NCBI GenBank assembly: GCA_037310415.1
Contig: CP147780.1
Coordinates: forward strand, 576,001 to 640,000
Reading direction: 5' to 3'
DNA from: Candidatus Atabeyarchaeum deiterrae
GTDB lineage: Archaea; Asgardarchaeota; Atabeyarchaeia; Atabeyarchaeales; Atabeyarchaeaceae
Length of the DNA: 64,000 nt
The translations under genes were made by a program, and so were the position numbers. Below are positions 1 through 64,000 of the stretch, piece by piece. The notes beneath the pieces are model-generated. The model saw only the letters and a program-made list of their open reading frames with translations, did not search any database and was not told where the DNA came from. How positions within the stretch are numbered: position 1 is the stretch's first letter; the number at the start of each line of letters is the position of its first letter.

Positions 1-339
1 ATTGAGAATGGCTTCACCCAGATCTCCGATCAATACGGTTACTCGCAGTTCCAAAGTCTGACGTCGACGATCGATTCAGGGATTTTCATGGTGTTGAACG
101 GTACGGGTCAGCAGACCTACCAAGGAGACGTCTACGTTCCTCAGCATGTAACGATAAACTCGTCAATAATAGACCATGGAGTTTGGTACCATTTCAACTC
201 TGGTTCCATCGACACAACCGTGTTCAGGGAATACCCAATAGGTGTGGCAATAAGCTTCAACTACATGCCAGGCTGGTATCGGGTCAGAATAGTTATGGAG
301 AATAGCTCGCTCATTACTGTCAGCTTCTTTTTCCCGTAA
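1..339 (+). CDS. Hypothetical protein, 5'-truncated by the window edge (possibly a surface or pilin-like protein)
   Basis: Frame is open from base 1 to TAA at 337-339; beta-rich Asn/Ser/Thr-rich sequence. Confidence 0.5.
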   Translation: MENGFTQISDQYGYSQFQSLTSTIDSGIFMVLNGTGQQTYQGDVYVPQHVTINSSIIDHGVWYHFNSGSIDTTVFREYPIGVAISFNYMPGWYRVRIVMENSSLITVSFFFP

Positions 340-607
340 AGTCGACAACCCTCCGGTGCGAATGTGCAGAGCCTTCTTCACATGATCTGTTTGTTCCAAG
401 GTATGCTCTTCTTGATAACTGGCATTTATCGTAATTTTTTAATGGTTACTGTATCCATATATTCAGACGGTTACTAATCATTGGAGACGGAGGAAGTTGA
501 GGCTAGAGTTTCGTCTTGATTTGGAATTGACAAGCGATAGCTCTATTTCTTAGTGTGATACGGTTGAACGTGTGTTAGTCGTAAGAAGTCAGTAGGGTGG
601 GTCAGTT

Positions 608-1774
608 ATACCAACAAATCTGTCACCTCAGTGTTTAGCTGCTAGAAAGAGGTACTTCTATGCTGAGACTCTCAGTGACAAAATAGAGTCTTTGAGAGAG
701 TACATCTCCCTAGTTCCAAAGCATAAGGGAACTGAAAGACTGCTGAAGCAGCTGAGGTCAAAACTCTCAAAACTTGAGGAGGAGTCACAGAAGCGCCGTT
801 ACACCAGGAAAGGCTCGACTGCGGCCAGTCTTTTTCACATCAAGAAGGGGGGGTCTGGTCAGGTGGCTCTCGTGGGATTGACTACTTCGGGCCGTTCATC
901 ATTGTTAAGGTGGTTGACTAACGCCAAGCCAGAGGTATCTCCTTATCAGTTCAAGACCAGAAGTCCAGTGCCTGGTATGATGTCTTATGAAGATGTTCAA
1001 ATACAGTTGGTCGAGATTCCAGCTCTTTATGAAGACGTAAGCTCGGGTAAGGGTTTGGGACCGCAGATCATTGGAGCAATCAGGAATGCGGATGCAGTTG
1101 TTCTAGTAATTGATCTCTCAAGAGATGCAGTCCTGCAAGTAGACTTGACGCTCAGGGAGCTTTTGAATTCGGGTATACGTTTGAACCAGCAACCTCCGAA
1201 AGTTGACATTCAGAGAACAGGAAGTGGTGGGGTTCAGATTTTTGGTACCTCATTATACACAGATAGCATAGATGAGTTGAAGGAGATCTTGTTCAAATAC
1301 TCGCACAACCTCACTTTGCGTCTCTATCAACCTACGACGAGAAAGGAGATACTTGATGTCGTAGACCCACGTATAATGTATAAGAAAGCTATGATTGTGG
1401 CTACGAAGGGTGATATCGCTAGTTCGTCGCAGAATTATGAAACCTTGAAAGAGAATTATGGCAACAGATTCCCAGTTATTCCTGTTTCAGTTGAGAAGGA
1501 CAAGGGAAAGGATGAGTTGAAAGCTGAGATATTCAGAGTTTTGGAGATCATAAGAGTGTATACTAAGGAACCGAGAGAGAAGCCTTCCGAGAGCCCAGTG
1601 ATCCTGAAAAAGGATGCAACAATATCTCTCTTGGCGCAGAAGCTACCGAGGATATTTCAGAAACAATTCAAGTATGCAAAGGTGATTGGTCCATCAGCCA
1701 AATTCGACGTAGAGTATGTTGGAGTGAATCATGTGCTTATGGACAAAGATGTAGTTCAGATTTACCTGACTTGA
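608..1774 (+). CDS. DRG/OBG-family GTP-binding protein with C-terminal TGS domain
   Basis: PKHKGTE motif, G1 GLTTSGRS, G4 TKGD, TGS-like C-terminus. The conserved (M)PTNL N-terminus begins at ATA 608, just after an in-frame TAG at 593-595. Confidence 0.9.
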   Translation: MPTNLSPQCLAARKRYFYAETLSDKIESLREYISLVPKHKGTERLLKQLRSKLSKLEEESQKRRYTRKGSTAASLFHIKKGGSGQVALVGLTTSGRSSLLRWLTNAKPEVSPYQFKTRSPVPGMMSYEDVQIQLVEIPALYEDVSSGKGLGPQIIGAIRNADAVVLVIDLSRDAVLQVDLTLRELLNSGIRLNQQPPKVDIQRTGSGGVQIFGTSLYTDSIDELKEILFKYSHNLTLRLYQPTTRKEILDVVDPRIMYKKAMIVATKGDIASSSQNYETLKENYGNRFPVIPVSVEKDKGKDELKAEIFRVLEIIRVYTKEPREKPSESPVILKKDATISLLAQKLPRIFQKQFKYAKVIGPSAKFDVEYVGVNHVLMDKDVVQIYLT

Positions 1775-1933
1775 TAATAGGATAGCGTCAAATCGTTTCA
1801 TGAAATGATGGGTAGAGGAATGCTGGGATAGCGAGCGGATCGAGGCTGCTTTGCTTCTAGCTTAAATCCCTGAATACAGGTATGTAGAGGAAGACTGTAG
1901 TTTGGAGCTAGTCTAAGGAGAGGAGCTATCACA

Positions 1934-2545
1934 ATGATTCTGTCAGATCGGGATATAAAGAAACTCTTGCAGACGGGTGATCTTGTGATTGAGCCGCTGG
2001 ATCCTGAGACCCAGATACAGCCATCGTCGGTCGACTTGAGATTGGGTGACACGTTCAGGTTGTTCAAGCCTTCGGAGAAGGCTTACATAGATCCGATAAA
2101 CGATAGGGACCTAGAAAAGTACACTGAAGTCATTAAGGTTGAAGAGGGGAAACCATTCATCCTTCATCCCTTTGAGTTTGTCTTGGCATCAACAATTGAG
2201 AGAGTGAAGTTGCCCGACTATCTCGTAGGGAGACTTGAGGGGCGTTCTAGTCTCGGCAGAATTGCCGTGGTCATTCATGCTACGGCTGGATTTGTAGATA
2301 GTTGTTTTGACGGTCATCTTACACTTGAGATGTCGAATGTTGGAAAACTTCCGGTCGCGCTTTACCCTGGGCAGAGAATTTGTCAAGTGGTCTTTGAAAA
2401 GTTGTCATCACCATCAGAGAGACCCTACGGACACCCAGACAGGGAATCAAAATACCAACACCAGCAGGGACCTGAGCCCAGTAGAATATACAGGGATAAA
2501 GAATTGCAGAAAAGGGGCAAGTCGGCGAAGCAACAAAACTCTTAA
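1934..2545 (+). CDS. dcd: dCTP deaminase
   Basis: MILSDRDI, IQPSSVDLRLG, GRSSLGR, AGFVD, LEMSN, RICQ motifs; GGAGG ribosome-binding site. Confidence 0.95.
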   Translation: MILSDRDIKKLLQTGDLVIEPLDPETQIQPSSVDLRLGDTFRLFKPSEKAYIDPINDRDLEKYTEVIKVEEGKPFILHPFEFVLASTIERVKLPDYLVGRLEGRSSLGRIAVVIHATAGFVDSCFDGHLTLEMSNVGKLPVALYPGQRICQVVFEKLSSPSERPYGHPDRESKYQHQQGPEPSRIYRDKELQKRGKSAKQQNS

Positions 2546-2626
2546 ATAACGCAGAACTCATCTAACTCCACGCAACACCGCTTCAATGTAGACTCGCAAG
2601 TGAAACATGAAATGGGTGACTGAGAC

Positions 2627-3139
2627 ATGCCACAACGTCCAGGAAGATGCTACAGAGACATAACCCAGCAGTCATATACTAGGAAGGAATACATACGAGG
2701 AGGACCGCAGTCAAAGATTACCATATTCACAATGGGAAACAAGAGTGCCCCGAAAGAAGAATATCCTGTGCAGATTACACTGTATGCGAAGGAAGCTGCG
2801 CAGATTAGGCATAATGCCCTTGAAGCGGCAAGACAGGCAGCGAATAAGTACCTCTCCAAGAAAATCGGAAAGGACGACTTTCAGCTAACTGTCAGGGTGT
2901 TCCCACACCATATCCTAAGAGAAAACAAGATGATGGCGTTCGCAGGGGCTGACAGGCTGCAGGATGGAATGAAACAGTCATTTGGAAAGGCCATAGGCAG
3001 CGCTGCAAGAGTCCACCCCAAGCAAGCGTTGATCACTATTCGCGTCAAACATGAAACGGTTGAGATTGCCAGAGACGCCTTGCGGAGAGCCGCAATGAAG
3101 CTACCTACGCCCTGTAGAACTGAGTTTGATTCAGAATAG
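2627..3139 (+). CDS. rpl10e: 50S ribosomal protein uL16 (L10e)
   Basis: RPGRCYR, QIRHNALEAAR, RENKMMAFAGADRLQDGM motifs. Confidence 0.97.
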   Translation: MPQRPGRCYRDITQQSYTRKEYIRGGPQSKITIFTMGNKSAPKEEYPVQITLYAKEAAQIRHNALEAARQAANKYLSKKIGKDDFQLTVRVFPHHILRENKMMAFAGADRLQDGMKQSFGKAIGSAARVHPKQALITIRVKHETVEIARDALRRAAMKLPTPCRTEFDSE

Positions 3140-3295
3140 TCTATTTCCCGAGTTTGCTTTTTGTATTCTCTGTCTCAGCAGCAATGGGTTGGCGCTCCTT
3201 GTTCTCTAATGTCCAGTGTTTATGCTATTGATTATTAAGTATCGTAACTATCATAGAGAAAGCGTCGAGTCTAACGGTAAAAGGAGAGAAGAGAA

Positions 3296-3802
3296 TTGGA
3301 TGAGATTCCAGAGATAGATTCGGAAGCGCTTTTAGATTTGGCAACTTATGCTTTTCTCAGACTAGATGGAGCGTGGTTCATTGCGGCAGCGGAAAAGTAT
3401 GGAGTTGGTGCAGCGACAGATTTAGATGTTAGGGCGTGGGAAACTTTTTCCGAAAGGTTGGCGAAGAGGATTGTGTCAAAGCTGCATCTACAAGGTGAAT
3501 TCTGCCAAGTGCTACCCGTGGTGGCCAGAGTGCAGCAAAGGCTAATGAAGATCAAAGGTGAGGTTTCGTGTATTGATGAGAACAGAGCCATCTTCAGGGT
3601 TAATGATTGTGAAGTCTGGAAAATGGTCAGCAAAGTCTGGACTCGTGAAACAGCGCCTTGCTACAAGGTCACCCAAGCGAGCGTTCGCGGGATGTTAAAA
3701 GGCGCGTTCCCAGGAACAGATTTTACCATAAGCCACAATAAGAAGATCCCGTTGGGAGACTCATGCTGTGAGGTCGAAATAGTCAAAAAGGACTCCAAAT
3801 GA
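3296..3802 (+). CDS. DUF6125/V4R-like domain protein
   Basis: LDGAWF motif, FRVNDC and GDSCCEVEI C-terminus typical of V4R-like small-ligand-binding folds. Confidence 0.6.
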   Translation: MDEIPEIDSEALLDLATYAFLRLDGAWFIAAAEKYGVGAATDLDVRAWETFSERLAKRIVSKLHLQGEFCQVLPVVARVQQRLMKIKGEVSCIDENRAIFRVNDCEVWKMVSKVWTRETAPCYKVTQASVRGMLKGAFPGTDFTISHNKKIPLGDSCCEVEIVKKDSK

Positions 3803-3836
3803 GTTATTGAGACTGAACCTTGTATTCTGAGGGACC

Positions 3837-4382
3837 CTATGGATATTCGATGGTTTTTCCACAGTTTGAGCAGAATCTTGCACCAGGTTCTAGTGAGGTG
3901 CCGCATTCGTCGCAGTACATGGCTACGTTTTGCTCATCTTCGGGGGTTGCTGGAGCCTGTTGTGCTGGACCTGCTTCTTGGAGCGCGTCCTCGATCATCT
4001 GTAGTGTGGATTCTCCATCATCGACCCCAATTCTCAGTATCTTGATTTTACCTTGGTCCCAATATTCGATGACGATTATTGTTCCTGTGAATACCTTTAC
4101 GAAGCCTGCTCCCGGGAATCTTACCTTCTCCACACGATTCATCTCATTGAGTTGAATTGAGGAGACTTTGTACTGGTGCTGTTTCTCGGCAAGCAGTATT
4201 ATTCTGCGATTAGTCAAAATCAGGTGTGATTCGCTGAATGGCGTGGCTGGAACCACTGGCGGATCAACGAGCCTCAATCCAGTTCTCTTTATTAGACGCT
4301 CTCCCGGGTCTAGTGTAATTCCGCCAGGTAGCATTGCCAAATCACCGACGGTTAAGTAACACCTCATAGTATTTAAGGGCAT
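3837..4382 (-). CDS. PH-like domain protein with C-terminal zinc ribbon
   Basis: LILTNRRII (PH/GRAM-like); CDECG...FCSNCG. Confidence 0.65.
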   Translation of the reverse strand: MPLNTMRCYLTVGDLAMLPGGITLDPGERLIKRTGLRLVDPPVVPATPFSESHLILTNRRIILLAEKQHQYKVSSIQLNEMNRVEKVRFPGAGFVKVFTGTIIVIEYWDQGKIKILRIGVDDGESTLQMIEDALQEAGPAQQAPATPEDEQNVAMYCDECGTSLEPGARFCSNCGKTIEYP

Positions 4383-4435
4383 AGAATGAAGGCATTTAAT
4401 GAGACGGGGTATCTCTTAACACCAACGCAGGGTGG

Positions 4436-5125
4436 ATGTCTCAGGTGTCTAACAAGGAGCCCAGCGGCGATTCGATAGAAGTCAAGTGGGGAAATCGAGA
4501 CCACCCTTTGTTCGAAGATCTAACTAACGCAACAAGAGATGCCATGGACAAACGCATATCGAGTAACTTCATTGGTGAGAGAGGGGGAAAGGGATTCAAC
4601 CAGAATGATAGGTTACATCTTGAATTCATTAAGGTGCCCAGCGGTAAGGAACTTGAGGAGTGGGAAATGCACTCACGTCACAAAGAAGTGAAGATAAAGG
4701 CATTTGTGGAGATAAGCGCTCAGATTATCAGGGTTAACTCGGTCGAGGATATTGTGATCCAAGATGGCATGTTACTCATTAAGGGTTCCGAACAACAGAA
4801 ACGCAATTCGACTTTATTTTGTTTTCCCAAAAGTGGCGGAATTGCTTACGAGTTGTATGACGTGTCCCCAAGTGAAAGAGTGGACGCGGGTCAGCTCAAG
4901 TTTACCTTCAAGCTTGATATTGACAGAATGAAAGAGACTGGGCATGGCATATTAAGTGAAGACGAAGCTAAGCCTGAAGCGATATTCCGAGTCGACCCCA
5001 TTAAGTCTGGGGAAGTTGACTCCATGGTTTTTGAAGAAAGTGTTCTGATCTATACGAAGACATCTGGGGGAGTTTTGTTGATTGACGCCTTTCCGTCAGA
5101 GACCCAGAGGGCAAACTATAGTTAG
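4436..5125 (+). CDS. Hypothetical protein, tandem paralog 1
   Basis: Aligns by eye with 5251..5964 (FIGERGGKG...HLEF, LFCFP...AYELY). Confidence 0.7.
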   Translation: MSQVSNKEPSGDSIEVKWGNRDHPLFEDLTNATRDAMDKRISSNFIGERGGKGFNQNDRLHLEFIKVPSGKELEEWEMHSRHKEVKIKAFVEISAQIIRVNSVEDIVIQDGMLLIKGSEQQKRNSTLFCFPKSGGIAYELYDVSPSERVDAGQLKFTFKLDIDRMKETGHGILSEDEAKPEAIFRVDPIKSGEVDSMVFEESVLIYTKTSGGVLLIDAFPSETQRANYS

Positions 5126-5250
5126 AGACGGAACTCCGAATAAAGGGATTTAGGAGCTGAGGGGCGTACATAGTAGAAAACTGAATAAGAATGAACGATA
5201 TCAGTATCCAGTAGTAATCTGTGGCCTTGGCATGGTTGATGGATTAGGGT

Positions 5251-5964
5251 GTGCCAAGTGTAACAAAGGGGATATGTGAATTGACTAAAAAGGCGCCAAA
5301 TGGACCTCGGTTGGATATTGATTGGAAGAATCGAGATGATTCTAGGTTCGAGTATCTTACTCCTGATGTAAGGGACTCCATGAACGCGCGTATTTTCAAT
5401 GGTTTCATTGGAGAGAAAGGCGGAAGAGGCTGGAACATTAACAATTACATGCATCTAGAGTTTAGCAAATTGCCTTCCACTAAAGAAACTGAGGCGTGGG
5501 AGCACCGTACGCGTTTTCGGTCTGTTGTTGCAAAGGCGCTTGTCGAGATTGACACCGTTCAGGTGAGGGTAATCTACGTTGATTTTGCCGAGGATAAGAA
5601 AGAGTCGCTTGTGGTTGGAGGCTCAAAAGATCAGGGTTGGCAGTTCACGTTGTACTGTTTTCCGAGTAATTTCAAAGTTGCGTATGAACTGTATGAAGGA
5701 TCTCCTTTTCAGAGGGTAGGCCCTAATCTTGTGACATTTGCCTCAAAGGAGCAGATTGAGAAGAGGAGAGGCCGCTTTGAAATGGTTAATGAGGACAAGT
5801 CGAAGATGGAGGCGACTTTCAAGATAAAACCAGTTTCTTCGGGAGAGGTTGCCTCAATTGTCTTTCGTGACGACGTATTGGTTTATTCTAAGTCGCCTAA
5901 GGATGTTCTGGAAATCGATGCTCATGCGACTGACAACCAGATAAAAACCTACAAGGACCCATGA
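5251..5964 (+). CDS. Hypothetical protein, tandem paralog 2
   Basis: FIGEKGGRG...HLEF, LYCFP...AYELY shared with the upstream ORF. Confidence 0.7.
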   Translation: MPSVTKGICELTKKAPNGPRLDIDWKNRDDSRFEYLTPDVRDSMNARIFNGFIGEKGGRGWNINNYMHLEFSKLPSTKETEAWEHRTRFRSVVAKALVEIDTVQVRVIYVDFAEDKKESLVVGGSKDQGWQFTLYCFPSNFKVAYELYEGSPFQRVGPNLVTFASKEQIEKRRGRFEMVNEDKSKMEATFKIKPVSSGEVASIVFRDDVLVYSKSPKDVLEIDAHATDNQIKTYKDP

Positions 5965-6169
5965 CAGTCTGGTGAGGCATTTACTCCGCTCTTATCTTTC
6001 ATGACTGTCAATGTAGTCGGACAAGTCCCCTCTTGTCTCAGTTCTGCACGTTTATAAGAACAATCTTTAAAAGTTAGATTGGCGAATAGTTCATAGCAAG
6101 GTAAGAGTTTCCTTTTGTGAAAACGATAACTCTCGAAGTCACACGGTGGGAAGAGAGGGGTAACGATGC

Positions 6170-6622
6170 TTGAGTCGCAGAACTGCGGAGAATAGTGGCT
6201 CAACTAAAAGAATTGTCGCTAACATAGTTGGTGCAGCGCTCGCTATTATTGGAGTAATTCTTTTTGGAGTTGGCTTTGTTAATTTTGCACAGGCGGGAAT
6301 GGCAGCCGTTCAGGGAGTCGGCCTTGGCGGCTCATTCGGTATGCCAAGTGAGGTTATGAATGCGTTTTCCACTGTGGCTATCGGCATGGCTCTAATGATC
6401 CCTGGATTCTTAATTCTCTACCTCGTTAACATCCGGAGGATCTTTGGGTTCTATGCTAGTGCCGCGACCCCAGCAATCAAGACTGCAGTCAAGGCGGCTG
6501 CTGAGGAGCTAAGAGAAGAAGGCGTCACGTCAGGCGGAAGAGTAAGAATCAGATGTCGAGATTGCGGTGCCCTCAACGACGAGGACGATGATTACTGCGG
6601 CAAATGCGGGAGAAGGCTTTAG
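6170..6622 (+). CDS. Membrane protein with C-terminal zinc ribbon
   Basis: Two hydrophobic helices; CRDCG...YCGKCG. Confidence 0.7.
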   Translation: MSRRTAENSGSTKRIVANIVGAALAIIGVILFGVGFVNFAQAGMAAVQGVGLGGSFGMPSEVMNAFSTVAIGMALMIPGFLILYLVNIRRIFGFYASAATPAIKTAVKAAAEELREEGVTSGGRVRIRCRDCGALNDEDDDYCGKCGRRL

Positions 6623-6667
6623 AATCGACTCAGACATAGTTAATCAATGGAGCCTGATTCCTAGCAG

Positions 6668-6850
6668 TTCTGATTATCTCAGTCGGGACTCCGCTGGCTG
6701 TATCGAATAAGTTTGTGATGCAGATGACAATCAAGAACTTGCTATATATCTGCACTGGTAATGTCTTTCGAAGTCCTGTTGTCGCAGAGATGACGAAGAG
6801 ACTCTTTGGAGAACTGGATGTAAAGGTCGAATCGGCGGCGATCCTTGACA
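6668..6850 (+). pseudogene. Truncated, diverged duplicate of the upstream region and 5' end of the LMW phosphatase gene
   Basis: Encodes MTIKNLLYICTGNVFRSPVVAEMTKRLFGELDVKVESAAIL; similar at nucleotide level to 8021-8205, then similarity stops. Confidence 0.85.
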
Positions 6851-7062
6851 CTCCGAGCTATTCCCAATTTGCTCTTTATCATAAGCGATTCTAAGAACCC
6901 GACTCCTCATCGCGCCTGCGATAGTTCTTCTTAAGTTTCCTATTGCCAGAGAAACCATCCTCGACAACCATTTCTCTTCTCCTTTCGCAGTGAATATATG
7001 CTTGTCTTGCCGTATGTTATTGATGAGGCTTCGGGCAAGTATGCGAGGAGGGTCTAACGGCT

Positions 7063-8028
7063 TTGGGTAGAGAGGTTCTAGCCACTGCGTTTCAAGTTAT
7101 TATGGTCGTTTTGGCGTTAGCTTTGCAGATAGTTGGTGTTTTCATTCTTCCATTCCATTTGGTTCCTTTCAGTTTTTTCGAAACCATCTATGGCTATGAT
7201 TCCCCGTTGGTGCTGCTGCCTTTCCTCATTGCATTCGTTCTGACAGTCACATCAGTGATTATCAAGATTATAAACCTGAAGAAGAAGATCCGGATCAATG
7301 ATGCAGCAATTCTTGCTTACTCGACTGTTCTGTCCTTGCTGCCAGCATGGGTTGTCTTGTGGGCATCGCAGACGGAGTGGCACACAGATCTCATGTATGT
7401 ATACAATCCTCAAATGAGCCTTTTGTCAGGATTCTATGTTTACTCAGCCGGATGCATCTTACTTCTTGCCTCTCAGGCACTGGCACCATTTCTCGCAGTC
7501 GGCCATCTTTCGGCGTCAGATGAAATCTCGAGATGGATTGCAGGGAACAGAGCGAACATTATTGGTGCGATACTCCTGATGTCAGCTGGTCCGCTGTCCT
7601 TGGTAGCAAATCCTGCTTCCCCTGTTTACTCAATAGGATCTTTCTACCCAGATTCTTTGCTTCTTACTGCCGTTTTTCCCCTTCTTGTATCGGTCACCTG
7701 GCTGGCGGTAGCAGTTGCAGCAGATATCTTCATGTGCATTCATTCAAGAAGACACTTGAAGGATTCCCAAGGGTTCAAGCCGCGCCAGTTGATTCCTTGG
7801 ATGTTGCTTTTAATGATAATCCCAGTTTCTAGACAGTACTACCTTGACTTGCCCTTCTGGCAACTGATTACTTTAGTCTCCTACCAAAGTGCTATCTGGA
7901 TTTTCATTGTTGGACAATTTTCCACGATGGTGGTCGCTCCTGTTTTCGTAGGCATACTCTTCGCGATTGATACGAAAGTCCTCAGATCGAAGACACTGGA
8001 AGGACCAAGAGTGGCGAAGCGTTCGTGA
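7063..8028 (+). CDS. Multi-pass membrane hypothetical protein
   Basis: About 8 hydrophobic segments; GGAGG ribosome-binding site upstream. Confidence 0.65.
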   Translation: MGREVLATAFQVIMVVLALALQIVGVFILPFHLVPFSFFETIYGYDSPLVLLPFLIAFVLTVTSVIIKIINLKKKIRINDAAILAYSTVLSLLPAWVVLWASQTEWHTDLMYVYNPQMSLLSGFYVYSAGCILLLASQALAPFLAVGHLSASDEISRWIAGNRANIIGAILLMSAGPLSLVANPASPVYSIGSFYPDSLLLTAVFPLLVSVTWLAVAVAADIFMCIHSRRHLKDSQGFKPRQLIPWMLLLMIIPVSRQYYLDLPFWQLITLVSYQSAIWIFIVGQFSTMVVAPVFVGILFAIDTKVLRSKTLEGPRVAKRS

Positions 8029-8561
8029 TGTTCTCAGTTGAAACTACGCCGGGTGTATTAGGCAAGTTTGTGATGCAAATGGCGATCAGAAACGTGCTAT
8101 ATATCTGCACTGGGAATGTTTTTCGAAGTCCTGTTGCTTCAGAGATGACGAAGAAACTTTTTGGAGGCTTGGGCATAATGGTCGAATCGGCGGGGATTCT
8201 TGAATACGGTGGAGCGCCTCTTCCTGAGAGAATAATTGCTATGGCAAGAGGGTATGGTATTGATTTATCTGAACACAGACCAAGACGGGTGAATACGAGG
8301 CTAGTTGAAGCAGCTGACCTGATTTTGGTCTTCGATGGCAACCAAGTCGGGCAGTTGATAGCGGAATACCCTCAGGCAAGAAACAAGACCTATGCCATTA
8401 AGGATTACGCAGGTTGCCACGATGGTAGGGACATGGAGGATCTTTGGAATAAACCCGTTGAAGTTTTCCAGAGGTTCATAAATGAACTGAAGATCTACGT
8501 GGAAAGATGCGTGAGCAGAATTAGGCTACAGTCGAGCCCCGCAAAGAATGGGATATCCTAA
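8025..8561 (+). CDS. Low-molecular-weight protein tyrosine phosphatase / ArsC family (true start probably ATG near 8073-8079)
   Basis: CTGNVFRS (Cx5R P-loop), VESAG, ADLILV. Confidence 0.88.
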   Translation: MMFSVETTPGVLGKFVMQMAIRNVLYICTGNVFRSPVASEMTKKLFGGLGIMVESAGILEYGGAPLPERIIAMARGYGIDLSEHRPRRVNTRLVEAADLILVFDGNQVGQLIAEYPQARNKTYAIKDYAGCHDGRDMEDLWNKPVEVFQRFINELKIYVERCVSRIRLQSSPAKNGIS

Positions 8562-8748
8562 TCGGCGAAAGAAGATGATTAGTATTAGTAAGCCGACTAT
8601 CGATTAATCTGATCGATGTAGAATGTCCTCTCGTCTTTTTTTCGGATCCTCTTGTTGTTTTGGAAACTGTTATATCGCACTTCCTCGAGAACAAGATAAC
8701 ACCTATCCTATATTGGAAGAGTTGTGAGAGAAAGAGGGAATTTGACCG

Positions 8749-9504
8749 ATGGTTTACACAGGTTTGCATGGATTGATCGGTCTAGGGGTATCTTGGTGGA
8801 CATCTAAGAAGAAACCTTTGAACATAAGTCCCTCAGGGATCGCGAAGCTTGCCTACGTAATTGGCTGTATGATCCCCGACTTGGATCTTCTTGGGTCAAT
8901 CTTTTTCGTTGTTACTGGGCAGGGACTTGCGGCAGCGACCTCGGTTCACAGAACATACTCGCATAGCTTGATCACGATAGGCATCATAATTCTCTTGGGA
9001 ATTATCATAGGGCGACTTGGCAAGGGTAAGGGTAAATACCAATCGATCCTCGTAGGACTTGGGCTCGGCATGCTTACGCACGACCTTTTCGACTTGCCTT
9101 ACATGGTAGGGGTCTCTCTATTTTGGCCACTGCCAATTGGCACATATATCGCTGACCAAGGAACCTACAGAATTGGCTTGTTCTGGGATCTGCCTGGTGG
9201 GCTTGCCAACTTCAACAGCGCACTTGATTTCCTCTTCGCAGGTCTGTTCTTCTATGCATTGTATGTTCTGGTGCGTCGAGTCAACAAAGAGAATAAAGGT
9301 CTACTTTTGAAGATTCTTATCATACTATCGTTTGCGATCTTCATTGGGCTGGGAGCATGGGGGCTTATGGTTCCGGCAAACGCTTCTACGTTTCTATTGA
9401 TCTACGCGCTTGCAGGGTTGCCTTACCTGTTGCTTATGATCTATATTCCTTACAGGTACAGGAGAGGGATATACGCGATCGGAGAAACAGGCAAGAAAAG
9501 GTAG
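8749..9504 (+). CDS. Membrane-bound metal-dependent hydrolase (YdjM-like)
   Basis: H...PDLD...HRTYSHS...H..D motif set plus transmembrane helices. Confidence 0.85.
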   Translation: MVYTGLHGLIGLGVSWWTSKKKPLNISPSGIAKLAYVIGCMIPDLDLLGSIFFVVTGQGLAAATSVHRTYSHSLITIGIIILLGIIIGRLGKGKGKYQSILVGLGLGMLTHDLFDLPYMVGVSLFWPLPIGTYIADQGTYRIGLFWDLPGGLANFNSALDFLFAGLFFYALYVLVRRVNKENKGLLLKILIILSFAIFIGLGAWGLMVPANASTFLLIYALAGLPYLLLMIYIPYRYRRGIYAIGETGKKR

Positions 9505-9597
9505 CATATCTTTTCCCACCTTTTTTTCATTAAACCGGCAAAGTGTACCGACATAATAGGCGACCCAACGCGCCGGAGATTCTGGGTTTTAGCGACT

Positions 9598-10269
9598 CTA
9601 CGTTCCACTGGCTTTTGACAACCGCAGTTTAATGACGACTCCCCTATCCTCTATATTTCGCTTAGAGAAACCTATCTCAGACGATGAAAGAACCTCTTCA
9701 ACTTCATTGAGATACATCGAAGAATGAGCTCTCACAATGTTCAACAACAGAAAAGACATGAAGCGGCCATATCTTGCTTTCAATTGTGCGTTTACCTCTC
9801 TTGTTGTATCACGCCTGAATTCGTAGATCCACGCTTCGCCACCTTTCTTGAGGACGCGATTATCCTCTTTGAGACATTTGGTTGGTTTTAGCCAATGATG
9901 CATGCTGAGGGTGCTTATTACAAGGTCGAAGTAATCATCCTCAAAGGGGAGATTTGCGGCGTCGCCGATCCGAAATTTGACGCGTTGGGCAACTCCCATG
10001 GTCTCGGCGTTTCTGGTGGCCATCTCGATCATGGCTGGGGAAAGATCTATGCCCACAATCTCCAAGTGCTTTGATCGCTTGGCTATCTGCAGCGGAAGAT
10101 AACCAGGTCCTGTTCCCACATCCAATATTCTTCCAGAAGAGATTCTGCTTGTAACTTCATCAGCTACATTCTTGTGAAAGTCTTTTAGGAAGGGGGCTTT
10201 TCTGGCAACTAGAGCATAGAATCCGCTTGCAAAATCAGGAATACGTTCGATCTTCAGTAGTTTGCTCAT
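9598..10269 (-). CDS. Class I SAM-dependent methyltransferase
   Basis: ILDVGTGPG, GIDLS, GDAANLPF, FDLVIS motifs; start trimmed to MSKLLK. Confidence 0.9.
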   Translation of the reverse strand: MSKLLKIERIPDFASGFYALVARKAPFLKDFHKNVADEVTSRISSGRILDVGTGPGYLPLQIAKRSKHLEIVGIDLSPAMIEMATRNAETMGVAQRVKFRIGDAANLPFEDDYFDLVISTLSMHHWLKPTKCLKEDNRVLKKGGEAWIYEFRRDTTREVNAQLKARYGRFMSFLLLNIVRAHSSMYLNEVEEVLSSSEIGFSKRNIEDRGVVIKLRLSKASGT

Positions 10270-10411
10270 ACGGAGGCCACCCAAAATGCCTCTTTTATTG
10301 GGGTAAAAGCTGATCAGGTGGTTAGTAATGAAGTTGTCGGAAACCTTCACTCACTGCAAACAATAACCCAATGTAGAGGCATTTGATTATCGAGAATCGG
10401 TGTGGAGGCGA

Positions 10412-10561
10412 GTGGCTTAACAGGGTGATCTACACGGCAAATGCTCGAAATGTGGAACTGAGATCGAAGTTGAGCCACTAGGCAGTGGCCGAGTAATGGG
10501 TAAATGCAGGAACTGCGGAAGGGAGTTCGTGACGTCCATCTACTGGATGGAGAAGGGATAA
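10412..10561 (+). pseudogene. Small zinc-ribbon protein with a premature TAA at codon 3
   Basis: GGAGG ribosome-binding site, GTG GCT TAA, then QGDLHGKCSKCG...GKCRNCGREF. Confidence 0.55.
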
Positions 10562-10620
10562 GAAGAGACTTCCACGCCGCATACTGGACATATGCTTGGA
10601 TAGGTAGTTTCACTAATTCC

Positions 10621-10662
10621 TTCAACAGCCTTCTGGTCACACCTCTTCAATTCACTCTCAGG
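10621..10662 (-). repeat. Relic of atpB 3' end, copy 1
   Basis: Translates PESELKRCDQKAVE versus Atp[15 protein letters not shown]. Confidence 0.7.
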
Positions 10663-10713
10663 TGGCAATTAAAAATGCCGCAATGATCCATCGTCCGTGA
10701 ACTTGGTTTAGAA

Positions 10714-10753
10714 CACTTCTTTCCGCAGCGTCAGCATAATAGAAGATTTAAGA
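10714..10753 (+). promoter_or_regulatory. Promoter-like module (BRE/TATA, TTTAAG) repeated at 18350-18388
   Basis: CACTTCTTT...AATAGAAGATTTAAGA; the 16-bp core is identical at both sites. Confidence 0.6.
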
Positions 10754-10828
10754 GGCTTGCAGCGTTATTTCTATTGGAATGCGAAGGGGCGGAGTTCTTC
10801 CTTACCTTGAAAGAGTAGGTGGTGTGAA

Positions 10829-11218
10829 ATGTCAAAGCAGGGAAATAAGAATTGGGTATTTGAGGACAGCGAAGCCGTCATAGGCAATAACGTAGTAACC
10901 TTCAAGAGAAATGAAGATGCCATGTCGATGGTATCGTTGAGACATGTCGCAAGCGTTGATTTGAACTTCAATGTAGTCTACGTAAATATCGATCAAGGGG
11001 ACGCAAGTTCGCATGAGCCAGCTTTCTTCGAATGCAAAGCATCGACCAGAGAAGAAGCGAGATATTTCTTCGAAGCATTGAAGCAGAAAATGGATTTTGG
11101 CATACAAATGTCGAATCAGACAATGGGTTCAGGCACTCAGACAAGTTGCCCCTACTGTAAGAGCTTGATCGGTCCGAATGCCAAATTCTGTAGTTCTTGT
11201 GGTTCGAGCTTGAGTTAG
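10829..11218 (+). CDS. Zinc-ribbon domain protein (possible PH-like N-terminus)
   Basis: CPYCK...FCSSCG at the C-terminus. Confidence 0.65.
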   Translation: MSKQGNKNWVFEDSEAVIGNNVVTFKRNEDAMSMVSLRHVASVDLNFNVVYVNIDQGDASSHEPAFFECKASTREEARYFFEALKQKMDFGIQMSNQTMGSGTQTSCPYCKSLIGPNAKFCSSCGSSLS

Positions 11219-11399
11219 GCGAATGGGTCTAAGCTTGAGTATTAATTAGGCCGATATAGGTCCTCCCAATTTCATATTCAAAGTCAATCTCTTTTTGTTA
11301 ACTTTCCACTCAGCTCATTAAATAATGGCTTCATGCCCGCGCGCATGCCGCGAAAGTGATAGCCAATGGGATAGTTTGATTGTTTACTGATCTTAATTG

Positions 11400-11873
11400 T
11401 CATCGTATTGCTGACCTAAGGTGTTTTGGAAGGCGCAGTGATTGCCAATCTTGCCATCCTTGCCTTAGATTTTTTGGAAGGCGCCGTGTTTGCCAATTGA
11501 GTTCTTTGGCAATTATTGCCTCGGCATTAGCAGAATTGGTTGCTGCAACGACTTTAAGAGAATAGTAAGCAGCGCCGAAGGCGTGTTGGGGAACATGTGC
11601 AGTTGCCACCGCTTGGCCTGCTGCGTGCGCGGCAAAACAAGCCGCGTTATTTTCTTTCGCTTCGCGGGCGGCGGCGTGAGCTGCGAGCGCAGCCTTGCGT
11701 ATGTCGGCCATCTTAAACACGCCTGTGCGAACCCATGTTCGGCATGCTTCTATTGCTTTGCGGGGTCGGTCGTCCTTCGGGTATGTCTTCTCGAAAAATG
11801 GAAGTACTCGTTCGGCGCAGTCCGCGGCCCAGATTGCCAGCGATCTCTGATCTTGTTTGTTGAATTTCTTCAT
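11400..11873 (-). CDS. Imm5-like putative immunity protein
   Basis: LAIWAADCAERVL...DDRPRKAIE...AAHAAGQAVATAH pattern. Confidence 0.75.
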   Translation of the reverse strand: MKKFNKQDQRSLAIWAADCAERVLPFFEKTYPKDDRPRKAIEACRTWVRTGVFKMADIRKAALAAHAAAREAKENNAACFAAHAAGQAVATAHVPQHAFGAAYYSLKVVAATNSANAEAIIAKELNWQTRRLPKNLRQGWQDWQSLRLPKHLRSAIR

Positions 11874-12029
11874 TGCTTTTATTGTAATCGTCTGAATTTT
11901 ATAAGCGTATCTAGAATTTACCTGATGCTAAAAGTACTCTCAACAGATTCTAACCAGCGCACTAACTTTCAAATATGTGGGGTGATATACTCTAGGAAGA
12001 GTTGGGGATTATTAGGAGATGATTCTGTC

Positions 12030-13397
12030 TTGTCTGAGACCAAGAAGGTTCATGATCATATCGATGAACACTTCCAGGATCACTTGAAGGTTATGCAAGA
12101 GTATCTGAGGCAGCCAAGCGTCTCATCCACTGGAGAAGGTATGAAGGAAATCGTTGAGCTGACCCAGAAGTACATTGAGACAATGCTCGGGGGCTCGACG
12201 GAAGTCGTCAGCACTAAGGGATATCCTGTTGCGTATGGAGATGTCCAATCCAAGAAGAGCAAGAGAACCATGTTCATCTACGGAATGTATGACGTGCAAC
12301 CAGTCGAACCGCTTGATGAATGGGTCTCTCCCCCATTCGAAGCGAGGATAGTGGGTGAGAAGCTGATCGCAAGGGGCGCAATGAACTCGAAGGGGCCTCT
12401 TGTAGGCATGCTCTGCGCTTTGAAGTCGATCCTTGAAGTTACTGGAGACCTGCCGTTCAATCTCGTGTTCGGGGTGGAGGGTGAGGAGGAGCTGGGGAGT
12501 GTCCATTTGCCGGAGTTTGCGGAAAAGAAGTCAAGTGAACTCAAGCGTTGTGAGGCGCTACCTTGGTGGCTTCCCACTCAGGTCATGCCTGGAGCTCCCC
12601 CGGTCCTGAACCTTGGATTTAAGGGTATAGTCTACATGGAGCTTGAGTGTCAAACCAACCCATCGGACATTCACTCTGGTATGGCTAATATTATTCCTAA
12701 CCCTGTGTGGCGACTTGTTTGGGCGCTTAACTCTATGCGTGGACAGGACGAAGTACTCATCGATGGGTTCTATGATAATGTGCAGCCTCCGTCAACGGAA
12801 GACTTAGAATTGACTGATAAGAGCGCTCCGGTGGTTCTTGCAGCTACGCAAAGCATGTACAATGTCAAGAACTTCAGAAGTGATGTAAGAAACCCGAAAA
12901 CTGTGGCAAGGAACCTAATATACAAACCAAGCCCCATTAACATCGACGGCATCATAAGTGGATGGACTGGACCTGGAACAAAGACAATAACCCCGTCGAA
13001 AGTCATGGCTAAGATCGATGTTCGAATAGTGCCAAATATGACCACCCATGAGGTGGTTGATAAAATTAAATTGCATTTGAAGAAACACGGATTCGAGGAC
13101 ATTAAGGTGAATGTTCTTGGAGGCTATGAATGGGTCAAGACATCAATCAGGGATCCACTTGTTCAAGCCGCGATCAAGACGGTGGAGGAATTCGGCTACA
13201 AACCAGTGATAAACCCAATGATGCCCGCATCCGCACCATTCTACCTGTTCTGCAAGGAACCATTCAATATGAGAATGGTTAACGGAGGTCTAGGACATGG
13301 AGGACTTATACATGCACCTAATGAGTACTTGATGGTGAAGGACATTAGGAACTTTGAGAAGTCCTTCGCGTCACTTCTACTCAACTACGCCAAGTAG
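12030..13397 (+). CDS. M20/M25/M40 family metallopeptidase (dipeptidase-like)
   Basis: YDVQP, ARGA..SKG, EGEEELGS, IHAPNE; TTG start at 12030 after AGGAG. Confidence 0.9.
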   Translation: MSETKKVHDHIDEHFQDHLKVMQEYLRQPSVSSTGEGMKEIVELTQKYIETMLGGSTEVVSTKGYPVAYGDVQSKKSKRTMFIYGMYDVQPVEPLDEWVSPPFEARIVGEKLIARGAMNSKGPLVGMLCALKSILEVTGDLPFNLVFGVEGEEELGSVHLPEFAEKKSSELKRCEALPWWLPTQVMPGAPPVLNLGFKGIVYMELECQTNPSDIHSGMANIIPNPVWRLVWALNSMRGQDEVLIDGFYDNVQPPSTEDLELTDKSAPVVLAATQSMYNVKNFRSDVRNPKTVARNLIYKPSPINIDGIISGWTGPGTKTITPSKVMAKIDVRIVPNMTTHEVVDKIKLHLKKHGFEDIKVNVLGGYEWVKTSIRDPLVQAAIKTVEEFGYKPVINPMMPASAPFYLFCKEPFNMRMVNGGLGHGGLIHAPNEYLMVKDIRNFEKSFASLLLNYAK

Positions 13398-13564
13398 CTT
13401 GAACTGCAAAGTTTGAGGGGGAAAGAGAAGCGAAAGTCCTTGGTCTACTGAGAGATCCGGCAAAATTCTTCGGGGCTGTAAGACGTGAGAACTGGAAGTC
13501 TGCCTTTGGATTCTTTCAAGCAATCACGATATTCATTTCTATTGAACGCTGGAGCTGATACAGA

Positions 13565-14479
13565 ATGAGACATAGAAACCTTGCCTTGATGCTGTGCGTC
13601 TTCGTGTTGGGAATTCTTATTTACGCAGGTATGGTAATTACACCTCAACAGTTTTCACAAGATAATATTACAAGTGGCAATTACAGTTATGATGACATTC
13701 GACTAAAGCCGCCAGTGATCCCACCTCAACCGATAACACAGCCAGACGATAATAGTTTACGTATCCATACTTTGTATTATGACGTGAAGCTCGTTTCAGG
13801 ATTCATTAAATCGTTTCTTGTAAATGGAACGAATATCTTGAAGAATAGTGAGATAGAGACAATATATGGTCTGTCGATGAATGAGTTTGCCTATGGAGAT
13901 CATGTTGGCAATATGCTGTATGCGCTCCAATGTAATTACAGGGCAACGTATTCAGTAGAAGCAAGGAATAATGAAACAACAGTAAAGTGTATAGTAGCAG
14001 ACAACAATTTCTATTCTGTCAGTTTCCTATTCAACAACACTTTCATATTCAGTAACAACACACCTACGGTAGAGGTGTTCACAACTAGAATCATTGATTT
14101 CTCAAGAACATCTCATCGAACTTCGGCTAATCAAATCTGTTTCATCTTTGATGCGAGTTCAGTTGATGCGTATTTTGATGACGTGAATTTCTTCTATGCT
14201 AACACAACTATCTTCACGCCAAATCTAGACTCATCTTATGCTGGGTACATGTTGTCTGGCGGAATAAACTTCACCATCTCAATCATGGAAAGTTACCCGA
14301 TGCGCCCAGGCAATTGCTCTTTCTTGGGTACGAGCTTTGGCCCTAGTTTTATGGGTTACAATGAGATTCAAGTGACTTATCACGGATTGAGCGACAGTAC
14401 GACACCTGTAAGAATTGGAGACATACTAACAGAATCTTTGCATTACACGATCCTTTTCGAGAATGAAACAATTGGATAA
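13565..14479 (+). CDS. Secreted or membrane-anchored hypothetical protein
   Basis: N-terminal hydrophobic segment; many N-x-S/T sequons. Confidence 0.6.
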   Translation: MRHRNLALMLCVFVLGILIYAGMVITPQQFSQDNITSGNYSYDDIRLKPPVIPPQPITQPDDNSLRIHTLYYDVKLVSGFIKSFLVNGTNILKNSEIETIYGLSMNEFAYGDHVGNMLYALQCNYRATYSVEARNNETTVKCIVADNNFYSVSFLFNNTFIFSNNTPTVEVFTTRIIDFSRTSHRTSANQICFIFDASSVDAYFDDVNFFYANTTIFTPNLDSSYAGYMLSGGINFTISIMESYPMRPGNCSFLGTSFGPSFMGYNEIQVTYHGLSDSTTPVRIGDILTESLHYTILFENETIG

Positions 14480-14502
14480 ATAATCAGAGGTTGAGCAGGA
14501 CC

Positions 14503-14562
14503 TTCAATGGTCTTTGGATCACACTACTCCATCTCACCATCAGGAAATATCGAAAACAGCTC
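14503..14562 (-). repeat. Relic of atpB 3' end, copy 2
   Basis: Translates ELFSIFPDGEME*CDPKTIE versus Atp[21 protein letters not shown]. Confidence 0.85.
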
Positions 14563-14588
14563 CACAGGGGCTTTCTCATCAATTTGCT

Positions 14589-15560
14589 TTATTTATGCCT
14601 TCTAAAGAAGACACCCAGGTTCCGAGGGAGAATGCCGAGATCGTCTAGAATGTCAAGATGCATCAGTTTTCTAAGTGTTTCTTCAGGTAGCTTATCACGC
14701 GATGCGCCATCCAGTAGTAAGTGTGTTTCTTCTTCAGAGAATTCCTCTTCTTCTCCAATCCATTCCATGAATTGCTTGTCTAATGGGCAAGCTCGTTGGC
14801 AGCGCATGCATCCTTCGAGGCAGTTATGCCAGGAAGCATCCATCCAGCTTGGGAAGGGGACATCACCTTTCTTTTCGTTATGATAGGTAATACATCGCTC
14901 AGCCCGCAGGAGGAAGCGATCCGAAGGAATAGCTCCGGTTGGGCAAGCTCGACGACACAGTTCGCATTTCTCGCAGTTGGGCAGCATTGTTGCTTCCTGC
15001 CAACTGTCTTCTTGGCAAGGCATGTCGGAGTAAACGGCTACAAGTTGGAGAAAACTTCCCATGCCAGAGACATAGCAGAGGTTGTTCCTGCCGTATTGCC
15101 CTAGACCACTTCGCACTGCCAATAGTTTTAGAGGCAATTCGGTTCCCGTTGACCTGTAGCCTTTTTCGCCGAGTATTTTTGCGAGAAGTTTCTGGATTTT
15201 TTCTGTTACGTCTTTGTATGCCGTGTAAGTAGGAGGAATGATGAGGGGACGGCGTTGTCCCTTCCAAGTGAAAATCGCTCGAGTCTGGGGTCTGGGAACA
15301 GCGACTACAATCATTGACTCTGCTTTTGGCAGGGTTTCTGGGATCTGGAAGCGAAGCCAAGCAAGCCGATCTTGGTAAAACTGATTGTCTAATAGTCCTT
15401 GATGATATTGCCCTTGTATATGTTCCTGCAGCAATTGCAGATGATGGATGGAAATCGCCCTTACCTGATAACCAAGATCTTTTAATCGATTAGGCAGTTC
15501 ATTGGCAAGCCTATTCATGAAAGAAGACAACATGTAAGCCACATATAAGCGCGACCGCAC
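14589..15560 (-). CDS. Epoxyqueuosine reductase (QueG)-like 4Fe-4S double-cluster protein
   Basis: LAVRSGLGQYGRNN, CEKCELCRRACPTGAI, C.GCMRCQRACP. Confidence 0.8.
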   Translation of the reverse strand: MRSRLYVAYMLSSFMNRLANELPNRLKDLGYQVRAISIHHLQLLQEHIQGQYHQGLLDNQFYQDRLAWLRFQIPETLPKAESMIVVAVPRPQTRAIFTWKGQRRPLIIPPTYTAYKDVTEKIQKLLAKILGEKGYRSTGTELPLKLLAVRSGLGQYGRNNLCYVSGMGSFLQLVAVYSDMPCQEDSWQEATMLPNCEKCELCRRACPTGAIPSDRFLLRAERCITYHNEKKGDVPFPSWMDASWHNCLEGCMRCQRACPLDKQFMEWIGEEEEFSEEETHLLLDGASRDKLPEETLRKLMHLDILDDLGILPRNLGVFFRRHK

Positions 15561-15681
15561 TCATGTGAGACAAGATTTTCCAAGCTTGTCGGAGAACACT
15601 GATATTTCTGATATCCATGTCTAGCTGCCCGAATTTGTGGACTGATTAGATTTATAAGGCAATGTTATACTTTATGTATCG

Positions 15682-16530
15682 TTGGTAAGCATGACAGATG
15701 CTAAGGATACAGAGAATGTAAGAACTGGACTGAGCAGAAATGAGAGTCTACTACTGTCTTCTCTATCCGAAAGTGGCAAGACTATCTTCAGGATAGGTGA
15801 CATTGCAGTTGAACTAAAGTGTTCTTATGAGTATGCGAAAGTTCTTGCCCACAACCTGGTGAAAAAGAAGTGGATAATTGCTCTAACAAGAGGAGTCTAC
15901 CTCATAGTTCCATTAAGTGCAGGAGTAAAGTCACATTATACTGAGCACGAGTTTGTGATAGCTTCGTACCTTGCTTCGCCTTATTATATAGCATATTGGA
16001 GTGCTCTGAACTTCCATGGGTTTACCGAGCAGACACCTCTCACAGTCTTTGTCGCAATCACAAAAAGAGCAAAGAGTAGAGAGATTCTGAATGTCAAGTA
16101 CAACTTCGTGACATTAAGCGAAAGAAAATTCTTCGGCTTTGTACCAACGAAAATCGGCACATATGAAATCAATATCTCAGATCGTGAGAAGACATTAGTG
16201 GATGCTTTAGATCATTCTGAGTACTGCGGAGGCATACTTGAAACAGCAAGGTCTCTGTTGAATGCTAGGGAAAGGGTATCGATGGAGAAGATTGTCAAGT
16301 ATGCAGAAAGAGTGGGGAATACTGCAATAATCAAGAGGCTTGGATACCTAATAGAGAGTTTGAATCTAAATGTAGATTCAAAGATTCTCTTTGAAATGAG
16401 AGGATTGATTTCACCAGGAATGTCACATCTTGACTCTACATCTCCCAAAAAAGGTAGGTACAACACGAGATGGAACCTTTTGGTGAACGTCTCCAAGGAG
16501 ACTCTTGAAGAGTTGAGGCGAAGCTTTTGA
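15682..16530 (+). CDS. abiEi: AbiEi-family antitoxin / transcriptional regulator
   Basis: RGVYL, YIAYWSALNFHG.TEQ, SDREKTLVD, KRLGYL; overlaps the downstream toxin gene by 4 nt. Confidence 0.85.
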   Translation: MVSMTDAKDTENVRTGLSRNESLLLSSLSESGKTIFRIGDIAVELKCSYEYAKVLAHNLVKKKWIIALTRGVYLIVPLSAGVKSHYTEHEFVIASYLASPYYIAYWSALNFHGFTEQTPLTVFVAITKRAKSREILNVKYNFVTLSERKFFGFVPTKIGTYEINISDREKTLVDALDHSEYCGGILETARSLLNARERVSMEKIVKYAERVGNTAIIKRLGYLIESLNLNVDSKILFEMRGLISPGMSHLDSTSPKKGRYNTRWNLLVNVSKETLEELRRSF

Positions 16531-17321
16531 TATCATCAGAGCAAATAAGGAGAATTGCGAGAGAGGAAAAACTCGCGGCTGGCGTTGTAGAGAAAGACTA
16601 CGCGCTCACATGGTTATTGAAAGGAATCTATCTGATGGGTAGCGGCTTGGATGATAAATTCGTTCTGAAGGGAGGTACTGCGATTAGAAAGGTCTATTTC
16701 CCTCAGACTTGGAGATTCTCGGAAGACCTAGACTTCACCGTTGCTGGGGCTATGAAACCTGAAGGCATAAAAGAATCTATTCAACGTGTACTCAAAACGC
16801 TTTTCCAAGAGAGCGGCATCAACTATTCGCTTGAATCGTTCCACTCGACAGAGGGATCAGTAACGGCTGAAGTCCAGTACGTTGGCCCATTGAATTTCAC
16901 AAATAGAATTAAGCATGACATTAGTTTGAGCGAGAAAATGGTATTGGAACCGGAACGTCGACCTGTTAGGACCATCTACTCGGATCTACATGAGTTCGAT
17001 TTGGTTGTCTACTCTTTGAATGAGATCCTCGTGGAGAAGATTAGGAGTATTATTCAAAGAGGCTACTCGCGCGACTATTATGATGTCTGGAGATTGTTGA
17101 GGGGGAATGGATTCAGGGATTCTGACATAAAAAGGCTTCTGAAAAGGAAATGCGAATTGAATGGGGTAAAGTGCGAGCCAAGTCTGCTGTTTGATGAGAA
17201 AAGACTGAGCGAGGCGCAATCATATTGGGAAAAAGGATTGCAGTACCTAACTAAGGAATTACCTCGGTTCGAGGTTGTCATTTCGGAGATGAAAGGGAAG
17301 CTGAGCTTCCTGCAAGAATAA
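16527..17321 (+). CDS. abiEii: AbiEii/AbiGii nucleotidyltransferase toxin
   Basis: EKDY, LKGGTAI, RFSEDLDF, EKIRS, RDYYD. Confidence 0.92.
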   Translation: MISSEQIRRIAREEKLAAGVVEKDYALTWLLKGIYLMGSGLDDKFVLKGGTAIRKVYFPQTWRFSEDLDFTVAGAMKPEGIKESIQRVLKTLFQESGINYSLESFHSTEGSVTAEVQYVGPLNFTNRIKHDISLSEKMVLEPERRPVRTIYSDLHEFDLVVYSLNEILVEKIRSIIQRGYSRDYYDVWRLLRGNGFRDSDIKRLLKRKCELNGVKCEPSLLFDEKRLSEAQSYWEKGLQYLTKELPRFEVVISEMKGKLSFLQE

Positions 17322-17323
17322 GG

Positions 17324-17443
17324 TTACTTGTAGCAATTAGCCTTACGCGCATCACCAATAGTCTTAGGATCGCACCTCTTCATTTCACTCTCAGGAAACA
17401 CCGAAAGAAGCTCCCAAGCCAAATCAAGAGTCTGATCAATGCT
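17324..17443 (-). repeat. Relic of atpB 3' end, copy 3 (longest, 39 codons plus stop)
   Basis: [39 protein letters not shown]; 33 of 39 residues match the AtpB C-terminus, with many synonymous changes. Confidence 0.97.
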
Positions 17444-17568
17444 TAGAGGAGTCCGCTTGCTATTTGCGTGAAGCGCGTATCTCAACAACTTCGCAGAGAT
17501 CCAATCGATGTCAACCTTTGAATTTCAACAATTCTGAAGATCTGAGCAACGCATGCCAAAAAAAGACA

Positions 17569-18135
17569 TTAGGGCTTCTTCACTTCACGGTGTATCCACC
17601 AGACGAGCCCAATAACGATAGGAATTCCGAAAACAATTGCCGTCCAGACCAGTATCGTGATAATTGAGTCTACAACATAGTTCAGAGTCCAAGTAGCAAT
17701 GGCAACGTTCCAGTTTCCATCGATAAAGACCTTGATGCAGAACGCAATGAAGAGCAACAGCGGTATTCCACTTCCACCCCTTCTTGCACGTGAGCGTTTA
17801 CCGGAGAGGTGATATTCTCTCTTCTCCTTACTAGGCAGCCTTCTCCACCATAGCCAACCCGCCACTCCACCTACGACCGCAGGGACCCCAATAAAAAGAA
17901 GCTCCCAGAAAACCAAATACAAAATGAAAGTCACTACGTTCCCCATTGTCCAAAGACCCAAAGCCACAGGTACCAGGCCTGTCGACAGAGCACTCCCAAC
18001 GAACCATAAGAAGACATAAACTGCACCCACAAATGCTAGAATACCTGCTATCACAAATACGACAACTATGCCCCAATGTTTTCCCAGGAATTTCCTCCGA
18101 GCATCTGAACCACTTTCAGACTCAGTTCCTGACAT
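17569..18135 (-). CDS. Membrane hypothetical protein
   Basis: About 4 hydrophobic helices; GGAG ribosome-binding site and TATA-like TTATATA upstream. Confidence 0.7.
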   Translation of the reverse strand: MSGTESESGSDARRKFLGKHWGIVVVFVIAGILAFVGAVYVFLWFVGSALSTGLVPVALGLWTMGNVVTFILYLVFWELLFIGVPAVVGGVAGWLWWRRLPSKEKREYHLSGKRSRARRGGSGIPLLLFIAFCIKVFIDGNWNVAIATWTLNYVVDSIITILVWTAIVFGIPIVIGLVWWIHREVKKP

Positions 18136-18231
18136 CCTGAATCTCCTCTTCCTTCAAAACCAGAACAATTACAGTACTTGAATATGTGCCAAATATATAA
18201 GCATTGACATCGCGTGCGCCATTACGTACGA

Positions 18232-18315
18232 GCGATTAGCTTTCCGCGCAGCCTCAATAGTCTTCGGATCACACCGCTTCATCTCACCCCCAGGAAACAC
18301 AGATAACGACTCCCA
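18232..18315 (-). repeat. Relic of atpB 3' end, copy 4
   Basis: [28 protein letters not shown]. Confidence 0.95.
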
Positions 18316-18457
18316 AGATTCACATCCCAGTCGTGCGCTGGGCACGGATCACTTCTTTTGAAGCATCGACGGAATAGAAGATTTAAGAAGGACGGATGGC
18401 ACTGCTTACAGTGGCTGGGTGGGAGCGGACACCAGACTTCAAAAGATGGTGTTTCAG

Positions 18458-19273
18458 ATGAAAAGAACAATGAGAATATTCATGCCAATTGTTTTTGTCC
18501 TTGCAGTTGTAATGATTGCGCCTATTTTCCTTTCATTTTACTATCCAGTGTTTCAAAATATCTTCGTCGCGTATTGGAGCCTAGTCGCTACTATCATACT
18601 GGTTGGTTTGACCGCATGGTACTCTATTATGACAAGCGAGACATTGGCTGAGACTAGAAAGGAGAGAATGCGACCAACACTTGCCCACGTAGTGAGCAAA
18701 GCACTACCCCTCTTGATAGATGACCTTGACAGGGAGATCGCTTCCAAGAACTACGACTACCACAATGATCCGCCGTACTTTCACACCCTAGACCCCGAAG
18801 CCCACGTCGAGAACGAAAACGTAATGGAGAAGTTTTTCATGCAGAAGCTGCTCAAAGAGTATCCTCGAACAGCCTTGCTCGTCAAAGACCACAATGAACT
18901 TGTAACTAAACTGAAGAAATCATACGAGGAAATCTTCAAGTCACTATACACAGAGGACTTCAAAACGACCATCCAAAAGGCTATAGACGAATACAACAAA
19001 ACTGCGGAGAAACCCATTGACCACACCCCGGAAAGCTACGCAATAGAGTTGATAAACTACTCCGATGAATTCATGATGAGCCTCACGGCAGACGCATTTA
19101 TGTTTTACAGAGCAAAGAAAGACGTCTTGAAGGAGTTTCTGGTGCGGGAAGAAGTTCAAGAGAAGATAAAAACTCGTGATGAGATCTCCTCGAAACTCAA
19201 GGAAAGTGCAAGAGAACTGAAAGAAGAGTTTGAGAAGATACAGAGAACATTGGCGGAGGAATATCTGTTGTAG
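18458..19273 (+). CDS. Hypothetical protein with two N-terminal transmembrane helices and a helical C-terminus
   Basis: Long ORF; start set at ATG 18458. Confidence 0.65.
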   Translation: MKRTMRIFMPIVFVLAVVMIAPIFLSFYYPVFQNIFVAYWSLVATIILVGLTAWYSIMTSETLAETRKERMRPTLAHVVSKALPLLIDDLDREIASKNYDYHNDPPYFHTLDPEAHVENENVMEKFFMQKLLKEYPRTALLVKDHNELVTKLKKSYEEIFKSLYTEDFKTTIQKAIDEYNKTAEKPIDHTPESYAIELINYSDEFMMSLTADAFMFYRAKKDVLKEFLVREEVQEKIKTRDEISSKLKESARELKEEFEKIQRTLAEEYLL

Positions 19274-19509
19274 TCTTCGTGGATCCCGGTCAGAAGTCAT
19301 TTCATCTCCTTTCCTCTTGAAGTTCTCAAAGGAAAATCGCAATAGCAAACGGAGTGCGATGAAATGGAATCAAGGAGGCATCCTATTGAAACACTAGACT
19401 GTCCTTCAGGAAGTCACATTGACCCGATCAACAAGGCGAGCTAGGCTGTTGCGGACTGAGACATATACTCATACCTTGTTAGAGGCTTCTCTACGTTGTG
19501 AGTTGAGTG

Positions 19510-20397
19510 TTATCTTGAAGCTTTTCGCGGTTTCTGCGCTGGGTCGACGTGGATGACACAATGATGACACTCTGTCTCACGACTGACTTTGTCATGGACG
19601 TCTTCGGAAATCCTGTCTGCCTCTTCTATCGGGGTGCCTCTTGCCACTTCTATGTGGAAACCTGTGTGGACTATGTTTGGTCCGACATACTCGGCTATTA
19701 GATCATGGACGCCGAGTACCCCCTCGACTGATTTCGCAGTTGACTCTATTTTTCTCATGAATTGCTTGTTCGGTGCTCTGCCAACGAGGTAGCGGAAGTT
19801 GTCTTTGAAGAGGTATACGCCGCCTATGACGATTATTGCACCTATAATCATGGATGCTATTGCATCTGCTAGATAGTATCCTTGCGAAACTAGGTACACG
19901 CCTATCAAGGAAGGAACATAGGAGATCTCGTCTTTCACGAGTTGGACTAGCCCTGCTTTTGACGAAGCGCCTCTTTGCTTTACCCTCAGAATGCCAATCA
20001 TCGGAATTGCTAACACGAGCATGGATACTAAGATCGCTATCAGGCCGAGGCTGACGTTTTGGAGCGCACTGGATTCGGGTTGCAGAAACTTGTCGATAGA
20101 CTGACGGAAGACTTCGAGACCCATGAAAGATATGAAAATTACGGATGAGACGAGTGCCGCGACATTCTGTGTTCTTCCGCGACCAAACATGTAGAATTCA
20201 TCCGCTGGCTTCTTTGACCAGTATAGAGAAAGAAGAAGGAAGGCAGACACCAGTACGTCGCCGAGCACCTCCAACGCTTGCGCGAACAACACGAGGATGC
20301 TTGTCATAAAGTATGTCAGAAGTTGTAGAACAAAAATGATGGTGTAAGCTACGAAAGTGATTCTCAGGCCACGTGTTTCCCCGGCGTGTTCTGTCAT
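19510..20397 (-). CDS. Cation diffusion facilitator family transporter
   Basis: KKPAD...FG, transmembrane helices, C-terminal dimerization domain ending VIHVDP. Confidence 0.85.
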   Translation of the reverse strand: MTEHAGETRGLRITFVAYTIIFVLQLLTYFMTSILVLFAQALEVLGDVLVSAFLLLSLYWSKKPADEFYMFGRGRTQNVAALVSSVIFISFMGLEVFRQSIDKFLQPESSALQNVSLGLIAILVSMLVLAIPMIGILRVKQRGASSKAGLVQLVKDEISYVPSLIGVYLVSQGYYLADAIASMIIGAIIVIGGVYLFKDNFRYLVGRAPNKQFMRKIESTAKSVEGVLGVHDLIAEYVGPNIVHTGFHIEVARGTPIEEADRISEDVHDKVSRETECHHCVIHVDPAQKPRKASR

Positions 20398-20427
20398 TTG
20401 AGTCGTCCATCCGTCTATGACGCGTAG

Positions 20428-21003
20428 CTAGTGTTTGTGTTCGCTGGCTTTTTGTTCGCCGTGTTCGTGTTCGCCCATCGTTTCTCCTTCTTCGTGTTCT
20501 CCTTTGCCTGTTATGGATGTGTAGATGTGGTGTGAGAACAGCTCGAATCCAAGCATTGCTTTGATGTACTTCCTGGCGGCTACTACGTCATTTGGATCGT
20601 AGTCCTTTTTGGACATGGCGTCACTAAACTTCTCTTGCAGCACCTCTTCAACGGTATGTTGGAGGAATTCTATTACTTCTCTTGGGTTTCCTGTTTCGAT
20701 TGCTTTTTCTGCACGCGGAACTACTGGGCCCCAATCGAGTCCTGCTGGTTTCAGCCCAGTGTATGATGCTCCTTCTCCTGCTCTGTGCAAGCGCACTGCT
20801 GTTTCAAAGAACCAGTAGTCTGCAACCTCTTTTGCTTCCTTGCCTTGTTTTCTCGCTCGCAGTGTTTTCTCAAAAGCCTTCTTTAACTCTTCTTCCCCTT
20901 CTTTCGGCAGATAGGGAAGTATGAGTTTGACATTACCTTTCTCTAAGGCGCTAGTTGCGGCCTTAACGACGGGTCCATCTAATGTATCGCAATGTGGGGG
21001 CAT
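20428..21003 (-). CDS. DUF6448-like protein with His-rich tail (metal-related)
   Basis: HCDTLDGPVV, FFETAVRLHRAGEGA.YTGLKPAG. Confidence 0.75.
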   Translation of the reverse strand: MPPHCDTLDGPVVKAATSALEKGNVKLILPYLPKEGEEELKKAFEKTLRARKQGKEAKEVADYWFFETAVRLHRAGEGASYTGLKPAGLDWGPVVPRAEKAIETGNPREVIEFLQHTVEEVLQEKFSDAMSKKDYDPNDVVAARKYIKAMLGFELFSHHIYTSITGKGEHEEGETMGEHEHGEQKASEHKH

Positions 21004-21168
21004 CCCACTCGTTCACCTCCGCAGCATGAACAGGTTCCCTTCCTAATATTCTTGACTCTTATAATGGAATAAAGGGTCCGCTTCGTTTTCAGTTTTTGCA
21101 TCTTATATAGAATGGGGGTGTGATGACCTTGCAGATGGATAGGGAAGGTAGCAGGAGACTGGTTTCGC

Positions 21169-24100
21169 GTGCTTCTGGAGGACATCCTCTATAACTTGCT
21201 TGTTTTCTTTGTTGGGATACCTGTTGCGGTTCTCTTTTTGTTGCTGGTTTTGTGTATTGCTTTCAAGTCTGCTCGCGGGTCCGTTTCTCACCTCGCTCGG
21301 TGGATGCTTCACGGCTTGGGGGTCTTGACACCGTACATGATCGTGGTGGTATTTGCGCTTGGTGTTGGAATTGCATGTTTCCATGTGCTGGTGTTTAGCA
21401 GTGAGTTGGTGAGGTTAACTCTCAGTTGTGCTGTTACTCTTTTGGTGTCTTACTCGATTCTCGCCTTGGCTGTGATGCATGCTAGGTGGTCGTCGAGTTT
21501 GGTAAAGTTCGTCGCGTTCTCATGTTTCTTCGTTATATTGATGGATGTTCTTGTTGGGTTTCTTGTGAGTGATGATTTGGTTCGGGTTTTGGCTTCTTGG
21601 GGTTCTTCTGTGTTTCTCGGGTGGCTTCTTCTCTATGAGAGGGATACTCTGAGGGCTTCAATGGGGTCCTTGAAACTAAGGATTAGGAAGCCTAAAGGTG
21701 ACGTGGAGCCTACATCTTTTGGCAATAGGGATCGTGAGTTGCCTGCAAATGGGAGCGGAGGAAGGAGTAGCGAGAGTGGGGGTTGTGAGGTTGGGTCAGT
21801 TGAGGTTGTCGGTATCCCTGAGAGTTACTTCTTCGGGAAGGTGGGGAATCGGAGAGACGGAGAAGCCGAGGGGTCCGGAGACGAAGATATTGCGGCTAGG
21901 TTTCGTGGATTCGCGGTGTCCCTGATTGAACATGGGTGCACCTTCGCGTTTAGCCAGGTTTACCATGGGGGTCGTGGGAGGTTCTTCATTCAGTGTAAGG
22001 AGCAAGATAGGTCTAAGCTTGCGCGGTTGGTGGAAGGTGTTGATGCATCTTTACATTCTTGGTTCCCCGATTTTGACACGAAGATACGCTACGGGGATGT
22101 TGAGTCTTCATTGGGTGGCGGGAGGCATGCTTGTGGTTGGGTTTCGAATCTGCCAGCTCCTTCGAGGAATCCTGTGAAGTATATTGCTGAGTTTTTTGTT
22201 CAGAGGAGGCTTACTGGTTCTGTGGTGGTGGTTGCTGAGGGGAGCACATCTTCTCTTTCATCTTTCGTGAAGAGGGGGCGTTATGGGAGGTTGTCGGCTA
22301 AGGCTGCGAGGCAGGAGCAGCAGAGCCCCATCGTGGGAGTGCACAACAAATCCACTATTACCAGTCGATCGAGTTGGGGTGCTGAGAAGGAGTTGAAGCA
22401 TTTAGGGACCGAGCTTGAGAGGTTGGGTTCGAAGCTGCAGGCAAAGTGTTGGATTACACTGACATGTGAGAGCTCCACGAGTGAGGAGGCTGAGATGGAT
22501 CTGGATTTGGTGCTTAGGACATTTGTGGGGGCGTTTAGTTTTGAGGAGGAGCGCCATGAGATGCGTTTTGGGAAGTTTCCCAGGAGGCAGGCTGAGGTTG
22601 TTTACCGCGCTACATCCAAGTTGAGTCCCCGGGGTAGGAGTACGGTTTTGCTGCCTTCTGATTTGGCGTTGTATTTTTGGTTGCCTGAGATGGACTCGGT
22701 TGCTCGGGTGAAGAGGAAAGGCGGTTTCTTAGCTCCTACTGGAGAGGAGGTTGAAGGTGGGGAGATTCTACTTGGTGGGGTTCTTCGCCATGGGTGTGTG
22801 TCGGATGTTGAGGCTCGCCTCACGCTTGGTGATTTGGCTCGCCACTGTTTGGTTGTGGGTTCCACTGGGAGTGGAAAGACGTGGACGACATTGTCCATAG
22901 CGATGGCTTTGCATCGGCTTGGGGTTCCTTTTTTGGTGCTTGATCCTGTGAAGAAGGAGTATAGGTGTTTGGTTGGCGCTGTTCCTGGGTTGCGTGTCTT
23001 CACGGTTGGGGATGAGGGTGTTGCGCCTTTTCGCTTCAATATTCTTGAGGTTCCCTTTGGAGTTAAGGCGCAGAAGCATGTTGACTTGGTGGAGGATGCT
23101 TTGTGTGCTTCTATTGTGATGTATCCTCCTGCGCCCTATGTTTTGCACATGGCTTTGAATCGCACTTACAGGGAACATGGTTGGGACTTGACATATGGAG
23201 AACGTGGTGGAGCTGTGTCTTTGCGTGATTTGAGGCGGAGTGTGAGGGACGTTGTTGTCGAGGAGGGTTACGAGGGTGAGCCGAGAAGCACTATTATTGC
23301 GGCTTTGAATACTCGGTTTGAGAGTTTATCTGTAGGTGGTAAGGGAGCGGCCCTGTGCAGCAGGGTATCCATGTCTCCTCAAGAGTTGATTGCTAATCCG
23401 ACTGTGGTTGAGTTTGGTGAGATGGGGGCGCAGGAGGATCGCGCCATGGTTATCCTCATGGTGCTATCGTCCATCTACGAGTATCTGCAGACACTTGGAC
23501 CAACATCTAAGCCCAGGTGCGCCATCATATTGGAGGAGGCCGGCTCACTCTTCGGCAACGTTGGCGCTAAGGGTGGAGCAGAATACGATTCTAAGGAATC
23601 TAGGAGAAAGGCGATTGAGGTTATTTCACGCATTACCGCTGAGATTCGCTCCCTTGGTGGCATGATTATTTTTGTGAATCAAAGTGCAGTTGGCTTGCCG
23701 CTTGAGGTGACCGAGAATACTTCCACGAAGATTGTGCATCAGGTTGCGGATGATGAGGATGCGGAGAAGGTTGCACGCATGTTCGGGTTAAATGAGGAGC
23801 AAAAACGTGCGCTTGCGAGTCTGGAGGTTGGTAGGCCTGTTATTAAGACGCCAAATGTGAGTCACCCGTTTCAGGTTGAGGTAACTCCTGTGACGAGTTA
23901 TGGGGTTGACCCTACCAAGTTTGTTACGGATGAGGAGTTGAGGAGGTACATGAGGGCGACGTTCTATGATGCTAACCCGCAGTATCTTAAGGCGAGTGTG
24001 ATGACGCCCACTGAGAAGACGCCAACATCGGCTCCGAGTGTGACCGTTTCCGTTGTGAATGGAGGCAGGCTAGCTGAATCAATTGTAGCTCGGGCAGACT

Positions 24101-24363
24101 TTGAGGCAAAGTTTTGTAAATCTGTGGGGAGACATCACGAGGGTGAGGGTGTGAAGGCGGTTGTGAAGCTGCTTATTGCGGAGGCTTCAAGGTATACGCG
24201 GAAACGTAAGGAGGAGGAGACGCTTGCAATGGAGATCCTCAACAGAGCTAATGACAAGTACTGCGTGAACCTGAGACCGGAAGTACGCAGGAGAGTCAAC
24301 GTGTTGGTGAAGAGGGAACTGATGGCTGACCTGCAAACGGCTGGCGGCGTGAGATCTTCCTAG
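21169..24363 (+). CDS. Membrane-anchored HerA/VirB4-like (DUF87) ATPase
   Basis: N-terminal transmembrane bundle; RHCLVVGSTGSGKT, LDPVKKEY, IILEEA, EIRSLG, NQS. Confidence 0.85.
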   Translation: MLLEDILYNLLVFFVGIPVAVLFLLLVLCIAFKSARGSVSHLARWMLHGLGVLTPYMIVVVFALGVGIACFHVLVFSSELVRLTLSCAVTLLVSYSILALAVMHARWSSSLVKFVAFSCFFVILMDVLVGFLVSDDLVRVLASWGSSVFLGWLLLYERDTLRASMGSLKLRIRKPKGDVEPTSFGNRDRELPANGSGGRSSESGGCEVGSVEVVGIPESYFFGKVGNRRDGEAEGSGDEDIAARFRGFAVSLIEHGCTFAFSQVYHGGRGRFFIQCKEQDRSKLARLVEGVDASLHSWFPDFDTKIRYGDVESSLGGGRHACGWVSNLPAPSRNPVKYIAEFFVQRRLTGSVVVVAEGSTSSLSSFVKRGRYGRLSAKAARQEQQSPIVGVHNKSTITSRSSWGAEKELKHLGTELERLGSKLQAKCWITLTCESSTSEEAEMDLDLVLRTFVGAFSFEEERHEMRFGKFPRRQAEVVYRATSKLSPRGRSTVLLPSDLALYFWLPEMDSVARVKRKGGFLAPTGEEVEGGEILLGGVLRHGCVSDVEARLTLGDLARHCLVVGSTGSGKTWTTLSIAMALHRLGVPFLVLDPVKKEYRCLVGAVPGLRVFTVGDEGVAPFRFNILEVPFGVKAQKHVDLVEDALCASIVMYPPAPYVLHMALNRTYREHGWDLTYGERGGAVSLRDLRRSVRDVVVEEGYEGEPRSTIIAALNTRFESLSVGGKGAALCSRVSMSPQELIANPTVVEFGEMGAQEDRAMVILMVLSSIYEYLQTLGPTSKPRCAIILEEAGSLFGNVGAKGGAEYDSKESRRKAIEVISRITAEIRSLGGMIIFVNQSAVGLPLEVTENTSTKIVHQVADDEDAEKVARMFGLNEEQKRALASLEVGRPVIKTPNVSHPFQVEVTPVTSYGVDPTKFVTDEELRRYMRATFYDANPQYLKASVMTPTEKTPTSAPSVTVSVVNGGRLAESIVARADFEAKFCKSVGRHHEGEGVKAVVKLLIAEASRYTRKRKEEETLAMEILNRANDKYCVNLRPEVRRRVNVLVKRELMADLQTAGGVRSS

Positions 24364-24388
24364 TTGGAGAGTTATATTAGATGGTGAT

Positions 24389-26173
24389 GTGGGTCGGGGA
24401 GGATTACTGTATTTGCCAAGGGAGTCTGAAGGGCACGAGCACGTAGAGGATGACGCAGAATCTTCCCTGGGTTCCGATGAACAGGAAGAAGGGAAATGGG
24501 GTGAACTTCGCGAAGAAGCTGAGTTGACGGATGAATCGGCCCTTAGGGAATACGAGGAATCGCTGACAAGTCAGCAAGGGGAGGGGGGAAGAGAAAAAGA
24601 TGCCTCAGAGACCGATGATGAGTCAGTCGCCGTGTCTGAGGAAGAGGAATGGAAGCAATTCGTGGATTCAACTCTCAACGAATATGAGAATTCATTGAAC
24701 GAATCGATAAGAAAAGATGAAGTGGTCAAGGCGACAGAATCACAGGAATCCAGTGCAAATGTGGAGCAAAGAAGCCAGACAACTGAAGGGGAACCCCAAC
24801 AAATCGATGAGCCCACTAAGCGAGCAGAAGTTCCATCAACCGAACCACGACAAGAACCCAACATGGATAGGGATAACGAAGCGGACGGAGTAAAGGTGAC
24901 TGATAAGGTCACGGTGAAATTCGATGAGAATGAGGGCCTTACAATAATCTCTGAGAACTTGAACTATAGGATCGCAACTGTGGAGCATGAGACTATAGGG
25001 GGATTGGAATTCGACAGGTACAAGACTAACATGGGAGAAGAGTTTCTACACATACCTAGTGAAAACAAGTTGATCCCACCCTATGAAACGCCATGGTACG
25101 CATTACGTCCAAACACCGAAGTATATCTTGACCTGAGCTACAAAACTGACCGATTGCTGGAGGCGATAAGCAAGGCGGGAGGAGAAGTGGCGTTTCGAAA
25201 GGAGATGAAGGAAAGGGGCGCAATCTTCAGCAACGGAAATGTATACAGGCATCTGCACCAGCAGAGAGACGGCTTGAGAGCCGACAAACTGATTTCAGTC
25301 CTCAAATTTCTGGGAAGGAATCTCGATGAGCCAAACAAACATATCAGAGCGATAGGACATTGCAGGGCAATAGAAAACCCAAAACTACCATTCAGACTCA
25401 ATAACAACGACGGAGCAAGATTGATGGGAGCAAGGTATTCAGACGGAACTAACTCTGCATCGAAGGGACGTGGACCAAGATTCAACTACGCGAACAATGA
25501 CGCAGGGCAAAGAAACAGGATCGTAGAATCCCTGAAGAATGTTTTCGGTGGGGCAAATATACTCAACAGAGAGTACAACACTGGTGAAGTGGCGAAAGTG
25601 CGTACTTCATCAGACATCGTTGGATATGTATTGATGAGAGCAGGAGCTGTGACAGGGGAAATAGTTGACAAGAACCCACACATACCTGTGCTAATACGGG
25701 AAGGGTCTTTGGAAATGAAACGCGAGTGGCTAATCCAAGCATCTGGTGATGAGGGATACGTCTGGCCACAGAAAGGCAAAGTGTGCATAGGAAGAGCGGT
25801 TGAAGCATCAAGCGTTCTGTCCAAGGAGATGACCGATCGCCTTGATGGAATGAGTTGGCAGGACAAGTTCATAAACAGGAGATTTGTCTGTGGCATAAGA
25901 CCATGCAAGGATCTCCCTGGCGACATCTACGGAGTGGTAGAAGGTCATCCACCTAACCTTCTTTTGGAAGAGAAGAAGATGCTCAGTCATTTTGATATTG
26001 AGGCACGAATGTATCCCATAGAGATGCACAGGGGAAAGTATGGCGACTACTCAGCCCACTGGACCCTACAGACAGAGACAAGGGAAGATGGAAGACGATT
26101 CGCCGAAAAGATCGGGTTCCCCCAAGAAAGAAAACAAAAGAAGGCAGTTTCAGTCCTAAGACTCGACAGGTGA
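24389..26173 (+). CDS. Protein with an acidic disordered N-terminus and a C-terminal DOD/LAGLIDADG-like endonuclease
   Basis: ARLMGARYSDG and EWLIQASGDEG LAGLIDADG-like helices; FAEKIGF...RK tail; no intein splicing blocks. Confidence 0.7.
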   Translation: MGRGGLLYLPRESEGHEHVEDDAESSLGSDEQEEGKWGELREEAELTDESALREYEESLTSQQGEGGREKDASETDDESVAVSEEEEWKQFVDSTLNEYENSLNESIRKDEVVKATESQESSANVEQRSQTTEGEPQQIDEPTKRAEVPSTEPRQEPNMDRDNEADGVKVTDKVTVKFDENEGLTIISENLNYRIATVEHETIGGLEFDRYKTNMGEEFLHIPSENKLIPPYETPWYALRPNTEVYLDLSYKTDRLLEAISKAGGEVAFRKEMKERGAIFSNGNVYRHLHQQRDGLRADKLISVLKFLGRNLDEPNKHIRAIGHCRAIENPKLPFRLNNNDGARLMGARYSDGTNSASKGRGPRFNYANNDAGQRNRIVESLKNVFGGANILNREYNTGEVAKVRTSSDIVGYVLMRAGAVTGEIVDKNPHIPVLIREGSLEMKREWLIQASGDEGYVWPQKGKVCIGRAVEASSVLSKEMTDRLDGMSWQDKFINRRFVCGIRPCKDLPGDIYGVVEGHPPNLLLEEKKMLSHFDIEARMYPIEMHRGKYGDYSAHWTLQTETREDGRRFAEKIGFPQERKQKKAVSVLRLDR

Positions 26174-26179
26174 GGAAGT

Positions 26180-26488
26180 ATGGTTGATGATAGAGAAATG
26201 GTAGAAATGATTAAGCAAGCATATGAAGAGCTAAAGACCCGAGATATTGGAAAAGAGGAACTACTCGATTGGCTGAAAAGAAACGGTCTGACACTGGAAC
26301 AGGCGTCAATGGCCATCCACCTAGCCATCCAACAGGGTTTAATCCGATTTTGTTACCCACCCTCTGTTTGCGGAGAAGAACCAGTTCCAAGTTACGAAAG
26401 GATCACAGAAGAAGATCTGCTCCCGCCTGAACTACTGGAAGAAATGCGTACAAGAATTTTCGAAGAGAGTGTAGAGCGACGAAAATGA
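26180..26488 (+). CDS. Small acidic hypothetical protein (possible wHTH or immunity partner)
   Basis: Starts 6 nt after the upstream stop; GAGG ribosome-binding site. Confidence 0.6.
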   Translation: MVDDREMVEMIKQAYEELKTRDIGKEELLDWLKRNGLTLEQASMAIHLAIQQGLIRFCYPPSVCGEEPVPSYERITEEDLLPPELLEEMRTRIFEESVERRK

Positions 26489-26754
26489 GGAAGACATCAT
26501 CAAAGAAAACGATCCCAACAACAGTACGAAGAATTGAAGCCGATCAAGGTAAATCATGAGGGTATCGAGATGGTCAAAATCGGCGGTAACCAAACCAACA
26601 AAACAGACTTCAAAACTGTTGATAGTTCATAGGCCTAGCTGGTCGCTGTGCCATTCGCTTATACCTGACAGTTCTCAGATAGTCCTCCTATTTCAGTAAT
26701 TCTGTAAGCATAACTAATGCCCAAAGGGTATCTCTCGACAAGTTCCCTTTGGTT

Positions 26755-28014
26755 TCATGGGTTCTGTCGCCGCGCTTGTTCAAGCCTCGGATTCCAACAA
26801 GTTGACGGAGGCATATGAATTTCATCAGGAAACCATGCATCGCTCACCATTTTCAACACTTCCTCCTTGGGAAGAGCCCTCGCTTTCATTGAAAGTTCCT
26901 TGTCAACTCTCTTCCTTTCTAGTGAAGCACTATGGAATCTGAAACCCTGTCGGATACAGATGTTTTGCCTCCTCACATTCCTGCGAAACTGTTTGACTTC
27001 TGCATCTGACCAACTGGGATGGATGAAATAATCTTTCGAAGTTTGGGGATAATAGAAGTCGAAGTTGTCATGCAGCTGACTCACCGGTCGATACCTACAA
27101 TCAGTAATCTGGACTTTCCATTCCCAACACTTAAGTCGCTTCTTCTCCATCTCCACAAAAGGTATGTCCCAATTGAAAATCATGAAAATCGATATCTCTT
27201 CGGCGTGATAACTGGCGTTCACCAAGATGTCTAGCTGTTTCTTTATCCGCTCAAATTCATCGTAACCCCAATCCCACGCAATTTTTGGGCTGTCAAACCT
27301 TGCTTTCTTTAGAGCCACTGCCAGTTCAGGCCTCTGTTCAAGTATCTTCCCGTCGAACCCACTTTGAGACTCGCAACGAACTACTCTTCCTTTATACTTC
27401 AACCCAGAGATCTCTGTGAGCAATTCATCAATATGCTCATTCATTAGTAAGTTGTTATCATAGAAGACTAGTCTATTGGAACAGAGCTCACGTTTTATGC
27501 TCTTTTTTGAAGTCCGTTTTGGCTCAAGCTTCCACGTGTAACAGAATTTGCACTGGCGGAGACATCCTCGAGTAGAATGAATGATTTGATAGTCAAGTTG
27601 ATGAGGGTTCTGCCTTACCAGTTTGTAATTGGGCAAACAATTCTCCGCCTTGTTATGAAGACCGACATATGGCTTGACCCGAAATCGCCTACACTTTTCC
27701 TTGAAGTCTTCATTGTTAAAGTGAAGAGAAACGTATATTCCGCCGATCCAGATAACACTTTTTGGATAGGCGTTTCTATAAAACGCAACACTATCCCAGA
27801 AGTATGTGCTCCAATACGTAAACAAGGAAGTTATCCATATCTTATCCGGAATGAAACCGACCCGGCAGTTGCCTATTACCAGTTTTAGCCTCGTTGCCCG
27901 CCCACTTTTCTTAATGTACGTTCCAATCTTCAATAGACCGATCGGTAAGAAGTTCTTATGATTTCTGCTCTTTCTTGGAATTGGGAAATCAGGCTCAACC
28001 AATAGTATTCTCAT
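26755..28014 (-). CDS. Radical SAM protein with B12-binding-like N-terminus
   Basis: ILLVEP...PIGLLKI; TRGCLRQCKFC (CxxxCxxC); YDNN. Confidence 0.85.
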   Translation of the reverse strand: MRILLVEPDFPIPRKSRNHKNFLPIGLLKIGTYIKKSGRATRLKLVIGNCRVGFIPDKIWITSLFTYWSTYFWDSVAFYRNAYPKSVIWIGGIYVSLHFNNEDFKEKCRRFRVKPYVGLHNKAENCLPNYKLVRQNPHQLDYQIIHSTRGCLRQCKFCYTWKLEPKRTSKKSIKRELCSNRLVFYDNNLLMNEHIDELLTEISGLKYKGRVVRCESQSGFDGKILEQRPELAVALKKARFDSPKIAWDWGYDEFERIKKQLDILVNASYHAEEISIFMIFNWDIPFVEMEKKRLKCWEWKVQITDCRYRPVSQLHDNFDFYYPQTSKDYFIHPSWSDAEVKQFRRNVRRQNICIRQGFRFHSASLERKRVDKELSMKARALPKEEVLKMVSDAWFPDEIHMPPSTCWNPRLEQARRQNP

Positions 28015-28018
28015 TAGT

Positions 28019-29029
28019 CTACCCTGTCTCCATTCTTCTTGGTATATGAATTCTGATCTCCATCTCCTTGCATAGGCTCAGAAGCTCCTTCGTGAGATGT
28101 TCAACCTTTGAAAGGTCTCTCTTACTGTTCTTCAACTCGTCTCTTTCCTCTCTTGTAATCGTCTGAACCCGCTTCAGAAGGCTTTCAACACCTTTGATGA
28201 AAACAGAATCTGTCATAGGGAATTTTGCCTTAATCTCGTGATGAACCTGTTCTATATCTTCTCGGCCCTTGAAGACTCTTTTCCTAGCATCCTTGTACTT
28301 GTATACGGTTCCGATAAGCCTTACATCCTGGGCTTTTCTTATTGTTCCATCCTTAATTAGCTCAACAACTTTCTCAACAATCTCTGGATCCGCAACCCTC
28401 CGGATTTCCTGAACCGCCGCATTCTTTACTAACTGTTCGAAGTGGCTGTATTTATCCTTCCTCATTTCTCCGTTCTTGACCATTAACTCAACTGCCTCTA
28501 TTTTCTGCGATATTGAAGCAATATTGTCGCCGGCAACAGCTTCTATCTGTTGCAAAGTCATTTTGTCTTCAACCCTCATCTTGCGGAACAGATTTGCCTT
28601 ATCATATGCATCCCACTTAGCCTTTCCCGCGATGTGCTCCGTGCAAAGCAGTCTGTATATTTCTTCTTGAGAAAGCCTCTCTACAATTACATTGCTCTTG
28701 ATCAACGTCCATTTGTCGTCTCCAGTATCCTTGTGGAGATGACGATAACAACACAATCTTGTGTTTCCTTCTAAGACCTCATGATCATATACTAATACGG
28801 GGTTGATTAACCCCCCATCGTTCTCAATTTGATGATACAACTCGTGAGTCGCGTCCCTTTGCCAAAGTTCCTGATCGATTATGTCATCAGTAACCTGTCC
28901 ACCGTGTTCACTAACAATAGTTGCGATTCTGGGATTTCTTGTGTAGTATCTCAATACGTATATGTCCAGCAACTTGTACTCGTATTTTATCTCCTTTCCT
29001 CTTATCGATAGAGCAATTTGATTTGCCAT
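28019..29029 (-). CDS. ParB/Srx-like N-terminal domain protein
   Basis: NPRI, GGLINPVLV, LEGNTRL, WDAYDKA. Confidence 0.8.
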   Translation of the reverse strand: MANQIALSIRGKEIKYEYKLLDIYVLRYYTRNPRIATIVSEHGGQVTDDIIDQELWQRDATHELYHQIENDGGLINPVLVYDHEVLEGNTRLCCYRHLHKDTGDDKWTLIKSNVIVERLSQEEIYRLLCTEHIAGKAKWDAYDKANLFRKMRVEDKMTLQQIEAVAGDNIASISQKIEAVELMVKNGEMRKDKYSHFEQLVKNAAVQEIRRVADPEIVEKVVELIKDGTIRKAQDVRLIGTVYKYKDARKRVFKGREDIEQVHHEIKAKFPMTDSVFIKGVESLLKRVQTITREERDELKNSKRDLSKVEHLTKELLSLCKEMEIRIHIPRRMETG

Positions 29030-29032
29030 TTT

Positions 29033-30529
29033 CTAACCCCCTAAGATCCTGAGCAAGTCAGCTTTCGACAAATAGCTGCGCTTAAATGTAATGCACTCTG
29101 TGTCGCCCAGAGTATATTTCGCGATCAGTTCCTTCTTCTCCAATATCTCATCAGTATATTCATCTATTGTATCTTTAGCGATAATCTTGAAGACCTTGCA
29201 TGGCTTGGTCTGCGTTATTCTGTGGATCCTGTCTTGCGATTGAAGATAGTCATCCATTTTGAAGGTTCGGTCCACATAGATTGCGTTGTTTGCGGAAGTT
29301 AGAGTTAAACCTTCTTTTGCGGCAGCTGGGTTCGCAATCAGCAACTTGCATCGCTCTTCGTTCATGAACTTCTTTACGATGTTGAGACGATCCATAATTG
29401 GAATCTCTCCGAAAAGCATCTGCGCCCCAAATTCCTTGAAACGATTCCTGAGTGTTCTAATGTTTCCAATGAAACTTGTCCATAAGATTGCTTTCTCTTT
29501 TCGCTCCACAACATCACGAACAAGTCTGTTCAAAACCTTGAACTTGCCCGGTTCCTCATTATACTGAATGTTTAACAAGCCTGGGTTGCTAGCGATTTGA
29601 GTAAGTCGGAGTAGTTTAACCAGATAATTGTCTATCTCTTCCTCGATCTTCTCTCCGTCGGAGTTAGAGATCTCATAGTAGAGTTCACTTCTAGCCTTGT
29701 CATAGGCTATTCTTTGCTTAGGCGCAAGTTCGGCGGTTACGTTCTCAAAAGTTTTTTCGGGAAGCTCCAATACATCCTTCGTTCTTCTAATAGAGACTGG
29801 TCTCAAGGTCTCCCTTAACGATTTTAGACTCAATTCGAATTGGCTCATGTCTTGGGCTCCCTTCAAGTCGACCTTGAATCGCTTTTGGAAAGCGTCAAAG
29901 TCGTCTCCAAGTAGCACGCCACCATCCAAGAAATAGAATTGAGACCACAGGTCTTCTGGTCTATTTGCAATTGGCGTCCCTGTGATTATGATCCTCTTTG
30001 CAACAAGACTCCTCAAGGAGATTACAGCTCTTGCTGTCTTCGATTTTGGGTTTTTCATTTTTTGGGATTCATCAAGAACCATTGCGAATCTTCGCTGCCT
30101 CAACAATAGTTCAATGAACTCGGTCTCCTGAATCAGGGATTCGTAGTTGGCTATATAGAAGTGTCCATAGGTTGTAAGCATGCGACCCCGTTGCATTCTT
30201 GAGCCGTCCAAAACTACTGGAAGGAGATTCGAGTGTTTCTCTATTTCGTCTTTCCACATATATAATAGAGACTTCTTACAAATAATAAGCGCACCGTCTA
30301 TCGTTTTCTCCTTCATGTTTCGGCACAGAGCATCGATGACGATTTTGCTTTTGCCCAGACCCTGCTCATCAAACAATGGCACGTCATTGTGAGTGCTGAC
30401 ATAGTCTGTAGCCTCGATCTGATGTTCAAGAGGCTCGGTTTTCGAGGAGAAATCAAATGTGACTTTCTTAATCAGTCTCAACCAACTCCTCAGGAAGCAC
30501 AATGTACGAGACATTAGTAAGTTTTTCAA
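29033..30529 (-). CDS. SNF2-family helicase (start uncertain)
   Basis: DEQGLGKS, LDESQKMKN, TGTPIAN, EGLTLT, QSQDRIHRI. Confidence 0.92.
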   Translation of the reverse strand: MKNLLMSRTLCFLRSWLRLIKKVTFDFSSKTEPLEHQIEATDYVSTHNDVPLFDEQGLGKSKIVIDALCRNMKEKTIDGALIICKKSLLYMWKDEIEKHSNLLPVVLDGSRMQRGRMLTTYGHFYIANYESLIQETEFIELLLRQRRFAMVLDESQKMKNPKSKTARAVISLRSLVAKRIIITGTPIANRPEDLWSQFYFLDGGVLLGDDFDAFQKRFKVDLKGAQDMSQFELSLKSLRETLRPVSIRRTKDVLELPEKTFENVTAELAPKQRIAYDKARSELYYEISNSDGEKIEEEIDNYLVKLLRLTQIASNPGLLNIQYNEEPGKFKVLNRLVRDVVERKEKAILWTSFIGNIRTLRNRFKEFGAQMLFGEIPIMDRLNIVKKFMNEERCKLLIANPAAAKEGLTLTSANNAIYVDRTFKMDDYLQSQDRIHRITQTKPCKVFKIIAKDTIDEYTDEILEKKELIAKYTLGDTECITFKRSYLSKADLLRILGG

Positions 30530-30887
30530 GACCGAGATCGACCATTAAGCGCAACAAGATGCTTTCTTCGTTTCTGGGCACTCCGATTATTAGTTCAAAT
30601 CTCAGTCCGGATGTAGCCCCAACAATATTCGAATAGTCCAGCAGTTGCTCTCTAGTTCTTTCTGACAACAAGTCATCTCCAGTTTTTGCCTCGCCAATGC
30701 ATAGCACCTTGGTTTCCATGTTTATGCCAATTACATCTGGTCTGTGTCTACCTATCCTCGGGGGAACATGCACCGCTTCACCATGAAATGTGTAATACTG
30801 CCCATCATATGCGACTGGAGCATACCCCTCCTCCCGCATCTTTCTGCCTATTAGGTCAACAAGCATTCGGTGCATCCGCGATGGCAT
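30468..30887 (-). CDS. PD-(D/E)XK restriction-endonuclease-like protein
   Basis: HRPDVIG...IGEAKT motif. Confidence 0.7.
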   Translation of the reverse strand: MPSRMHRMLVDLIGRKMREEGYAPVAYDGQYYTFHGEAVHVPPRIGRHRPDVIGINMETKVLCIGEAKTGDDLLSERTREQLLDYSNIVGATSGLRFELIIGVPRNEESILLRLMVDLGLEKLTNVSYIVLPEELVETD

Positions 30888-30891
30888 GTCT

Positions 30892-32064
30892 TCAACTCAC
30901 TTCGAACTTCTTAAACATCTCTGCTATACTCGAAATTTGTTTATATAGCTCGAGAATCAGTTCCTTCTTCTTTGGCTCCTCGCCTGCAACAATGCTCCTT
31001 TCCTCTTCTCGTGACATGCTCTTGAGGCCTTCTATACACTTGTTCATGTGTTCGAACAGTCTCGAAGCATAAGCTGGCATAGACAGACTGAGCTCTTCTT
31101 TTGCGGCGGAGAAACCTTCCTCCTTCAGTACTTTGACAATCTCTTTGTTATCAAACATCTTCTTCAGATCTCGAACGTCTTGAGCACGCACGATCTCCCC
31201 GTTCCCAACCCAATCACAGAAGTCTTTGTCTTCAAGCTCGTGTTTCTTCATTCCATCTATGATCTTCTTGCTCTCGTATTCAACGAAATATGAAAACTTC
31301 GTGAATGGATTGTCTCTGCCTGTGTAGCTTGGCAAAAACTGTTCGGTCATGAGTTTGTATGCTTTTATCCATCTTCTGATGTCGACCAACGAAAGTTTCG
31401 TCGTATCCATAAGTCGCCGTTCGCTGTATCCCCTCTTGTCCCATAGTATGTACAGCATTCTGGCTCTCTCGTAGGCTTGCCAGTCATTCTGTGCGCGTAA
31501 ATGTGCTATGAGGCGGATGAAGTTTCTTGCGCGCTCATCGGTGCCCTCTGGAAGGATCCTTGCCTTGATCTTCGTGTATTCCTCTTTCCTTGGGTACTTG
31601 TCTCTTAATTCTCTGTAGATAATCACTCTTGTGTTGCCATCTATGCACAGATATTTCTCACCTTTCTTCATGACCCAGATCATTTCGACGGCGCCACCGC
31701 CAGCCTCGATGCTGCTCTTCAATCTGTTGTATGCGTCCACATTCTGCTGTTTCAAGAAATAGACCAGGGTTTTTTGATTTGTTGTCTGCCCCGCGCTAAG
31801 ATAGTTGTCTCTTGCGTATCCAATTCTGGGATTCTCTTCATCCAATTCGATCTCGTCTATGGGAATATCATCGATTTCGATCTCTTCTGGCACGCCATCG
31901 ATTGGAACTTCCATTTTGTACCGATCCTTTTCCTCCTTTCTCTCACTCGGCGCCAGAAGTACACTTTTGTCATCAATGTCTTCGGACAACTTGTCACACC
32001 TCTTCTCTACATTTACCCCCTCATGAAGTCGTGCGGTGAACCCCCAGTGAGTCTGGCAAGTCAA
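30892..32064 (-). CDS. ParB/Srx-like N-terminal domain protein (true start probably later than the ORF start)
   Basis: LDEENPRI, IDGNTRV, WQAYERA; paralog of 28019..29029. Confidence 0.8.
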   Translation of the reverse strand: MTCQTHWGFTARLHEGVNVEKRCDKLSEDIDDKSVLLAPSERKEEKDRYKMEVPIDGVPEEIEIDDIPIDEIELDEENPRIGYARDNYLSAGQTTNQKTLVYFLKQQNVDAYNRLKSSIEAGGGAVEMIWVMKKGEKYLCIDGNTRVIIYRELRDKYPRKEEYTKIKARILPEGTDERARNFIRLIAHLRAQNDWQAYERARMLYILWDKRGYSERRLMDTTKLSLVDIRRWIKAYKLMTEQFLPSYTGRDNPFTKFSYFVEYESKKIIDGMKKHELEDKDFCDWVGNGEIVRAQDVRDLKKMFDNKEIVKVLKEEGFSAAKEELSLSMPAYASRLFEHMNKCIEGLKSMSREEERSIVAGEEPKKKELILELYKQISSIAEMFKKFEVS

Positions 32065-32293
32065 GCATTCTGGCAGTCCTTTTAGTGTGATCTTGCCAAA
32101 ACATGTCTATATAGATTACGTTACACTTGAGACATTCACAATCCTCAGAAGAGCCTCGCGCCAAATCTATTCTTAGCTGAAACCATTGCAGGGCGTGGGT
32201 TGAATGTCTCGTCGGTGGACCGATCATAGAATCAATAAAGAGACAGAGAGGATCAGGCGAGTCACGTACTTGTAGTGACCGACCCTGTGACTA

Positions 32294-32342
32294 GCCTCAT
32301 TATCTTAGGATCGCACCTCTTCATCTTACCCTCAGGAAACAC
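32294..32342 (-). repeat. Relic of atpB 3' end, copy 5
   Basis: VFPEGKMKRCDPKI; near-identical at nucleotide level to 17362-17401 and 36335-36374. Confidence 0.9.
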
Positions 32343-32804
32343 CCGACGACAACTCTTAGTTCTGCCAACCATCCTTTCCTAAGACAGAATTGCATCAACT
32401 GGATGCAAGTGGTGAACTGCTTGTGTAGAGAAGAGACAAAAAGATGTGTCGAAGTCATCCATACGCTAGGCGCCGATGCTCAGCGAGACATAATGTAGGA
32501 GCATCCTTTATGATCCGTCGATCTCAACGGAAACAACCTAGCATCAGAATCAATGAATTCGCAGAAATGAGTTCTGGACAGAAAGCTATATAGAAGGTAT
32601 TCTATAACAAATAATGACCGCGACGAATGAAAACAGACCAAAAAGAGAATAAAGAAGAAACAATATAGTAGCGCGACGAGCAGCCCAGTTGGTTTAAGCT
32701 CCGAATGGGGGTTAAAATGGGGAAATCAACAAAGAATTAGTGAAAACACACATAAATTAGACAGCTTTTCTTGATGAGAAGTAAGACAGAAAGGGGGTTT
32801 CGCA

Positions 32805-33224
32805 TTGGAAAGACTTCCCAACACTGAACTATTGGCATTAGTTGCAAGCTATCTCGGAACAATAGAAGGGCGAAAGCGCTTTCAAAAGATCGTGTTTCTC
32901 CTGAAGGAAGAGTCCGCGGTTCAATTCACCTATCCTTTCACTTCGTACCTTTACGGTCCCTACTCTTCAAGACTCCAAGATGACATCGACATCCTCGTAC
33001 GAACTGGCAATCTACAGGAAGAAAAGGCTGGTTCTCTTTTCCGCTACAAGATTACCGACCTGGGACGCAAGAATGCTCATCAAATAGAGAGGACATACAG
33101 GCAGCATCTCGCGAAAGATCTACGTGGCCACCTGAAAGACTTACAGCAACAGGACACCGAGGAATTGGTGAACCGATCGAAAAGAATAATGAACAAGAAA
33201 ATCAAACACAACATTTTCGCTTAA
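32805..33224 (+). CDS. YwgA/DUF4065 (SocA-Panacea-like) wHTH protein
   Basis: GRKRFQKIVFL, F..YLYGPYS..L. Confidence 0.75.
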   Translation: MERLPNTELLALVASYLGTIEGRKRFQKIVFLLKEESAVQFTYPFTSYLYGPYSSRLQDDIDILVRTGNLQEEKAGSLFRYKITDLGRKNAHQIERTYRQHLAKDLRGHLKDLQQQDTEELVNRSKRIMNKKIKHNIFA

Positions 33225-33235
33225 GGCGAGAAGCA

Positions 33236-34570
33236 ATGTTTTGTGACCCTGAACTCAAGATCAGCATCCCATATGAATACGTAAAAGATCCAATTTATGG
33301 CTATATTAGAGTTTATGAGCACGAGCACAAGATCATCGATACCGAGTCGTTCCAGAGACTTAGACGTATAAAACAGCTAGCCGCGGCGCACTATGTATAT
33401 CCAGGTGCGACACACACACGCTTCTCTCACAGCTTGGGCGTAATGCACCTTTCAGGGCTCTTCGTCAAGCAGTTGCTTGAGTCCTGCAAGAATGAGATTC
33501 CAGATGATACTTTTTTGCGCTATTTCTTCTTAATGAGGCTATGGGGTCTCACCCATGATTTGGGACATGGACCCTACTCTCATACTTTTGACAAAGCGGT
33601 GCTTGAACATATGGGGATAAATCATGAATACATGTCCTCGAAGATTGTCGTGGATGACAATATTATTGCAGAAACCATAGAAAAAGATCTTAGCGACTAC
33701 GACATAAGACCTAAAACACTGTCAGAATACTTGGGTAAGACCCGAGAAGAATGGCCAAAGGGAGAGAAACTAGGTAACACACAACACAATGAATCATCCT
33801 TCTATTACGTACTGAAAGGATCTTATAGCACTGACATTATTGATTACTTGCTCAGAGACAATCTCTATACTGGCGCAGGGTATGGAAACTTCGACTGGCA
33901 ACGATTGATCTTATCTTCATGTCTACACGGCGATGAGGTTGCTCTAGACGTTAGAGCTCGTGATACGTTGGACGCTCTCTTGCTTTCGAGATTATTCTCT
34001 TTCAACACAATCTATTACCATAGATGGTCGAGAGCCGCGGATCACGTAATGAGAGTTTTCTTATCAAAAGCAAACAAGAAAATCGATCTGGCTGACTATG
34101 CCAACGATGTCGAGGAATATAAGAAGCTGGACGAGGAAAGCATTCTCCAAATGAGAGAACTCACTGACATCCCCGAGCGAAAAATGTTGCTTGACAGGGA
34201 AATACCCTTCAGAGAGATTGACAGACGCAAGATCCAGCTCTCCTCTGACATAGCGATTCTGGATGAAGATAACTTGAACTCTAAGCTCTCCGAGACATTG
34301 GAAAGCAGAATCCCTAGTGAAGCGTACTTTGTGGATACACCGAATTTGCCTTTGAACCCAATGAGGGATGAGGACGTCTGTATTGTTGACCACTCATCAT
34401 CGCCAACCGCGGTATGGCACGAGCCTGTCAGGAAAACATCTTGGGGAGAAGTACCTTACTCCGTTTGGATAGTACGACTATACCTAGACAAAAAATATGA
34501 AAAGAATGAGGAAGATGTAAAAAGGGCGTTTCAGGATGCTATCACAGGTAAGAAGGGATCACACTTCTGA
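33236..34570 (+). CDS. HD-domain dNTP triphosphohydrolase-like protein (island copy)
   Basis: FQRLRRIKQL, HTRFSHSLG, HDLGHGPYSH, D.IDYLLRD, YYH. Confidence 0.88.
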   Translation: MFCDPELKISIPYEYVKDPIYGYIRVYEHEHKIIDTESFQRLRRIKQLAAAHYVYPGATHTRFSHSLGVMHLSGLFVKQLLESCKNEIPDDTFLRYFFLMRLWGLTHDLGHGPYSHTFDKAVLEHMGINHEYMSSKIVVDDNIIAETIEKDLSDYDIRPKTLSEYLGKTREEWPKGEKLGNTQHNESSFYYVLKGSYSTDIIDYLLRDNLYTGAGYGNFDWQRLILSSCLHGDEVALDVRARDTLDALLLSRLFSFNTIYYHRWSRAADHVMRVFLSKANKKIDLADYANDVEEYKKLDEESILQMRELTDIPERKMLLDREIPFREIDRRKIQLSSDIAILDEDNLNSKLSETLESRIPSEAYFVDTPNLPLNPMRDEDVCIVDHSSSPTAVWHEPVRKTSWGEVPYSVWIVRLYLDKKYEKNEEDVKRAFQDAITGKKGSHF

Positions 34571-35266
34571 ATTAGGCCCCTTTTGGTCATGCGACGGTTC
34601 TAATGGTTTTTCTTCTTCATAAACTAGTTATGTAGGAACTGATGTTGATTCAAAGATTCTTGATCTACATCGTTGCCAGTTTTCACTTGTCAAGGAGCTT
34701 CGCAATAGTTCATCCTATCCGTTACTTGGGAATTGACCCTATAAGAGCGTGATTCTCGAACTCGCTAAACCTCGTGAGTATGGACGGTTCTGAACGTTTG
34801 AGAAGTGTGTGAATGCCAGATTTCATATACAGGGTAGCGGAGAGCTCAGTGAAAAAACATGTCGAATAAGAACGTCTGTTAACGCCCTAACCTAAGGTTA
34901 TAGAAAAGGCTATGCAGAAGGAAAATCGAATTCTTATCATGGTCACCCTTGGCAACTAGGGAGAATAGAAATAACAATGAACAAAGACAAGGGAAATTAG
35001 AGGAAACCATGAGTCCCTGGTGACCTTCCCTACGAGCACCATCGATGTACTCAGAATCCAAGAGAGAAGGTTAAGCGGTTGAGGACGCAGGACTATCGGG
35101 CGCCTCTCTCAGGGCTTTCTGCAAAAATGGTATAGGATGAACAGCCACGAATCGAGTAGTAGAAGAAGGCAAGATAAGTATGAGACTATTAATAATATCC
35201 ACGGAGTAGCAGGATTAGTGTGCGGTTGCGCAGGTTGTGATTGATCTATATTGATGGATTCTTCAT

Positions 35267-36052
35267 ATGCATGATTTTCTAAGGGTGGTTTTGTTGAGAA
35301 TGACTAAGCGGAAACATGTAGTAATCGTAGATACAGGATTTAGGCGACTGATTTATCCCTTGGATTCCTCGTTCATAAAGGATTTGGATCCAAAGCGTGT
35401 TAATAGTTGGATTGAGACTGGTTGGAGTATAGACAAGACTGTCATGCTTGAAATAGATTATCCAACCATTCCAGAATATCGTAGTCCTGAAGGCTCAGTC
35501 GCCTCGAACATATTCTCAGGCATAATATATGCATGGAACACGGGTAAATACTACAGGATAGTCACTTTTAGCAAGAGATATTTTGAAGAAGTCGACGAAT
35601 TTAACAGGAAAGTTGAAGTGTATCATGAGGGGCTTCATTTGAGAAGCTATGAGGACTCTCTGCTTACTGGCTCAAGACCTTTGACAGAAGACGATGTTGC
35701 AAGGGCAGAGGTAGAATATGTTAGAAAGACTTATGGTAATGAGGGGTTTGCTGCAAGGGGGAGACACATATTGACTAATGAAGAAGAGTTCAAGAAAGCT
35801 GATGCGATAGCGGGGGTTGTCGCTCTCCTATGGCTCAGAGAATACTTCGAGGAGGAGCAGGCAAGGTACAGCCCGGTATCTTTCTCCATCCCGTCAAATA
35901 GTGAGTTTGTCAACTCCATCAGAAAGACGCACTATTCGATGATGATTCAACCTGTTACAGCATTTTACAGAGCAGCATTCAACCTTGATCCGTCATTGAT
36001 CTTTAGACACTGTTTGAAGAAGATAAACCTGCGCAACGATTCTCCAGAGTGA
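35267..36052 (+). CDS. Hypothetical protein with HExxH motif
   Basis: YHEGLH. Confidence 0.55.
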   Translation: MHDFLRVVLLRMTKRKHVVIVDTGFRRLIYPLDSSFIKDLDPKRVNSWIETGWSIDKTVMLEIDYPTIPEYRSPEGSVASNIFSGIIYAWNTGKYYRIVTFSKRYFEEVDEFNRKVEVYHEGLHLRSYEDSLLTGSRPLTEDDVARAEVEYVRKTYGNEGFAARGRHILTNEEEFKKADAIAGVVALLWLREYFEEEQARYSPVSFSIPSNSEFVNSIRKTHYSMMIQPVTAFYRAAFNLDPSLIFRHCLKKINLRNDSPE

Positions 36053-36272
36053 GGACCGAATTGCAGAAGGCGATACCGAAAGAAATGATAGAGCCTTTAA
36101 GAGCCAAGTATGAGAGCGAATGGCAGGAAGAGTGGGAGAAGGCAGTTCTAAGGATTATGCTGTTCACTTAATTCCTGTAGAATATGCACTAAATTACGCC
36201 CTACGGGAATACAACACAGACACACCTCGCAGGAAGGCCAAAAAAGAAGGGTCAGACAGCCAAAAAAGAGGA

Positions 36273-37775
36273 CTACGCAGTTGCTGACTGGGACATGTGC
36301 TTATACCTGTTCGCTTTCCTCGCAGCGTCAAGGGTCTTAGGGTCGCACCGCTTCATCTCACCCTCAGGAAACACAGACAACAAATCCCAGGCGAGATCAA
36401 GAGTCTGATCAATGCTACGATCCACATATTCACCTTGAGTGATAAACTTCCGCTCAAACGTATCAGCAAACTTCAAATACGCCTTATCCCGATCACTCAA
36501 AGCCTCCTCACCAATCACAGCAACTAAATCCCTGAAATCCATACCCTCACTAAAAGCATAATACAACTGATCCGACACTTCCCTATGATCCTCACGCGTC
36601 AACCTTTCTCCAGATTTTGTCACACCGATCCCCTCCTTCATCAACCGACTCAAAGACGGACGCGGGTCGATCGGGGGGTATATACCCTTGTGATGGAGAG
36701 CCTCAGAAATAATGAGCTGTCCCTCAGTAATATACCCAGTAAGATCTGGAACGGGGTGTGTGATATCAGAATGCGGCATCGTCAAGACTGGCATTTGTGT
36801 TATTGTGCCTTTTCTGCCTATTATGCGTCCTGCTCTTTCGTATATGCTGGCGAGGTCTGTGTAGAGGTATCCTGGGTATCCTCTTCTTCCTGGGACTTCT
36901 TCTCTTGCTGCGCTGATTTCTCGTAGGGCTTCTGCGTAGTTTGTCATGTCTGTTAGGATGGCTAGGACGTGTAGGTTTTGTGTGTATGCTAGGTATTCTG
37001 CTGTTGTTAGGGCGCATCGGGGTGTTATGATGCGTTCTATTGCTGGGTCGTCTGCGAGGTTTAGGAATAGGACTGTGCGTTCGAGTGCGCCTGTTCGTTC
37101 GAAGTCTTTGCGGAAGTATTGTGCTTCTTCTGCTGTTATGCCCATGGCTGCGAATACTACGGCGAATTGTTCTTCTTTGCCGAGTACTTTTGCTTGGCGT
37201 GCTATTTGTGCGGCTATGCGGTTGTGTGGTAGTCCTGCTCCGCTGAAGAGTGGTAGTTTTTGTCCGCGTACGAGTGTGTTCATTCCGTCTATGGTGCTGA
37301 TTCCTGTTTGGATGAATTCTCGGGGGTATGCTCGTGCTTCGGGGTTTATTGGGCTGCCGTTTATGTCCCACATGTCTTCGGGTATGATTGGTGGTCCGTT
37401 GTCTATGGGTTCGCCTGAGCCGTCTAGGGTTCTGCCGAGTATGTCGGTTGTTACTGGGATTTTTAGTGGTTCGCCTGTGAATTGTGCTTGTGTGTTTTTG
37501 GTGTCGAGTCCTGTTGTGCCTTCGAAGACTTGGACGATGGCTTTGGTTTTGGTGATTTCTAGGACTGTGCCTCTTCTTTTTTCTCCGTCTGGTGTGGTTA
37601 TGTTGACGAGTTCGTTGTATCCTACGCCTTGGACGTTTTGGATGATGATTAGTGGTCCTGTTACGTCTGAGATGGTTTTGTAGGTTCTTTTGGCGTAGAG
37701 TGCTGCTGCGGCGATGTGGGCGGCTGTGGCTGTTTTGGTGGCGCTTTCTTGTTTTTGTTGTTTGGTTGTTGCCAT
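36273..37775 (-). CDS. atpB: A/V-type ATP synthase subunit B
   Basis: [59 protein letters not shown]. Confidence 0.98.
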
Positions 37776-38311
37776 GGGTGTGTTCTCCGTGTTGTTGTTT
37801 GAGGTGGTTGGGGTTTGGTTGATTGTGTGTGTCTTATAATTTTTGTGGTTTTGGTATCTGGTGTTTTGGGTTGGTTAGGGGAATGGGAGGGTCTGTAATC
37901 TTGGGTTTGGTGAGATTGGAGTTGAATGGTTTGGAGGGGGAATTGGACTTGAATGGTGGGGGTGTCGGGTTTTTTTGTGTGATTGTCTTTCTGTGTCTGT
38001 CGATGCTTTTTGTTGTAGGTTAGGTTGATCTTGGGTAGGAGGTGGGTAAGTATTTCTGGATGGTGAGGTTTGATGGAGGATTGGTGAGTACTTCCTTGTT
38101 GGCTGGTTTTTTCTTCTGTTTGGTTGGTGTGACGTGGAGCTCTCGATGAGTTTTGGTTAGGTGTAGTGTGTTTTGTTCTGGTTGAATTTGGAGAATGTTT
38201 ATATTTCAGTGCGTATTTTCTTTTTCGCGAATTGGCATAAGAGGAGATTTCACTTGTGCCGTTCGTTTTTCCGATTTGAAAAGGGTTGATTTTGGATCAG
38301 AGTGGGTGGCT

Positions 38312-39550
38312 TTGCCGAAGCGTAGTCAGGGGCGCAGGGTTAACGTTTGGGTTGCGTTGGCAGTTGTGTTGTTGGCTGTTAACATCGGTCAATTTGCGTT
38401 TTTTGTGTGGTTGCGGCCGAGTGTTCCGGTGGAGGATTCACCCATCCAAGTGGGGGACGTTACTGGTGTGAATAGGGCGAGTTTCCTTGGGAAGACGGTT
38501 ACGTTGGAAGGATACTTCGTTGGTGTGTTGGGGGGGAAATCGTTTCTCACTGCTGGTTTGGATGATTTTAGGCAGAATAGGATTCTTCCGTTGACGAGGT
38601 TTGTTACGATTGGGGGTGACCTTCCGCTGGATCTTTTGAATCAGACGGGTAGCCGCATCTTGCTGAAGGGGGTAGTTGGGATTGATGATTTGAATGCTAA
38701 TTTGACGCGTATTTCGTATGTGTCGCATAAGGTCGTTGAACCAAGTGCGCAGAATTATGCGCTGTGGAATTGGGATAAGCAGATTAGTATTCCTACGCCT
38801 CCGTTTCTGCAGCCGCATAAGTATGCGGTGTTGATGAGTGGGGGGTGGGATGCGGAGCACGCGTTTATGCGTTACTGGAATGATTTGAAATTCATGTTTG
38901 CTATTCTGACTGGGTATGGTTACAGTGGAAGTAATATTTTCGTTCTCTACAAGGATGGCGTTCCTGAGGATGCAGGGATATTTGTGAACGCTTCTTGCAC
39001 GTATGCGAATGTCGCTGCTGCTTTTTCGACTCTGCAGGCGAAGATGACGGATCTTGATGACTTGTTCATCTATACGACGAATCATGGGAACCCGGCGCTC
39101 TGCTTATGGAATCATGACGTACTGATTCCGTCTGACTTGGCGTCGATGTTGCAAGGTATCACGTGCCATGTCATGATCATCTTGATGCAGCAATGTTACG
39201 GGGGGGCGTTCGTACAAGATTTGAGTGGTTCGAACCGGGTGATTATGACCGCGGCGAATTCGAGTCAGTACTCATGGGCTTGCGACAAGGAAGGACCTTG
39301 GGATGAGTTTACGTACCATTTCATGGATGCGATGCGAGGGATGACCTTGATCGCAGACCCTGTGTTTGCAGACTACAATAGTGATGGGAAGGTATCCATG
39401 GTCGAGGCTTTCAATTATGCGCAGAGCATGGATAGTTGCGCTGAAATCCCCCAGTTTGATGATAACGGAGATGGCGTCAGTCATTCGGGATGGATGACCG
39501 TCGGCGGGGATGGCTATCCTGGTGGGCTCGGAGCTACGACGTTTCTGTAG
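38312..39550 (+). CDS. Membrane-anchored C13 (legumain-like, clan CD) cysteine peptidase
   Basis: N-terminal transmembrane helix, KYAVLMSGG, IYTTNHG and MQQCYGG dyad, DYNSDGKVS Ca-binding-like loop. Confidence 0.8.
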   Translation: MPKRSQGRRVNVWVALAVVLLAVNIGQFAFFVWLRPSVPVEDSPIQVGDVTGVNRASFLGKTVTLEGYFVGVLGGKSFLTAGLDDFRQNRILPLTRFVTIGGDLPLDLLNQTGSRILLKGVVGIDDLNANLTRISYVSHKVVEPSAQNYALWNWDKQISIPTPPFLQPHKYAVLMSGGWDAEHAFMRYWNDLKFMFAILTGYGYSGSNIFVLYKDGVPEDAGIFVNASCTYANVAAAFSTLQAKMTDLDDLFIYTTNHGNPALCLWNHDVLIPSDLASMLQGITCHVMIILMQQCYGGAFVQDLSGSNRVIMTAANSSQYSWACDKEGPWDEFTYHFMDAMRGMTLIADPVFADYNSDGKVSMVEAFNYAQSMDSCAEIPQFDDNGDGVSHSGWMTVGGDGYPGGLGATTFL

Positions 39551-39692
39551 ATGATTGTTGGGACCATTTCTCCATATTTCTTCTTTTGACAACGACGAGA
39601 GTTCCGTGATGTCGGCCCGAAAAGTTGCCTTGCTCCTATTCTCAGAGAAAACGCGCAGAGTTGTCAGCAGGGTTTCGGGGAAGGGATTGCTT

Positions 39693-42600
39693 CTAGGTGT
39701 AGAGAAGTGCGCCGACTGTTATATGGTTGACTAGTTTGTTGGTTTCGTTCTCGTTGAATGGTAGGGGTGTTATTCCCCGGAGATTGAGGAATGCAAGTGT
39801 TCTCTGTAGTTTTGTGGCGTCTTTTTTCCATGGTGTGATTATGATTAGTCCCTTTATTTGTTCCTTTTGAAGTTCTTGTCTTATTGTTCCTATTTTTGCT
39901 GTTGTGGTTGATGGGTTCATTGTGTTGTTCGTCCAGACCGTGATCACGTATTGGCTTTGGTTATTGTTTGTTGTCGTTGTTAGTAGTTCCATGTTTTGGT
40001 CTATCCACATCGTGTTGATTCCTTTGTTTCGGAGGTCTTTGTGTATTGTGGTGGTTATGTATTCTTGTAGTATGTTTCGGTTTTCGTGGTCTGTGACTTG
40101 GTAGTATATTCTTGTTGTCGCTTGGGGGTTTTGGTAGTCTGGTGCTCTGACATCCCCGATGAGGTCCTTGGCAATTAGGGGTTCTATGTGTTTGATTAGT
40201 TGTTCCTTTGTTTTGATGTTCAGTCTTCTTTGTAGTATGGTTTCATCGATTATTTCATGTTGGTGTTTGAAGGCTTGTTTCACATCATGCCATAGTTGTG
40301 TCTCTTCGGGTGTGAGTGACCGTTGGCTCAAATTAGTTCTCGTAACGTGTTGGTGTTCTGGTTGCTCCTCACGTAGTGTTGGTGGTGGTGTGTTCATGGG
40401 TGGATTGGATGGTGTGGGTGGCTGGTAAGCATTTGGGGTATGGGATGTCTGTTGCTGGTTGTAGGTGAATGTGGAGCGTGGTGAGTTGTTGGAGAGGCTT
40501 TCTGTTTCTAATTCATGTTTGTCGTTTTGAAGCTGTTTTGTTTGTTGTTTCGAGTCTTTCATTGCTTCTATTGCTTTGATGTAGGTTCTTAGTGCTTCTT
40601 TATAGTCGCCGGCTTGGTATGCTTCTTCTGCTCTGCTTTTCAGTATGCTTGTTTCTGGGTCATGTGCTGTTATTGATTGGTTGTGCTCCGCTGGATTGGG
40701 TTTCGCTGTTTCTGCGTCGTAGATTATCGGGTAGTTTACCATGTTGTTTGTTATGATGTCTCTGTTGCTCACTTTTGGTGGGTTTATTTCGCATGTTCTA
40801 ATCCTTATGGCTTTGGAGTGTTTGGGTGTGGTTATTATGGCTTCCATCTTGGGCATTGCTTTGAGGTAGTTGGTTTGTTCTTCATTTAGGTTTAACCATT
40901 TTGCTGCTTTTTCGCCATCTACTGTTGTTCTTAGGAATATCTTGGTTGCAGAGTTTGCTAGTATGTTTTGACTTATGTTTGGTCTTTGTGTTGAGATTAT
41001 TACTCCTTGTCCTGTCGCTCTGAGTAGTAGTACCATTTGCTCGGTTATGCTTGTTTCAGCTGTTGTTCTTTTGGTTAGTATTTCTGGTACTATGTCGAGG
41101 GCGTCATCGATTATGAGTATGTGTTTCAAGTTGTCTTGTATTCCCCGTTGCTGGGCGGCTGTGGCTACGTACTTGGTGATGATGCTTGATATGAGACGCA
41201 AGTCTTCTCCTGTGCCATTTGTCTTGATTTCGCTCAGATCTATTATCGCTCTTCGTTTGATCAAGTCATTGAAGTTCACGTTGCTCTCGTCTTGATTGAA
41301 TACTTCGCTCAGTGGAGTTCTTGTAAAGGAGTATAGACGGTTGAGTAGAGCTTGGATTGTTGAGTTTATTTGAGGTATCGAGGCTGAACCGCTTCTCTTT
41401 GCGTAGCTTTCGAGCCACTCATTGAATCCACTCCAGTTTCTTGTGGTTTTGTCTTCGGATGATCTTTGCCTGATCGGTTGGTCCCTTTCTTCGCCATGTT
41501 CCTGGTCTCTCTTGTCTGGAGACGTCTTTTGTGTTATGTAGGTTACTAGAACCTCATAGAAAACCCGTTCCATTTGAGCGCTTAGCTCTCTGTTCTGATC
41601 TGTGAAAAGCGTTGAGAATGTCTCTTTGAGTATCGTGAAGATCTTCTTTGCATGAACATCAGGTTTTTCCATTTCTGGGTCAAACAGGCTGATCTTCAGT
41701 GCAGCGGTTTTCGACGCTGGCTTAAGATAGACAACGTTGTCCACTGATTTCACGAGGGGTTTGTACTCGCCTTTCATCTCTATTAATGTCCACGCGATAT
41801 CATAGCGCGACAGGTTCTCAAGTATTTTCATGATCAGCCTTGTCTTGCCGAATCCTGTTTCACCAAAAATGACAGTATGTAGCTTGAGATCCTGCAGTTT
41901 GATTCTCATTGGGCAAATCTCGTTTTCACCGTCGAGTACTGTGCCGATTATTAACTCCCCGTCTTCAAGCTCCTCCATTGAGGGAACATGAAAGGCTGGT
42001 ATTGATGTCTCGGGGATGCCTGCAACATGTTGCTCTGGTAGAAGGATCAGTGTTGCTGCTACCCTTGAAGAAGCATTCAACGTTGTGAACCCTATCGTCT
42101 GCCTGAATAGAAGATTAGTTAGATGTTTCGCAACATGTTTTCCTTTTAGCTTTTCGCATTCAATCCCAACTCCAGGGTTTGAGTAAATTGCCTCAATACA
42201 AGCGTCACCTTTCTCTTGCATCGACTTTGTTTCCTCAGGGGTCTCGCCTCGGTAGGCAACATATGCCGAGATCTTCCAGTAACCAGAGAGCTGTGCATTT
42301 CTATCTTCGCTAGCCTCTCTTTTCTTCTCATCGAGTTCAAGTAGTAACCTCATGTTGGGTTCCGTTTTCGCTTTTTCAATGAGTCTTGATTCTGATGCTA
42401 TTGATGGGGGTTTTGTTGCCTCCAAGTGAATTGTCATTGAAGCGGTGAAGCGTTCTCTTGTAAATGTTGAGATGAATTGCTCAACTTGGTTCTTTGGCAT
42501 CCCAGTAGTTGAGTCTGGGTTGGCCCTCCCCTTCAGGGCACTTACGGCAACATAACGCACATCTGTCCCTTGAATCCTTTCTATCTTGAGGAGCCTCCCG

Positions 42601-43490
42601 CGCGCATCGCCGGTGAAAGTCGAATCCCGACCGAGAATTGATCTGTAAACGCTCCACAGTTGGTATCCTTGTAGAAATTCGATCTTGGTGTTGAATCTGC
42701 TTTGCATTATGCTTCTAAGCTTTTGAGCTTTCTCTTCGGCTACTTCTGCAGCATGTTCTGCATCTGGACTAATTGCCAATGTGAAGAATTCCACTGATGA
42801 TAGACCTTTCTCTACTGTAAACTCGACACTGAAATCTGGAACATTATTCCATAAGGAAGTCATATGAGAAAAGTTGACTATCTCCCCAACCGTTGTCTCA
42901 AAATCCCTTTTTTCGTGTGTATGAATCATTAGTCCTTTACCTAGCGGCTCCAATGAATTTGTTGAGCGACTCGCCAACTTGAGAATGCACAAGGCGAAAT
43001 TCTTGTCCTTGCCCTTGAGCACAAGAGTCTTGCCACGGTAGACTGCCAAATCTGTGGCAGGATCCACGCACTCACCGTCTATTTTGATGTTTCTCCGAGA
43101 AAAAGACATGGCGACTGACCCAAGCAATGCGAGGAATCCGGAAACCAGAAGGAACTGGTTAAACAATACTACTAATGTACCAGAAGGCGAGGGCAATCCT
43201 GTTAATGAATTGCTCAGGCAGGCGGAAACAATACTAACAACTACTATACTTAGGGAGACTATTGCTGCACACTGCGACTTCTTCTTGATGTATTTCTCTT
43301 CAAATAGTCGGTAGGCGATGTATGACATGACCACGATTGGCGATGTCGTTAGAGTTATTCCCAGTGTCTGTTGGTATAGGGACGCTTTTTCCAAACCAAG
43401 GAGTTGCGTGAGCAATCTCGCGATAAGCAAAATGAATACATTGACCGCGAGCAAAGAGATTACTGCGTTTCTGCCGTTGATGATAAGCAC
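39693..43490 (-). CDS. Membrane-anchored HerA/VirB4-like (DUF87) ATPase with extended C-terminus
   Basis: About 4 N-terminal transmembrane helices; HTVIFGETGFGKT, ILIIDDA, STQRP; TPR-like segment AEEAYQAGDYKEA. Confidence 0.85.
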   Translation of the reverse strand: MLIINGRNAVISLLAVNVFILLIARLLTQLLGLEKASLYQQTLGITLTTSPIVVMSYIAYRLFEEKYIKKKSQCAAIVSLSIVVVSIVSACLSNSLTGLPSPSGTLVVLFNQFLLVSGFLALLGSVAMSFSRRNIKIDGECVDPATDLAVYRGKTLVLKGKDKNFALCILKLASRSTNSLEPLGKGLMIHTHEKRDFETTVGEIVNFSHMTSLWNNVPDFSVEFTVEKGLSSVEFFTLAISPDAEHAAEVAEEKAQKLRSIMQSRFNTKIEFLQGYQLWSVYRSILGRDSTFTGDARGRLLKIERIQGTDVRYVAVSALKGRANPDSTTGMPKNQVEQFISTFTRERFTASMTIHLEATKPPSIASESRLIEKAKTEPNMRLLLELDEKKREASEDRNAQLSGYWKISAYVAYRGETPEETKSMQEKGDACIEAIYSNPGVGIECEKLKGKHVAKHLTNLLFRQTIGFTTLNASSRVAATLILLPEQHVAGIPETSIPAFHVPSMEELEDGELIIGTVLDGENEICPMRIKLQDLKLHTVIFGETGFGKTRLIMKILENLSRYDIAWTLIEMKGEYKPLVKSVDNVVYLKPASKTAALKISLFDPEMEKPDVHAKKIFTILKETFSTLFTDQNRELSAQMERVFYEVLVTYITQKTSPDKRDQEHGEERDQPIRQRSSEDKTTRNWSGFNEWLESYAKRSGSASIPQINSTIQALLNRLYSFTRTPLSEVFNQDESNVNFNDLIKRRAIIDLSEIKTNGTGEDLRLISSIITKYVATAAQQRGIQDNLKHILIIDDALDIVPEILTKRTTAETSITEQMVLLLRATGQGVIISTQRPNISQNILANSATKIFLRTTVDGEKAAKWLNLNEEQTNYLKAMPKMEAIITTPKHSKAIRIRTCEINPPKVSNRDIITNNMVNYPIIYDAETAKPNPAEHNQSITAHDPETSILKSRAEEAYQAGDYKEALRTYIKAIEAMKDSKQQTKQLQNDKHELETESLSNNSPRSTFTYNQQQTSHTPNAYQPPTPSNPPMNTPPPTLREEQPEHQHVTRTNLSQRSLTPEETQLWHDVKQAFKHQHEIIDETILQRRLNIKTKEQLIKHIEPLIAKDLIGDVRAPDYQNPQATTRIYYQVTDHENRNILQEYITTTIHKDLRNKGINTMWIDQNMELLTTTTNNNQSQYVITVWTNNTMNPSTTTAKIGTIRQELQKEQIKGLIIITPWKKDATKLQRTLAFLNLRGITPLPFNENETNKLVNHITVGALLYT

Positions 43491-43627
43491 CCGTAATTCT
43501 AGTATAAAAGCAGCTGGTATTAGAACCCCTCATTTGGCAGAGACGGTCCCAAAGGCAGAATGAAGAAAGAGAGAACCTGTGGACAAAGTACACGCAAGCG
43601 TGGTCGACTTTTTTCCTTATTCTCGAT

Positions 43628-45424
43628 CTATGCCGTGGCAGCTATGCTTGATGTTGACTTGCTTAGTAGAGATTCAAACTGCTGATCCATTCTTTTCTCA
43701 ACTTCGTCAAAGACTTCTTTGATTTTTGATTGCTCAACTATTTTGAGTCGAGCTATTTCGTCGTAGGTGCCTAGCTTAAGCACCTCACGAATTGGTGCAC
43801 CTAGATTAACCGCCCTTTTCATGTTCTCGTAGAATTTGATTACTGCTCTCAGTAACCTGTAGGACTTTGTTGGATCACAATATGAGTCGACTGGATGCAG
43901 GGCTGATTGCATCAAGTAGTCTTCTCTGATCATTCGGGCCGCCTCCAAGATCACCTTCTCAGTTTCAGGCAACGCGTCAGGCCCCACAAGTTGAACGATT
44001 TCCTTGAGTTCCTCTTCCCTTTGCAGCAAGGTCATTGCCGTCTCCCTTATTGAAGCCCATTCTGGGCTGACTTTGGCTTCGAACCATTCTCTTAGGTTAT
44101 CCTGGTATAGGCTGTAGCTTTGAAGCCAGTTTATCGCAGGGAAGTGCCTTCGGGAGGCTAGGTCCTTGTCAAGCGCCCAGAAGACCTTAACAATCCTGAG
44201 TGTGTTCACCGTGACTGGTTCTGAGAAGTCCCCGCCTGGTGGACTAACTGCTCCAGTTACACTAATGCTACCAATGCGCTCCTTGGGCCCTAGAATCACA
44301 ACTCTTCCAGCCCTCTCATAGAACTCGGACAGCCTGCTCGCGAGGTATGCGGGATACCCCTCTTCGCCTGGCATCTCTTCAAGACGACCTGATATCTCCC
44401 TTAGAGCTTCGGCCCACCTTGAAGTGCTGTCTGCCATTAGAGCAACATCGTAACCCATGTCACGGAAGTACTCAGCCATGGTGATTCCAGTGTAAATGCT
44501 TGCCTCTCTCGCTGCCACCGGCATGTTACTGGTATTTGCTATCAGCACCGTGCGCGCCATCAGAGGCTCGCCAGATCTCGGGTCAGTCAGCTTGGGGAAC
44601 TCCTCTAGAACTTCTGTCATTTCGTTTCCCCTTTCCCCGCACCCGACATAGATTATTATCTTAGCATCGGCCCATTTGGCCAATTGGTGCAGCATCACGG
44701 TTTTTCCTGTCCCGAATCCTCCAGGAATGGCCGCAGTTCCACCTTTTGCAGTCGGGAAGAATGTATCTATGATCCTTTGACCAGTAACCAATGGTGTATC
44801 GGTACTCAACTTAAACTTAATGGGACGTGCTCTTCGAACAGGCCAAGTTTGAAGGAGCGCTATTTTATTCTCTCCACCGTCAGCACTCTTAACAGTGGCT
44901 ATTGTGTCAACCAGTTTGTATTTTCCCTCATCCGCAACTTCAACTAACTCGCCTGACATACCGTAGGGAACAATTATCCTGTGTGTTACAAGTTTCGTTT
45001 CTGGAATTTCACCAACTGGTGTTCCAGGCTCCACCTTTTCACTTTTTCTCAACAATGGAATGAAATGCCACTCAGTGTCGCGGGGCAGTGCCTCCGTTAC
45101 GACGCCTCTCCTTATGAAGTCGCCAACAGCTTCCTTGATTCTAGGCAGCGGCCGCTGAATGCCATCAAAGATCTGACCGATCAGACCCGGACCCAATTCA
45201 ACTGACAATGGTCGCCCTGTAGCGATAACAGCTTCCCCCGGTTTGATCCCAGCGGTCTCCTCGTAAACCTGAATGGTGCAAACATCTCCAGATACCTTGT
45301 TCACTTCTCCGATTAATCCTTCGTCCCCTACTCTGCAGACCTCGTACATCTTAACACCGCGGAGACCTTCGGCATCAACGACTGGTCCTGAGACCCTGAT
45401 TATTTTACCATTGATTTCTGACAC
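43628..45424 (-). CDS. atpA: A/V-type ATP synthase subunit A
   Basis: [40 protein letters not shown]. Confidence 0.98.
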
Positions 45425-45632
45425 AGCGGTTCACCTTAGTGAATTAGATTCGAGGTCATCTGGATAAGCAATAGTGGAGATGGATTAGATCACCCTTAAA
45501 ACAGTTACGGCAAGTCAAACTTATTTAAAGATTGTGAAGACGCTCTCCCCTTTGAGTCGTCAGCCATCGACTACATGATGGAGGGTTCATATATCATCAT
45601 CTCTAAGCAATTGTTTTAGAGGATAGAGTATC

Positions 45633-45980
45633 ATGCATCTCTCTGTTGAGAGACTTATGAGCACAGTTGCACTCCTGTCTTTGGCGATGGCAATTGCGCC
45701 CCGACTCTTCGTTGCTGGCTCGATATCTTCTCAGTCTCTTTACAGCCCAGTCGGCGAAGTATTGGATGATCTTCTTAGAGTGTGGATTGTTAACCTGATT
45801 GTGATCGCGCTTTCGGTGGATGATACGTCTCTTTCTCTGAGTATCATCCCCTTCCTATTCATATTTCCAGCTACACTTATAGTCTGTATGGCTGACAGTC
45901 AGGCGTTTTTGAGAATCATGGGATTGGCCCTTTTGACCATTGTGTTCGCTATAGCTCGGTACGTAGCCAATCTGGTTTAA
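45633..45980 (+). CDS. Small membrane hypothetical protein
   Basis: Hydrophobic ORF of 115 aa. Confidence 0.4.
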   Translation: MHLSVERLMSTVALLSLAMAIAPRLFVAGSISSQSLYSPVGEVLDDLLRVWIVNLIVIALSVDDTSLSLSIIPFLFIFPATLIVCMADSQAFLRIMGLALLTIVFAIARYVANLV

Positions 45981-46163
45981 GGTCTTTTGAAGCCTGAGCC
46001 ATCTAGTCTGAGTTGGATTGTTCACTTTTATGCCACCCTCTTCAAACATTTAAAGTACCAGTCTACTGTGATTGTGGAATCAGTGTCTCGGTGGAGGTCT
46101 GAACTTCGCGCAAAGATAGGGGAACGAATAGAAGCCAGTCAGCCTCTAAGGACGTGAATAGAG

Positions 46164-46475
46164 GTGATATTGAAACTGACGAAGACTGCTCCCCTAGACA
46201 TAGAGGAAGTGCTTGCATCAAAGAGCAGAATCAGGATACTTAGAGTGTTGGCTATGAAGGGACCTCTTAACATCACTGAGATCAGAAAGTGCACAAAACT
46301 TAACTACAAATCCATATCCAGAGCCTTAGAGGCTCTCAAGCAGATGAGAGTAATCGGAGAACTATCCATAGATCGAACGCGCAACTTCCGAGTGAAAGTA
46401 GAGAATGCCGAGACCTCGGCGCTGGTGGAACTGATCAAACGCCTCGCCAATCTTGAGAGAACTCGTAGTGGATGA
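46164..46475 (+). CDS. ArsR-like winged-helix transcription regulator
   Basis: SKSRIRILRVL...LNITEI...LNY. Confidence 0.75.
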   Translation: MILKLTKTAPLDIEEVLASKSRIRILRVLAMKGPLNITEIRKCTKLNYKSISRALEALKQMRVIGELSIDRTRNFRVKVENAETSALVELIKRLANLERTRSG

Positions 46476-46630
46476 ATAGAACAGGAAAACAGATCCTAGA
46501 GCAGATGAACCTCATCTGCCTGAGTAGTTTACACCCAGCTAGCACCTAAAATATAAGACCTAAGAGCATCCTTATCAAATTGCGAGACAGATCTCCAAAG
46601 ACTCTTTCAAACATACTGGAGGGATAACTC

Positions 46631-47608
46631 ATTACAGAGGAATCTGATATTCAGGAAGAGAATTCAAAAGGCGTTAAGACTTTGACCGATCTCCCCGGTG
46701 TCGGTCCCGCAATCGCCAAGAAACTAGTTGAAGCAGGGTACCGCCGAGTAGAATCAATAGCAGTAGCAGCAGTCCAAGAATTATCAAAGATAGCGGACAT
46801 AGGCGCTAACACAGCTCAGAAGATCATAGAAGAGGCACGTAAGGTTCTCGAAATCGGCTTCGAGACAGCAGAAGAAATCTTTAAACGCAGAAAGAATGTA
46901 GGGCGAATCATCACAAGCTCGAAGAACCTTGACACACTCCTGGGCGGAGGAGTTGAAACTCAGTCAATAACTGAAGCTTACGGCGAATACAGAACTGGAA
47001 AAACCCAGATCGCTCACCAGTTATCTGTAAACATACAACTTCCAGTCGAAAAAGGCGGACTGGAAGCCGGAGCACTCTATGTAGATTGTGAAGGAACCTT
47101 CAGACCAGAGCGCATCTACCAAATGGCGCTCGGACAAAAACTCGACCCAACCAAGGTTCTCAAGAACATAATAATCGCAAGAGCTTACAATTCCGACCAC
47201 CAAGTCCTGCTGGTTCACCAATCCGAAGAATTCGTTGAAGAGAAGAACATCAGGTTGATAGTGGTCGATTCAATAGTCGGGCACTTCCGCGCCGAATATA
47301 TTGGGCGTGAAAGATTAGCAGAGCGCCAACAGAAACTAAACAGACATCTGCATGAACTGCAAAGGCTCGCCGACATACATGGAGTCGCAGTATTCGTTAC
47401 GAACCAAGTCATGGCTAAACCAGACGTTTTCTTCGGAGACCCCACTCAACCAGTTGGTGGTCACGTACTTGCACACGTGCCTCAGACACGGCTTTACCTC
47501 AGAAGATCTAAGGGAAACATAAGAATCTGCAGACTAGTCGATAGTTCATATCTACCGGAAGGCGAAGCAGTCTTCGTGATCACAGAAGAAGGAATAAAAG
47601 ACCAGTAG
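46631..47608 (+). CDS. radA: DNA repair and recombination protein RadA
   Basis: DLPGVG HhH, GEYRTGKTQ, GTFRPER, LAERQQKL, GGHVLAH; likely ATT start at 46631 after GGAGGG. Confidence 0.97.
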   Translation: MTEESDIQEENSKGVKTLTDLPGVGPAIAKKLVEAGYRRVESIAVAAVQELSKIADIGANTAQKIIEEARKVLEIGFETAEEIFKRRKNVGRIITSSKNLDTLLGGGVETQSITEAYGEYRTGKTQIAHQLSVNIQLPVEKGGLEAGALYVDCEGTFRPERIYQMALGQKLDPTKVLKNIIIARAYNSDHQVLLVHQSEEFVEEKNIRLIVVDSIVGHFRAEYIGRERLAERQQKLNRHLHELQRLADIHGVAVFVTNQVMAKPDVFFGDPTQPVGGHVLAHVPQTRLYLRRSKGNIRICRLVDSSYLPEGEAVFVITEEGIKDQ

Positions 47609-47656
47609 AGCCCCGTGAGGGTTCGCACTTCATTTTCTCTGCTCGAAAATCAAGCA

Positions 47657-47766
47657 TGGCGGGCCCGGAGGGATTTGAACCCACGACCACCGGCTGTCCG
47701 CAGATGCGCCAATTATCTCCAAGCACTTCGCAGGCCGGCGCCCTATCCTGACTAGGCCACGGGCCC
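47657..47766 (-). tRNA. tRNA-Arg(GCG) with a 32-nt intron at 37/38 and encoded CCA
   Basis: GGGCCCG acceptor stem, CCGGC/GCCGG anticodon stem, GGTTCAAATCC T arm, BHB-like junction. Confidence 0.9.
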
Positions 47767-47970
47767 TTCACGAGACAATTCAGTTAAAGACTAGATCGGT
47801 CAGAGTTTAATACCTTTTCTTTCTCAGAAAGCAACTCTCCGCAAATCCCTAAAAGCAATTATTGCAATACCAGTACCATAACGGGAGTAGTTACTTTCAT
47901 CCAGGCTAAGCTTCACCTTCTTCCTACAGAAAGACTGACTCCCACCCAGCACTGAGGAGTTGTAAGCGGT

Positions 47971-48729
47971 TTGGAGGAAGAGACACCATCAAGCACCTCA
48001 CACTTGAAGGAGATAACGCTGAGAATAAGAGTCGTTGAGTTTCTGAAACTGCTAAAGAGAACTCACACCTACAGAGAACTATCGCGCGCTTCGGGGTTAC
48101 CAGTTACCGTGCTAAACAGGTACATCAAAGGAAGAGTAATACCAAGTCAAGGCAGAGCCAATCTGTTGCTCAGAACCTTTCGAGACATGTTCGATCTGTC
48201 ATCGGAAGTGAAAGGCAGAATTGTTTTCGACAAGAATGGATATCTTGACAATACTCCCCTCCTCAGTGACACGCTGCTATCCCGGGCCATAGCAGGAGAA
48301 GTCGCAAAGAGATTTGCAAACAAGAAGATAACCAAGGTACTATGTCCCGCCGTAGACGGAATCCCCATCGCGGTTCATATCGCAAATGAACTCGGCGTCG
48401 ACTTAATCATCGCTAAGAAGGCAAAGGAGGTTGGCATTGAGAGTTTTATTGAGGAGAGTTATATCCCAAGTTATTCGGGAGTGATGATGAGTCTTTATCT
48501 CCCAAAGAAAGCATTGTCATCCAAGGACAAGGTAGTCATAATCGATGACGTCATTCGGTCAGGAGAAACCCAACGAGCACTAATCAATTTGGCTGACAAA
48601 GTTGGAGCAGCAGTCGTGGGGATATTCATCTTAGTCTCCATAGGCAACTTATGGGAAACAGAGCTGAAATTACCTTCTACGTGCCAGATGGAGATCCTTG
48701 TGAAACTGCCCGTACCGACTCATTCCTGA
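47971..48729 (+). CDS. HTH plus phosphoribosyltransferase domain protein (PurR-like)
   Basis: N-terminal HTH; VVIIDDVIRSGET PRPP-binding loop. Confidence 0.85.
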   Translation: MEEETPSSTSHLKEITLRIRVVEFLKLLKRTHTYRELSRASGLPVTVLNRYIKGRVIPSQGRANLLLRTFRDMFDLSSEVKGRIVFDKNGYLDNTPLLSDTLLSRAIAGEVAKRFANKKITKVLCPAVDGIPIAVHIANELGVDLIIAKKAKEVGIESFIEESYIPSYSGVMMSLYLPKKALSSKDKVVIIDDVIRSGETQRALINLADKVGAAVVGIFILVSIGNLWETELKLPSTCQMEILVKLPVPTHS

Positions 48730-49214
48730 CCTATTCTTAAGAGAACTTTGCGCAACAATCCCACCAAAGAAATGATACCTTTCATAACTGGATCAGAAAT
48801 ACCTCTCCCAAACTCGAGTCTCAATGGTTCGATCCCTAGCACAACAACCTTTGCGTCCAACTCATTCTGCAAGTAGTCAATAAGAAGCGACAAAGGAAGA
48901 ACATGTGTAGAGAAACTCAAACCAGCTATGTCATCCTTCTCTACTATCCCAACGGAACCAGGCTGCAGCCCCATCTCCGCAACATCGACTATTAGTACAT
49001 GAGAAGGGTGATACTTACGAATGGCGGCAGTAAAATTCTCTGGTGTCGCCCCAGCTTCTATGATACGTACACCTCTCTGCAGATACCCTTCCTCCTTCAA
49101 CCGCCTAGCCAGCTCAACACCGCCTCCATCGTCGCCCTTAAGTTCGTTTCCCACACCTAGCACAAGCAGACGACTAGCCCCCCGTAATCTTTCTAACAAT
49201 ACATCTTCAAGCAA
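48720..49214 (-). CDS. Hydrogenase maturation protease (HycI-like)
   Basis: LGVGNELKGDDG.G, PENF, FSTHVLPL. Confidence 0.9.
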   Translation of the reverse strand: MLEDVLLERLRGASRLLVLGVGNELKGDDGGGVELARRLKEEGYLQRGVRIIEAGATPENFTAAIRKYHPSHVLIVDVAEMGLQPGSVGIVEKDDIAGLSFSTHVLPLSLLIDYLQNELDAKVVVLGIEPLRLEFGRGISDPVMKGIISLVGLLRKVLLRIGQE

Positions 49215-49318
49215 CTACTCGAACACCACTAAACATTAAAAAGGCATCATCGCTGTTTTAATCTTGACCTTAACCCCGAGTCTCACTTTATAGGTTAACC
49301 TCCAAGAGGAAGAGCAAA

Positions 49319-49915
49319 ATGGCAGAAGAACCTTTTGGCGAGAAAAGCGAGGAAGAACCAGAAAAACAGGAAATTGAGGAAGCCCCGATTCCAGAGAAAC
49401 CCAAGGCTTTTCTCTCTGATTTACAGACCATCATAAAGAAAGGCGTGGAAGACGTATACAACCGAGGTTTCTACGGCACAAAACAAGAAGACGGAACGCT
49501 ACTGCTATCACCAGTAGAGACCATGTTCTCTCTTGAAAGAAACAGAATCGAATTACACGACGAGAGGACTGGAACTCAGATAGATCTCTACGAGTACCTG
49601 CAAAGACTATATGACAAACACCAAGATCTGTGGACACAGTACCTAGTCTACAGAGACTTAAGAAGCAGAGGATACATCGTGAAGCAAGGTCTCAGTGAGG
49701 AGATCCCTTTCAGAGTGTATCCGAGGGGGAGCGAAATCGGCAAAGACACCTCCAAGTATCTGATCTACATAGTTAAAGAAGGCGTACCGATCGAGTTAAG
49801 CAAACTCGACAAAGCAACAACGACAGTAAAAGGCATAGGAAAGAAACTAATACTCGCCGTACTCAACAGACAAGGGGAAGCAACTTATTACCAGATCTCA
49901 CAAGTAAGCATTTGA
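49319..49915 (+). CDS. endA: tRNA-splicing endonuclease subunit (probably the structural subunit)
   Basis: LSPVE, VYRDLRSRGY, FRVY; the catalytic His and the K(F/Y)G motif are not evident. Confidence 0.85.
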   Translation: MAEEPFGEKSEEEPEKQEIEEAPIPEKPKAFLSDLQTIIKKGVEDVYNRGFYGTKQEDGTLLLSPVETMFSLERNRIELHDERTGTQIDLYEYLQRLYDKHQDLWTQYLVYRDLRSRGYIVKQGLSEEIPFRVYPRGSEIGKDTSKYLIYIVKEGVPIELSKLDKATTTVKGIGKKLILAVLNRQGEATYYQISQVSI

Positions 49916-49923
49916 AATTCAAA

Positions 49924-51072
49924 CTAAGGTTTCTTGGCTATGAATGAACTAGGCATTTTGATAACATCAGCCTTCACGATTCGATCCCTGATTTTCACCC
50001 CAACAATCGCACCCTTCTTCGCAAACTTCCTCTTCACGTACGCCACCGCTATTCCCTTTTCAAGAACAGGAGAGTACGTCCCACTCGTGACACGACCGAT
50101 CACTTGCCCTGCCCGAACGATATCGTAGCCACTTCGCGGAATTCCTTTGTCTAGGAGAATCAATCCGATTCGAAGACGCCTAATTCCCATCCGTCTCTGT
50201 CTGAGTAACGCTTTCTTACCAATGAAAGATTTTTTCTTGAACTTCACGAAGAATTTCAATCTAGCTTCCAAGGGGGTTGTATGCTCATCAATATCCTGAC
50301 CATACAAGGGCATACCAGCCTCCAGTCTAAGAGTATCTCTGCAGCCCAATGCACAGGGCTTTATCCCGAATTCCTGCCCTGCGCTCAATATGGCTTCGAA
50401 TAGCTTAACCGCCTTAGCAGATTCATGAAATGGAACGCCGAACACACAAACCTCGAACCCGTCCTCACCAGTATATCCCGTTCTCGAGATCAGAACATTA
50501 AGCCCTCCAAGCTCAGTTTTCTTCACCGCAAATCTGGAAATCTCGTCAAGCTTCTCTGCAGTTAATTTCTGTAGAGCCGCTTCAGCCTTCTGCCCTTGCA
50601 CCGCAAACATGGGAGTAGAATCCGAGATGTTTTCGACTAGGACGTCGTACTTCTTGCTGCGTTTCATGACCCAGTCGAGATCCTTTTCTCTGTTAGAAGC
50701 ATTTACAACAACATAGAATTCATGGCGATCATATCGATACACGAACAGGTCATCAATTATGCCGCCATCAGGCCTGCACATCAAAGTGTACTCTGAGAGT
50801 CCCGTCTTTAGTCGTGTGAAATCATTCGTGGTCAAGTGGTTAATAAAGCGACGTGAATCTGGCCCAGTCACCTTGAATCTACCCATATGAGTTATGTCGA
50901 AGATGCCAACAGATTTTCTTACTGCCATGTGTTCTGCGACAATTCCAGTATTGTCGTACCAGAGAGGCATTTGAAAACCTGCGAATACGCTCATATGTCC
51001 CCCGTGAGAGACATGCCAGTTGTAAAGGTGGGTCTTCCGAGCCTCTTGCCCTTTGGACAAGGCAATCACCAC
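49924..51072 (-). CDS. gcvT: Glycine cleavage system aminomethyltransferase T
   Basis: FDITHMG, SRTGYTGEDGFE, RDTLRLEAG. Confidence 0.95.
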   Translation of the reverse strand: MVIALSKGQEARKTHLYNWHVSHGGHMSVFAGFQMPLWYDNTGIVAEHMAVRKSVGIFDITHMGRFKVTGPDSRRFINHLTTNDFTRLKTGLSEYTLMCRPDGGIIDDLFVYRYDRHEFYVVVNASNREKDLDWVMKRSKKYDVLVENISDSTPMFAVQGQKAEAALQKLTAEKLDEISRFAVKKTELGGLNVLISRTGYTGEDGFEVCVFGVPFHESAKAVKLFEAILSAGQEFGIKPCALGCRDTLRLEAGMPLYGQDIDEHTTPLEARLKFFVKFKKKSFIGKKALLRQRRMGIRRLRIGLILLDKGIPRSGYDIVRAGQVIGRVTSGTYSPVLEKGIAVAYVKRKFAKKGAIVGVKIRDRIVKADVIKMPSSFIAKKP

Positions 51073-51210
51073 TAATAGAACCTTGGGATTTGGTTATTAA
51101 CGATTTCTCATGAGTTTCCTGTTACAGAAGCTTAAGACAATTGTAAGGTGAGGAAAAGGAAAAGAGTAAGAGCGCTTCTTCACTAGACCCCGAAAGACAG
51201 ATGTCACTTC

Positions 51211-52077
51211 GTGTACCATATTTCAACCGTTGTTGGTTGTGCCCTGAAACAGGAGGAGATAAGACTGGAGATAATCCCCATACATCCTGGCATGATAGAA
51301 TTCAATGATAACGTGATCGAGAGAATGCTCCAAGCACTGAACAAAGATGGATTTAGAATTATGGACAGCGACATTCTAGCCGTCACTTCAAAGGTGATTT
51401 CAGTATCAGAAGGACGAGTCGTAGAGTTAGACAAGGTTACTCCTTCCAGAAAAGCTTACAGTCTGTCCAGGAAATACAAAGTACTGCCCGAGATAAGCGA
51501 ACTCATAATTAGAGAGGCGGATATGATAATTGGAGGCATGGATGGAGTCATCCTGACTATCAAGAACAACTCACTTATAGCGAACGCTGGCATAGACAAA
51601 AAGAACGCTGGGCAAGGAAAAGTCGTTCTGCACCCACGTGATTCACCCAAAGCAGCTAAACGCATAAGGACAGATATCCTAAACAAGACAGGGAAAAAAA
51701 TCGGAGTCATCATAGCCGACACCAGAACCCAGCCTCTTAGAATAGGAGTTATCGGAATAGCTCTAGCTGTTAGTGGCTTCGAGCCAATAGTTGACGAAAG
51801 AGGCAGATCGGATCTTTTTGGCAGACCACTGCAGGTGACTAAGAGAGCGTTAGCAGACCAACTGGCCACAGCCGCAGAGATCTTGATGGGTGAAACAAAC
51901 GAATGCACGCCAGCTGTTCTGATCAGAGGTGCACCCGTGACCTTGAATGATCTAACACCATTGCCCAAGATGCAATACGTACCCCCTGATGAGTGTTTCT
52001 ACACAAAGATACTCTCCAGACTAAGAAGAAGATCACAGAGCAAAGACGTCAAACCACACAGAGATAGAAATGCATGA
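51211..52077 (+). CDS. cofE: Coenzyme F420-0:L-glutamate ligase (true start probably near 51259-51265)
   Basis: SKVIS.SEGR, ANAGID..N, GVIIADT, DLFGRPL, MGE. Confidence 0.88.
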   Translation: MYHISTVVGCALKQEEIRLEIIPIHPGMIEFNDNVIERMLQALNKDGFRIMDSDILAVTSKVISVSEGRVVELDKVTPSRKAYSLSRKYKVLPEISELIIREADMIIGGMDGVILTIKNNSLIANAGIDKKNAGQGKVVLHPRDSPKAAKRIRTDILNKTGKKIGVIIADTRTQPLRIGVIGIALAVSGFEPIVDERGRSDLFGRPLQVTKRALADQLATAAEILMGETNECTPAVLIRGAPVTLNDLTPLPKMQYVPPDECFYTKILSRLRRRSQSKDVKPHRDRNA

Positions 52078-52119
52078 GGTTATCTGCTGAAGCGATTTAC
52101 AAGCGGGTGAAGAAGGAAG

Positions 52120-54249
52120 GTGCCTAGATCGAAGACAGGGAATGGATTCAGTTTGATCATAGCAGAGAAACCAGATGCCGCAAGACGCATAGCAGCTGCT
52201 CTTAGTCAAGCGACTCTTGACAACCCAAAAAGAGGCGAACTGCCACTTTACGAGATTAACAGAAACGGCGACAGAATAAAGGTCATGTCTGCGCTTGGTC
52301 ATCTTTACACATTGAAGCAATCCGGAAAAGGATGGGATTACCCAGTTTTTGAAATGGAGTGGGTACCAAAGTATGAAGTAGAAAAGTCTTCTATCGATAC
52401 CAAACCGTTTATAGAGAAATTCCGCGAGCTCTCAGCAGATGCCGAATCGTTCATTGTAGCAACAGATTACGATATTGAAGGAGAGACAATAGCATACTGT
52501 ATACTCAAATACGCGTGTGGCGAGGACGCTCTGAACAAGGCTAGAAGGATGAAATTCTCGACCTTGACGGACAAAGAACTGATCGAAGCCTATGAGCACA
52601 CGGCACCTCAAATCAACTTTCGAATGGCTGAAGCCGGGGAAGTCAGGCACAGAGTCGATTGGCTGTTTGGGATAAATATCTCTCGAGCCATGATTCTTGC
52701 CATAAAGCATGGCACAGGTAAATACAGGACCATGAGCACAGGACGTGTTCAGGGACCAACTCTTACATACATAGCCAATAGGGAAGCAGCAATAAGAAGC
52801 TTCGTACCGACCCCGTATTGGACGATCAATGCAGAGGCACAGATCAACGGAAAGATCTTTCCATTGGCTTACTCAAAGAATCGGATTTCCACCAAGAGCG
52901 AAGCCCTGCAAATCATTAACCAATGCCATAATAAGAAAGGCAACATCAAGGAGATCGCGAAGAGCTATCTCAAGATCCCCCCTCCATATCCATTTGATCT
53001 AGGTTCACTTCAGGCTGAAGCATACAAGTTGTTTGGCTTTGCCCCAAGCAGAGCGCTGTCGATAGCAGAGAGGCTGTACCTTGCCGCACTAATCTCGTAT
53101 CCAAGGACAGGAAGCCAGAAGATCCCCCAGTCAGTAGATGCGAGAGGCATCTTTCAATCCTTAACTCAACTCCCACAATACAAGTCACTTGCGACGGAAC
53201 TGGCAACTAAGGAGAAACTGGTTCCAAATCAAGGAAGTAAGGATGACCCAGCTCACCCACCAATAACCCCAACAGGAATATTGCCACCAAGGAACGGACT
53301 GCTAGAACCTGAGAGGAAGCTCTATGACCTAGTGGTTCGGCGATTCATGGCAGTTTACGGCAACCCCGCAACAAGTGAGAACATCACAGCAAGTGTAGAT
53401 ATTGATGGGCAGACCTTCTACCTTAAGGGCAGAAGGATATTTGAGATAGGCTGGGTGAAGTTTTATGGGCCCTATTTCAGAACTGAAGAAATCTTATTGC
53501 CTGAGTTACAAAAAGGGCAACCCATTGAAAAGATACGCACACACATCGACGAAAAATCCACTAGTCCTCCCCCAAGATACAACCCTAGCTCGTTGTTGAA
53601 GCTCATGGAAGAGCAAGAAATCGGGACAAAAGCAACACGAGCAGAAATAATGGATACTCTAGCACGACGCGGGTATGTGACTGGTGAGCGCATAGCTATA
53701 ACCGAGCTTGGTTTCGCTGTCGTGGATGTCTTGAGAAAATACGCACCACAGGTGCTCTCCGTTGACATGACCCGACAACTTGAGAAAGATATGGAGAGAA
53801 TCCAATTTGGAGAACTTAGGGGGGAAGAAGTATTTTCGAAAGCCGTATCGTTTCTTAAACCGATTCTTCGAAATTTCAAAGCGATGGAGAAAACAATCGG
53901 AACTGATCTGGATAAGGCTCTGCAGAAAGTCGTCAGAAAGTCAACTGCGATTGGGGCTTGCCCAGTGTGTAAAACAGGGCAGCTTATTATTATAAAATCA
54001 AAGAAGACAGGAAAAAGATTCATAGGTTGCACGAATTACCAGAACGCCCTGTGCAGATTCAGCGCGCCACTTCCACAGTCTGGCGCAATCCAGACGACGC
54101 AAAAACCTTGCCAGTCTTGTGGGTTCCCCACCATCATAGTAAGAATGAGAGGAAAACGACCATGGCAACTCTGCATCAATGGCAAATGCGAGAGAAACCT
54201 CAATAAGCGAGCCGCAAAGACTGCCACTCCGCCCGCTCCATCTGACTGA
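52120..54249 (+). CDS. topA: DNA topoisomerase IA
   Basis: IAEKP, ATDYDIEGE, STGRVQGP, ISYPRT, GTKATR, C-terminal zinc ribbons. Confidence 0.96.
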   Translation: MPRSKTGNGFSLIIAEKPDAARRIAAALSQATLDNPKRGELPLYEINRNGDRIKVMSALGHLYTLKQSGKGWDYPVFEMEWVPKYEVEKSSIDTKPFIEKFRELSADAESFIVATDYDIEGETIAYCILKYACGEDALNKARRMKFSTLTDKELIEAYEHTAPQINFRMAEAGEVRHRVDWLFGINISRAMILAIKHGTGKYRTMSTGRVQGPTLTYIANREAAIRSFVPTPYWTINAEAQINGKIFPLAYSKNRISTKSEALQIINQCHNKKGNIKEIAKSYLKIPPPYPFDLGSLQAEAYKLFGFAPSRALSIAERLYLAALISYPRTGSQKIPQSVDARGIFQSLTQLPQYKSLATELATKEKLVPNQGSKDDPAHPPITPTGILPPRNGLLEPERKLYDLVVRRFMAVYGNPATSENITASVDIDGQTFYLKGRRIFEIGWVKFYGPYFRTEEILLPELQKGQPIEKIRTHIDEKSTSPPPRYNPSSLLKLMEEQEIGTKATRAEIMDTLARRGYVTGERIAITELGFAVVDVLRKYAPQVLSVDMTRQLEKDMERIQFGELRGEEVFSKAVSFLKPILRNFKAMEKTIGTDLDKALQKVVRKSTAIGACPVCKTGQLIIIKSKKTGKRFIGCTNYQNALCRFSAPLPQSGAIQTTQKPCQSCGFPTIIVRMRGKRPWQLCINGKCERNLNKRAAKTATPPAPSD

Positions 54250-54255
54250 TTACTC

Positions 54256-54525
54256 TCAGAATCCCCCTTCTGAGCCCTCTCTGAGCAGATACTCCGCAAC
54301 TTCAATGACCCATTCTCCCGAACTACCGTTTGCCGCAAGCGACTGAAGGTAATTGCGCTTGACGAGCGCTCCATATGCCTTCAACCATTGCTGGTAGTGT
54401 TGCCGAACATTGTTAAGAGCCGCTTGGTGAGATTGACAGAAAACCTCCTCCTCAAGACCCAACATAGCCTTACAAATGCGACATCTCAGTCCATCTCTGT
54501 CAATGTGAGCATTCACTACAAGCAC
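54256..54525 (-). CDS. Small Cys/His hypothetical protein
   Basis: CRIC...FCQSH; W..AYG. Confidence 0.6.
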   Translation of the reverse strand: MLVVNAHIDRDGLRCRICKAMLGLEEEVFCQSHQAALNNVRQHYQQWLKAYGALVKRNYLQSLAANGSSGEWVIEVAEYLLREGSEGGF

Positions 54526-54632
54526 CTTACATCAGCCCATCTGTGGTGATCGTGTCGGCGAAAAACGCTAATATTACGTCAGATTTATAAACTTCACCAG
54601 TCAATGAGTTAAAGCCAAAGAAGAAGCTGAAA

Positions 54633-55079
54633 ATGTGGCGGCATGTCATGGTTCGAGTGTGGTGGCCGAAATTCATTAGGAGACCGAGATTGAGGCTAAG
54701 CAAGCCAGGCTTAAAATTGCCTCAAAAACCCTCAGGCTCTACCATGTTTGTCTTGTCCCTCGTGTTTGTGTTGTTCGTCTTTGGTGGAGGCGTCTGGGAT
54801 CTCGTCAACAGAAACATCCTGCGACCGATGGGTAGCGACTCATCCGGTAATCCACTGCTGATCTATCCTGGCCTTGATTACCAGTTCATCATAGAGGGAA
54901 TCGTCGCCAGCGTCATGATTTTCATTGGTTTCATGGGGTTTGTTATCTTGTACCAAAGTACGCGCCACGTGTATAGACCAGGCTATGCAAAGCTTCTACT
55001 TGTCTCAGGTATAGTCCTCGTCTTTATGTCCTACCTACTCATGACCGTGATGTTGACTGCCAAGTTCTCGAGTGGCTAA
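54633..55079 (+). CDS. OST3/OST6 (OSTC-like) oligosaccharyltransferase accessory subunit homolog
   Basis: GGGVWD...P.G...IYPG...QFIIEG plus three transmembrane helices. Confidence 0.7.
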   Translation: MWRHVMVRVWWPKFIRRPRLRLSKPGLKLPQKPSGSTMFVLSLVFVLFVFGGGVWDLVNRNILRPMGSDSSGNPLLIYPGLDYQFIIEGIVASVMIFIGFMGFVILYQSTRHVYRPGYAKLLLVSGIVLVFMSYLLMTVMLTAKFSSG

Positions 55080-55098
55080 TAGAGGACTCTAAGATTTC

Positions 55099-55671
55099 CT
55101 ACCAAGGTACTTTCTTAAGCCCCATGAGGTAGCTCACCATGTTTGTTACCAGGTGAATCAGAGGCGTCAGCACGACTAAAATCAAAGCATACTCCGCTTG
55201 AAATGGAAAAGTCAAGGACACAAAAACGAAAGCGCCAAACAGAAATGTAAGCTGATCAAGAAATGGAGCGGGCGCGCCTCTCCTTAAACCCATTCTTCGT
55301 TTAATGAATGAGCCGAGTAGATCTCCCATGAGCGCTCCTAGAGATATCATAAAAGCTCTCAATGGTGTGCATAGAAGGGTGGCAATTGAGATTGCAGACA
55401 GGTTCGTGAGCTCACTAAGGTAGTTTATTGCCCACAAGGAAATAAACGCTTCAAATACTCCGACAAGAATACCGCCGATCAATCCTCCTGCAAAGCCTCT
55501 AATTGTTTTTCCGTCACCAAAGATTCTACGCCTATCTACAAATGATCGACCGAAATCTATTGGGGATCCTCCGCCCACTAGTACAGGCACGGCGTTTGCC
55601 ACATATGCCGGAAAAATAAACCAAAGTGAAAAGACTACTGTGAATATGTCCATCTTCAGAGTATCCTCCAC
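55099..55671 (-). CDS. carS: CDP-archaeol synthase
   Basis: PAYVANA.PV, FGDGKT.RG, GDLLGSFIKRR, DQL. Confidence 0.92.
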   Translation of the reverse strand: MEDTLKMDIFTVVFSLWFIFPAYVANAVPVLVGGGSPIDFGRSFVDRRRIFGDGKTIRGFAGGLIGGILVGVFEAFISLWAINYLSELTNLSAISIATLLCTPLRAFMISLGALMGDLLGSFIKRRMGLRRGAPAPFLDQLTFLFGAFVFVSLTFPFQAEYALILVVLTPLIHLVTNMVSYLMGLKKVPW

Positions 55672-55707
55672 GATTCGCTAGTTAAGCTCCAAATCAGGAC
55701 GCCGATT

Positions 55708-56400
55708 CTAGGATGCGCCCAACTCATTAAGTGAGAACTCAACCGACACCCCGACAGGCAATCTGTTGTGTTTTTCGAGTATCACTTTTCTCATTGAGGA
55801 ATCAATGAACCTTTCAAGTCTAAGTTGAACTCTACACCAAGGGTCCACAACCTGAGCAGCCACAGGAGAAAAACCCTCTTTGGGATCCTTGAGAGGATCT
55901 CCCTTTGCCTGATTCAAGACTATGGCGACAACATCAAAACGTTCTGCCACATGCATCATCACAGCCATCTGCCTACACATTTCCATGTTGATACAGACAT
56001 TCTCCTCTCGATCGAGACCCACAGAATATCTATACAGGGATCCAGCGGAGTCAAGGACAATTAACTTCACTTCTTCCTTGACCAGCATCTCAACTGAGTC
56101 AATTGCATCAGACTGATCGGAGAAGGATTGTGGAGACAAGAGAAGGAAATGTGACATATCAATGTTGTTGAATCTGGACGAAATTTGGAGAAAACGTTCC
56201 CTAGGGAAGGTTGATTCCGCTTCTATGAAGATTGCTTTCCAACCCCTAGATATACAGTTCAGGGCACACTGTAATGCTATGGATGTTTTCCCGGAACCAG
56301 CGACACCGTATATGTGGGTCAAGATGCCGCTTTCAACCCCACCACCTAGAAGGTTGTCTATCGGCTTGCAGAGTGTCTCAATAAGCACCAATGCGCTCAA
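55708..56400 (-). CDS. radB: RadB / RecA-family ATPase
   Basis: LLGGGVESG, YGVAGSGKT, LDS, LEKH. Confidence 0.85.
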   Translation of the reverse strand: MSALVLIETLCKPIDNLLGGGVESGILTHIYGVAGSGKTSIALQCALNCISRGWKAIFIEAESTFPRERFLQISSRFNNIDMSHFLLLSPQSFSDQSDAIDSVEMLVKEEVKLIVLDSAGSLYRYSVGLDREENVCINMEMCRQMAVMMHVAERFDVVAIVLNQAKGDPLKDPKEGFSPVAAQVVDPWCRVQLRLERFIDSSMRKVILEKHNRLPVGVSVEFSLNELGAS

Positions 56401-56507
56401 CCTCGATCACTTTTCGATTCTATTTCAATCAACCATGGGATCATGGTCACATTATTGGAGCCATTGGATCAGATAGGATCGAGGATAAATGACAGTGAGA
56501 TGGCTCT

Positions 56508-58586
56508 TTAGCTTTTTGAAGATGAACCAGACGAATAGAAGTCATTCAACTCCTTAGATATTGCTCCGTCTACGTCAGAAAGAATCTTGTATGACTCGCG
56601 GATCCAAGAGGGGAGCAACTTGATACAAGGAGGCTTCGCGAATCTGTGGTCCAAGAAGAGAACAACGCCTCTGTCGTCAACCGATCTGAAGGCTCTTCCT
56701 GCAGCTTGAGCAGCCTTCCTGAAGGCGGGTATATTGTAACCATATTCTTTGCCTCTATTCGGGAACTTGCTCTCATAGTAGTCAATCGATGCTTTCACTC
56801 GGGGTGTAGGCTTGGCGTAAGGAACGCCAACAACCACCACTGTGTTTAGAAGGTCTCCTGGCAAATCGAGACCCTCAGAGTTCCTCCCTCCTTGAACACC
56901 AAGCAACACTCCTCCACCGCTTGAAGCGCTTTTGCAGAATGATTCAATCAAAACATCGTTCTTATTCGAGGTAGATTCGGGTTGTTCCTTGAATACGGGT
57001 TTCTCCAGAAGGCTCTCAAGACCTGCATTGACCAATCCATTAAGAACATCGTACGATGCAACAAAAACACCTGTGTTGATTGGTGTCGAATTCACCGCTT
57101 CGGAGATACGCAGCGATAGCTTCTCATACATAGAGAGAGATCGATCGCTGAGCGCTGTTGAAACACCTCTGCAAAACACTATGTTAATATTCTCTCTTGG
57201 AAATGGGCAGCCAAAAACTTGACTCTTTGTGTCAGCTGGCAGACCTGCGACATCTACATAGCATTCGATCGGCTCCAGCGTCCCAGACATACTGATGCTT
57301 GAGTGAACTTCAGCAATAACATGGGATGTTATTTGGCTCGGATCAAGGCAGACGATCTCAAGGTTGGCTCGTCTGCTCCCGCCGGCATCATCATCGGATT
57401 TCGTACTTGTTAGGACGTGGACATAGTGTTGTTTAGTGGAAGTTTCCAGCCATCTCATGAGAAAACCGGCGAGATGGTGAACACTCGACCTTGGCAGCTT
57501 GCCTTTCTCAAGAAGAGATTTCTTGATGGACTCACCAGATTCATGTAGGGAAACAAAAAGAGTCTCTAGTTCATCAAGCCCAACTCCATGTTCCCTAGCA
57601 AGTTTCTCGAGTAATACCACACCAGGGAGAGCGACTTCCCTCTCGGGCGCATTGTCTCGTATGTTTTCAACGACCGTGCACACACTCTCGATAAATCTTC
57701 TCGCATGCGATAGTCCAAACCTCCTAGCTTCCTGACCCGCTCCCCTTAAAGCGGCCGTACTCATTCTTTCACTGGCCATGTTGGCGGCGATATCTGGAAG
57801 ATTGTGAGCTTCGTCCATCACTAGAATATAAGAAGAGAGCGGCCGCTCGAAACTCTTGAGCAACGACTGTCTGATTTCATCATGAAGGAGGTAATTGTAG
57901 CTCATTGCAGCGACATCAACTTTGCCCACAATAAGCTTTGCCAGTTCATAGGCACAGAAGCCGTGCACTTTGCTTATCTCTGCAATCTCGTTGAATAGTG
58001 TCGGTTGCCCACTGATTCTTCTTATGACATCTTGAAGATCTTTCCTGTTGGATCTCAATTTCTCGAAGAACTGGCACGATCCACGCTTCTTTAACTCTCC
58101 GCAGATTTCCATTGCAGTCGTAGCATCCAAAGAATAATCCAATATGAGTTTGTTGAAGCATGCCTCGGATCTCCCGCGAATGGAGATGCCGCTCACACCA
58201 CCAGAACACTTCTTGCTGACCACCTTAAGCTCCTCAATTGCTCTGTCACACTCCTTATGGGTCCGCGCAACATAGAGTATTCTGAACCCATTTTCGCTCA
58301 CGAAGGGCAAAGTAGCGGAGAGAACGCCGATAGTCTTTCCTAGACCGCTTGCCGCTGCGACGGCCACATGTTGACCCAGTTTAACTGCTTCGTGAACCAT
58401 GTTTATGAATTCATCTTGGTACAGCCGCACCGATGAATAGGGGAAATAGCTCAAGGGAGTAGGGAGAATAGGCACTAAGGACACCTTTCCTTGCATCATT
58501 ATATTATTGAACAACCAACTATTATAATGCCCTTCTAATGATTCCATGTTAGTTTGCCAACACGTAGCCGAAAAACAAGTCAGCAA
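56508..58586 (-). CDS. XPD/Rad3-family Fe-S DNA helicase
   Basis: SGLGKT, Fe-S cysteines, DEAHNL, SGTL, SEGLD, QAAGRAFR. Confidence 0.92.
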   Translation of the reverse strand: MLTCFSATCWQTNMESLEGHYNSWLFNNIMMQGKVSLVPILPTPLSYFPYSSVRLYQDEFINMVHEAVKLGQHVAVAAASGLGKTIGVLSATLPFVSENGFRILYVARTHKECDRAIEELKVVSKKCSGGVSGISIRGRSEACFNKLILDYSLDATTAMEICGELKKRGSCQFFEKLRSNRKDLQDVIRRISGQPTLFNEIAEISKVHGFCAYELAKLIVGKVDVAAMSYNYLLHDEIRQSLLKSFERPLSSYILVMDEAHNLPDIAANMASERMSTAALRGAGQEARRFGLSHARRFIESVCTVVENIRDNAPEREVALPGVVLLEKLAREHGVGLDELETLFVSLHESGESIKKSLLEKGKLPRSSVHHLAGFLMRWLETSTKQHYVHVLTSTKSDDDAGGSRRANLEIVCLDPSQITSHVIAEVHSSISMSGTLEPIECYVDVAGLPADTKSQVFGCPFPRENINIVFCRGVSTALSDRSLSMYEKLSLRISEAVNSTPINTGVFVASYDVLNGLVNAGLESLLEKPVFKEQPESTSNKNDVLIESFCKSASSGGGVLLGVQGGRNSEGLDLPGDLLNTVVVVGVPYAKPTPRVKASIDYYESKFPNRGKEYGYNIPAFRKAAQAAGRAFRSVDDRGVVLFLDHRFAKPPCIKLLPSWIRESYKILSDVDGAISKELNDFYSSGSSSKS

Positions 58587-58645
58587 CTCCGAACTATTGT
58601 CAAATTAGAAATTGGCGCCAACAACGCGGGGAATGTGAATAGAGT

Positions 58646-59011
58646 ATGACTCTAATACTTGGTGAAGAAAAGTGCGACGCAGGCGGAACGGTAGTCTCAG
58701 TATCTGTTATTGGTCTCGAAAACGCCTCGATTGTTCTTGTGACGGACAACAGAAATCAGTACCGAGTTGGAGCTATAGCACTCGCTACGCCAACTTCCGA
58801 GAGGATCGGACAAACCGGACCAACGGCAGTCACCTTGATAGGGGAAGACCGAGAAATTTTGGCCAAAGTTCTTGCTGCAAAGACATCGGCAGACACTGGA
58901 AAGATGGCGCTCTCAATAGTCGGTTTGAGAGAATATGACAATGAAGCAGCAGCCTCAATAATGAAGACGGTTCAGAACATAGTTTCGAAAAGCCAGAGAA
59001 GATTTGCGTGA
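58646..59011 (+). CDS. Putative proteasome assembly chaperone 4-like protein
   Basis: LEN...G.IALA.P...LA..LA...GK pattern. Confidence 0.5.
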   Translation: MTLILGEEKCDAGGTVVSVSVIGLENASIVLVTDNRNQYRVGAIALATPTSERIGQTGPTAVTLIGEDREILAKVLAAKTSADTGKMALSIVGLREYDNEAAASIMKTVQNIVSKSQRRFA

Positions 59012-59095
59012 TCTGGAAGCTACCCAAGCGAGAATTGGGTTCCGAAGAAGCATAATGGTGAGCTCGAACGTAGTATCGGTAGCCTGCAATATGAG

Positions 59096-60379
59096 TTGAG
59101 AAACATGACGAAAGCCTGGGGATTCATCAAGTGCCCGATTTTTAATTACATTCACATAAATCGTTTAGAAAAAGATCTAATAGACACCTATCCTTTCCAA
59201 AGGCTGAGAAGGCTAAGGCAACTGGTAGGGGCAGAGTATGTATATCCAGGAGCTTGCCATACTCGTCTTGAACACTCACTAGGAGTAATGCACCTAGCGG
59301 AAGAGCTTTCGACCAACATGGCCAAGAACGGAGAACTGACAAAAGACGAGATTCAGGAGGTCAAAATAGCTGCCCTCCTTCATGATGTGGGTCACGGACC
59401 TTTTTCTCATGTCTTTGAGCCAATACTAATGAAGAACCTTCATAAGACACACGAAGACATGAGCACATGGATCATAGGAAAGACTGAGATCGCCCAAATT
59501 CTGAAAAACGAAGGAATCGACCCGACCAGAGTCGGCGAACTGGCTGTCGGAAGGCTTGACAGGACAGAGAAGAGGTATCTGAACCAGATAATATCGAGTA
59601 CCGTAGATGTTGACAAGATGGACTTCGTTGTTAGGGATACGTATCACACTGGCGCAGAATATGGGCATGTTGATATTTTCCGCCTGATATACACAATGGA
59701 CACAATGGACAACAACATAGCCATTGACCTCACGGCATTGACAACCCTTGAAACCTTCATTCTCGCGAGAATAGAGTCCTTCAGGGCAATATACTTCCAC
59801 CGTGTCTCGAGAGCGGTCCAGATCATCCTTGAGAAGGCTATGGACGCCGCGAAAGATGAACTCGGACTAACGAGTTTCGCAGACGTCGATGATTACCTGA
59901 AGCTAGACGATTATACAATGTGGACTCGACTTAAACAGGTGGATGGAAGCAAGCAGATCATCGATATGCTCGAAAGAAGGGTACTCTTGAAACAGGCTTA
60001 CGAGAAAACTTTCCTTGCGAAGGACGAGATGCTAACAAGTGTTCTGACAAATGGGAAGGTTCGGGGGGAACTTGAGAATGAAATTGCCAAGACTGCAGGC
60101 CTTGCGACCGAGCAGGTAATAATCGACGTTCCTTCCCTGCCCTCGGTTGCTACTTCACATGCCCTGCCTCCAGAACAAATGGAGATACCTCTCTTCTACA
60201 AAGACCCTGCAGGTAAGAAACACCCCCGCAAATTGAGTGATGCTTCCAGAATAATAGATGTTCTAAGAGGCTATATGAACATAGTCAGAGTCTACACGGG
60301 CCGGGAAAACAGAGAAGCGGTGAGAAAAGCCTCGGAAAAAATACTTGGGAAGCCCCAGTCACTCGAAATATCATATTAG
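59096..60379 (+). CDS. HD-domain phosphohydrolase (dNTPase-like, core copy)
   Basis: FQRLRRLRQL, HTRLEHSLG, HDVGHGPFSH, DVDKMD. Confidence 0.9.
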   Translation: MRNMTKAWGFIKCPIFNYIHINRLEKDLIDTYPFQRLRRLRQLVGAEYVYPGACHTRLEHSLGVMHLAEELSTNMAKNGELTKDEIQEVKIAALLHDVGHGPFSHVFEPILMKNLHKTHEDMSTWIIGKTEIAQILKNEGIDPTRVGELAVGRLDRTEKRYLNQIISSTVDVDKMDFVVRDTYHTGAEYGHVDIFRLIYTMDTMDNNIAIDLTALTTLETFILARIESFRAIYFHRVSRAVQIILEKAMDAAKDELGLTSFADVDDYLKLDDYTMWTRLKQVDGSKQIIDMLERRVLLKQAYEKTFLAKDEMLTSVLTNGKVRGELENEIAKTAGLATEQVIIDVPSLPSVATSHALPPEQMEIPLFYKDPAGKKHPRKLSDASRIIDVLRGYMNIVRVYTGRENREAVRKASEKILGKPQSLEISY

Positions 60380-60427
60380 GCGATATCAAACGGGAAGAAG
60401 TGCAGATCAGAGCGATAGAGACCATTC

Positions 60428-60766
60428 CTATTTTCCCACAACATATGAGCGGACTTCTTCCCAGAGTTCTTTGCGCAATCTGGCGATATCATGTAACTCG
60501 ACTACTTCAGCATCTTTGATGGTGTTCTGAAGCTGTACGACGCTGCCCACCGCGCTGACATTTTCGACGTTGATGGGAAACTCAACATCTAGCCCCTTGA
60601 CAATCAGTTCAACTCGAAGTTCCGGAAGAGCAACTCTTATACTCCTCACAATGCCAACGATCCTAGCGGCTCCGTCTATCACGGCTCTGCCTATCAATCG
60701 CCCTGGCATCGAAAGCTCATACAATTCAGCCTCTGTCTGAGATTTAGTATTCTCGGATGACGCCAA
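60428..60766 (-). CDS. PRC-barrel-like protein
   Basis: LIGRAVID...VG.V; V.AVG.VV; GGAGG ribosome-binding site. Confidence 0.55.
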   Translation of the reverse strand: MASSENTKSQTEAELYELSMPGRLIGRAVIDGAARIVGIVRSIRVALPELRVELIVKGLDVEFPINVENVSAVGSVVQLQNTIKDAEVVELHDIARLRKELWEEVRSYVVGK

Positions 60767-60828
60767 CTTAATACCTCCAACTACTCTGCGAACATAGTAA
60801 TAATAAACGGTAATGTCAAACTATCTTT

Positions 60829-61431
60829 TCAGTTTTTCTGGGATTGTTGGAAACCCTTAACAATGAACACCTCTTCATCGCACCCAGCAGACTTGGCCTC
60901 GAAGTTGATTAAATTCGAGATGATTCTGACTAGATCCTCTGGTGTCGTTCTTCCTAATCCAGCCATTCGAGATACCTTCATCGAGGAAGAGATTAATGAA
61001 ATCCGTAGAAGATAGTGATCCGAGAGCAAACTTGCCGTTCTGCCCGCCTTCAAGTACCGATAGTTAATGTAGACTATGAAATCCAAAGATGAGAGGGTTT
61101 GAGACAACTCTGAAATGCGTTTCACTTCATGTTCATCTACGTAGTTGAAGTATATGCCCTCAGCTATTCCTGCTTCGAAGAACCTCTCTACCGAGAGAGT
61201 TCCCGAATGTCCTGCTGCCGATGTATTAAGACGATCCTTGAGAGTGTTCAGTTTCGCAAAACTATTGGCGATCAGGGTTACGACTTTGTCGTTAGACACT
61301 AGAAGCGAAAATCCAAGGTCAAGAAGAGAGAAACGAGGAAACCCATCATAAGACCCAAGTTTGCTCATCTGATTTCTCAACCCTATGTCAATGGGGGTTT
61401 TCCAAGTTTCGTAGGACTTTGATAGCCTCAA
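60829..61431 (-). CDS. Hypothetical protein (start probably at MSKLG)
   Basis: ORF within a minus-strand gene run. Confidence 0.55.
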   Translation of the reverse strand: MRLSKSYETWKTPIDIGLRNQMSKLGSYDGFPRFSLLDLGFSLLVSNDKVVTLIANSFAKLNTLKDRLNTSAAGHSGTLSVERFFEAGIAEGIYFNYVDEHEVKRISELSQTLSSLDFIVYINYRYLKAGRTASLLSDHYLLRISLISSSMKVSRMAGLGRTTPEDLVRIISNLINFEAKSAGCDEEVFIVKGFQQSQKN

Positions 61432-61744
61432 GGAGTGCTAACACCAACTTCGTCAACTGATATAGTTTCGAAGGGTCCTCGGTTTTTCTGATCTCAACTT
61501 CAACGGCCTTTAGCTTTTTCAGGATTGTTCCTGATAAAACAGGAATCGTTGCCTCGATGCTGCCAACATCTGAACGGTTACCAGGGGTGGTAATGGAGGA
61601 TGGTTCTTTAGACACACCACACTTCACACAGAATGTGTTGCCTTCAAATCTAAACATAGGTGAATTGCATACAGGACATGTCTCCTGTAACATAGTAGCC
61701 CCAGACCTCAGCAACTCAGCCATTTTCTTTATTACTTCGACCAT
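61388..61744 (-). CDS. UPF0148 / SSSCA1-family zinc-finger protein
   Basis: MAELLRSGATML...CPVC..P.F...FCVKC. Confidence 0.85.
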   Translation of the reverse strand: MVEVIKKMAELLRSGATMLQETCPVCNSPMFRFEGNTFCVKCGVSKEPSSITTPGNRSDVGSIEATIPVLSGTILKKLKAVEVEIRKTEDPSKLYQLTKLVLALLEAIKVLRNLENPH

Positions 61745-61876
61745 TAATCAAGGACACCTTCACAGAAAACACTTTTATCGCCAATAGTACTCTGGAACAG
61801 AGTGAACTTAGCATACCTTATTATATATTTCATTGCTAAGATTTAGAGGACGCACTCTAACCGAGGGAGAAGTAAC

Positions 61877-62155
61877 ATGAGTAAGAGAGCAGCTCAGAAG
61901 TACCAGCAAACAGTTGATGAGGTCGTCCAGATACTAAACGGCATAATAAGACCCGAGGCACAAATACCGAGGAATATCAAAAGAGCAGCCAGCACTGCTA
62001 TTGGACAGCTTCAGACAGGAAAGGGAAGCTATGCGTTGAAGGCTTCAAATGCAATATCAGTTCTGGAAGAGGTCTCACAGGATCCAAACTGCCCTCCGTA
62101 CGCAAGGACGATGATCCTACAGGTTCTCGCTAAGCTTGAAACGATACGGGACTGA
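61877..62155 (+). CDS. UPF0147 family protein
   Basis: PRNIKRAA, AIS.LEEVSQDPN.P.YART. Confidence 0.88.
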   Translation: MSKRAAQKYQQTVDEVVQILNGIIRPEAQIPRNIKRAASTAIGQLQTGKGSYALKASNAISVLEEVSQDPNCPPYARTMILQVLAKLETIRD

Positions 62156-62169
62156 AGTAATTAACGAAC

Positions 62170-62309
62170 GCGGGGGTGTCCGAGCTTGGTCAAAGGAGGT
62201 AGACACTATAAAGTGACCTATGCTCAGGACCTACCGGCGTAGAAGGCTGTCATTTTCGTGGCATAGCCTGCGTGAGCCTGCGAGGGTTCGAAGCCCTCCC
62301 CCCGCACCA
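62170..62309 (+). tRNA. tRNA-Leu(CAG) with two non-canonical introns (62203-62221 at 30/31; 62243-62275 in the variable arm)
   Basis: Removing both introns gives an 88-nt Leu cloverleaf with CCA; BHB motifs at the junctions. Confidence 0.88.
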
Positions 62310-62438
62310 TTTATAATAAGAACTCATTTTACCATGCCCTGCAACACTGGGACGGGTGAACTAGATATGAATGTTCACTAGGAGAGCTCGCAGTGAATCC
62401 TATTTTATCATGTAGCAGAAACGGACAGTAAAAAAGAA

Positions 62439-62635
62439 TGGCGCCGTGGACCGGACTCTCCTAGCCGACATCATCAAGTCATGAATCAGCTAATTTGAAC
62501 CGGTGCTCCCCGAAAGGGGAACGGGATCTCGAGTCGAGGCGCGTCACACAGACGCACAGTCCCGCGCCTTAACCGGACGTCGTCGGTTAACAACCTCGCT
62601 ACGGAGCGAGAGTATTAGCCTTTGGCTACCACGGC
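62439..62635 (-). tRNA. tRNA-Ser(CGA) with three non-canonical introns (D-loop ~43 nt, 32/33 26 nt, 59/60 38 nt)
   Basis: GCCGTGG/CCACGGC acceptor stem, CGGGA-CTCGAGA-TCCCG anticodon arm after splicing, long variable arm, encoded CCA. Confidence 0.85.
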
Positions 62636-62779
62636 ACCAACAGTACGTTCTGACCCATTAAGAGAAACTATTAGCCAACGCTCTTTTAAAATACTTTCTG
62701 AAAGGAATTGCTTTTTAATAGATTTGAGCAATTGTTATGGGCTATAATCTCGCTCCATATAGAACTGCAGGAACCTTTT

Positions 62780-64000
62780 ATGGGGAACCAATTGAGTTTG
62801 AATCAGCGACGGCAAGACGCTGTACGAGTTTTGTTGAAGGCAGGTGTTCAGTTGAGCCCTGATGCTCTTAATTATCTGGATCTGCAACCGGATCCCGTTC
62901 ATCTTGCCTCTAAAACGCTGGCAGAGCTAGATAGAAGAAAAACCAAGCCGCTAATCATTACTAGAAACATGCTTGAAGAGATTGTGCCCATTCCCTCGCC
63001 AAAATACCCGAAGATTATTGATTTCAATGACCCGATCAGTCCAGTCAACGACAAGAGCATTGATGTAACCCCATTCGTGGAAGTAATGTCCTCGCTCTAT
63101 GAAGAATCATCGGCCCAAGGGAAGCTGGAAAACTTCCTAGCTTATTTTCGAAACCGTTACGAGAAAATGGTGAAACTGTTCAAAGCTAGGAAAGATGCCC
63201 TCGATGCAATTAGCATCAATGAAGTGGCGAAAGTGGGCGAAGGTAAAGAAGCAAGAGTCATCGGGCTTGTAACGTCCAAAAGAGAGACAGATAGAGGAGT
63301 AACGATTCTGGAACTCGAAGATCCAACTGGAGTTATCTCTGTGCTGATATCGACTATCAATGATAAGTTATACAACAAGGCTTCTAGAGTACTACTTGAT
63401 CAAGTCGTCTGTGTTGAGGGAGCTGCAAGGGATCAGAAAACGATATCGGCGAAAGACTTGAACTGGGCAGACGTTCCTTACGATCGAAGACCGAATAAGG
63501 CAAAGGAACCGGTTTACGCAGTGCTCATGTCAGACATACACTATGGTAGTACAAAATTCCTCAGAGACAGATTTGAGGAATTCATGGATTGGTTAAAGGG
63601 AGAAGGACCAACAGATCAAGCTTCAAGAATAGCGAGAAACATAAGATATTTGATCATAGCAGGTGACTTGGTCGACGGAATCGGCGTATATCCCAAACAA
63701 GAAGAAGAACTTGAAGTAAAGGATATATACGAGCAATATAGGCAACTTGCCGAATACATCAAGAGGATTCCGCAGAGTATTGAAATTATAGCGATCCCAG
63801 GAAACCATGATGCAACGCGCCTAGCGCTTCCACAACCACCAGTTCCAGACAGTTATATGAAGGCGATAACAGGATCCTGCACTAACTTTCGTATGCTGGG
63901 AAACCCTGCTTTTGTCAAGATCCACGGAGTAGAGATTCTCGTCTACCATGGGAGGATCATCGACAACATTCTCTCCACTCTTCCTGAGATCAGCAGCAGA
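62780..64000 (+). CDS. DNA polymerase D small (proofreading) subunit DP1, truncated by the window end
   Basis: OB fold (LEDPTG), SDIHYG, IAGDLVDGIGVYP, PGNHD, YHG. Confidence 0.95.
   Translation, partial: MGNQLSLNQRRQDAVRVLLKAGVQLSPDALNYLDLQPDPVHLASKTLAELDRRKTKPLIITRNMLEEIVPIPSPKYPKIIDFNDPISPVNDKSIDVTPFVEVMSSLYEESSAQGKLENFLAYFRNRYEKMVKLFKARKDALDAISINEVAKVGEGKEARVIGLVTSKRETDRGVTILELEDPTGVISVLISTINDKLYNKASRVLLDQVVCVEGAARDQKTISAKDLNWADVPYDRRPNKAKEPVYAVLMSDIHYGSTKFLRDRFEEFMDWLKGEGPTDQASRIARNIRYLIIAGDLVDGIGVYPKQEEELEVKDIYEQYRQLAEYIKRIPQSIEIIAIPGNHDATRLALPQPPVPDSYMKAITGSCTNFRMLGNPAFVKIHGVEILVYHGRIIDNILSTLPEISSR

Follow-up and report, generated by a model that had tools for sequence, protein, structure and literature searches.

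How does a conserved energy gene come to be followed by a string of its own ends? In the window (the whole 64,000-nt stretch analysed here, positions 576,001-640,000 of CP147780.1, assembly GCA_037310415.1, from the Asgard archaeon Candidatus Atabeyarchaeum deiterrae), six pieces of the 3' coding end of atpB lie within 26 kb downstream of the intact gene, all on its strand, and separate blocks of defence, toxin–antitoxin and ordinary genes (Table 1). Genomic islands are usually explained by integrases acting at tRNA genes or at a few protein-gene ends. The window holds no tRNA genes, and a tRNA target is therefore rejected.

Relics of the atpB end

Pfam domains ATP-synt_ab_N, ATP-synt_ab and ATP-synt_VA_C span the full-length AtpB protein, which is 87-89% identical to its orthologues in Atabeyarchaeia-1 (G001, CP147779.1) and isolate LC30 (G002), and 89% identical to the latter. 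We searched the whole 2,756,679-base genome with the last 80 AtpB residues (tblastn) and compared the atpB 3' end by blastn. All five same-strand relics of the original prediction were recovered between cargo blocks, together with a sixth at 19444-19503, a tail-only piece without the 41-nt core. This piece consists of the last atpB codons and the stop, and scores 24 against 8 +/- 1.2 for shuffled sequences. The core encodes FPEGE(M/L)KRCDPK, the most conserved stretch (35-41 nt). The outermost copy, R1, is weak when taken alone (10621-10662, tblastn E 1). Its region aligns with the 18.2-kb copy over ~135 nt, ~75 nt of which lie in the flank outside atpB (score 35; shuffled sequences 9.7 +/- 1.3), and because this is far above the shuffled scores R1 is a real relic.

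Table 1 Features of the atpB island, from the anchor gene outward
Feature	Position	Strand	Basis
Intact atpB, anchor gene, A/V-type ATP synthase subunit B, 500 aa	36273-37775	-	Pfam
Core inside atpB, 41 nt, in all five core-bearing relics	36335-36375	-	find_repeats family D2, six copies in register
Module A, nearest atpB, youngest	32356-36272	.	profile and defence scans
Metallopeptidase-like gene, Module A	35267-36052	+
HD/dGTPase-like gene, Module A	33236-34570	+
LmuC/PDC-M19A-like gene, Module A	32805-33224	+
Relic R5, core only, homology stops after ...CDPK	32298-32355	-	tblastn E 1e-3; blastn 87%; core 37/41
Module B, defence block	19504-32297	.
PD-Lambda-5_A/PDC-M38A-like paralogues, Module B	30892-32064 and 28019-29029	-
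SNF2 helicase (ZorD/DpdE-like), Module B	29033-30529	-
Radical-SAM-like gene, Module B	26755-28014	-
Small ORF, third in HerA-like operon, Module B	26180-26488	+
LAGLIDADG-like gene, second in HerA-like operon, Module B	24389-26173	+
HerA-like ATPase, first gene of operon, Module B	21169-24363	+
DUF6448 gene, Module B	20428-21003	-
CDF transporter, Module B	19510-20397	-
Relic Rx, tail-only, ...RYEYMSQSATA + stop + ~12 nt beyond; directly after CDF gene stop	19444-19503	-	alignment
Small module, one 284-aa helical protein gene (18419-19273, +), no family assigned	18343-19443	.
Relic R4 (18232-18318) and non-atpB flank	18232-18394	-	tblastn E 1.7e-11, blastn
Module C, single 188-aa gene (17569-18135, -)	17444-18231	.
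Relic R3, 39 codons, 33/39 identical to AtpB, own stop after ...ANCYK	17327-17443	-	tblastn E 2.5e-17, blastn
Module D	14564-17326	.
AbiEii, Module D	16527-17321	+
AbiEi, Module D	15682-16530	+
4Fe-4S protein, Module D	14589-15560	-
Relic R2, in-frame stop in core	14503-14563	-	tblastn (14503-14562) E 2.8e-4; blastn; core 31/41
Module E, outermost, oldest	10670-14502	.
304-aa gene, Module E	13565-14479	+
M20 peptidase, Module E	~12005-13397	+
Imm5-like gene, Module E	11400-11873	-
Zinc-ribbon protein, Module E	10829-11218	+
Relic R1 (core 10629-10669) and flank common with R4; outer limit of array	10621-10760	-	core 28/41

As first noted, the borders of the relics vary. Their 5' ends fall anywhere between ~14 and 80 or more codons ahead of the stop, most of them within ~30 nt upstream of the core, and in the best-kept array the 3' sides extend to the stop codon. 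The repeats are 45-240 nt long and diverged, some match atpB over 240 nt or more, and the flanks are unrelated to those of atpB. R1 and R4 have in common a flank outside atpB with the same end position, as do G1b and G1d in Atabeyarchaeia-1; the R4 flank, paralogous to that of R1, contains the promoter-like motif GGAATAGAAGATTTAAGA. The modules between relics hold 1-10 genes each on both strands, and promoter-like motifs stand at two module starts. A search for relics of atpA found none.

Relics scattered genome-wide, or an assembly chimera of strains, would have gone against the original prediction. Outside the 26-kb array, tblastn found no copy with E < 0.1 in the rest of the 2.76-Mb genome; from this result, the chance that four significant same-strand copies would fall within 26 kb of atpB is ~5e-10. 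A 25-kb contig from one study spans the stretch, and overlapping contigs from a second study match it without differences, although the runs may include the source sample; the arrangement is not an assembly chimera. An exact AtpB sequence look-up returned two contigs, both with the same arrangement. Contigs of four public runs over 17001-37000 gave no relic–relic or atpB–relic joint and no variant arrangement, with the proviso that contigs can hide rare forms.

Divergence, polarity and recurrence of the arrays

Differences between atpB and the four blastn-detected relics number 20/6/39 at codon positions 1/2/3 (P 3e-6). Pooled over three genomes the counts are 89/59/150, and in an independent JGI contig 22/17/60 (P 5e-8). 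Because the differences lie mostly at third codon positions, the relics were once functional gene ends, which agrees with the original view of them as former atpB alleles; the divergence arose when these pieces still served as coding ends of the gene in other genomes.

The identity of the core to atpB falls outward (37, 37, 36, 31 and 28 of 41), and the sole in-frame stop is in R2, one of the two outer relics. The M codon of E-M-K is common to R2-R5 and the resident atpB, whereas R1 reads E-L-K, as do other genera. The outermost M20 block recurs in the sister genus, represented by isolate LC30 (contig C51), again between relics; its protein identity is 92%, compared with 89% for AtpB. The original prediction had expected downstream content to differ among relatives, and the inner modules, Module A among them, have no DNA match in Atabeyarchaeia-1 or LC30 and are wholly different between related genomes. 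Because likeness to atpB drops with distance and the outermost block is shared with the sister genus, the stack is polar, with its youngest part beside atpB, in keeping with the serial, outward-pushing stack first proposed. A breakpoint inside the working atpB gained no firm support: nucleotide identity among the three atpB genes drops to 0.67-0.70 in the last 60-90 nt, but this region is also the least constrained.

The accompanying idea that the cargo is incoming DNA holds in part, as not all of it is foreign. The M20 block is shared at core divergence, the 188-aa gene of Module C has 87% identical DNA at G001:517250-517953, outside the atpB island of that genome, and some of the cargo has the look of ordinary chromosomal genes, diverged as much as the core genome. 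The AbiE pair shows 85% identity to LC30 contig C247, which also carries a relic.

Enrichment downstream of atpB, which had been predicted for relatives, was found in two related genomes and one metagenome contig, all with arrays of the same build. Atabeyarchaeia-1 has 4 relics, including a minimal one whose 27 nt correspond to the atpB core, as well as tandem paralogous cassettes; LC30 has at least 9, 6 of them in one 12-kb contig; and at least 6 lie on JGI contig Ga0314860_0000791, whose atpB sits at the end where it was predicted. In this JGI array the relic cores are near-identical at synonymous sites, whereas the anchor genes of different genomes vary there. Contig L029 carries an island without relics. 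Among 301 genomes of the phylum, four or more atpB-end copies occur only in this family, and a core pattern scan of all GTDB genome contigs returned only Atabeyarchaeia-1 and LC30. Viral contigs and JGI metagenome contigs, scanned for the core pattern, yielded no free element with it.

A second, larger array of the same build lies behind a RuBisCO-like gene in the same genome, with a core unrelated to that of atpB and no integrase. Because of this array, atpB is not special as an anchor, a correction to the original prediction. Several anchors without an integrase fit a sequence-independent route.

Recombinases and a candidate endonuclease

Six-frame scans of the window gave no match to PF00589, PF16795 or PF00239, and no PF00589 was found within 78 kb of the window, so intI is absent. 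The regions near atpB in Atabeyarchaeia-1 and LC30 likewise lack PF00589, and the genes called on the JGI contigs include no integrase. Integrases are thus missing from the arrays behind atpB (~25 relics in four genomes or contigs), the L029 island and the RuBisCO-like arrays, youngest modules included. Searches of Pfam, PADLOC, PHROGs and Atlas with ORFs lacking an assigned function yielded metallopeptidase-like, helical and defence-like proteins and no recombinase. The original statement that no recombinase is encoded therefore stands for the known families in the island. Tyrosine integrases do exist elsewhere in these genomes.

Other enzymatic routes were considered and set aside. No PF16795 or PF00589 fragment lies beside any relic, as an SSV-type split integrase would leave. 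Cas1 and TnpB were found neither in the window nor near atpB in Atabeyarchaeia-1 and LC30; the only Cas1 in the genome is at 2.32 Mb and TnpB-like genes lie elsewhere, and the long, diverged repeats also speak against casposon or transposon insertion. A trans-acting Xer-type recombinase, one of two routes originally offered, appears unlikely because the anchor sequences are unrelated (a 9-of-11 match between the atpB and RuBisCO-like cores is within chance) and the atpB core, at 0.61 Mb, is far from both extremes of cumulative GC skew (~0.03 and ~1.22 Mb).

The island is not free of DNA enzymes: a predicted LAGLIDADG endonuclease, encoded in Module B, recurs behind atpB elsewhere. The 594-aa protein belongs to a rare Asgard family with 28 relatives in 5.8e9 proteins. 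Its AlphaFold model (pLDDT 83.6, pTM 0.79) matches I-DmoI (Foldseek TM by target 0.6-0.69, prob 1.0) and intein homing endonucleases; a PDB sequence search with the family profile gave no match, and the fold search alone did. Across 23 relatives, D261 and E364 of the two motifs do not vary. The model suggests a double-LAGLIDADG fold with both catalytic acidic residues, a predicted endonuclease that could be a possible break-maker. A family member is present in all four islands assembled together with atpB, at 10 kb from the gene here, 1.3 kb in Atabeyarchaeia-1, 46 bp in Ga0528493_0000600 and 17 kb in Ga0314860_0000791. Here and in two JGI contigs it follows a HerA-like ATPase (1,064-1,104 aa) in an operon that resembles a defence system. 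Paralogues lie at other loci, where self-comparison showed no array, and the RuBisCO-like array has no family member.

Competing explanations and known systems

What is established is a polar stack of relics that were once functional, with no known recombinase gene and with counterparts in relatives and at another gene. For the events behind it we tentatively favour a route in which the gene end is replaced under the guidance of homology and without an integrase. The final 40-240 bases of atpB would be a docking point open to repeated use: incoming DNA from related archaea would bring its own working atpB end and neighbouring genes, and recombine with the resident atpB inside the conserved 35-41-nt core. 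The incoming end would become the new tail of atpB with its cargo directly behind the gene, while the resident tail and all that follows would be displaced outward as a relic, and repetition would produce the polar stack. We infer both the homology-guided step and the form of the incoming DNA; joining would be carried out by the host's general homologous recombination without a dedicated integrase, through either a single crossover with a circle looped out between two donor gene-end copies or a double crossover using two copies. The confinement of relics to the region downstream of atpB and to its strand, the same-build arrays in relatives, the third-position bias, the polarity, the M codon common to R2-R5 and the resident gene, the lack of recombinase genes, an unrelated second anchor without integrase, the variable borders and the chromosomal-type cargo all argue for this reading. 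However, the common core and clustered 5' borders are att-like, and the shared flanks of R1/R4 and G1b/G1d resemble an arm of one element family. No excised circle, empty site or variant array appeared in the contigs of the four runs or the AtpB look-up, recombination on a few tens of bases with ends 15-25% diverged is assumed for these archaea, and the origin of the first duplicated end is left without account. To our knowledge, all documented arrays of this kind use a site-specific recombinase.

Those same att-like traits would suit site-specific accretion, a doubtful but serious alternative in which integrative elements with an attP mimicking the atpB end entered in succession at an att core in the gene and then lost their integrases through CIME-like decay, or are served in trans by the integrase of a helper element that is absent from this site. 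Such accretion characteristically leaves every module flanked by direct repeats of the 3' end of its target gene while the gene itself is restored (PMC5704250; PMC6563490), and an intact atpB with six same-strand relics fits it. So do the common core, the 27-nt minimal relic, the synonymous-site uniformity of the JGI relic cores, the arm-like flanks and the tyrosine integrases elsewhere in these genomes. Yet neither the arrays at either anchor, nor the L029 island, nor the youngest modules contain an integrase; anchors with unrelated cores would require several absent integrases; homology to atpB is long and has many borders; and the pattern scans returned no free core-bearing element. We regard as unlikely a nuclease-started, one-sided repair, in which the island's LAGLIDADG endonuclease would cut naive atpB ends and the broken end would copy a resistant, synonymously different donor gene end with its cargo; since nothing in the recipient matches the DNA downstream of the gene in the donor, the second broken end would be joined without homology and would keep the old tail. 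The predicted fold and invariant acidic residues, and the presence of so rare a family in all four atpB-linked islands, are consistent with this; it needs no pre-existing relic and predicts nested 3' fragments, variable 5' ends and synonymous target differences. Against it stand the defence-like HerA operon, the paralogues at loci without an array, the lack of a family member in the RuBisCO-like array, and some relics that extend a long way 5' of any single cut site. Local events alone, with the atpB end duplicated segmentally time after time and later insertions between the copies but no import of foreign gene ends, would account for the tandem paralogous cassettes of Atabeyarchaeia-1 and for the lineage-specific M codon of R2-R5, but we consider it very improbable: neutral decay would be even over codon positions, unlike the pooled and JGI counts, relic flanks are unrelated to those of atpB, and inner modules differ wholly between related genomes. 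A combined reading is unlikely: conserved gene ends of Atabeyarchaeia would be general docking sites for cassettes without any integrase and, behind atpB, cutting of naive ends by the resident LAGLIDADG endonuclease, followed by one-sided repair, would act as a homing 'ratchet' that builds defence islands.

The closest known parallel is found in ICEs, IMEs and decayed CIMEs that accumulate in tandem at a housekeeping gene's 3' end, such as ICESt1/ICESt3 at fda in Streptococcus thermophilus (PMC5704250). There too a protein-gene 3' end is targeted and restored, old att-bearing ends separate the modules, integrase-free members exist and the array grows at the gene-proximal site. Unlike the present arrays, which contain none, those depend on a tyrosine integrase from at least the incoming element, whereas the repeats here are long, length-variable, formerly translated gene ends in an Asgard archaeon. 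Archaeal integrated mobile elements also use protein-gene 3' ends (14/68), with the element supplying a new stop, and tandem arrays are mentioned; however, the definition of those elements includes an integrase or casposase, their att sites or target-site duplications are short, the targets listed do not include atpB, and no integrase-less stack of 5-10 relics is described. The integron likeness of the original prediction survives as an analogy only: small gene packets, many of them toxin–antitoxin or defence, a recurring separator and the newest packet beside a fixed anchor are common to both, but here there is no intI, the separators are coding gene ends and not attC hairpins, modules have up to ten genes on both strands, and a promoter-like motif opens at least two of them. 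Another parallel is the free-standing homing endonuclease gene parked beside its target gene, as with phage seg/mob genes and F-CphI beside psbA. Likewise, a LAGLIDADG-fold gene stands behind a conserved gene in several genomes, and gene ends differ synonymously; classical homing, in contrast, inserts cleanly with homology on both sides and builds no stack of displaced ends, and here cleavage of atpB is a prediction, and a HerA-like ATPase often shares an operon with the endonuclease gene.

In the same organisms (Atabeyarchaeia-1 and a sister lineage), mobile elements and 'defence islands' have been described by read mapping, the elements with defined ends carrying integrases and 11-bp att sites (Valentin-Alvarado et al. 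2024, PMC11529989); the main text of that study contains neither 'ATPase' nor 'ATP synthase' nor 'direct repeat'. The present locus adds an essential, highly conserved energy gene behind which at least five insertions are recorded in dated, polar order. The recurrent predicted LAGLIDADG endonuclease offers a concrete candidate for an initiating enzyme. If the route is integrase-free, these relatives of eukaryotes would exchange defence and metabolic genes via conserved gene ends alone, and each relic would be a fossil allele of a donor lineage.

Displaced ends of atpB

The genome is one contig of 2,756,679 bases, with the window at 576001–640000, and all of it was searched with the last 80 residues of AtpB. 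Five minus-strand matches, one of them weak, lie downstream of the complete gene, and no other AtpB-tail match with E < 0.1 was found elsewhere in the genome. The original prediction had placed five relics of the gene end at these coordinates, all on the strand of atpB, and had credited the third copy with 33 of 39 residues; coordinates, orientation and figure are correct, and the tail is not scattered genome-wide at that threshold. Blastn recovers four of the relics (17327, 18232, 14503 and 32298) at 77–87% identity. The region of the weak copy aligns with the 18.2-kb copy over ~135 nt, of which ~75 nt are non-atpB flank, with a score of 35 (shuffles, 9.7 ± 1.3); judged by sequence, it is a genuine atpB relic. 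A sixth piece scores 24 (shuffles, 8 ± 1.2).

Features of the atpB island and of related loci (window positions unless a genome or locus is named)
Feature	Position	Strand	Detail
atpB, A/V-type ATP synthase subunit B	36273–37775	minus	complete, 500 aa, 3/3 Pfam domains
Relic R5	32298–32342	minus	
Sixth piece	19444–19503		last atpB codons, stop and ~12 nt past it
Relic R4	18232–18318	minus	
Relic R3	17327–17443	minus	33/39 residues match AtpB
Relic R2	14503–14562	minus	
Relic R1, outermost	10621–10662	minus	weak match
HerA-like ATPase, LAGLIDADG-fold protein and small ORF	21169–26488		three-gene operon
Same operon, locus L030	4677–10774		
Same operon, locus L031	6611–12870		
Motif GGAATRGAAGATTTAAGA	10736–10753; 18371–18388		
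Same motif, elsewhere in this genome (G000)	497024; 2161218; 2245789; 2365118; 2659027		

Differences between the four blastn-found relics and atpB fall on codon positions 1/2/3 as 20/6/39 (P = 3e-6); this set is reported separately because the weakest relics are subject to bias when protein similarity is used to find them. Pooled over three genomes the count is 89/59/150, and relics of an independent JGI contig give 22/17/60 (P = 5e-8). Many relics stay in frame up to their own stop codon. The third-position excess (20/6/39; 22/17/60) bears out the predicted preponderance of synonymous differences, and the relics read as former working ends of atpB.

An assembly chimera had been raised as a possible source of this arrangement. 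One 25-kb contig from a public wetland run spans 17001–37000 with zero differences, overlapping contigs from a second study's run likewise cover that interval, and an independent look-up with the exact AtpB sequence returned the same gene order; the arrangement is not an artefact. The wetland runs may include the source sample, and their coverage therefore serves mainly to exclude a chimera, and less to represent further strains. No excision or insertion junctions were found in the assembled contigs examined.

Cargo, polarity and related islands

The module adjoining atpB carries LmuC-like, HD/dGTPase-like and metallopeptidase-like genes. A 13-kb defence block combines an SNF2 helicase (ZorD/DpdE-like) with two PD-Lambda-5_A-like paralogues and a radical-SAM-like gene; it also includes a DUF6448 gene, a CDF transporter and an operon that encodes a HerA-like ATPase, a 594-aa protein and a small ORF. 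Two modules consist of one gene each, another contains AbiEi/AbiEii and a 4Fe-4S protein, and the outermost encodes an M20 peptidase, an Imm5-like gene and a zinc-ribbon protein. The longest M20 call (TTG at 11490, 635 aa) overlaps the opposite-strand Imm5-like gene (region 11400–13397); comparison with the 457-aa protein of isolate LC30 places the true start near 12005.

Identity to atpB across a 41-nt core shared by the relics is 37, 37, 36, 31 and 28 of 41 at distances of 4, 18, 19, 22 and 26 kb, and the sole in-frame stop is in R2, one of the two outer relics. The core reads E-M-K in R2–R5 and the working gene, and E-L-K in the oldest relic and other genera. The outermost M20 peptidase is 92% identical in protein to that of LC30, where it also lies between relics; AtpB itself is 89% identical, so that the M20 divergence between the two genomes approximates that of AtpB. 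Except for one gene and the multi-copy family of the 594-aa protein, nothing in the inner modules matches LC30 or Promethearchaeati archaeon SRVP18_Atabeyarchaeia-1 (G001; CP147779.1) at the DNA level. These data fit insertion beside atpB with older material shifted outward, the polar stack originally proposed.

Gene order relative to G001 is kept upstream of atpB and lost downstream, in line with the expectation that downstream content would vary among relatives. Because 607–8519 is backbone common to LC30, the island end is placed between ~8.6 and 10.6 kb. At 38195–43600, a 1,265-aa DUF87/HerA-like gene and a C13 (legumain-like) peptidase gene separate atpA from atpB, an order kept in G001; GC and AT skew are extreme at 37–41 kb.

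Enrichment of the tail downstream of atpB, a further prediction, extends to relatives. In G001 four relics follow atpB; besides a paralogue of the 594-aa gene, the cargo there consists of a DpnII restriction-modification pair, a SocA/Panacea-like gene and PKD proteins. LC30 has at least nine on four contigs, six of them on one 12-kb contig at spacings of 1.1–2.5 kb. JGI contig Ga0314860_0000791 carries at least six well-kept relics, on one strand throughout, and its atpB was found at the array end predicted beforehand. The atpB island of contig Ga0528493_0000600 has no relics. Among 301 genomes of the phylum, four or more AtpB-tail copies occur only in this family. The atpA of G001 (G001:C1:610894-611556) sits in a 1,169-aa open frame, versus 600 aa in G000; the extra length points to an intein in its A subunit.

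Other gene-end arrays and repeats

Genome self-comparison revealed a second, larger array outside the window (G000:C1:2640713-2664664; loci L023 and L024), with ~10 same-strand tail copies of a RuBisCO-like gene; atpB is thus not unique as an anchor. In the self-comparison this array extends over 2,640,713–2,663,458. Its cargo comprises PIN, HEPN, type IIG restriction-modification, HerA-like, flavodoxin, LigB and methyltransferase genes, and no integrase was found in it. The array recurs in G001 (2700534–2712450), and G033, which belongs to another family, has short-frame copies. The array and atpB have unrelated cores. The anchor reads as frameshifted by 28 nt inserted after ...GSGGG and ahead of IHAHPNGP (G000:C1:2663458-2663492; L024 ~11458–11492), and G001 has the same 69-aa open frame; the anchor may be split or broken in both genomes.

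The 18-nt promoter-like motif occurs at seven genome sites at ≤2 mismatches (~0.1 expected); among them are the flanks of two relics, a position in the RuBisCO array and one next to a 434-aa integrase gene. The first ~55 codons of a low-molecular-weight phosphotyrosine phosphatase gene have a ~80% identical copy with an intact CX5R loop (pair at 6671–6848 and 8026–8203). This copy precedes the gene by 1.35 kb in the same orientation, the two being separated by a 321-aa ORF; it is a 5′ counterpart of the atpB 3′-end relics.

The main text of PMC11529989 and its preprint, on mobile elements of these genomes, contains none of ‘ATPase’, ‘ATP synthase’ or ‘direct repeat’, and atpB is absent from the protein-gene targets listed in a thaumarchaeal survey.

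Proposed routes of insertion and a HerA-linked operon

We tentatively attribute the array to homology-guided replacement of the atpB end without an integrase. On this view, diverged donors and recipients would remain nearly identical over no longer stretch than the core, and crossovers would for that reason concentrate in it. Accretion by an integrase since lost or supplied in trans is a somewhat less probable reading. In its favour, documented arrays of this kind all use a site-specific integrase (PMC5704250, PMC6563490), the relics share a core and two relic pairs have arm-like flanks. Against it, arrays totalling ~25 atpB relics and about as many RuBisCO-like relics contain zero integrases, youngest modules included, and each of several unrelated anchors would require a separate enzyme. 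Relic borders differ widely, with up to 240 nt of homology; the relics had been translated as gene ends in diverged genomes, and the cargo is partly ordinary chromosomal DNA. In line with the original observation, six-frame scans of the window turned up neither tyrosine (PF00589, PF16795) nor serine recombinases, and no Cas1 or TnpB. The closest tyrosine recombinase lies 78 kb before the window, none is near atpB in G001 or LC30, and the called genes of the JGI contigs include no integrase. Purely local duplication is highly improbable, as unselected decay would spread differences in equal thirds over codon positions, against the third-position excess observed.

One-sided repair started by the LAGLIDADG-like protein (594 aa; 24389–26173, plus strand) appears improbable. 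No Pfam family matches the ORF, and a set of 5.8e9 proteins contains 28 members of its own family, one of which carries PF14528. The modelled structure (pLDDT 83.6) resembles I-DmoI and intein homing endonucleases, and both LAGLIDADG motifs keep their acidic residue in all of 23 relatives. Family members lie behind atpB at 10 kb in the window, 1.3 kb in G001 and 17 kb in Ga0314860_0000791, and in Ga0528493_0000600 one is convergent with atpB at 46 bp. A decayed copy of the operon occurs at G000 939.5–941.9 kb. In the window and two JGI contigs a HerA-like ATPase of 1,064–1,104 aa precedes the family gene, and because of this position the predicted nuclease may serve as an effector in defence instead of acting in homing. 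The conserved three-gene operon is possibly an undescribed HerA-linked defence system.

Follow-up and report, generated by a model that had tools for sequence, protein, structure and literature searches.

A codon-sharp strand-composition switch within atpB of Candidatus Atabeyarchaeum deiterrae and its association with inserted gene cassettes

Genes and strand composition around the switch

The window, which is the whole stretch of 64,000 nucleotides (64 kb) analysed here, comes from the 2.76 Mb genome of Candidatus Atabeyarchaeum deiterrae (contig CP147780.1, positions 576,001 to 640,000), a wetland Asgard archaeon. It contains atpB, within which the base composition of the two strands changes abruptly, and the features involved are the following:

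36273..37775, minus strand, atpB, encoding the A-type ATP synthase B subunit of 500 aa and containing the switch (Pfam)
36783..36788, switch point between codon 330 (GTC) and codon 331 (TTG), with the boundary at 36785/36786 (maximum-likelihood change point and codon listing)
36786..37775, saturated arm, atpB codons 1-330, plus strand without A or C at silent sites
36170..36785, short opposite arm, atpB codons 331-500 and ~100 nt beyond the stop, plus strand A/C-rich (59%)
36946..37683, plus strand, shadow ORF of 245 codons antisense to atpB, with 98% G/T at third positions

The product of atpB matches the Pfam family ATP-synt_ab (E=2e-76) as well as the N- and C-terminal domains, and shows 87-89% identity to orthologs of the same family. 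A preliminary description of this DNA had placed a strand-composition flip within atpB at about 36.74-36.79 kb; the flip is there, codon-sharp at 36785/36786 and stronger than claimed, and the G+T counts given at that time are exact (17/60 for 36481-36540 and 51/60 for 37741-37800). In codons 1-330, all 323 third positions having a silent alternative carry A or C (binomial P=9e-81 against the genome mean of 0.52), and the sole third-position G or T of this part belong to six ATG codons and one TGG codon. Its 25 leucines are all encoded by CTA or CTC, and thus first positions are converted too. Codons 331-500 show G or T at 132 of 170 third positions (78%), and their leucine codons are mainly TTG. 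The composition is also visible in the protein: residues 1-50 of AtpB show a keto skew of -0.34 at codon positions 1+2, which is ~0 in other lineages, and the variable parts of AtpB drift to amino acids with A/C-rich codons. As had been described, atpA shows no comparable bias. The shadow ORF, for which no Pfam or PADLOC family was matched, is an artefact of composition, since stop codons need A and this base is nearly absent from the plus strand.

The G/T-rich plus strand had also been reported to continue past atpB, and it does so to ~38.9 kb and then again at 39.6-41.5 kb, across a spacer and two genes:

37776..38190, spacer 5' of atpB, 82% G+T on the plus strand
38195..39550, plus strand, gene encoding a C13-family peptidase (Pfam PF01650)
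39693..43490, minus strand, gene encoding a HerA-like ATPase (DUF87/HerA matches), whose 3' half (39693..41500) is within the island

From the value of the spacer, plus-strand G+T passes to 71% in the saturated arm (36786-37775) and to 41% in the short opposite arm (36170-36785). In the spacer, a TATA-like box lies ~60-70 nt before the first codon of atpB, and a direct repeat of 16 nt occupies 37915-37930 and 37942-37957. The C13 peptidase gene, with 68 homologs, most of them in Asgard genomes, shows G or T at ~75% of the third positions of its own coding strand; it is missing at the corresponding position in two related genomes (G001 and G002), and it is an insertion into a formerly continuous island. 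The HerA-like gene shows ~80-85% A/C at third positions in its 3' half and ~50-55% in its 5' half, and the plus strand returns to normal composition inside this gene, by ~41.5 kb. Since the spacer, the C13 peptidase gene and the 3' half of the HerA-like gene are all affected, the two genes being on opposite strands, the bias tracks the DNA strand and not the gene: A and C are both depleted on one strand at unconstrained sites, regardless of gene orientation, with plus-strand frequencies in the islands of 0.14-0.15 for A and 0.15-0.16 for C. The same strand basis appears in f3, another Asgard family, in which the third-position A/C of neighbouring genes shows a correlation of +0.59 for genes on the same strand and -0.49 for genes on opposite strands. 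The islands start abruptly and fade within 1.5-5 kb. In G001 there is one unbroken island of 2.7 kb with a monotonically declining bias, and in the present genome there is a plateau followed by a fade of ~450 nt, broken by the inserted gene; both in this genome and in G002, later insertions divide the island.

Rarity, conservation and maintenance

Flips of this strength are rare, although the preliminary description had raised the concern that they might be common throughout the genome. In 500-nt windows, an absolute keto skew above 0.4 is found in four regions of the genome, three of them inside the 64-kb window, and wobble-saturated runs are found in four genes genome-wide; comparable loci number only three to four in 2.76 Mb. 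Three of them, atpB, the EF-2 gene and a RuBisCO-like gene, are saturated, and a further flip is in rps12. The genome-wide mean of third-position A/C is 0.50-0.52, replication skew in 100-kb bins is 1-3%, and the genes ranking highest in third-position A/C, Cas1, arginase and a methyltransferase among them, are a mixed set. Sharp jumps from A/C to G/T outnumber the reverse by 10 to 1 in this genome and by 27 to 10 in the f3 samples. An assembly join, the other concern, does not account for the flip, because two contigs, assembled automatically and independently from different sequencing runs, show 100% identity in a 2.8-kb segment that includes the switch, and the same switch is found in at least nine other genomes or contigs.

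Orthologs of atpB flip at practically the same codon, differing by no more than ~3 codons in G001 and G002 and ~10 codons in metagenome contigs L168, L169 and L170; this near-identical position (~3-10 codons) is shared by three other Atabeyarchaeia-type sequences and a sister clade. In a third family (G004, G015 and L222), the flip in atpB is 30-45 codons upstream. The flips in the EF-2, RuBisCO-like and rps12 genes were found in G001 too. Among 160 archaeal atpB loci from genome and metagenome collections, the switch is absent except in contigs L168, L169, L170 and L222. In draft genomes, contig ends are located near some switch points. For a variant spectrum, only two contigs encoding an identical AtpB were found, and these are also identical in DNA. 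Between genera, 33% of the 4-fold sites of the saturated arm show A/C differences, and G or T is found in either sequence at just 0-4 of ~135 such sites; in the comparison with family f3, the identity at these sites is 49%, which is the random value for a two-letter alphabet. The silent sites have turned over and yet remain free of G and T; the pressure is thus ongoing and the pattern actively maintained.

Sequence features at the switch points and insertion of cassettes

No motif common to the four switch points was found, 7- to 10-nt words, with one or two mismatches allowed, being no more frequent than at random sites, and the silent sites beside the atpB switch show no conservation, and therefore no embedded conserved DNA element. 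Folding of both strands at the four loci gave no hairpin or cruciform better than those of shuffled sequences, with all z-scores positive, and the Rfam search gave just a chance-level snoRNA match (E=0.86). The tetranucleotide GGCC is absent from the switches of atpB and rps12, present within 30 nt of those of EF-2 and the RuBisCO-like gene (random expectation 0.075), and near 3 of 24 jumps in G004 (random expectation 0.10); it is not enriched, and anchoring of the switches at GGCC was rejected. An intein or homing site in atpB was also rejected, as two over-long metagenome matches correspond to the adjacent atpA and not to inteins. A double-strand break at the switch followed by 5' to 3' resection was discarded by reasoning, since it predicts the opposite polarity.

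The 3' end of atpB contains a further feature, located by blastn and tblastn:

36290..36420, minus strand, last ~45 codons of atpB, recurring as leftover copies downstream

Leftover copies of the atpB 3' end are located at window positions 14504-14568, 17337-17443, 18236-18315 and 32303-32355, their homology ends near 36385-36420, and the upstream edge of the repeated segment, near 36420, is the insertion boundary. The 3' ends of all three saturated loci recur as downstream leftover repeats, with four copies for atpB, one for EF-2 and nine for the RuBisCO-like gene; among 300 random long ORFs, 35 show a non-self 3'-end match and eight show two or more. These repeats mark the serial insertion of foreign cassettes. 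In each of the three genes the switch is located 220-365 nt upstream of the insertion boundary. The proposal that the flip is the footprint of cassette capture stands in part: flips are indeed near insertion boundaries at three loci, whereas in family f3 the atpB flip is surrounded by housekeeping genes in a 12-kb contig free of cassettes, and cassette capture is thus not the general cause.

Explanations of the pattern and known systems

The polarity from A/C to G/T, read 5' to 3' on either strand, is that expected at a site from which DNA synthesis or the displacement of a strand proceeds outward, in agreement with the preliminary description. We tentatively take a mutational process that is anchored at a site and acts on one strand at a time as the best explanation. 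Such a process would be local and long-lived: the strand running 5' to 3' away from a fixed point in atpB would shed A and C wherever selection permits, through net changes of C to T and A to G, and would be the plus strand rightward and the minus strand leftward. The affected strand would be recurrently single-stranded or re-synthesised, in an event that begins at the switch and ends after 1.5-3 kb, and deaminated bases or G:T mispairs would subsequently be fixed. Either single-strandedness or re-synthesis would be the cause, and the starting event may be DNA synthesis of an abortive or recombination-dependent kind, or a strand may be displaced from a nick, a D-loop or an R-loop. In Atabeyarchaeia, the recurrent event plausibly renders the 3' ends of the three saturated genes prone to insertion. 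The distance between switch and insertion boundary counts against this explanation, since the switch is 220-365 nt off the boundary and not on it. The lack of a motif common to the switch points, of silent-site conservation beside the atpB switch and of hairpins also counts against it, as do the cassette-free surroundings of atpB in family f3. To our knowledge, a saturation of 100% exceeds any replication-linked asymmetry, that of vertebrate mitochondrial DNA included, and an enzyme or selection may therefore be required. The three genes inserted in G002 show normal composition despite their location inside the island, which indicates that the process is slow or does not cross the insert; the C13 insertion of the present genome is partly converted.

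Among the alternatives, transcription would generate the same polarity as an origin if two divergent unannotated transcripts started at the switch, their displaced non-template strands being deaminated and the limits of the island being those of the transcripts. In mammalian promoters the non-template strand is G/T-rich downstream of the start site; in addition, there are G-runs at or near some switch points, such as that of rps12, TATA-like words to the left of the atpB switch at a distance of 50-110 nt, and four loci that are all genes expected to be highly expressed. However, antisense transcription would have to exceed sense transcription over stretches of 1 kb in both atpB and the RuBisCO-like gene and of 1.8 kb in EF-2, silent-site conservation does not indicate an embedded promoter, and non-template G/T enrichment is not found in EF-2, the RuBisCO-like gene or codons 1-330 of atpB, whose coding strands are saturated with A/C. 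Third-position A/C is unbiased in the L3-L2 ribosomal cluster (0.54-0.60) and in the thermosome genes (0.56-0.58), neighbouring genes on opposite strands are anticorrelated, and the genome mean of 0.50-0.52 shows no general transcription asymmetry, so that we consider transcription an unlikely source. High expression would also be the basis of ordinary codon-usage bias, as codons ending in A or C form perfect Watson-Crick pairs with the GNN/UNN anticodons of archaea, and atpB, EF-2 and rps12 are expected to be highly expressed; but the bias inverts within atpB, the ribosomal-protein and thermosome genes are unbiased and the genes richest in A/C are a mixed set. Codon optimisation is refuted by the affected spacer (82% G+T) and the affected opposite-strand genes, and codon usage is the least credible of the explanations considered. 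Selection against A and C on one strand in the service of a function, such as an unfoldable mRNA or single strand, or a duplex without palindromes (restriction or recombinase sites), would be in keeping with the complete saturation, with the 26 palindromes of 4 nt per kb in the island versus 47 per kb in the genome, and with the presence of the pattern in essential genes adjoining stacks of defence cassettes. It is distinctly improbable given that the island includes a spacer as well as genes of either orientation, whose mRNAs are affected in opposite ways, that the bias fades gradually inside genes, that amino-acid usage is shifted, and that insertions differing in age differ in bias, which fits a clock-like mutational drive better.

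Two alternatives had been raised in the preliminary description, a replication origin and a mosaic gene. Amino/keto disparity is the classic signal of archaeal origins in Z-curve work, and the polarity at the switch is correct for a canonical Orc1/Cdc6-dependent chromosomal origin inside atpB. Nevertheless, the switch is in coding sequence with a GC of 0.49 and without an AT-rich unwinding element, it is not flanked by ORB-like inverted repeats, and searching the window with an inverted-repeat word from the orc1 spacer gave nothing significant. The Cdc6_C matches closest to the switch lie 27 kb and 58 kb away, at genome positions 640.4 kb and 671 kb, the genome-wide replication skew is just 1-3% and the bias is gone within 5 kb; moreover, this genome has at least four points of this kind, and f3 genomes have many. 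With coding DNA of normal GC, no ORB repeats and orc1/cdc6 27 kb off, the origin claim in its canonical form finds no support and an origin of this type is very unlikely. A recombinant mosaic, in which two parts of atpB from different genomes or mobile elements were joined at codon 330, would explain why the junction is codon-sharp and close to a hot spot of recombination marked by leftover copies of the 3' end. Residues 30-330 and 331-495 both give a monophyletic Atabeyarchaeia clade, however, with similar amino-acid identities in both parts; their deeper placement in the tree differs, and the 3' part is short. The same switch codon is present in genera whose silent sites are randomised, the bias continues over neighbouring genes and spacers, and the leftover copies start ~120 codons downstream of the switch. 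As both halves give the same clade and the pattern is independently maintained in diverged lineages, the mosaic claim is not sustained and joining of two parental genes is extremely improbable.

The site-anchored mutational process also admits a bolder form, which we regard as doubtful: a dedicated process in some Asgard lineages might start strand displacement or synthesis at fixed points inside conserved genes, driving local saturating hypermutation of one strand and supplying the single-stranded substrate by which cassettes lacking a recombinase enter at the 3' ends of the three saturated genes. Such a process could correspond to recombination-dependent replication starts or to a chromosomal DNA-transfer origin. 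Strand asymmetry is the main clue to chromosome copying and repair that can be read from sequence alone, and here, in the closest prokaryotic relatives of eukaryotes, essential genes contain saturated islands of kilobase size, each anchored at a single codon. If they arose by mutation, these islands mark a recurrent DNA transaction that can be targeted at exact coordinates, namely genome positions 612785, 129573, 2663674 and 1023744, and they may explain the capture of cassettes without a recombinase of their own. In practical terms, the stop-free shadow ORFs mislead gene callers, and phylogenies of atpB and EF-2 may be biased by convergent composition and the resulting amino-acid drift. Full-text literature searches found no description of such islands, and two Atabeyarchaeia genome papers mention cumulative GC skew alone; the ties of the saturated loci to serial insertion, their active maintenance and the position of the switch in atpB across families are new.

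Each of the known systems compared shares some part of the pattern. As in the skew of bacterial and archaeal origins (GC skew, Z-curve), the plus strand changes from A/C-rich to G/T-rich, but, relative to the replichore skew of this genome, the extent is smaller by a factor of ~1000 and the amplitude larger by a factor of 10-30, and the defining features of those origins are absent here. The skew N-domains of mammals also show sharp upward jumps and gradual returns, which among our sequences are clearest in the f3 contigs; they extend over megabases, whereas the islands are of kilobase scale, belong to an archaeon and reach saturation. Kataegis by break-induced replication shows runs of same-strand transitions extending 5' to 3' from a start point, and the polarity of the islands would fit damage to a nascent strand, as in kataegis, rather than to resected ends. 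Kataegis, however, consists of single somatic events affecting C only, whereas the islands are at evolutionary equilibrium, involve both C and A and span the divergence time of genera. In the heavy and light strands of vertebrate mitochondrial DNA, whose asymmetry comes from deamination of the strand that replication displaces, one strand likewise loses C and A (C to T and A to G), and genes on the opposite strand show near-pure A/C at third positions, whatever the gene. In contrast to mitochondrial DNA, the bias of the atpB type is chromosomal, occurs in islands of 1.5-5 kb, extends in both directions from an intragenic point and is more complete, with 0% G and T at free sites.

The atpB switch and its extent along the DNA strand

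The atpB locus of the complete genome G000 (2,756,679 bp; window G000:C1:576001-640000) shows the following gene layout:

36273-37775, minus strand, atpB, encoding the A-type ATP synthase B subunit (500 aa)
38195-39550, plus strand, C13-family peptidase gene, between atpB and atpA
39693-43490, minus strand, HerA-like ATPase gene (1265 aa), between atpB and atpA
43628-45424, minus strand, atpA

The plus strand shows a GC skew of -0.40 and an AT skew of +0.14 at 36.3-36.6 kb, and from 36.75 to 38.2 kb the GC skew is +0.23 to +0.76 and the AT skew -0.48 to -0.65 (window profiles). Two hand counts of base composition in the preliminary description were exact on recount. Read codon by codon, the change is absolute. 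A or C occupies 323 of the 323 free third positions in codons 1-330 of atpB (the saturated arm), and G or T is confined to six ATG and one TGG, the sole codons that lack a synonym with A or C at the third position. All 25 leucines of this arm are encoded by CTA or CTC, so silent first-position sites have been converted as well. The switch, the point where silent sites of the coding strand turn from A/C to G/T, falls at window 36785/36786, where codon 330 (GTC) meets codon 331 (TTG); from codon 331 on, 132 of the 170 third positions show G or T and leucine is mainly TTG.

The bias is a property of the DNA strand and not of the gene. On the plus strand, G+T makes up 82% of the 415-nt spacer that precedes atpB, and the C13 gene is G/T-rich on its own coding strand (about 75% of third positions). 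The HerA-like gene shows about 80-85% A/C at third positions in its 3' half only, and is back to about 50-55% by codon ~650. Residues 1-50 of AtpB show a keto skew of -0.34 at codon positions 1+2, compared with about 0 in other lineages, and in its variable parts the protein has shifted toward amino acids whose codons are A/C-only. An antisense ORF of 245 codons over atpB (36946-37683), which matched no family, is a by-product, since stop codons require A. The G/T-rich spacer also contains a 16-nt direct repeat (37915-37930 and 37942-37957; one mismatch, 27-nt spacing), not found in any other locus compared.

The HerA-like ATPase is a fast-evolving membrane protein (52-58% identity), and each of the three family genomes encodes it between atpA and atpB (window 39693-43490; 606735-610499 in G001; contig C254 in G002); in the defence library it matches the mad8 and HerA models best. 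The cassette stack includes a distant paralog of it (window 21169-24363; 20% identity).

Islands elsewhere in the genome and serial insertion

The preliminary description had considered that its reading would be damaged if flips of this strength were common throughout the genome; they are rare. In 500-nt windows, an absolute keto skew above 0.4 is found in just four regions, three of them in the window, and wobble-saturated runs are confined to four genes: atpB and the three listed below in genome coordinates, with the region of RuBisCO-like leftover copies (repeats of a gene's 3' end downstream of that gene, read as marks of serial insertion).

129145-131355, minus strand, EF-2 paralog, switch at 129573 (codon 594)
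1023413-1023853, plus strand, rps12, switch at 1023744
2663492-2664691, minus strand, RuBisCO-like gene (covered by locus L022), switch at 2663674 (codon 339)
2640713-2652936 and 2663269-2663455, RuBisCO-like leftover-copy region, outside the window

Weaker islands (skewed stretches running out from a switch) are found in the second HerA-like gene (window 21169-24363) and at the 3' end of cas1. All islands, without exception, show a sharp onset and fade after 1.5-3 kb, and sharp jumps from A/C to G/T outnumber those of reverse polarity 10 to 1. A 185-nt segment is present in two copies, 77% identical (genome 1024116-1024300 and 939304-939488), at the 3' end/stop-codon boundary of two minus-strand genes, an HTH-domain gene of 918 aa adjoining rps12 and a 575-aa ORF, each of which has a G/T-rich plus-strand island.

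The atpB 3' end has four downstream copies (window 14.5, 17.3, 18.2 and 32.3 kb), the RuBisCO-like gene has nine copies of its last exon 10-23 kb downstream, and the EF-2 paralog has one copy of its last ~30-41 codons 2.5 kb downstream (genome 126470-126597, L021 region). Judged by these copies, the RuBisCO-like gene appears to be a second serial insertion site and the EF-2 paralog a third of the same type. Among 300 random long ORFs, 35 show any non-self 3'-end match and eight show two or more; from the former background, the chance of three unrelated loci all having a match is about 0.002. In each of the three genes the repeated segment starts 220-365 nt downstream of the switch, which thus does not sit on that boundary. 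The RuBisCO-like ortholog of G001 (2712473-2713685, L248) shows two matching pieces in different frames, meeting near residue 300, possibly a further intron or a frameshift.

An assembly join at the flip, which the preliminary description had also listed as damaging to its reading, is excluded by two automatic contigs from different sequencing runs, identical to the genome over 2.8 kb across the switch. Its suggestion that atpB is a mosaic fails as well: in protein trees of residues 30-330 and of 331-495 the Atabeyarchaeia sequences form a single clade. Expression-linked codon bias was also rejected: third-position A/C is 0.54-0.60 in the L3-L2 ribosomal-protein cluster and 0.56-0.58 in both thermosome genes, and the genes with the highest values form a mixed set.

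Conservation and history among relatives

The preliminary description had asked whether atpB orthologs flip at the same codon, and those of G001 and G002, the other genomes of the family, do so within about 3 codons. A third related lineage, represented by metagenome contig L168, also has the switch, as do, at residues ~336-341, contigs L169 and L170, a sister clade in the 5'-part tree; G028, a genome of that clade, has a weaker one close to residue 390. In f3, another Asgard family (G004, G015 and L222), it lies 30-45 codons upstream. Among 160 loci from genome and metagenome collections, including Odin-, Thor-, Heimdall-, Jord- and Bathyarchaeia, Thermoplasmata, Methanobacteria and Thermococci, only contigs L168, L169, L170 and L222 show the switch. 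The EF-2 switch is kept in G001 and G002, and those of the RuBisCO-like gene and rps12 in G001. Contig C266 of G002 ends 18 codons past the EF-2 switch, and the rps12 contigs C140 (G002), C464 (G028) and C276 (G015) end 250-640 nt past the gene; among the populations sampled, these junctions may differ from strain to strain.

At 4-fold sites of the saturated arm, G000 differs from G001 and G002 by A<->C exchanges at 33%, yet G or T is present in either sequence at only 0-4 of ~135 sites; identity with family f3 is 49%, that of random sequences in a two-letter alphabet. G and T have thus stayed excluded through many turnovers of the silent sites. The pressure is present-day and separate in every lineage, not left over from a single old event.

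In G001, atpA, the HerA-like gene and atpB are contiguous, and a single island declines smoothly over 2.7 kb. In G002 an insertion of three ORFs, normal in composition, separates the HerA-like gene from atpB, and in G000 this gap is occupied by the C13 gene, partly converted. The dip at 38.9-39.6 kb, beyond which the preliminary description saw a second G/T-rich block, exists because the C13 gene inserted in the island.

Both arms span several kb in G004 and are made up of housekeeping genes (tRNA-splicing endonuclease, eIF-2B-family gene, phosphoribosyltransferase, Endo_dU and RNase III-like gene), and no cassettes were found in the 12 kb contig. In the ~230 kb of G004 sampled, the keto-skew spread is twofold that of G000 (sd 0.069 vs 0.037), 8% of 500-nt windows exceed 0.12 (0.55% in G000), and third-position A/C of neighbouring genes is correlated positively where they share a strand (+0.59) and negatively where they do not (-0.49), which indicates that multi-gene strand domains are general in the f3 lineage. 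The Endonuclease dU gene (PF01949; L050 4674-5330, G004 contig C55) is directly downstream of atpB in the skewed arm; its family acts on deaminated cytosine in DNA, and this position may be coincidence. Locus L121, from a metagenome-assembled Methanobacteriota contig, shows third-position A/C in atpB down to 0.12 and a keto-skew spread of 0.067, without an internal switch, so strong strand domains may exist outside Asgard archaea too.

Candidate mechanisms and known analogues

The polarity is symmetric: 5'->3' on either strand, an A/C-rich stretch precedes a G/T-rich one, and C and A have been lost from the strand leading away from the switch. This loss is the signature of cytosine/adenine deamination, or of G:T mispairs formed when a strand is newly synthesised. 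Several geometries would fit: the strand may be the lagging-strand template where two forks diverge, be displaced at a nick, trail a migrating D-loop as the nascent strand of recombination-dependent synthesis, or be the non-template strand in each of a divergent pair of R-loops. Resection 5'->3' from a double-strand break at the switch predicts the opposite sign and was discarded. The cryptic origin of the preliminary description, in the sense of a canonical origin at the atpB switch, failed the defining tests. The start point is unmarked: neither a motif nor a hairpin nor conservation of silent sites was found there, and GGCC is not enriched.

Our tentative proposal, at a little under even confidence, is a recurrent, site-anchored exposure or re-synthesis of a strand, distinct from a canonical origin and in Atabeyarchaeia plausibly coupled to cassette-capturing recombination. 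Its main rivals are R-loops as the cause of the atpB switch, which seem unlikely, and selection for a strand-segregated duplex, which seems less likely still.

Just past the window end, a candidate canonical origin is suggested by an 870-nt non-coding stretch of lower GC (L260 3800-4670; genome ~642.3-643.2 kb), separated by a small ORF from the best orc1/cdc6 gene, which lies about 0.7 kb downstream of it. Within the stretch the GC skew changes sign locally, and two kinds of repeat are present, an inverted pair of 15 nt (4542-4556 and 4658-4672) and a direct one of 18 nt.

Full-text literature searches, with the Atabeyarchaeia genome papers included, turned up no account of such islands. Vertebrate mitochondrial DNA, with its heavy/light-strand asymmetry, offers the nearest analogue, and skew jumps at replication origins resemble the switch in polarity. 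Unlike both, the bias in this genome is kilobase-local, saturated, anchored inside conserved genes and adjoining insertion hot spots.
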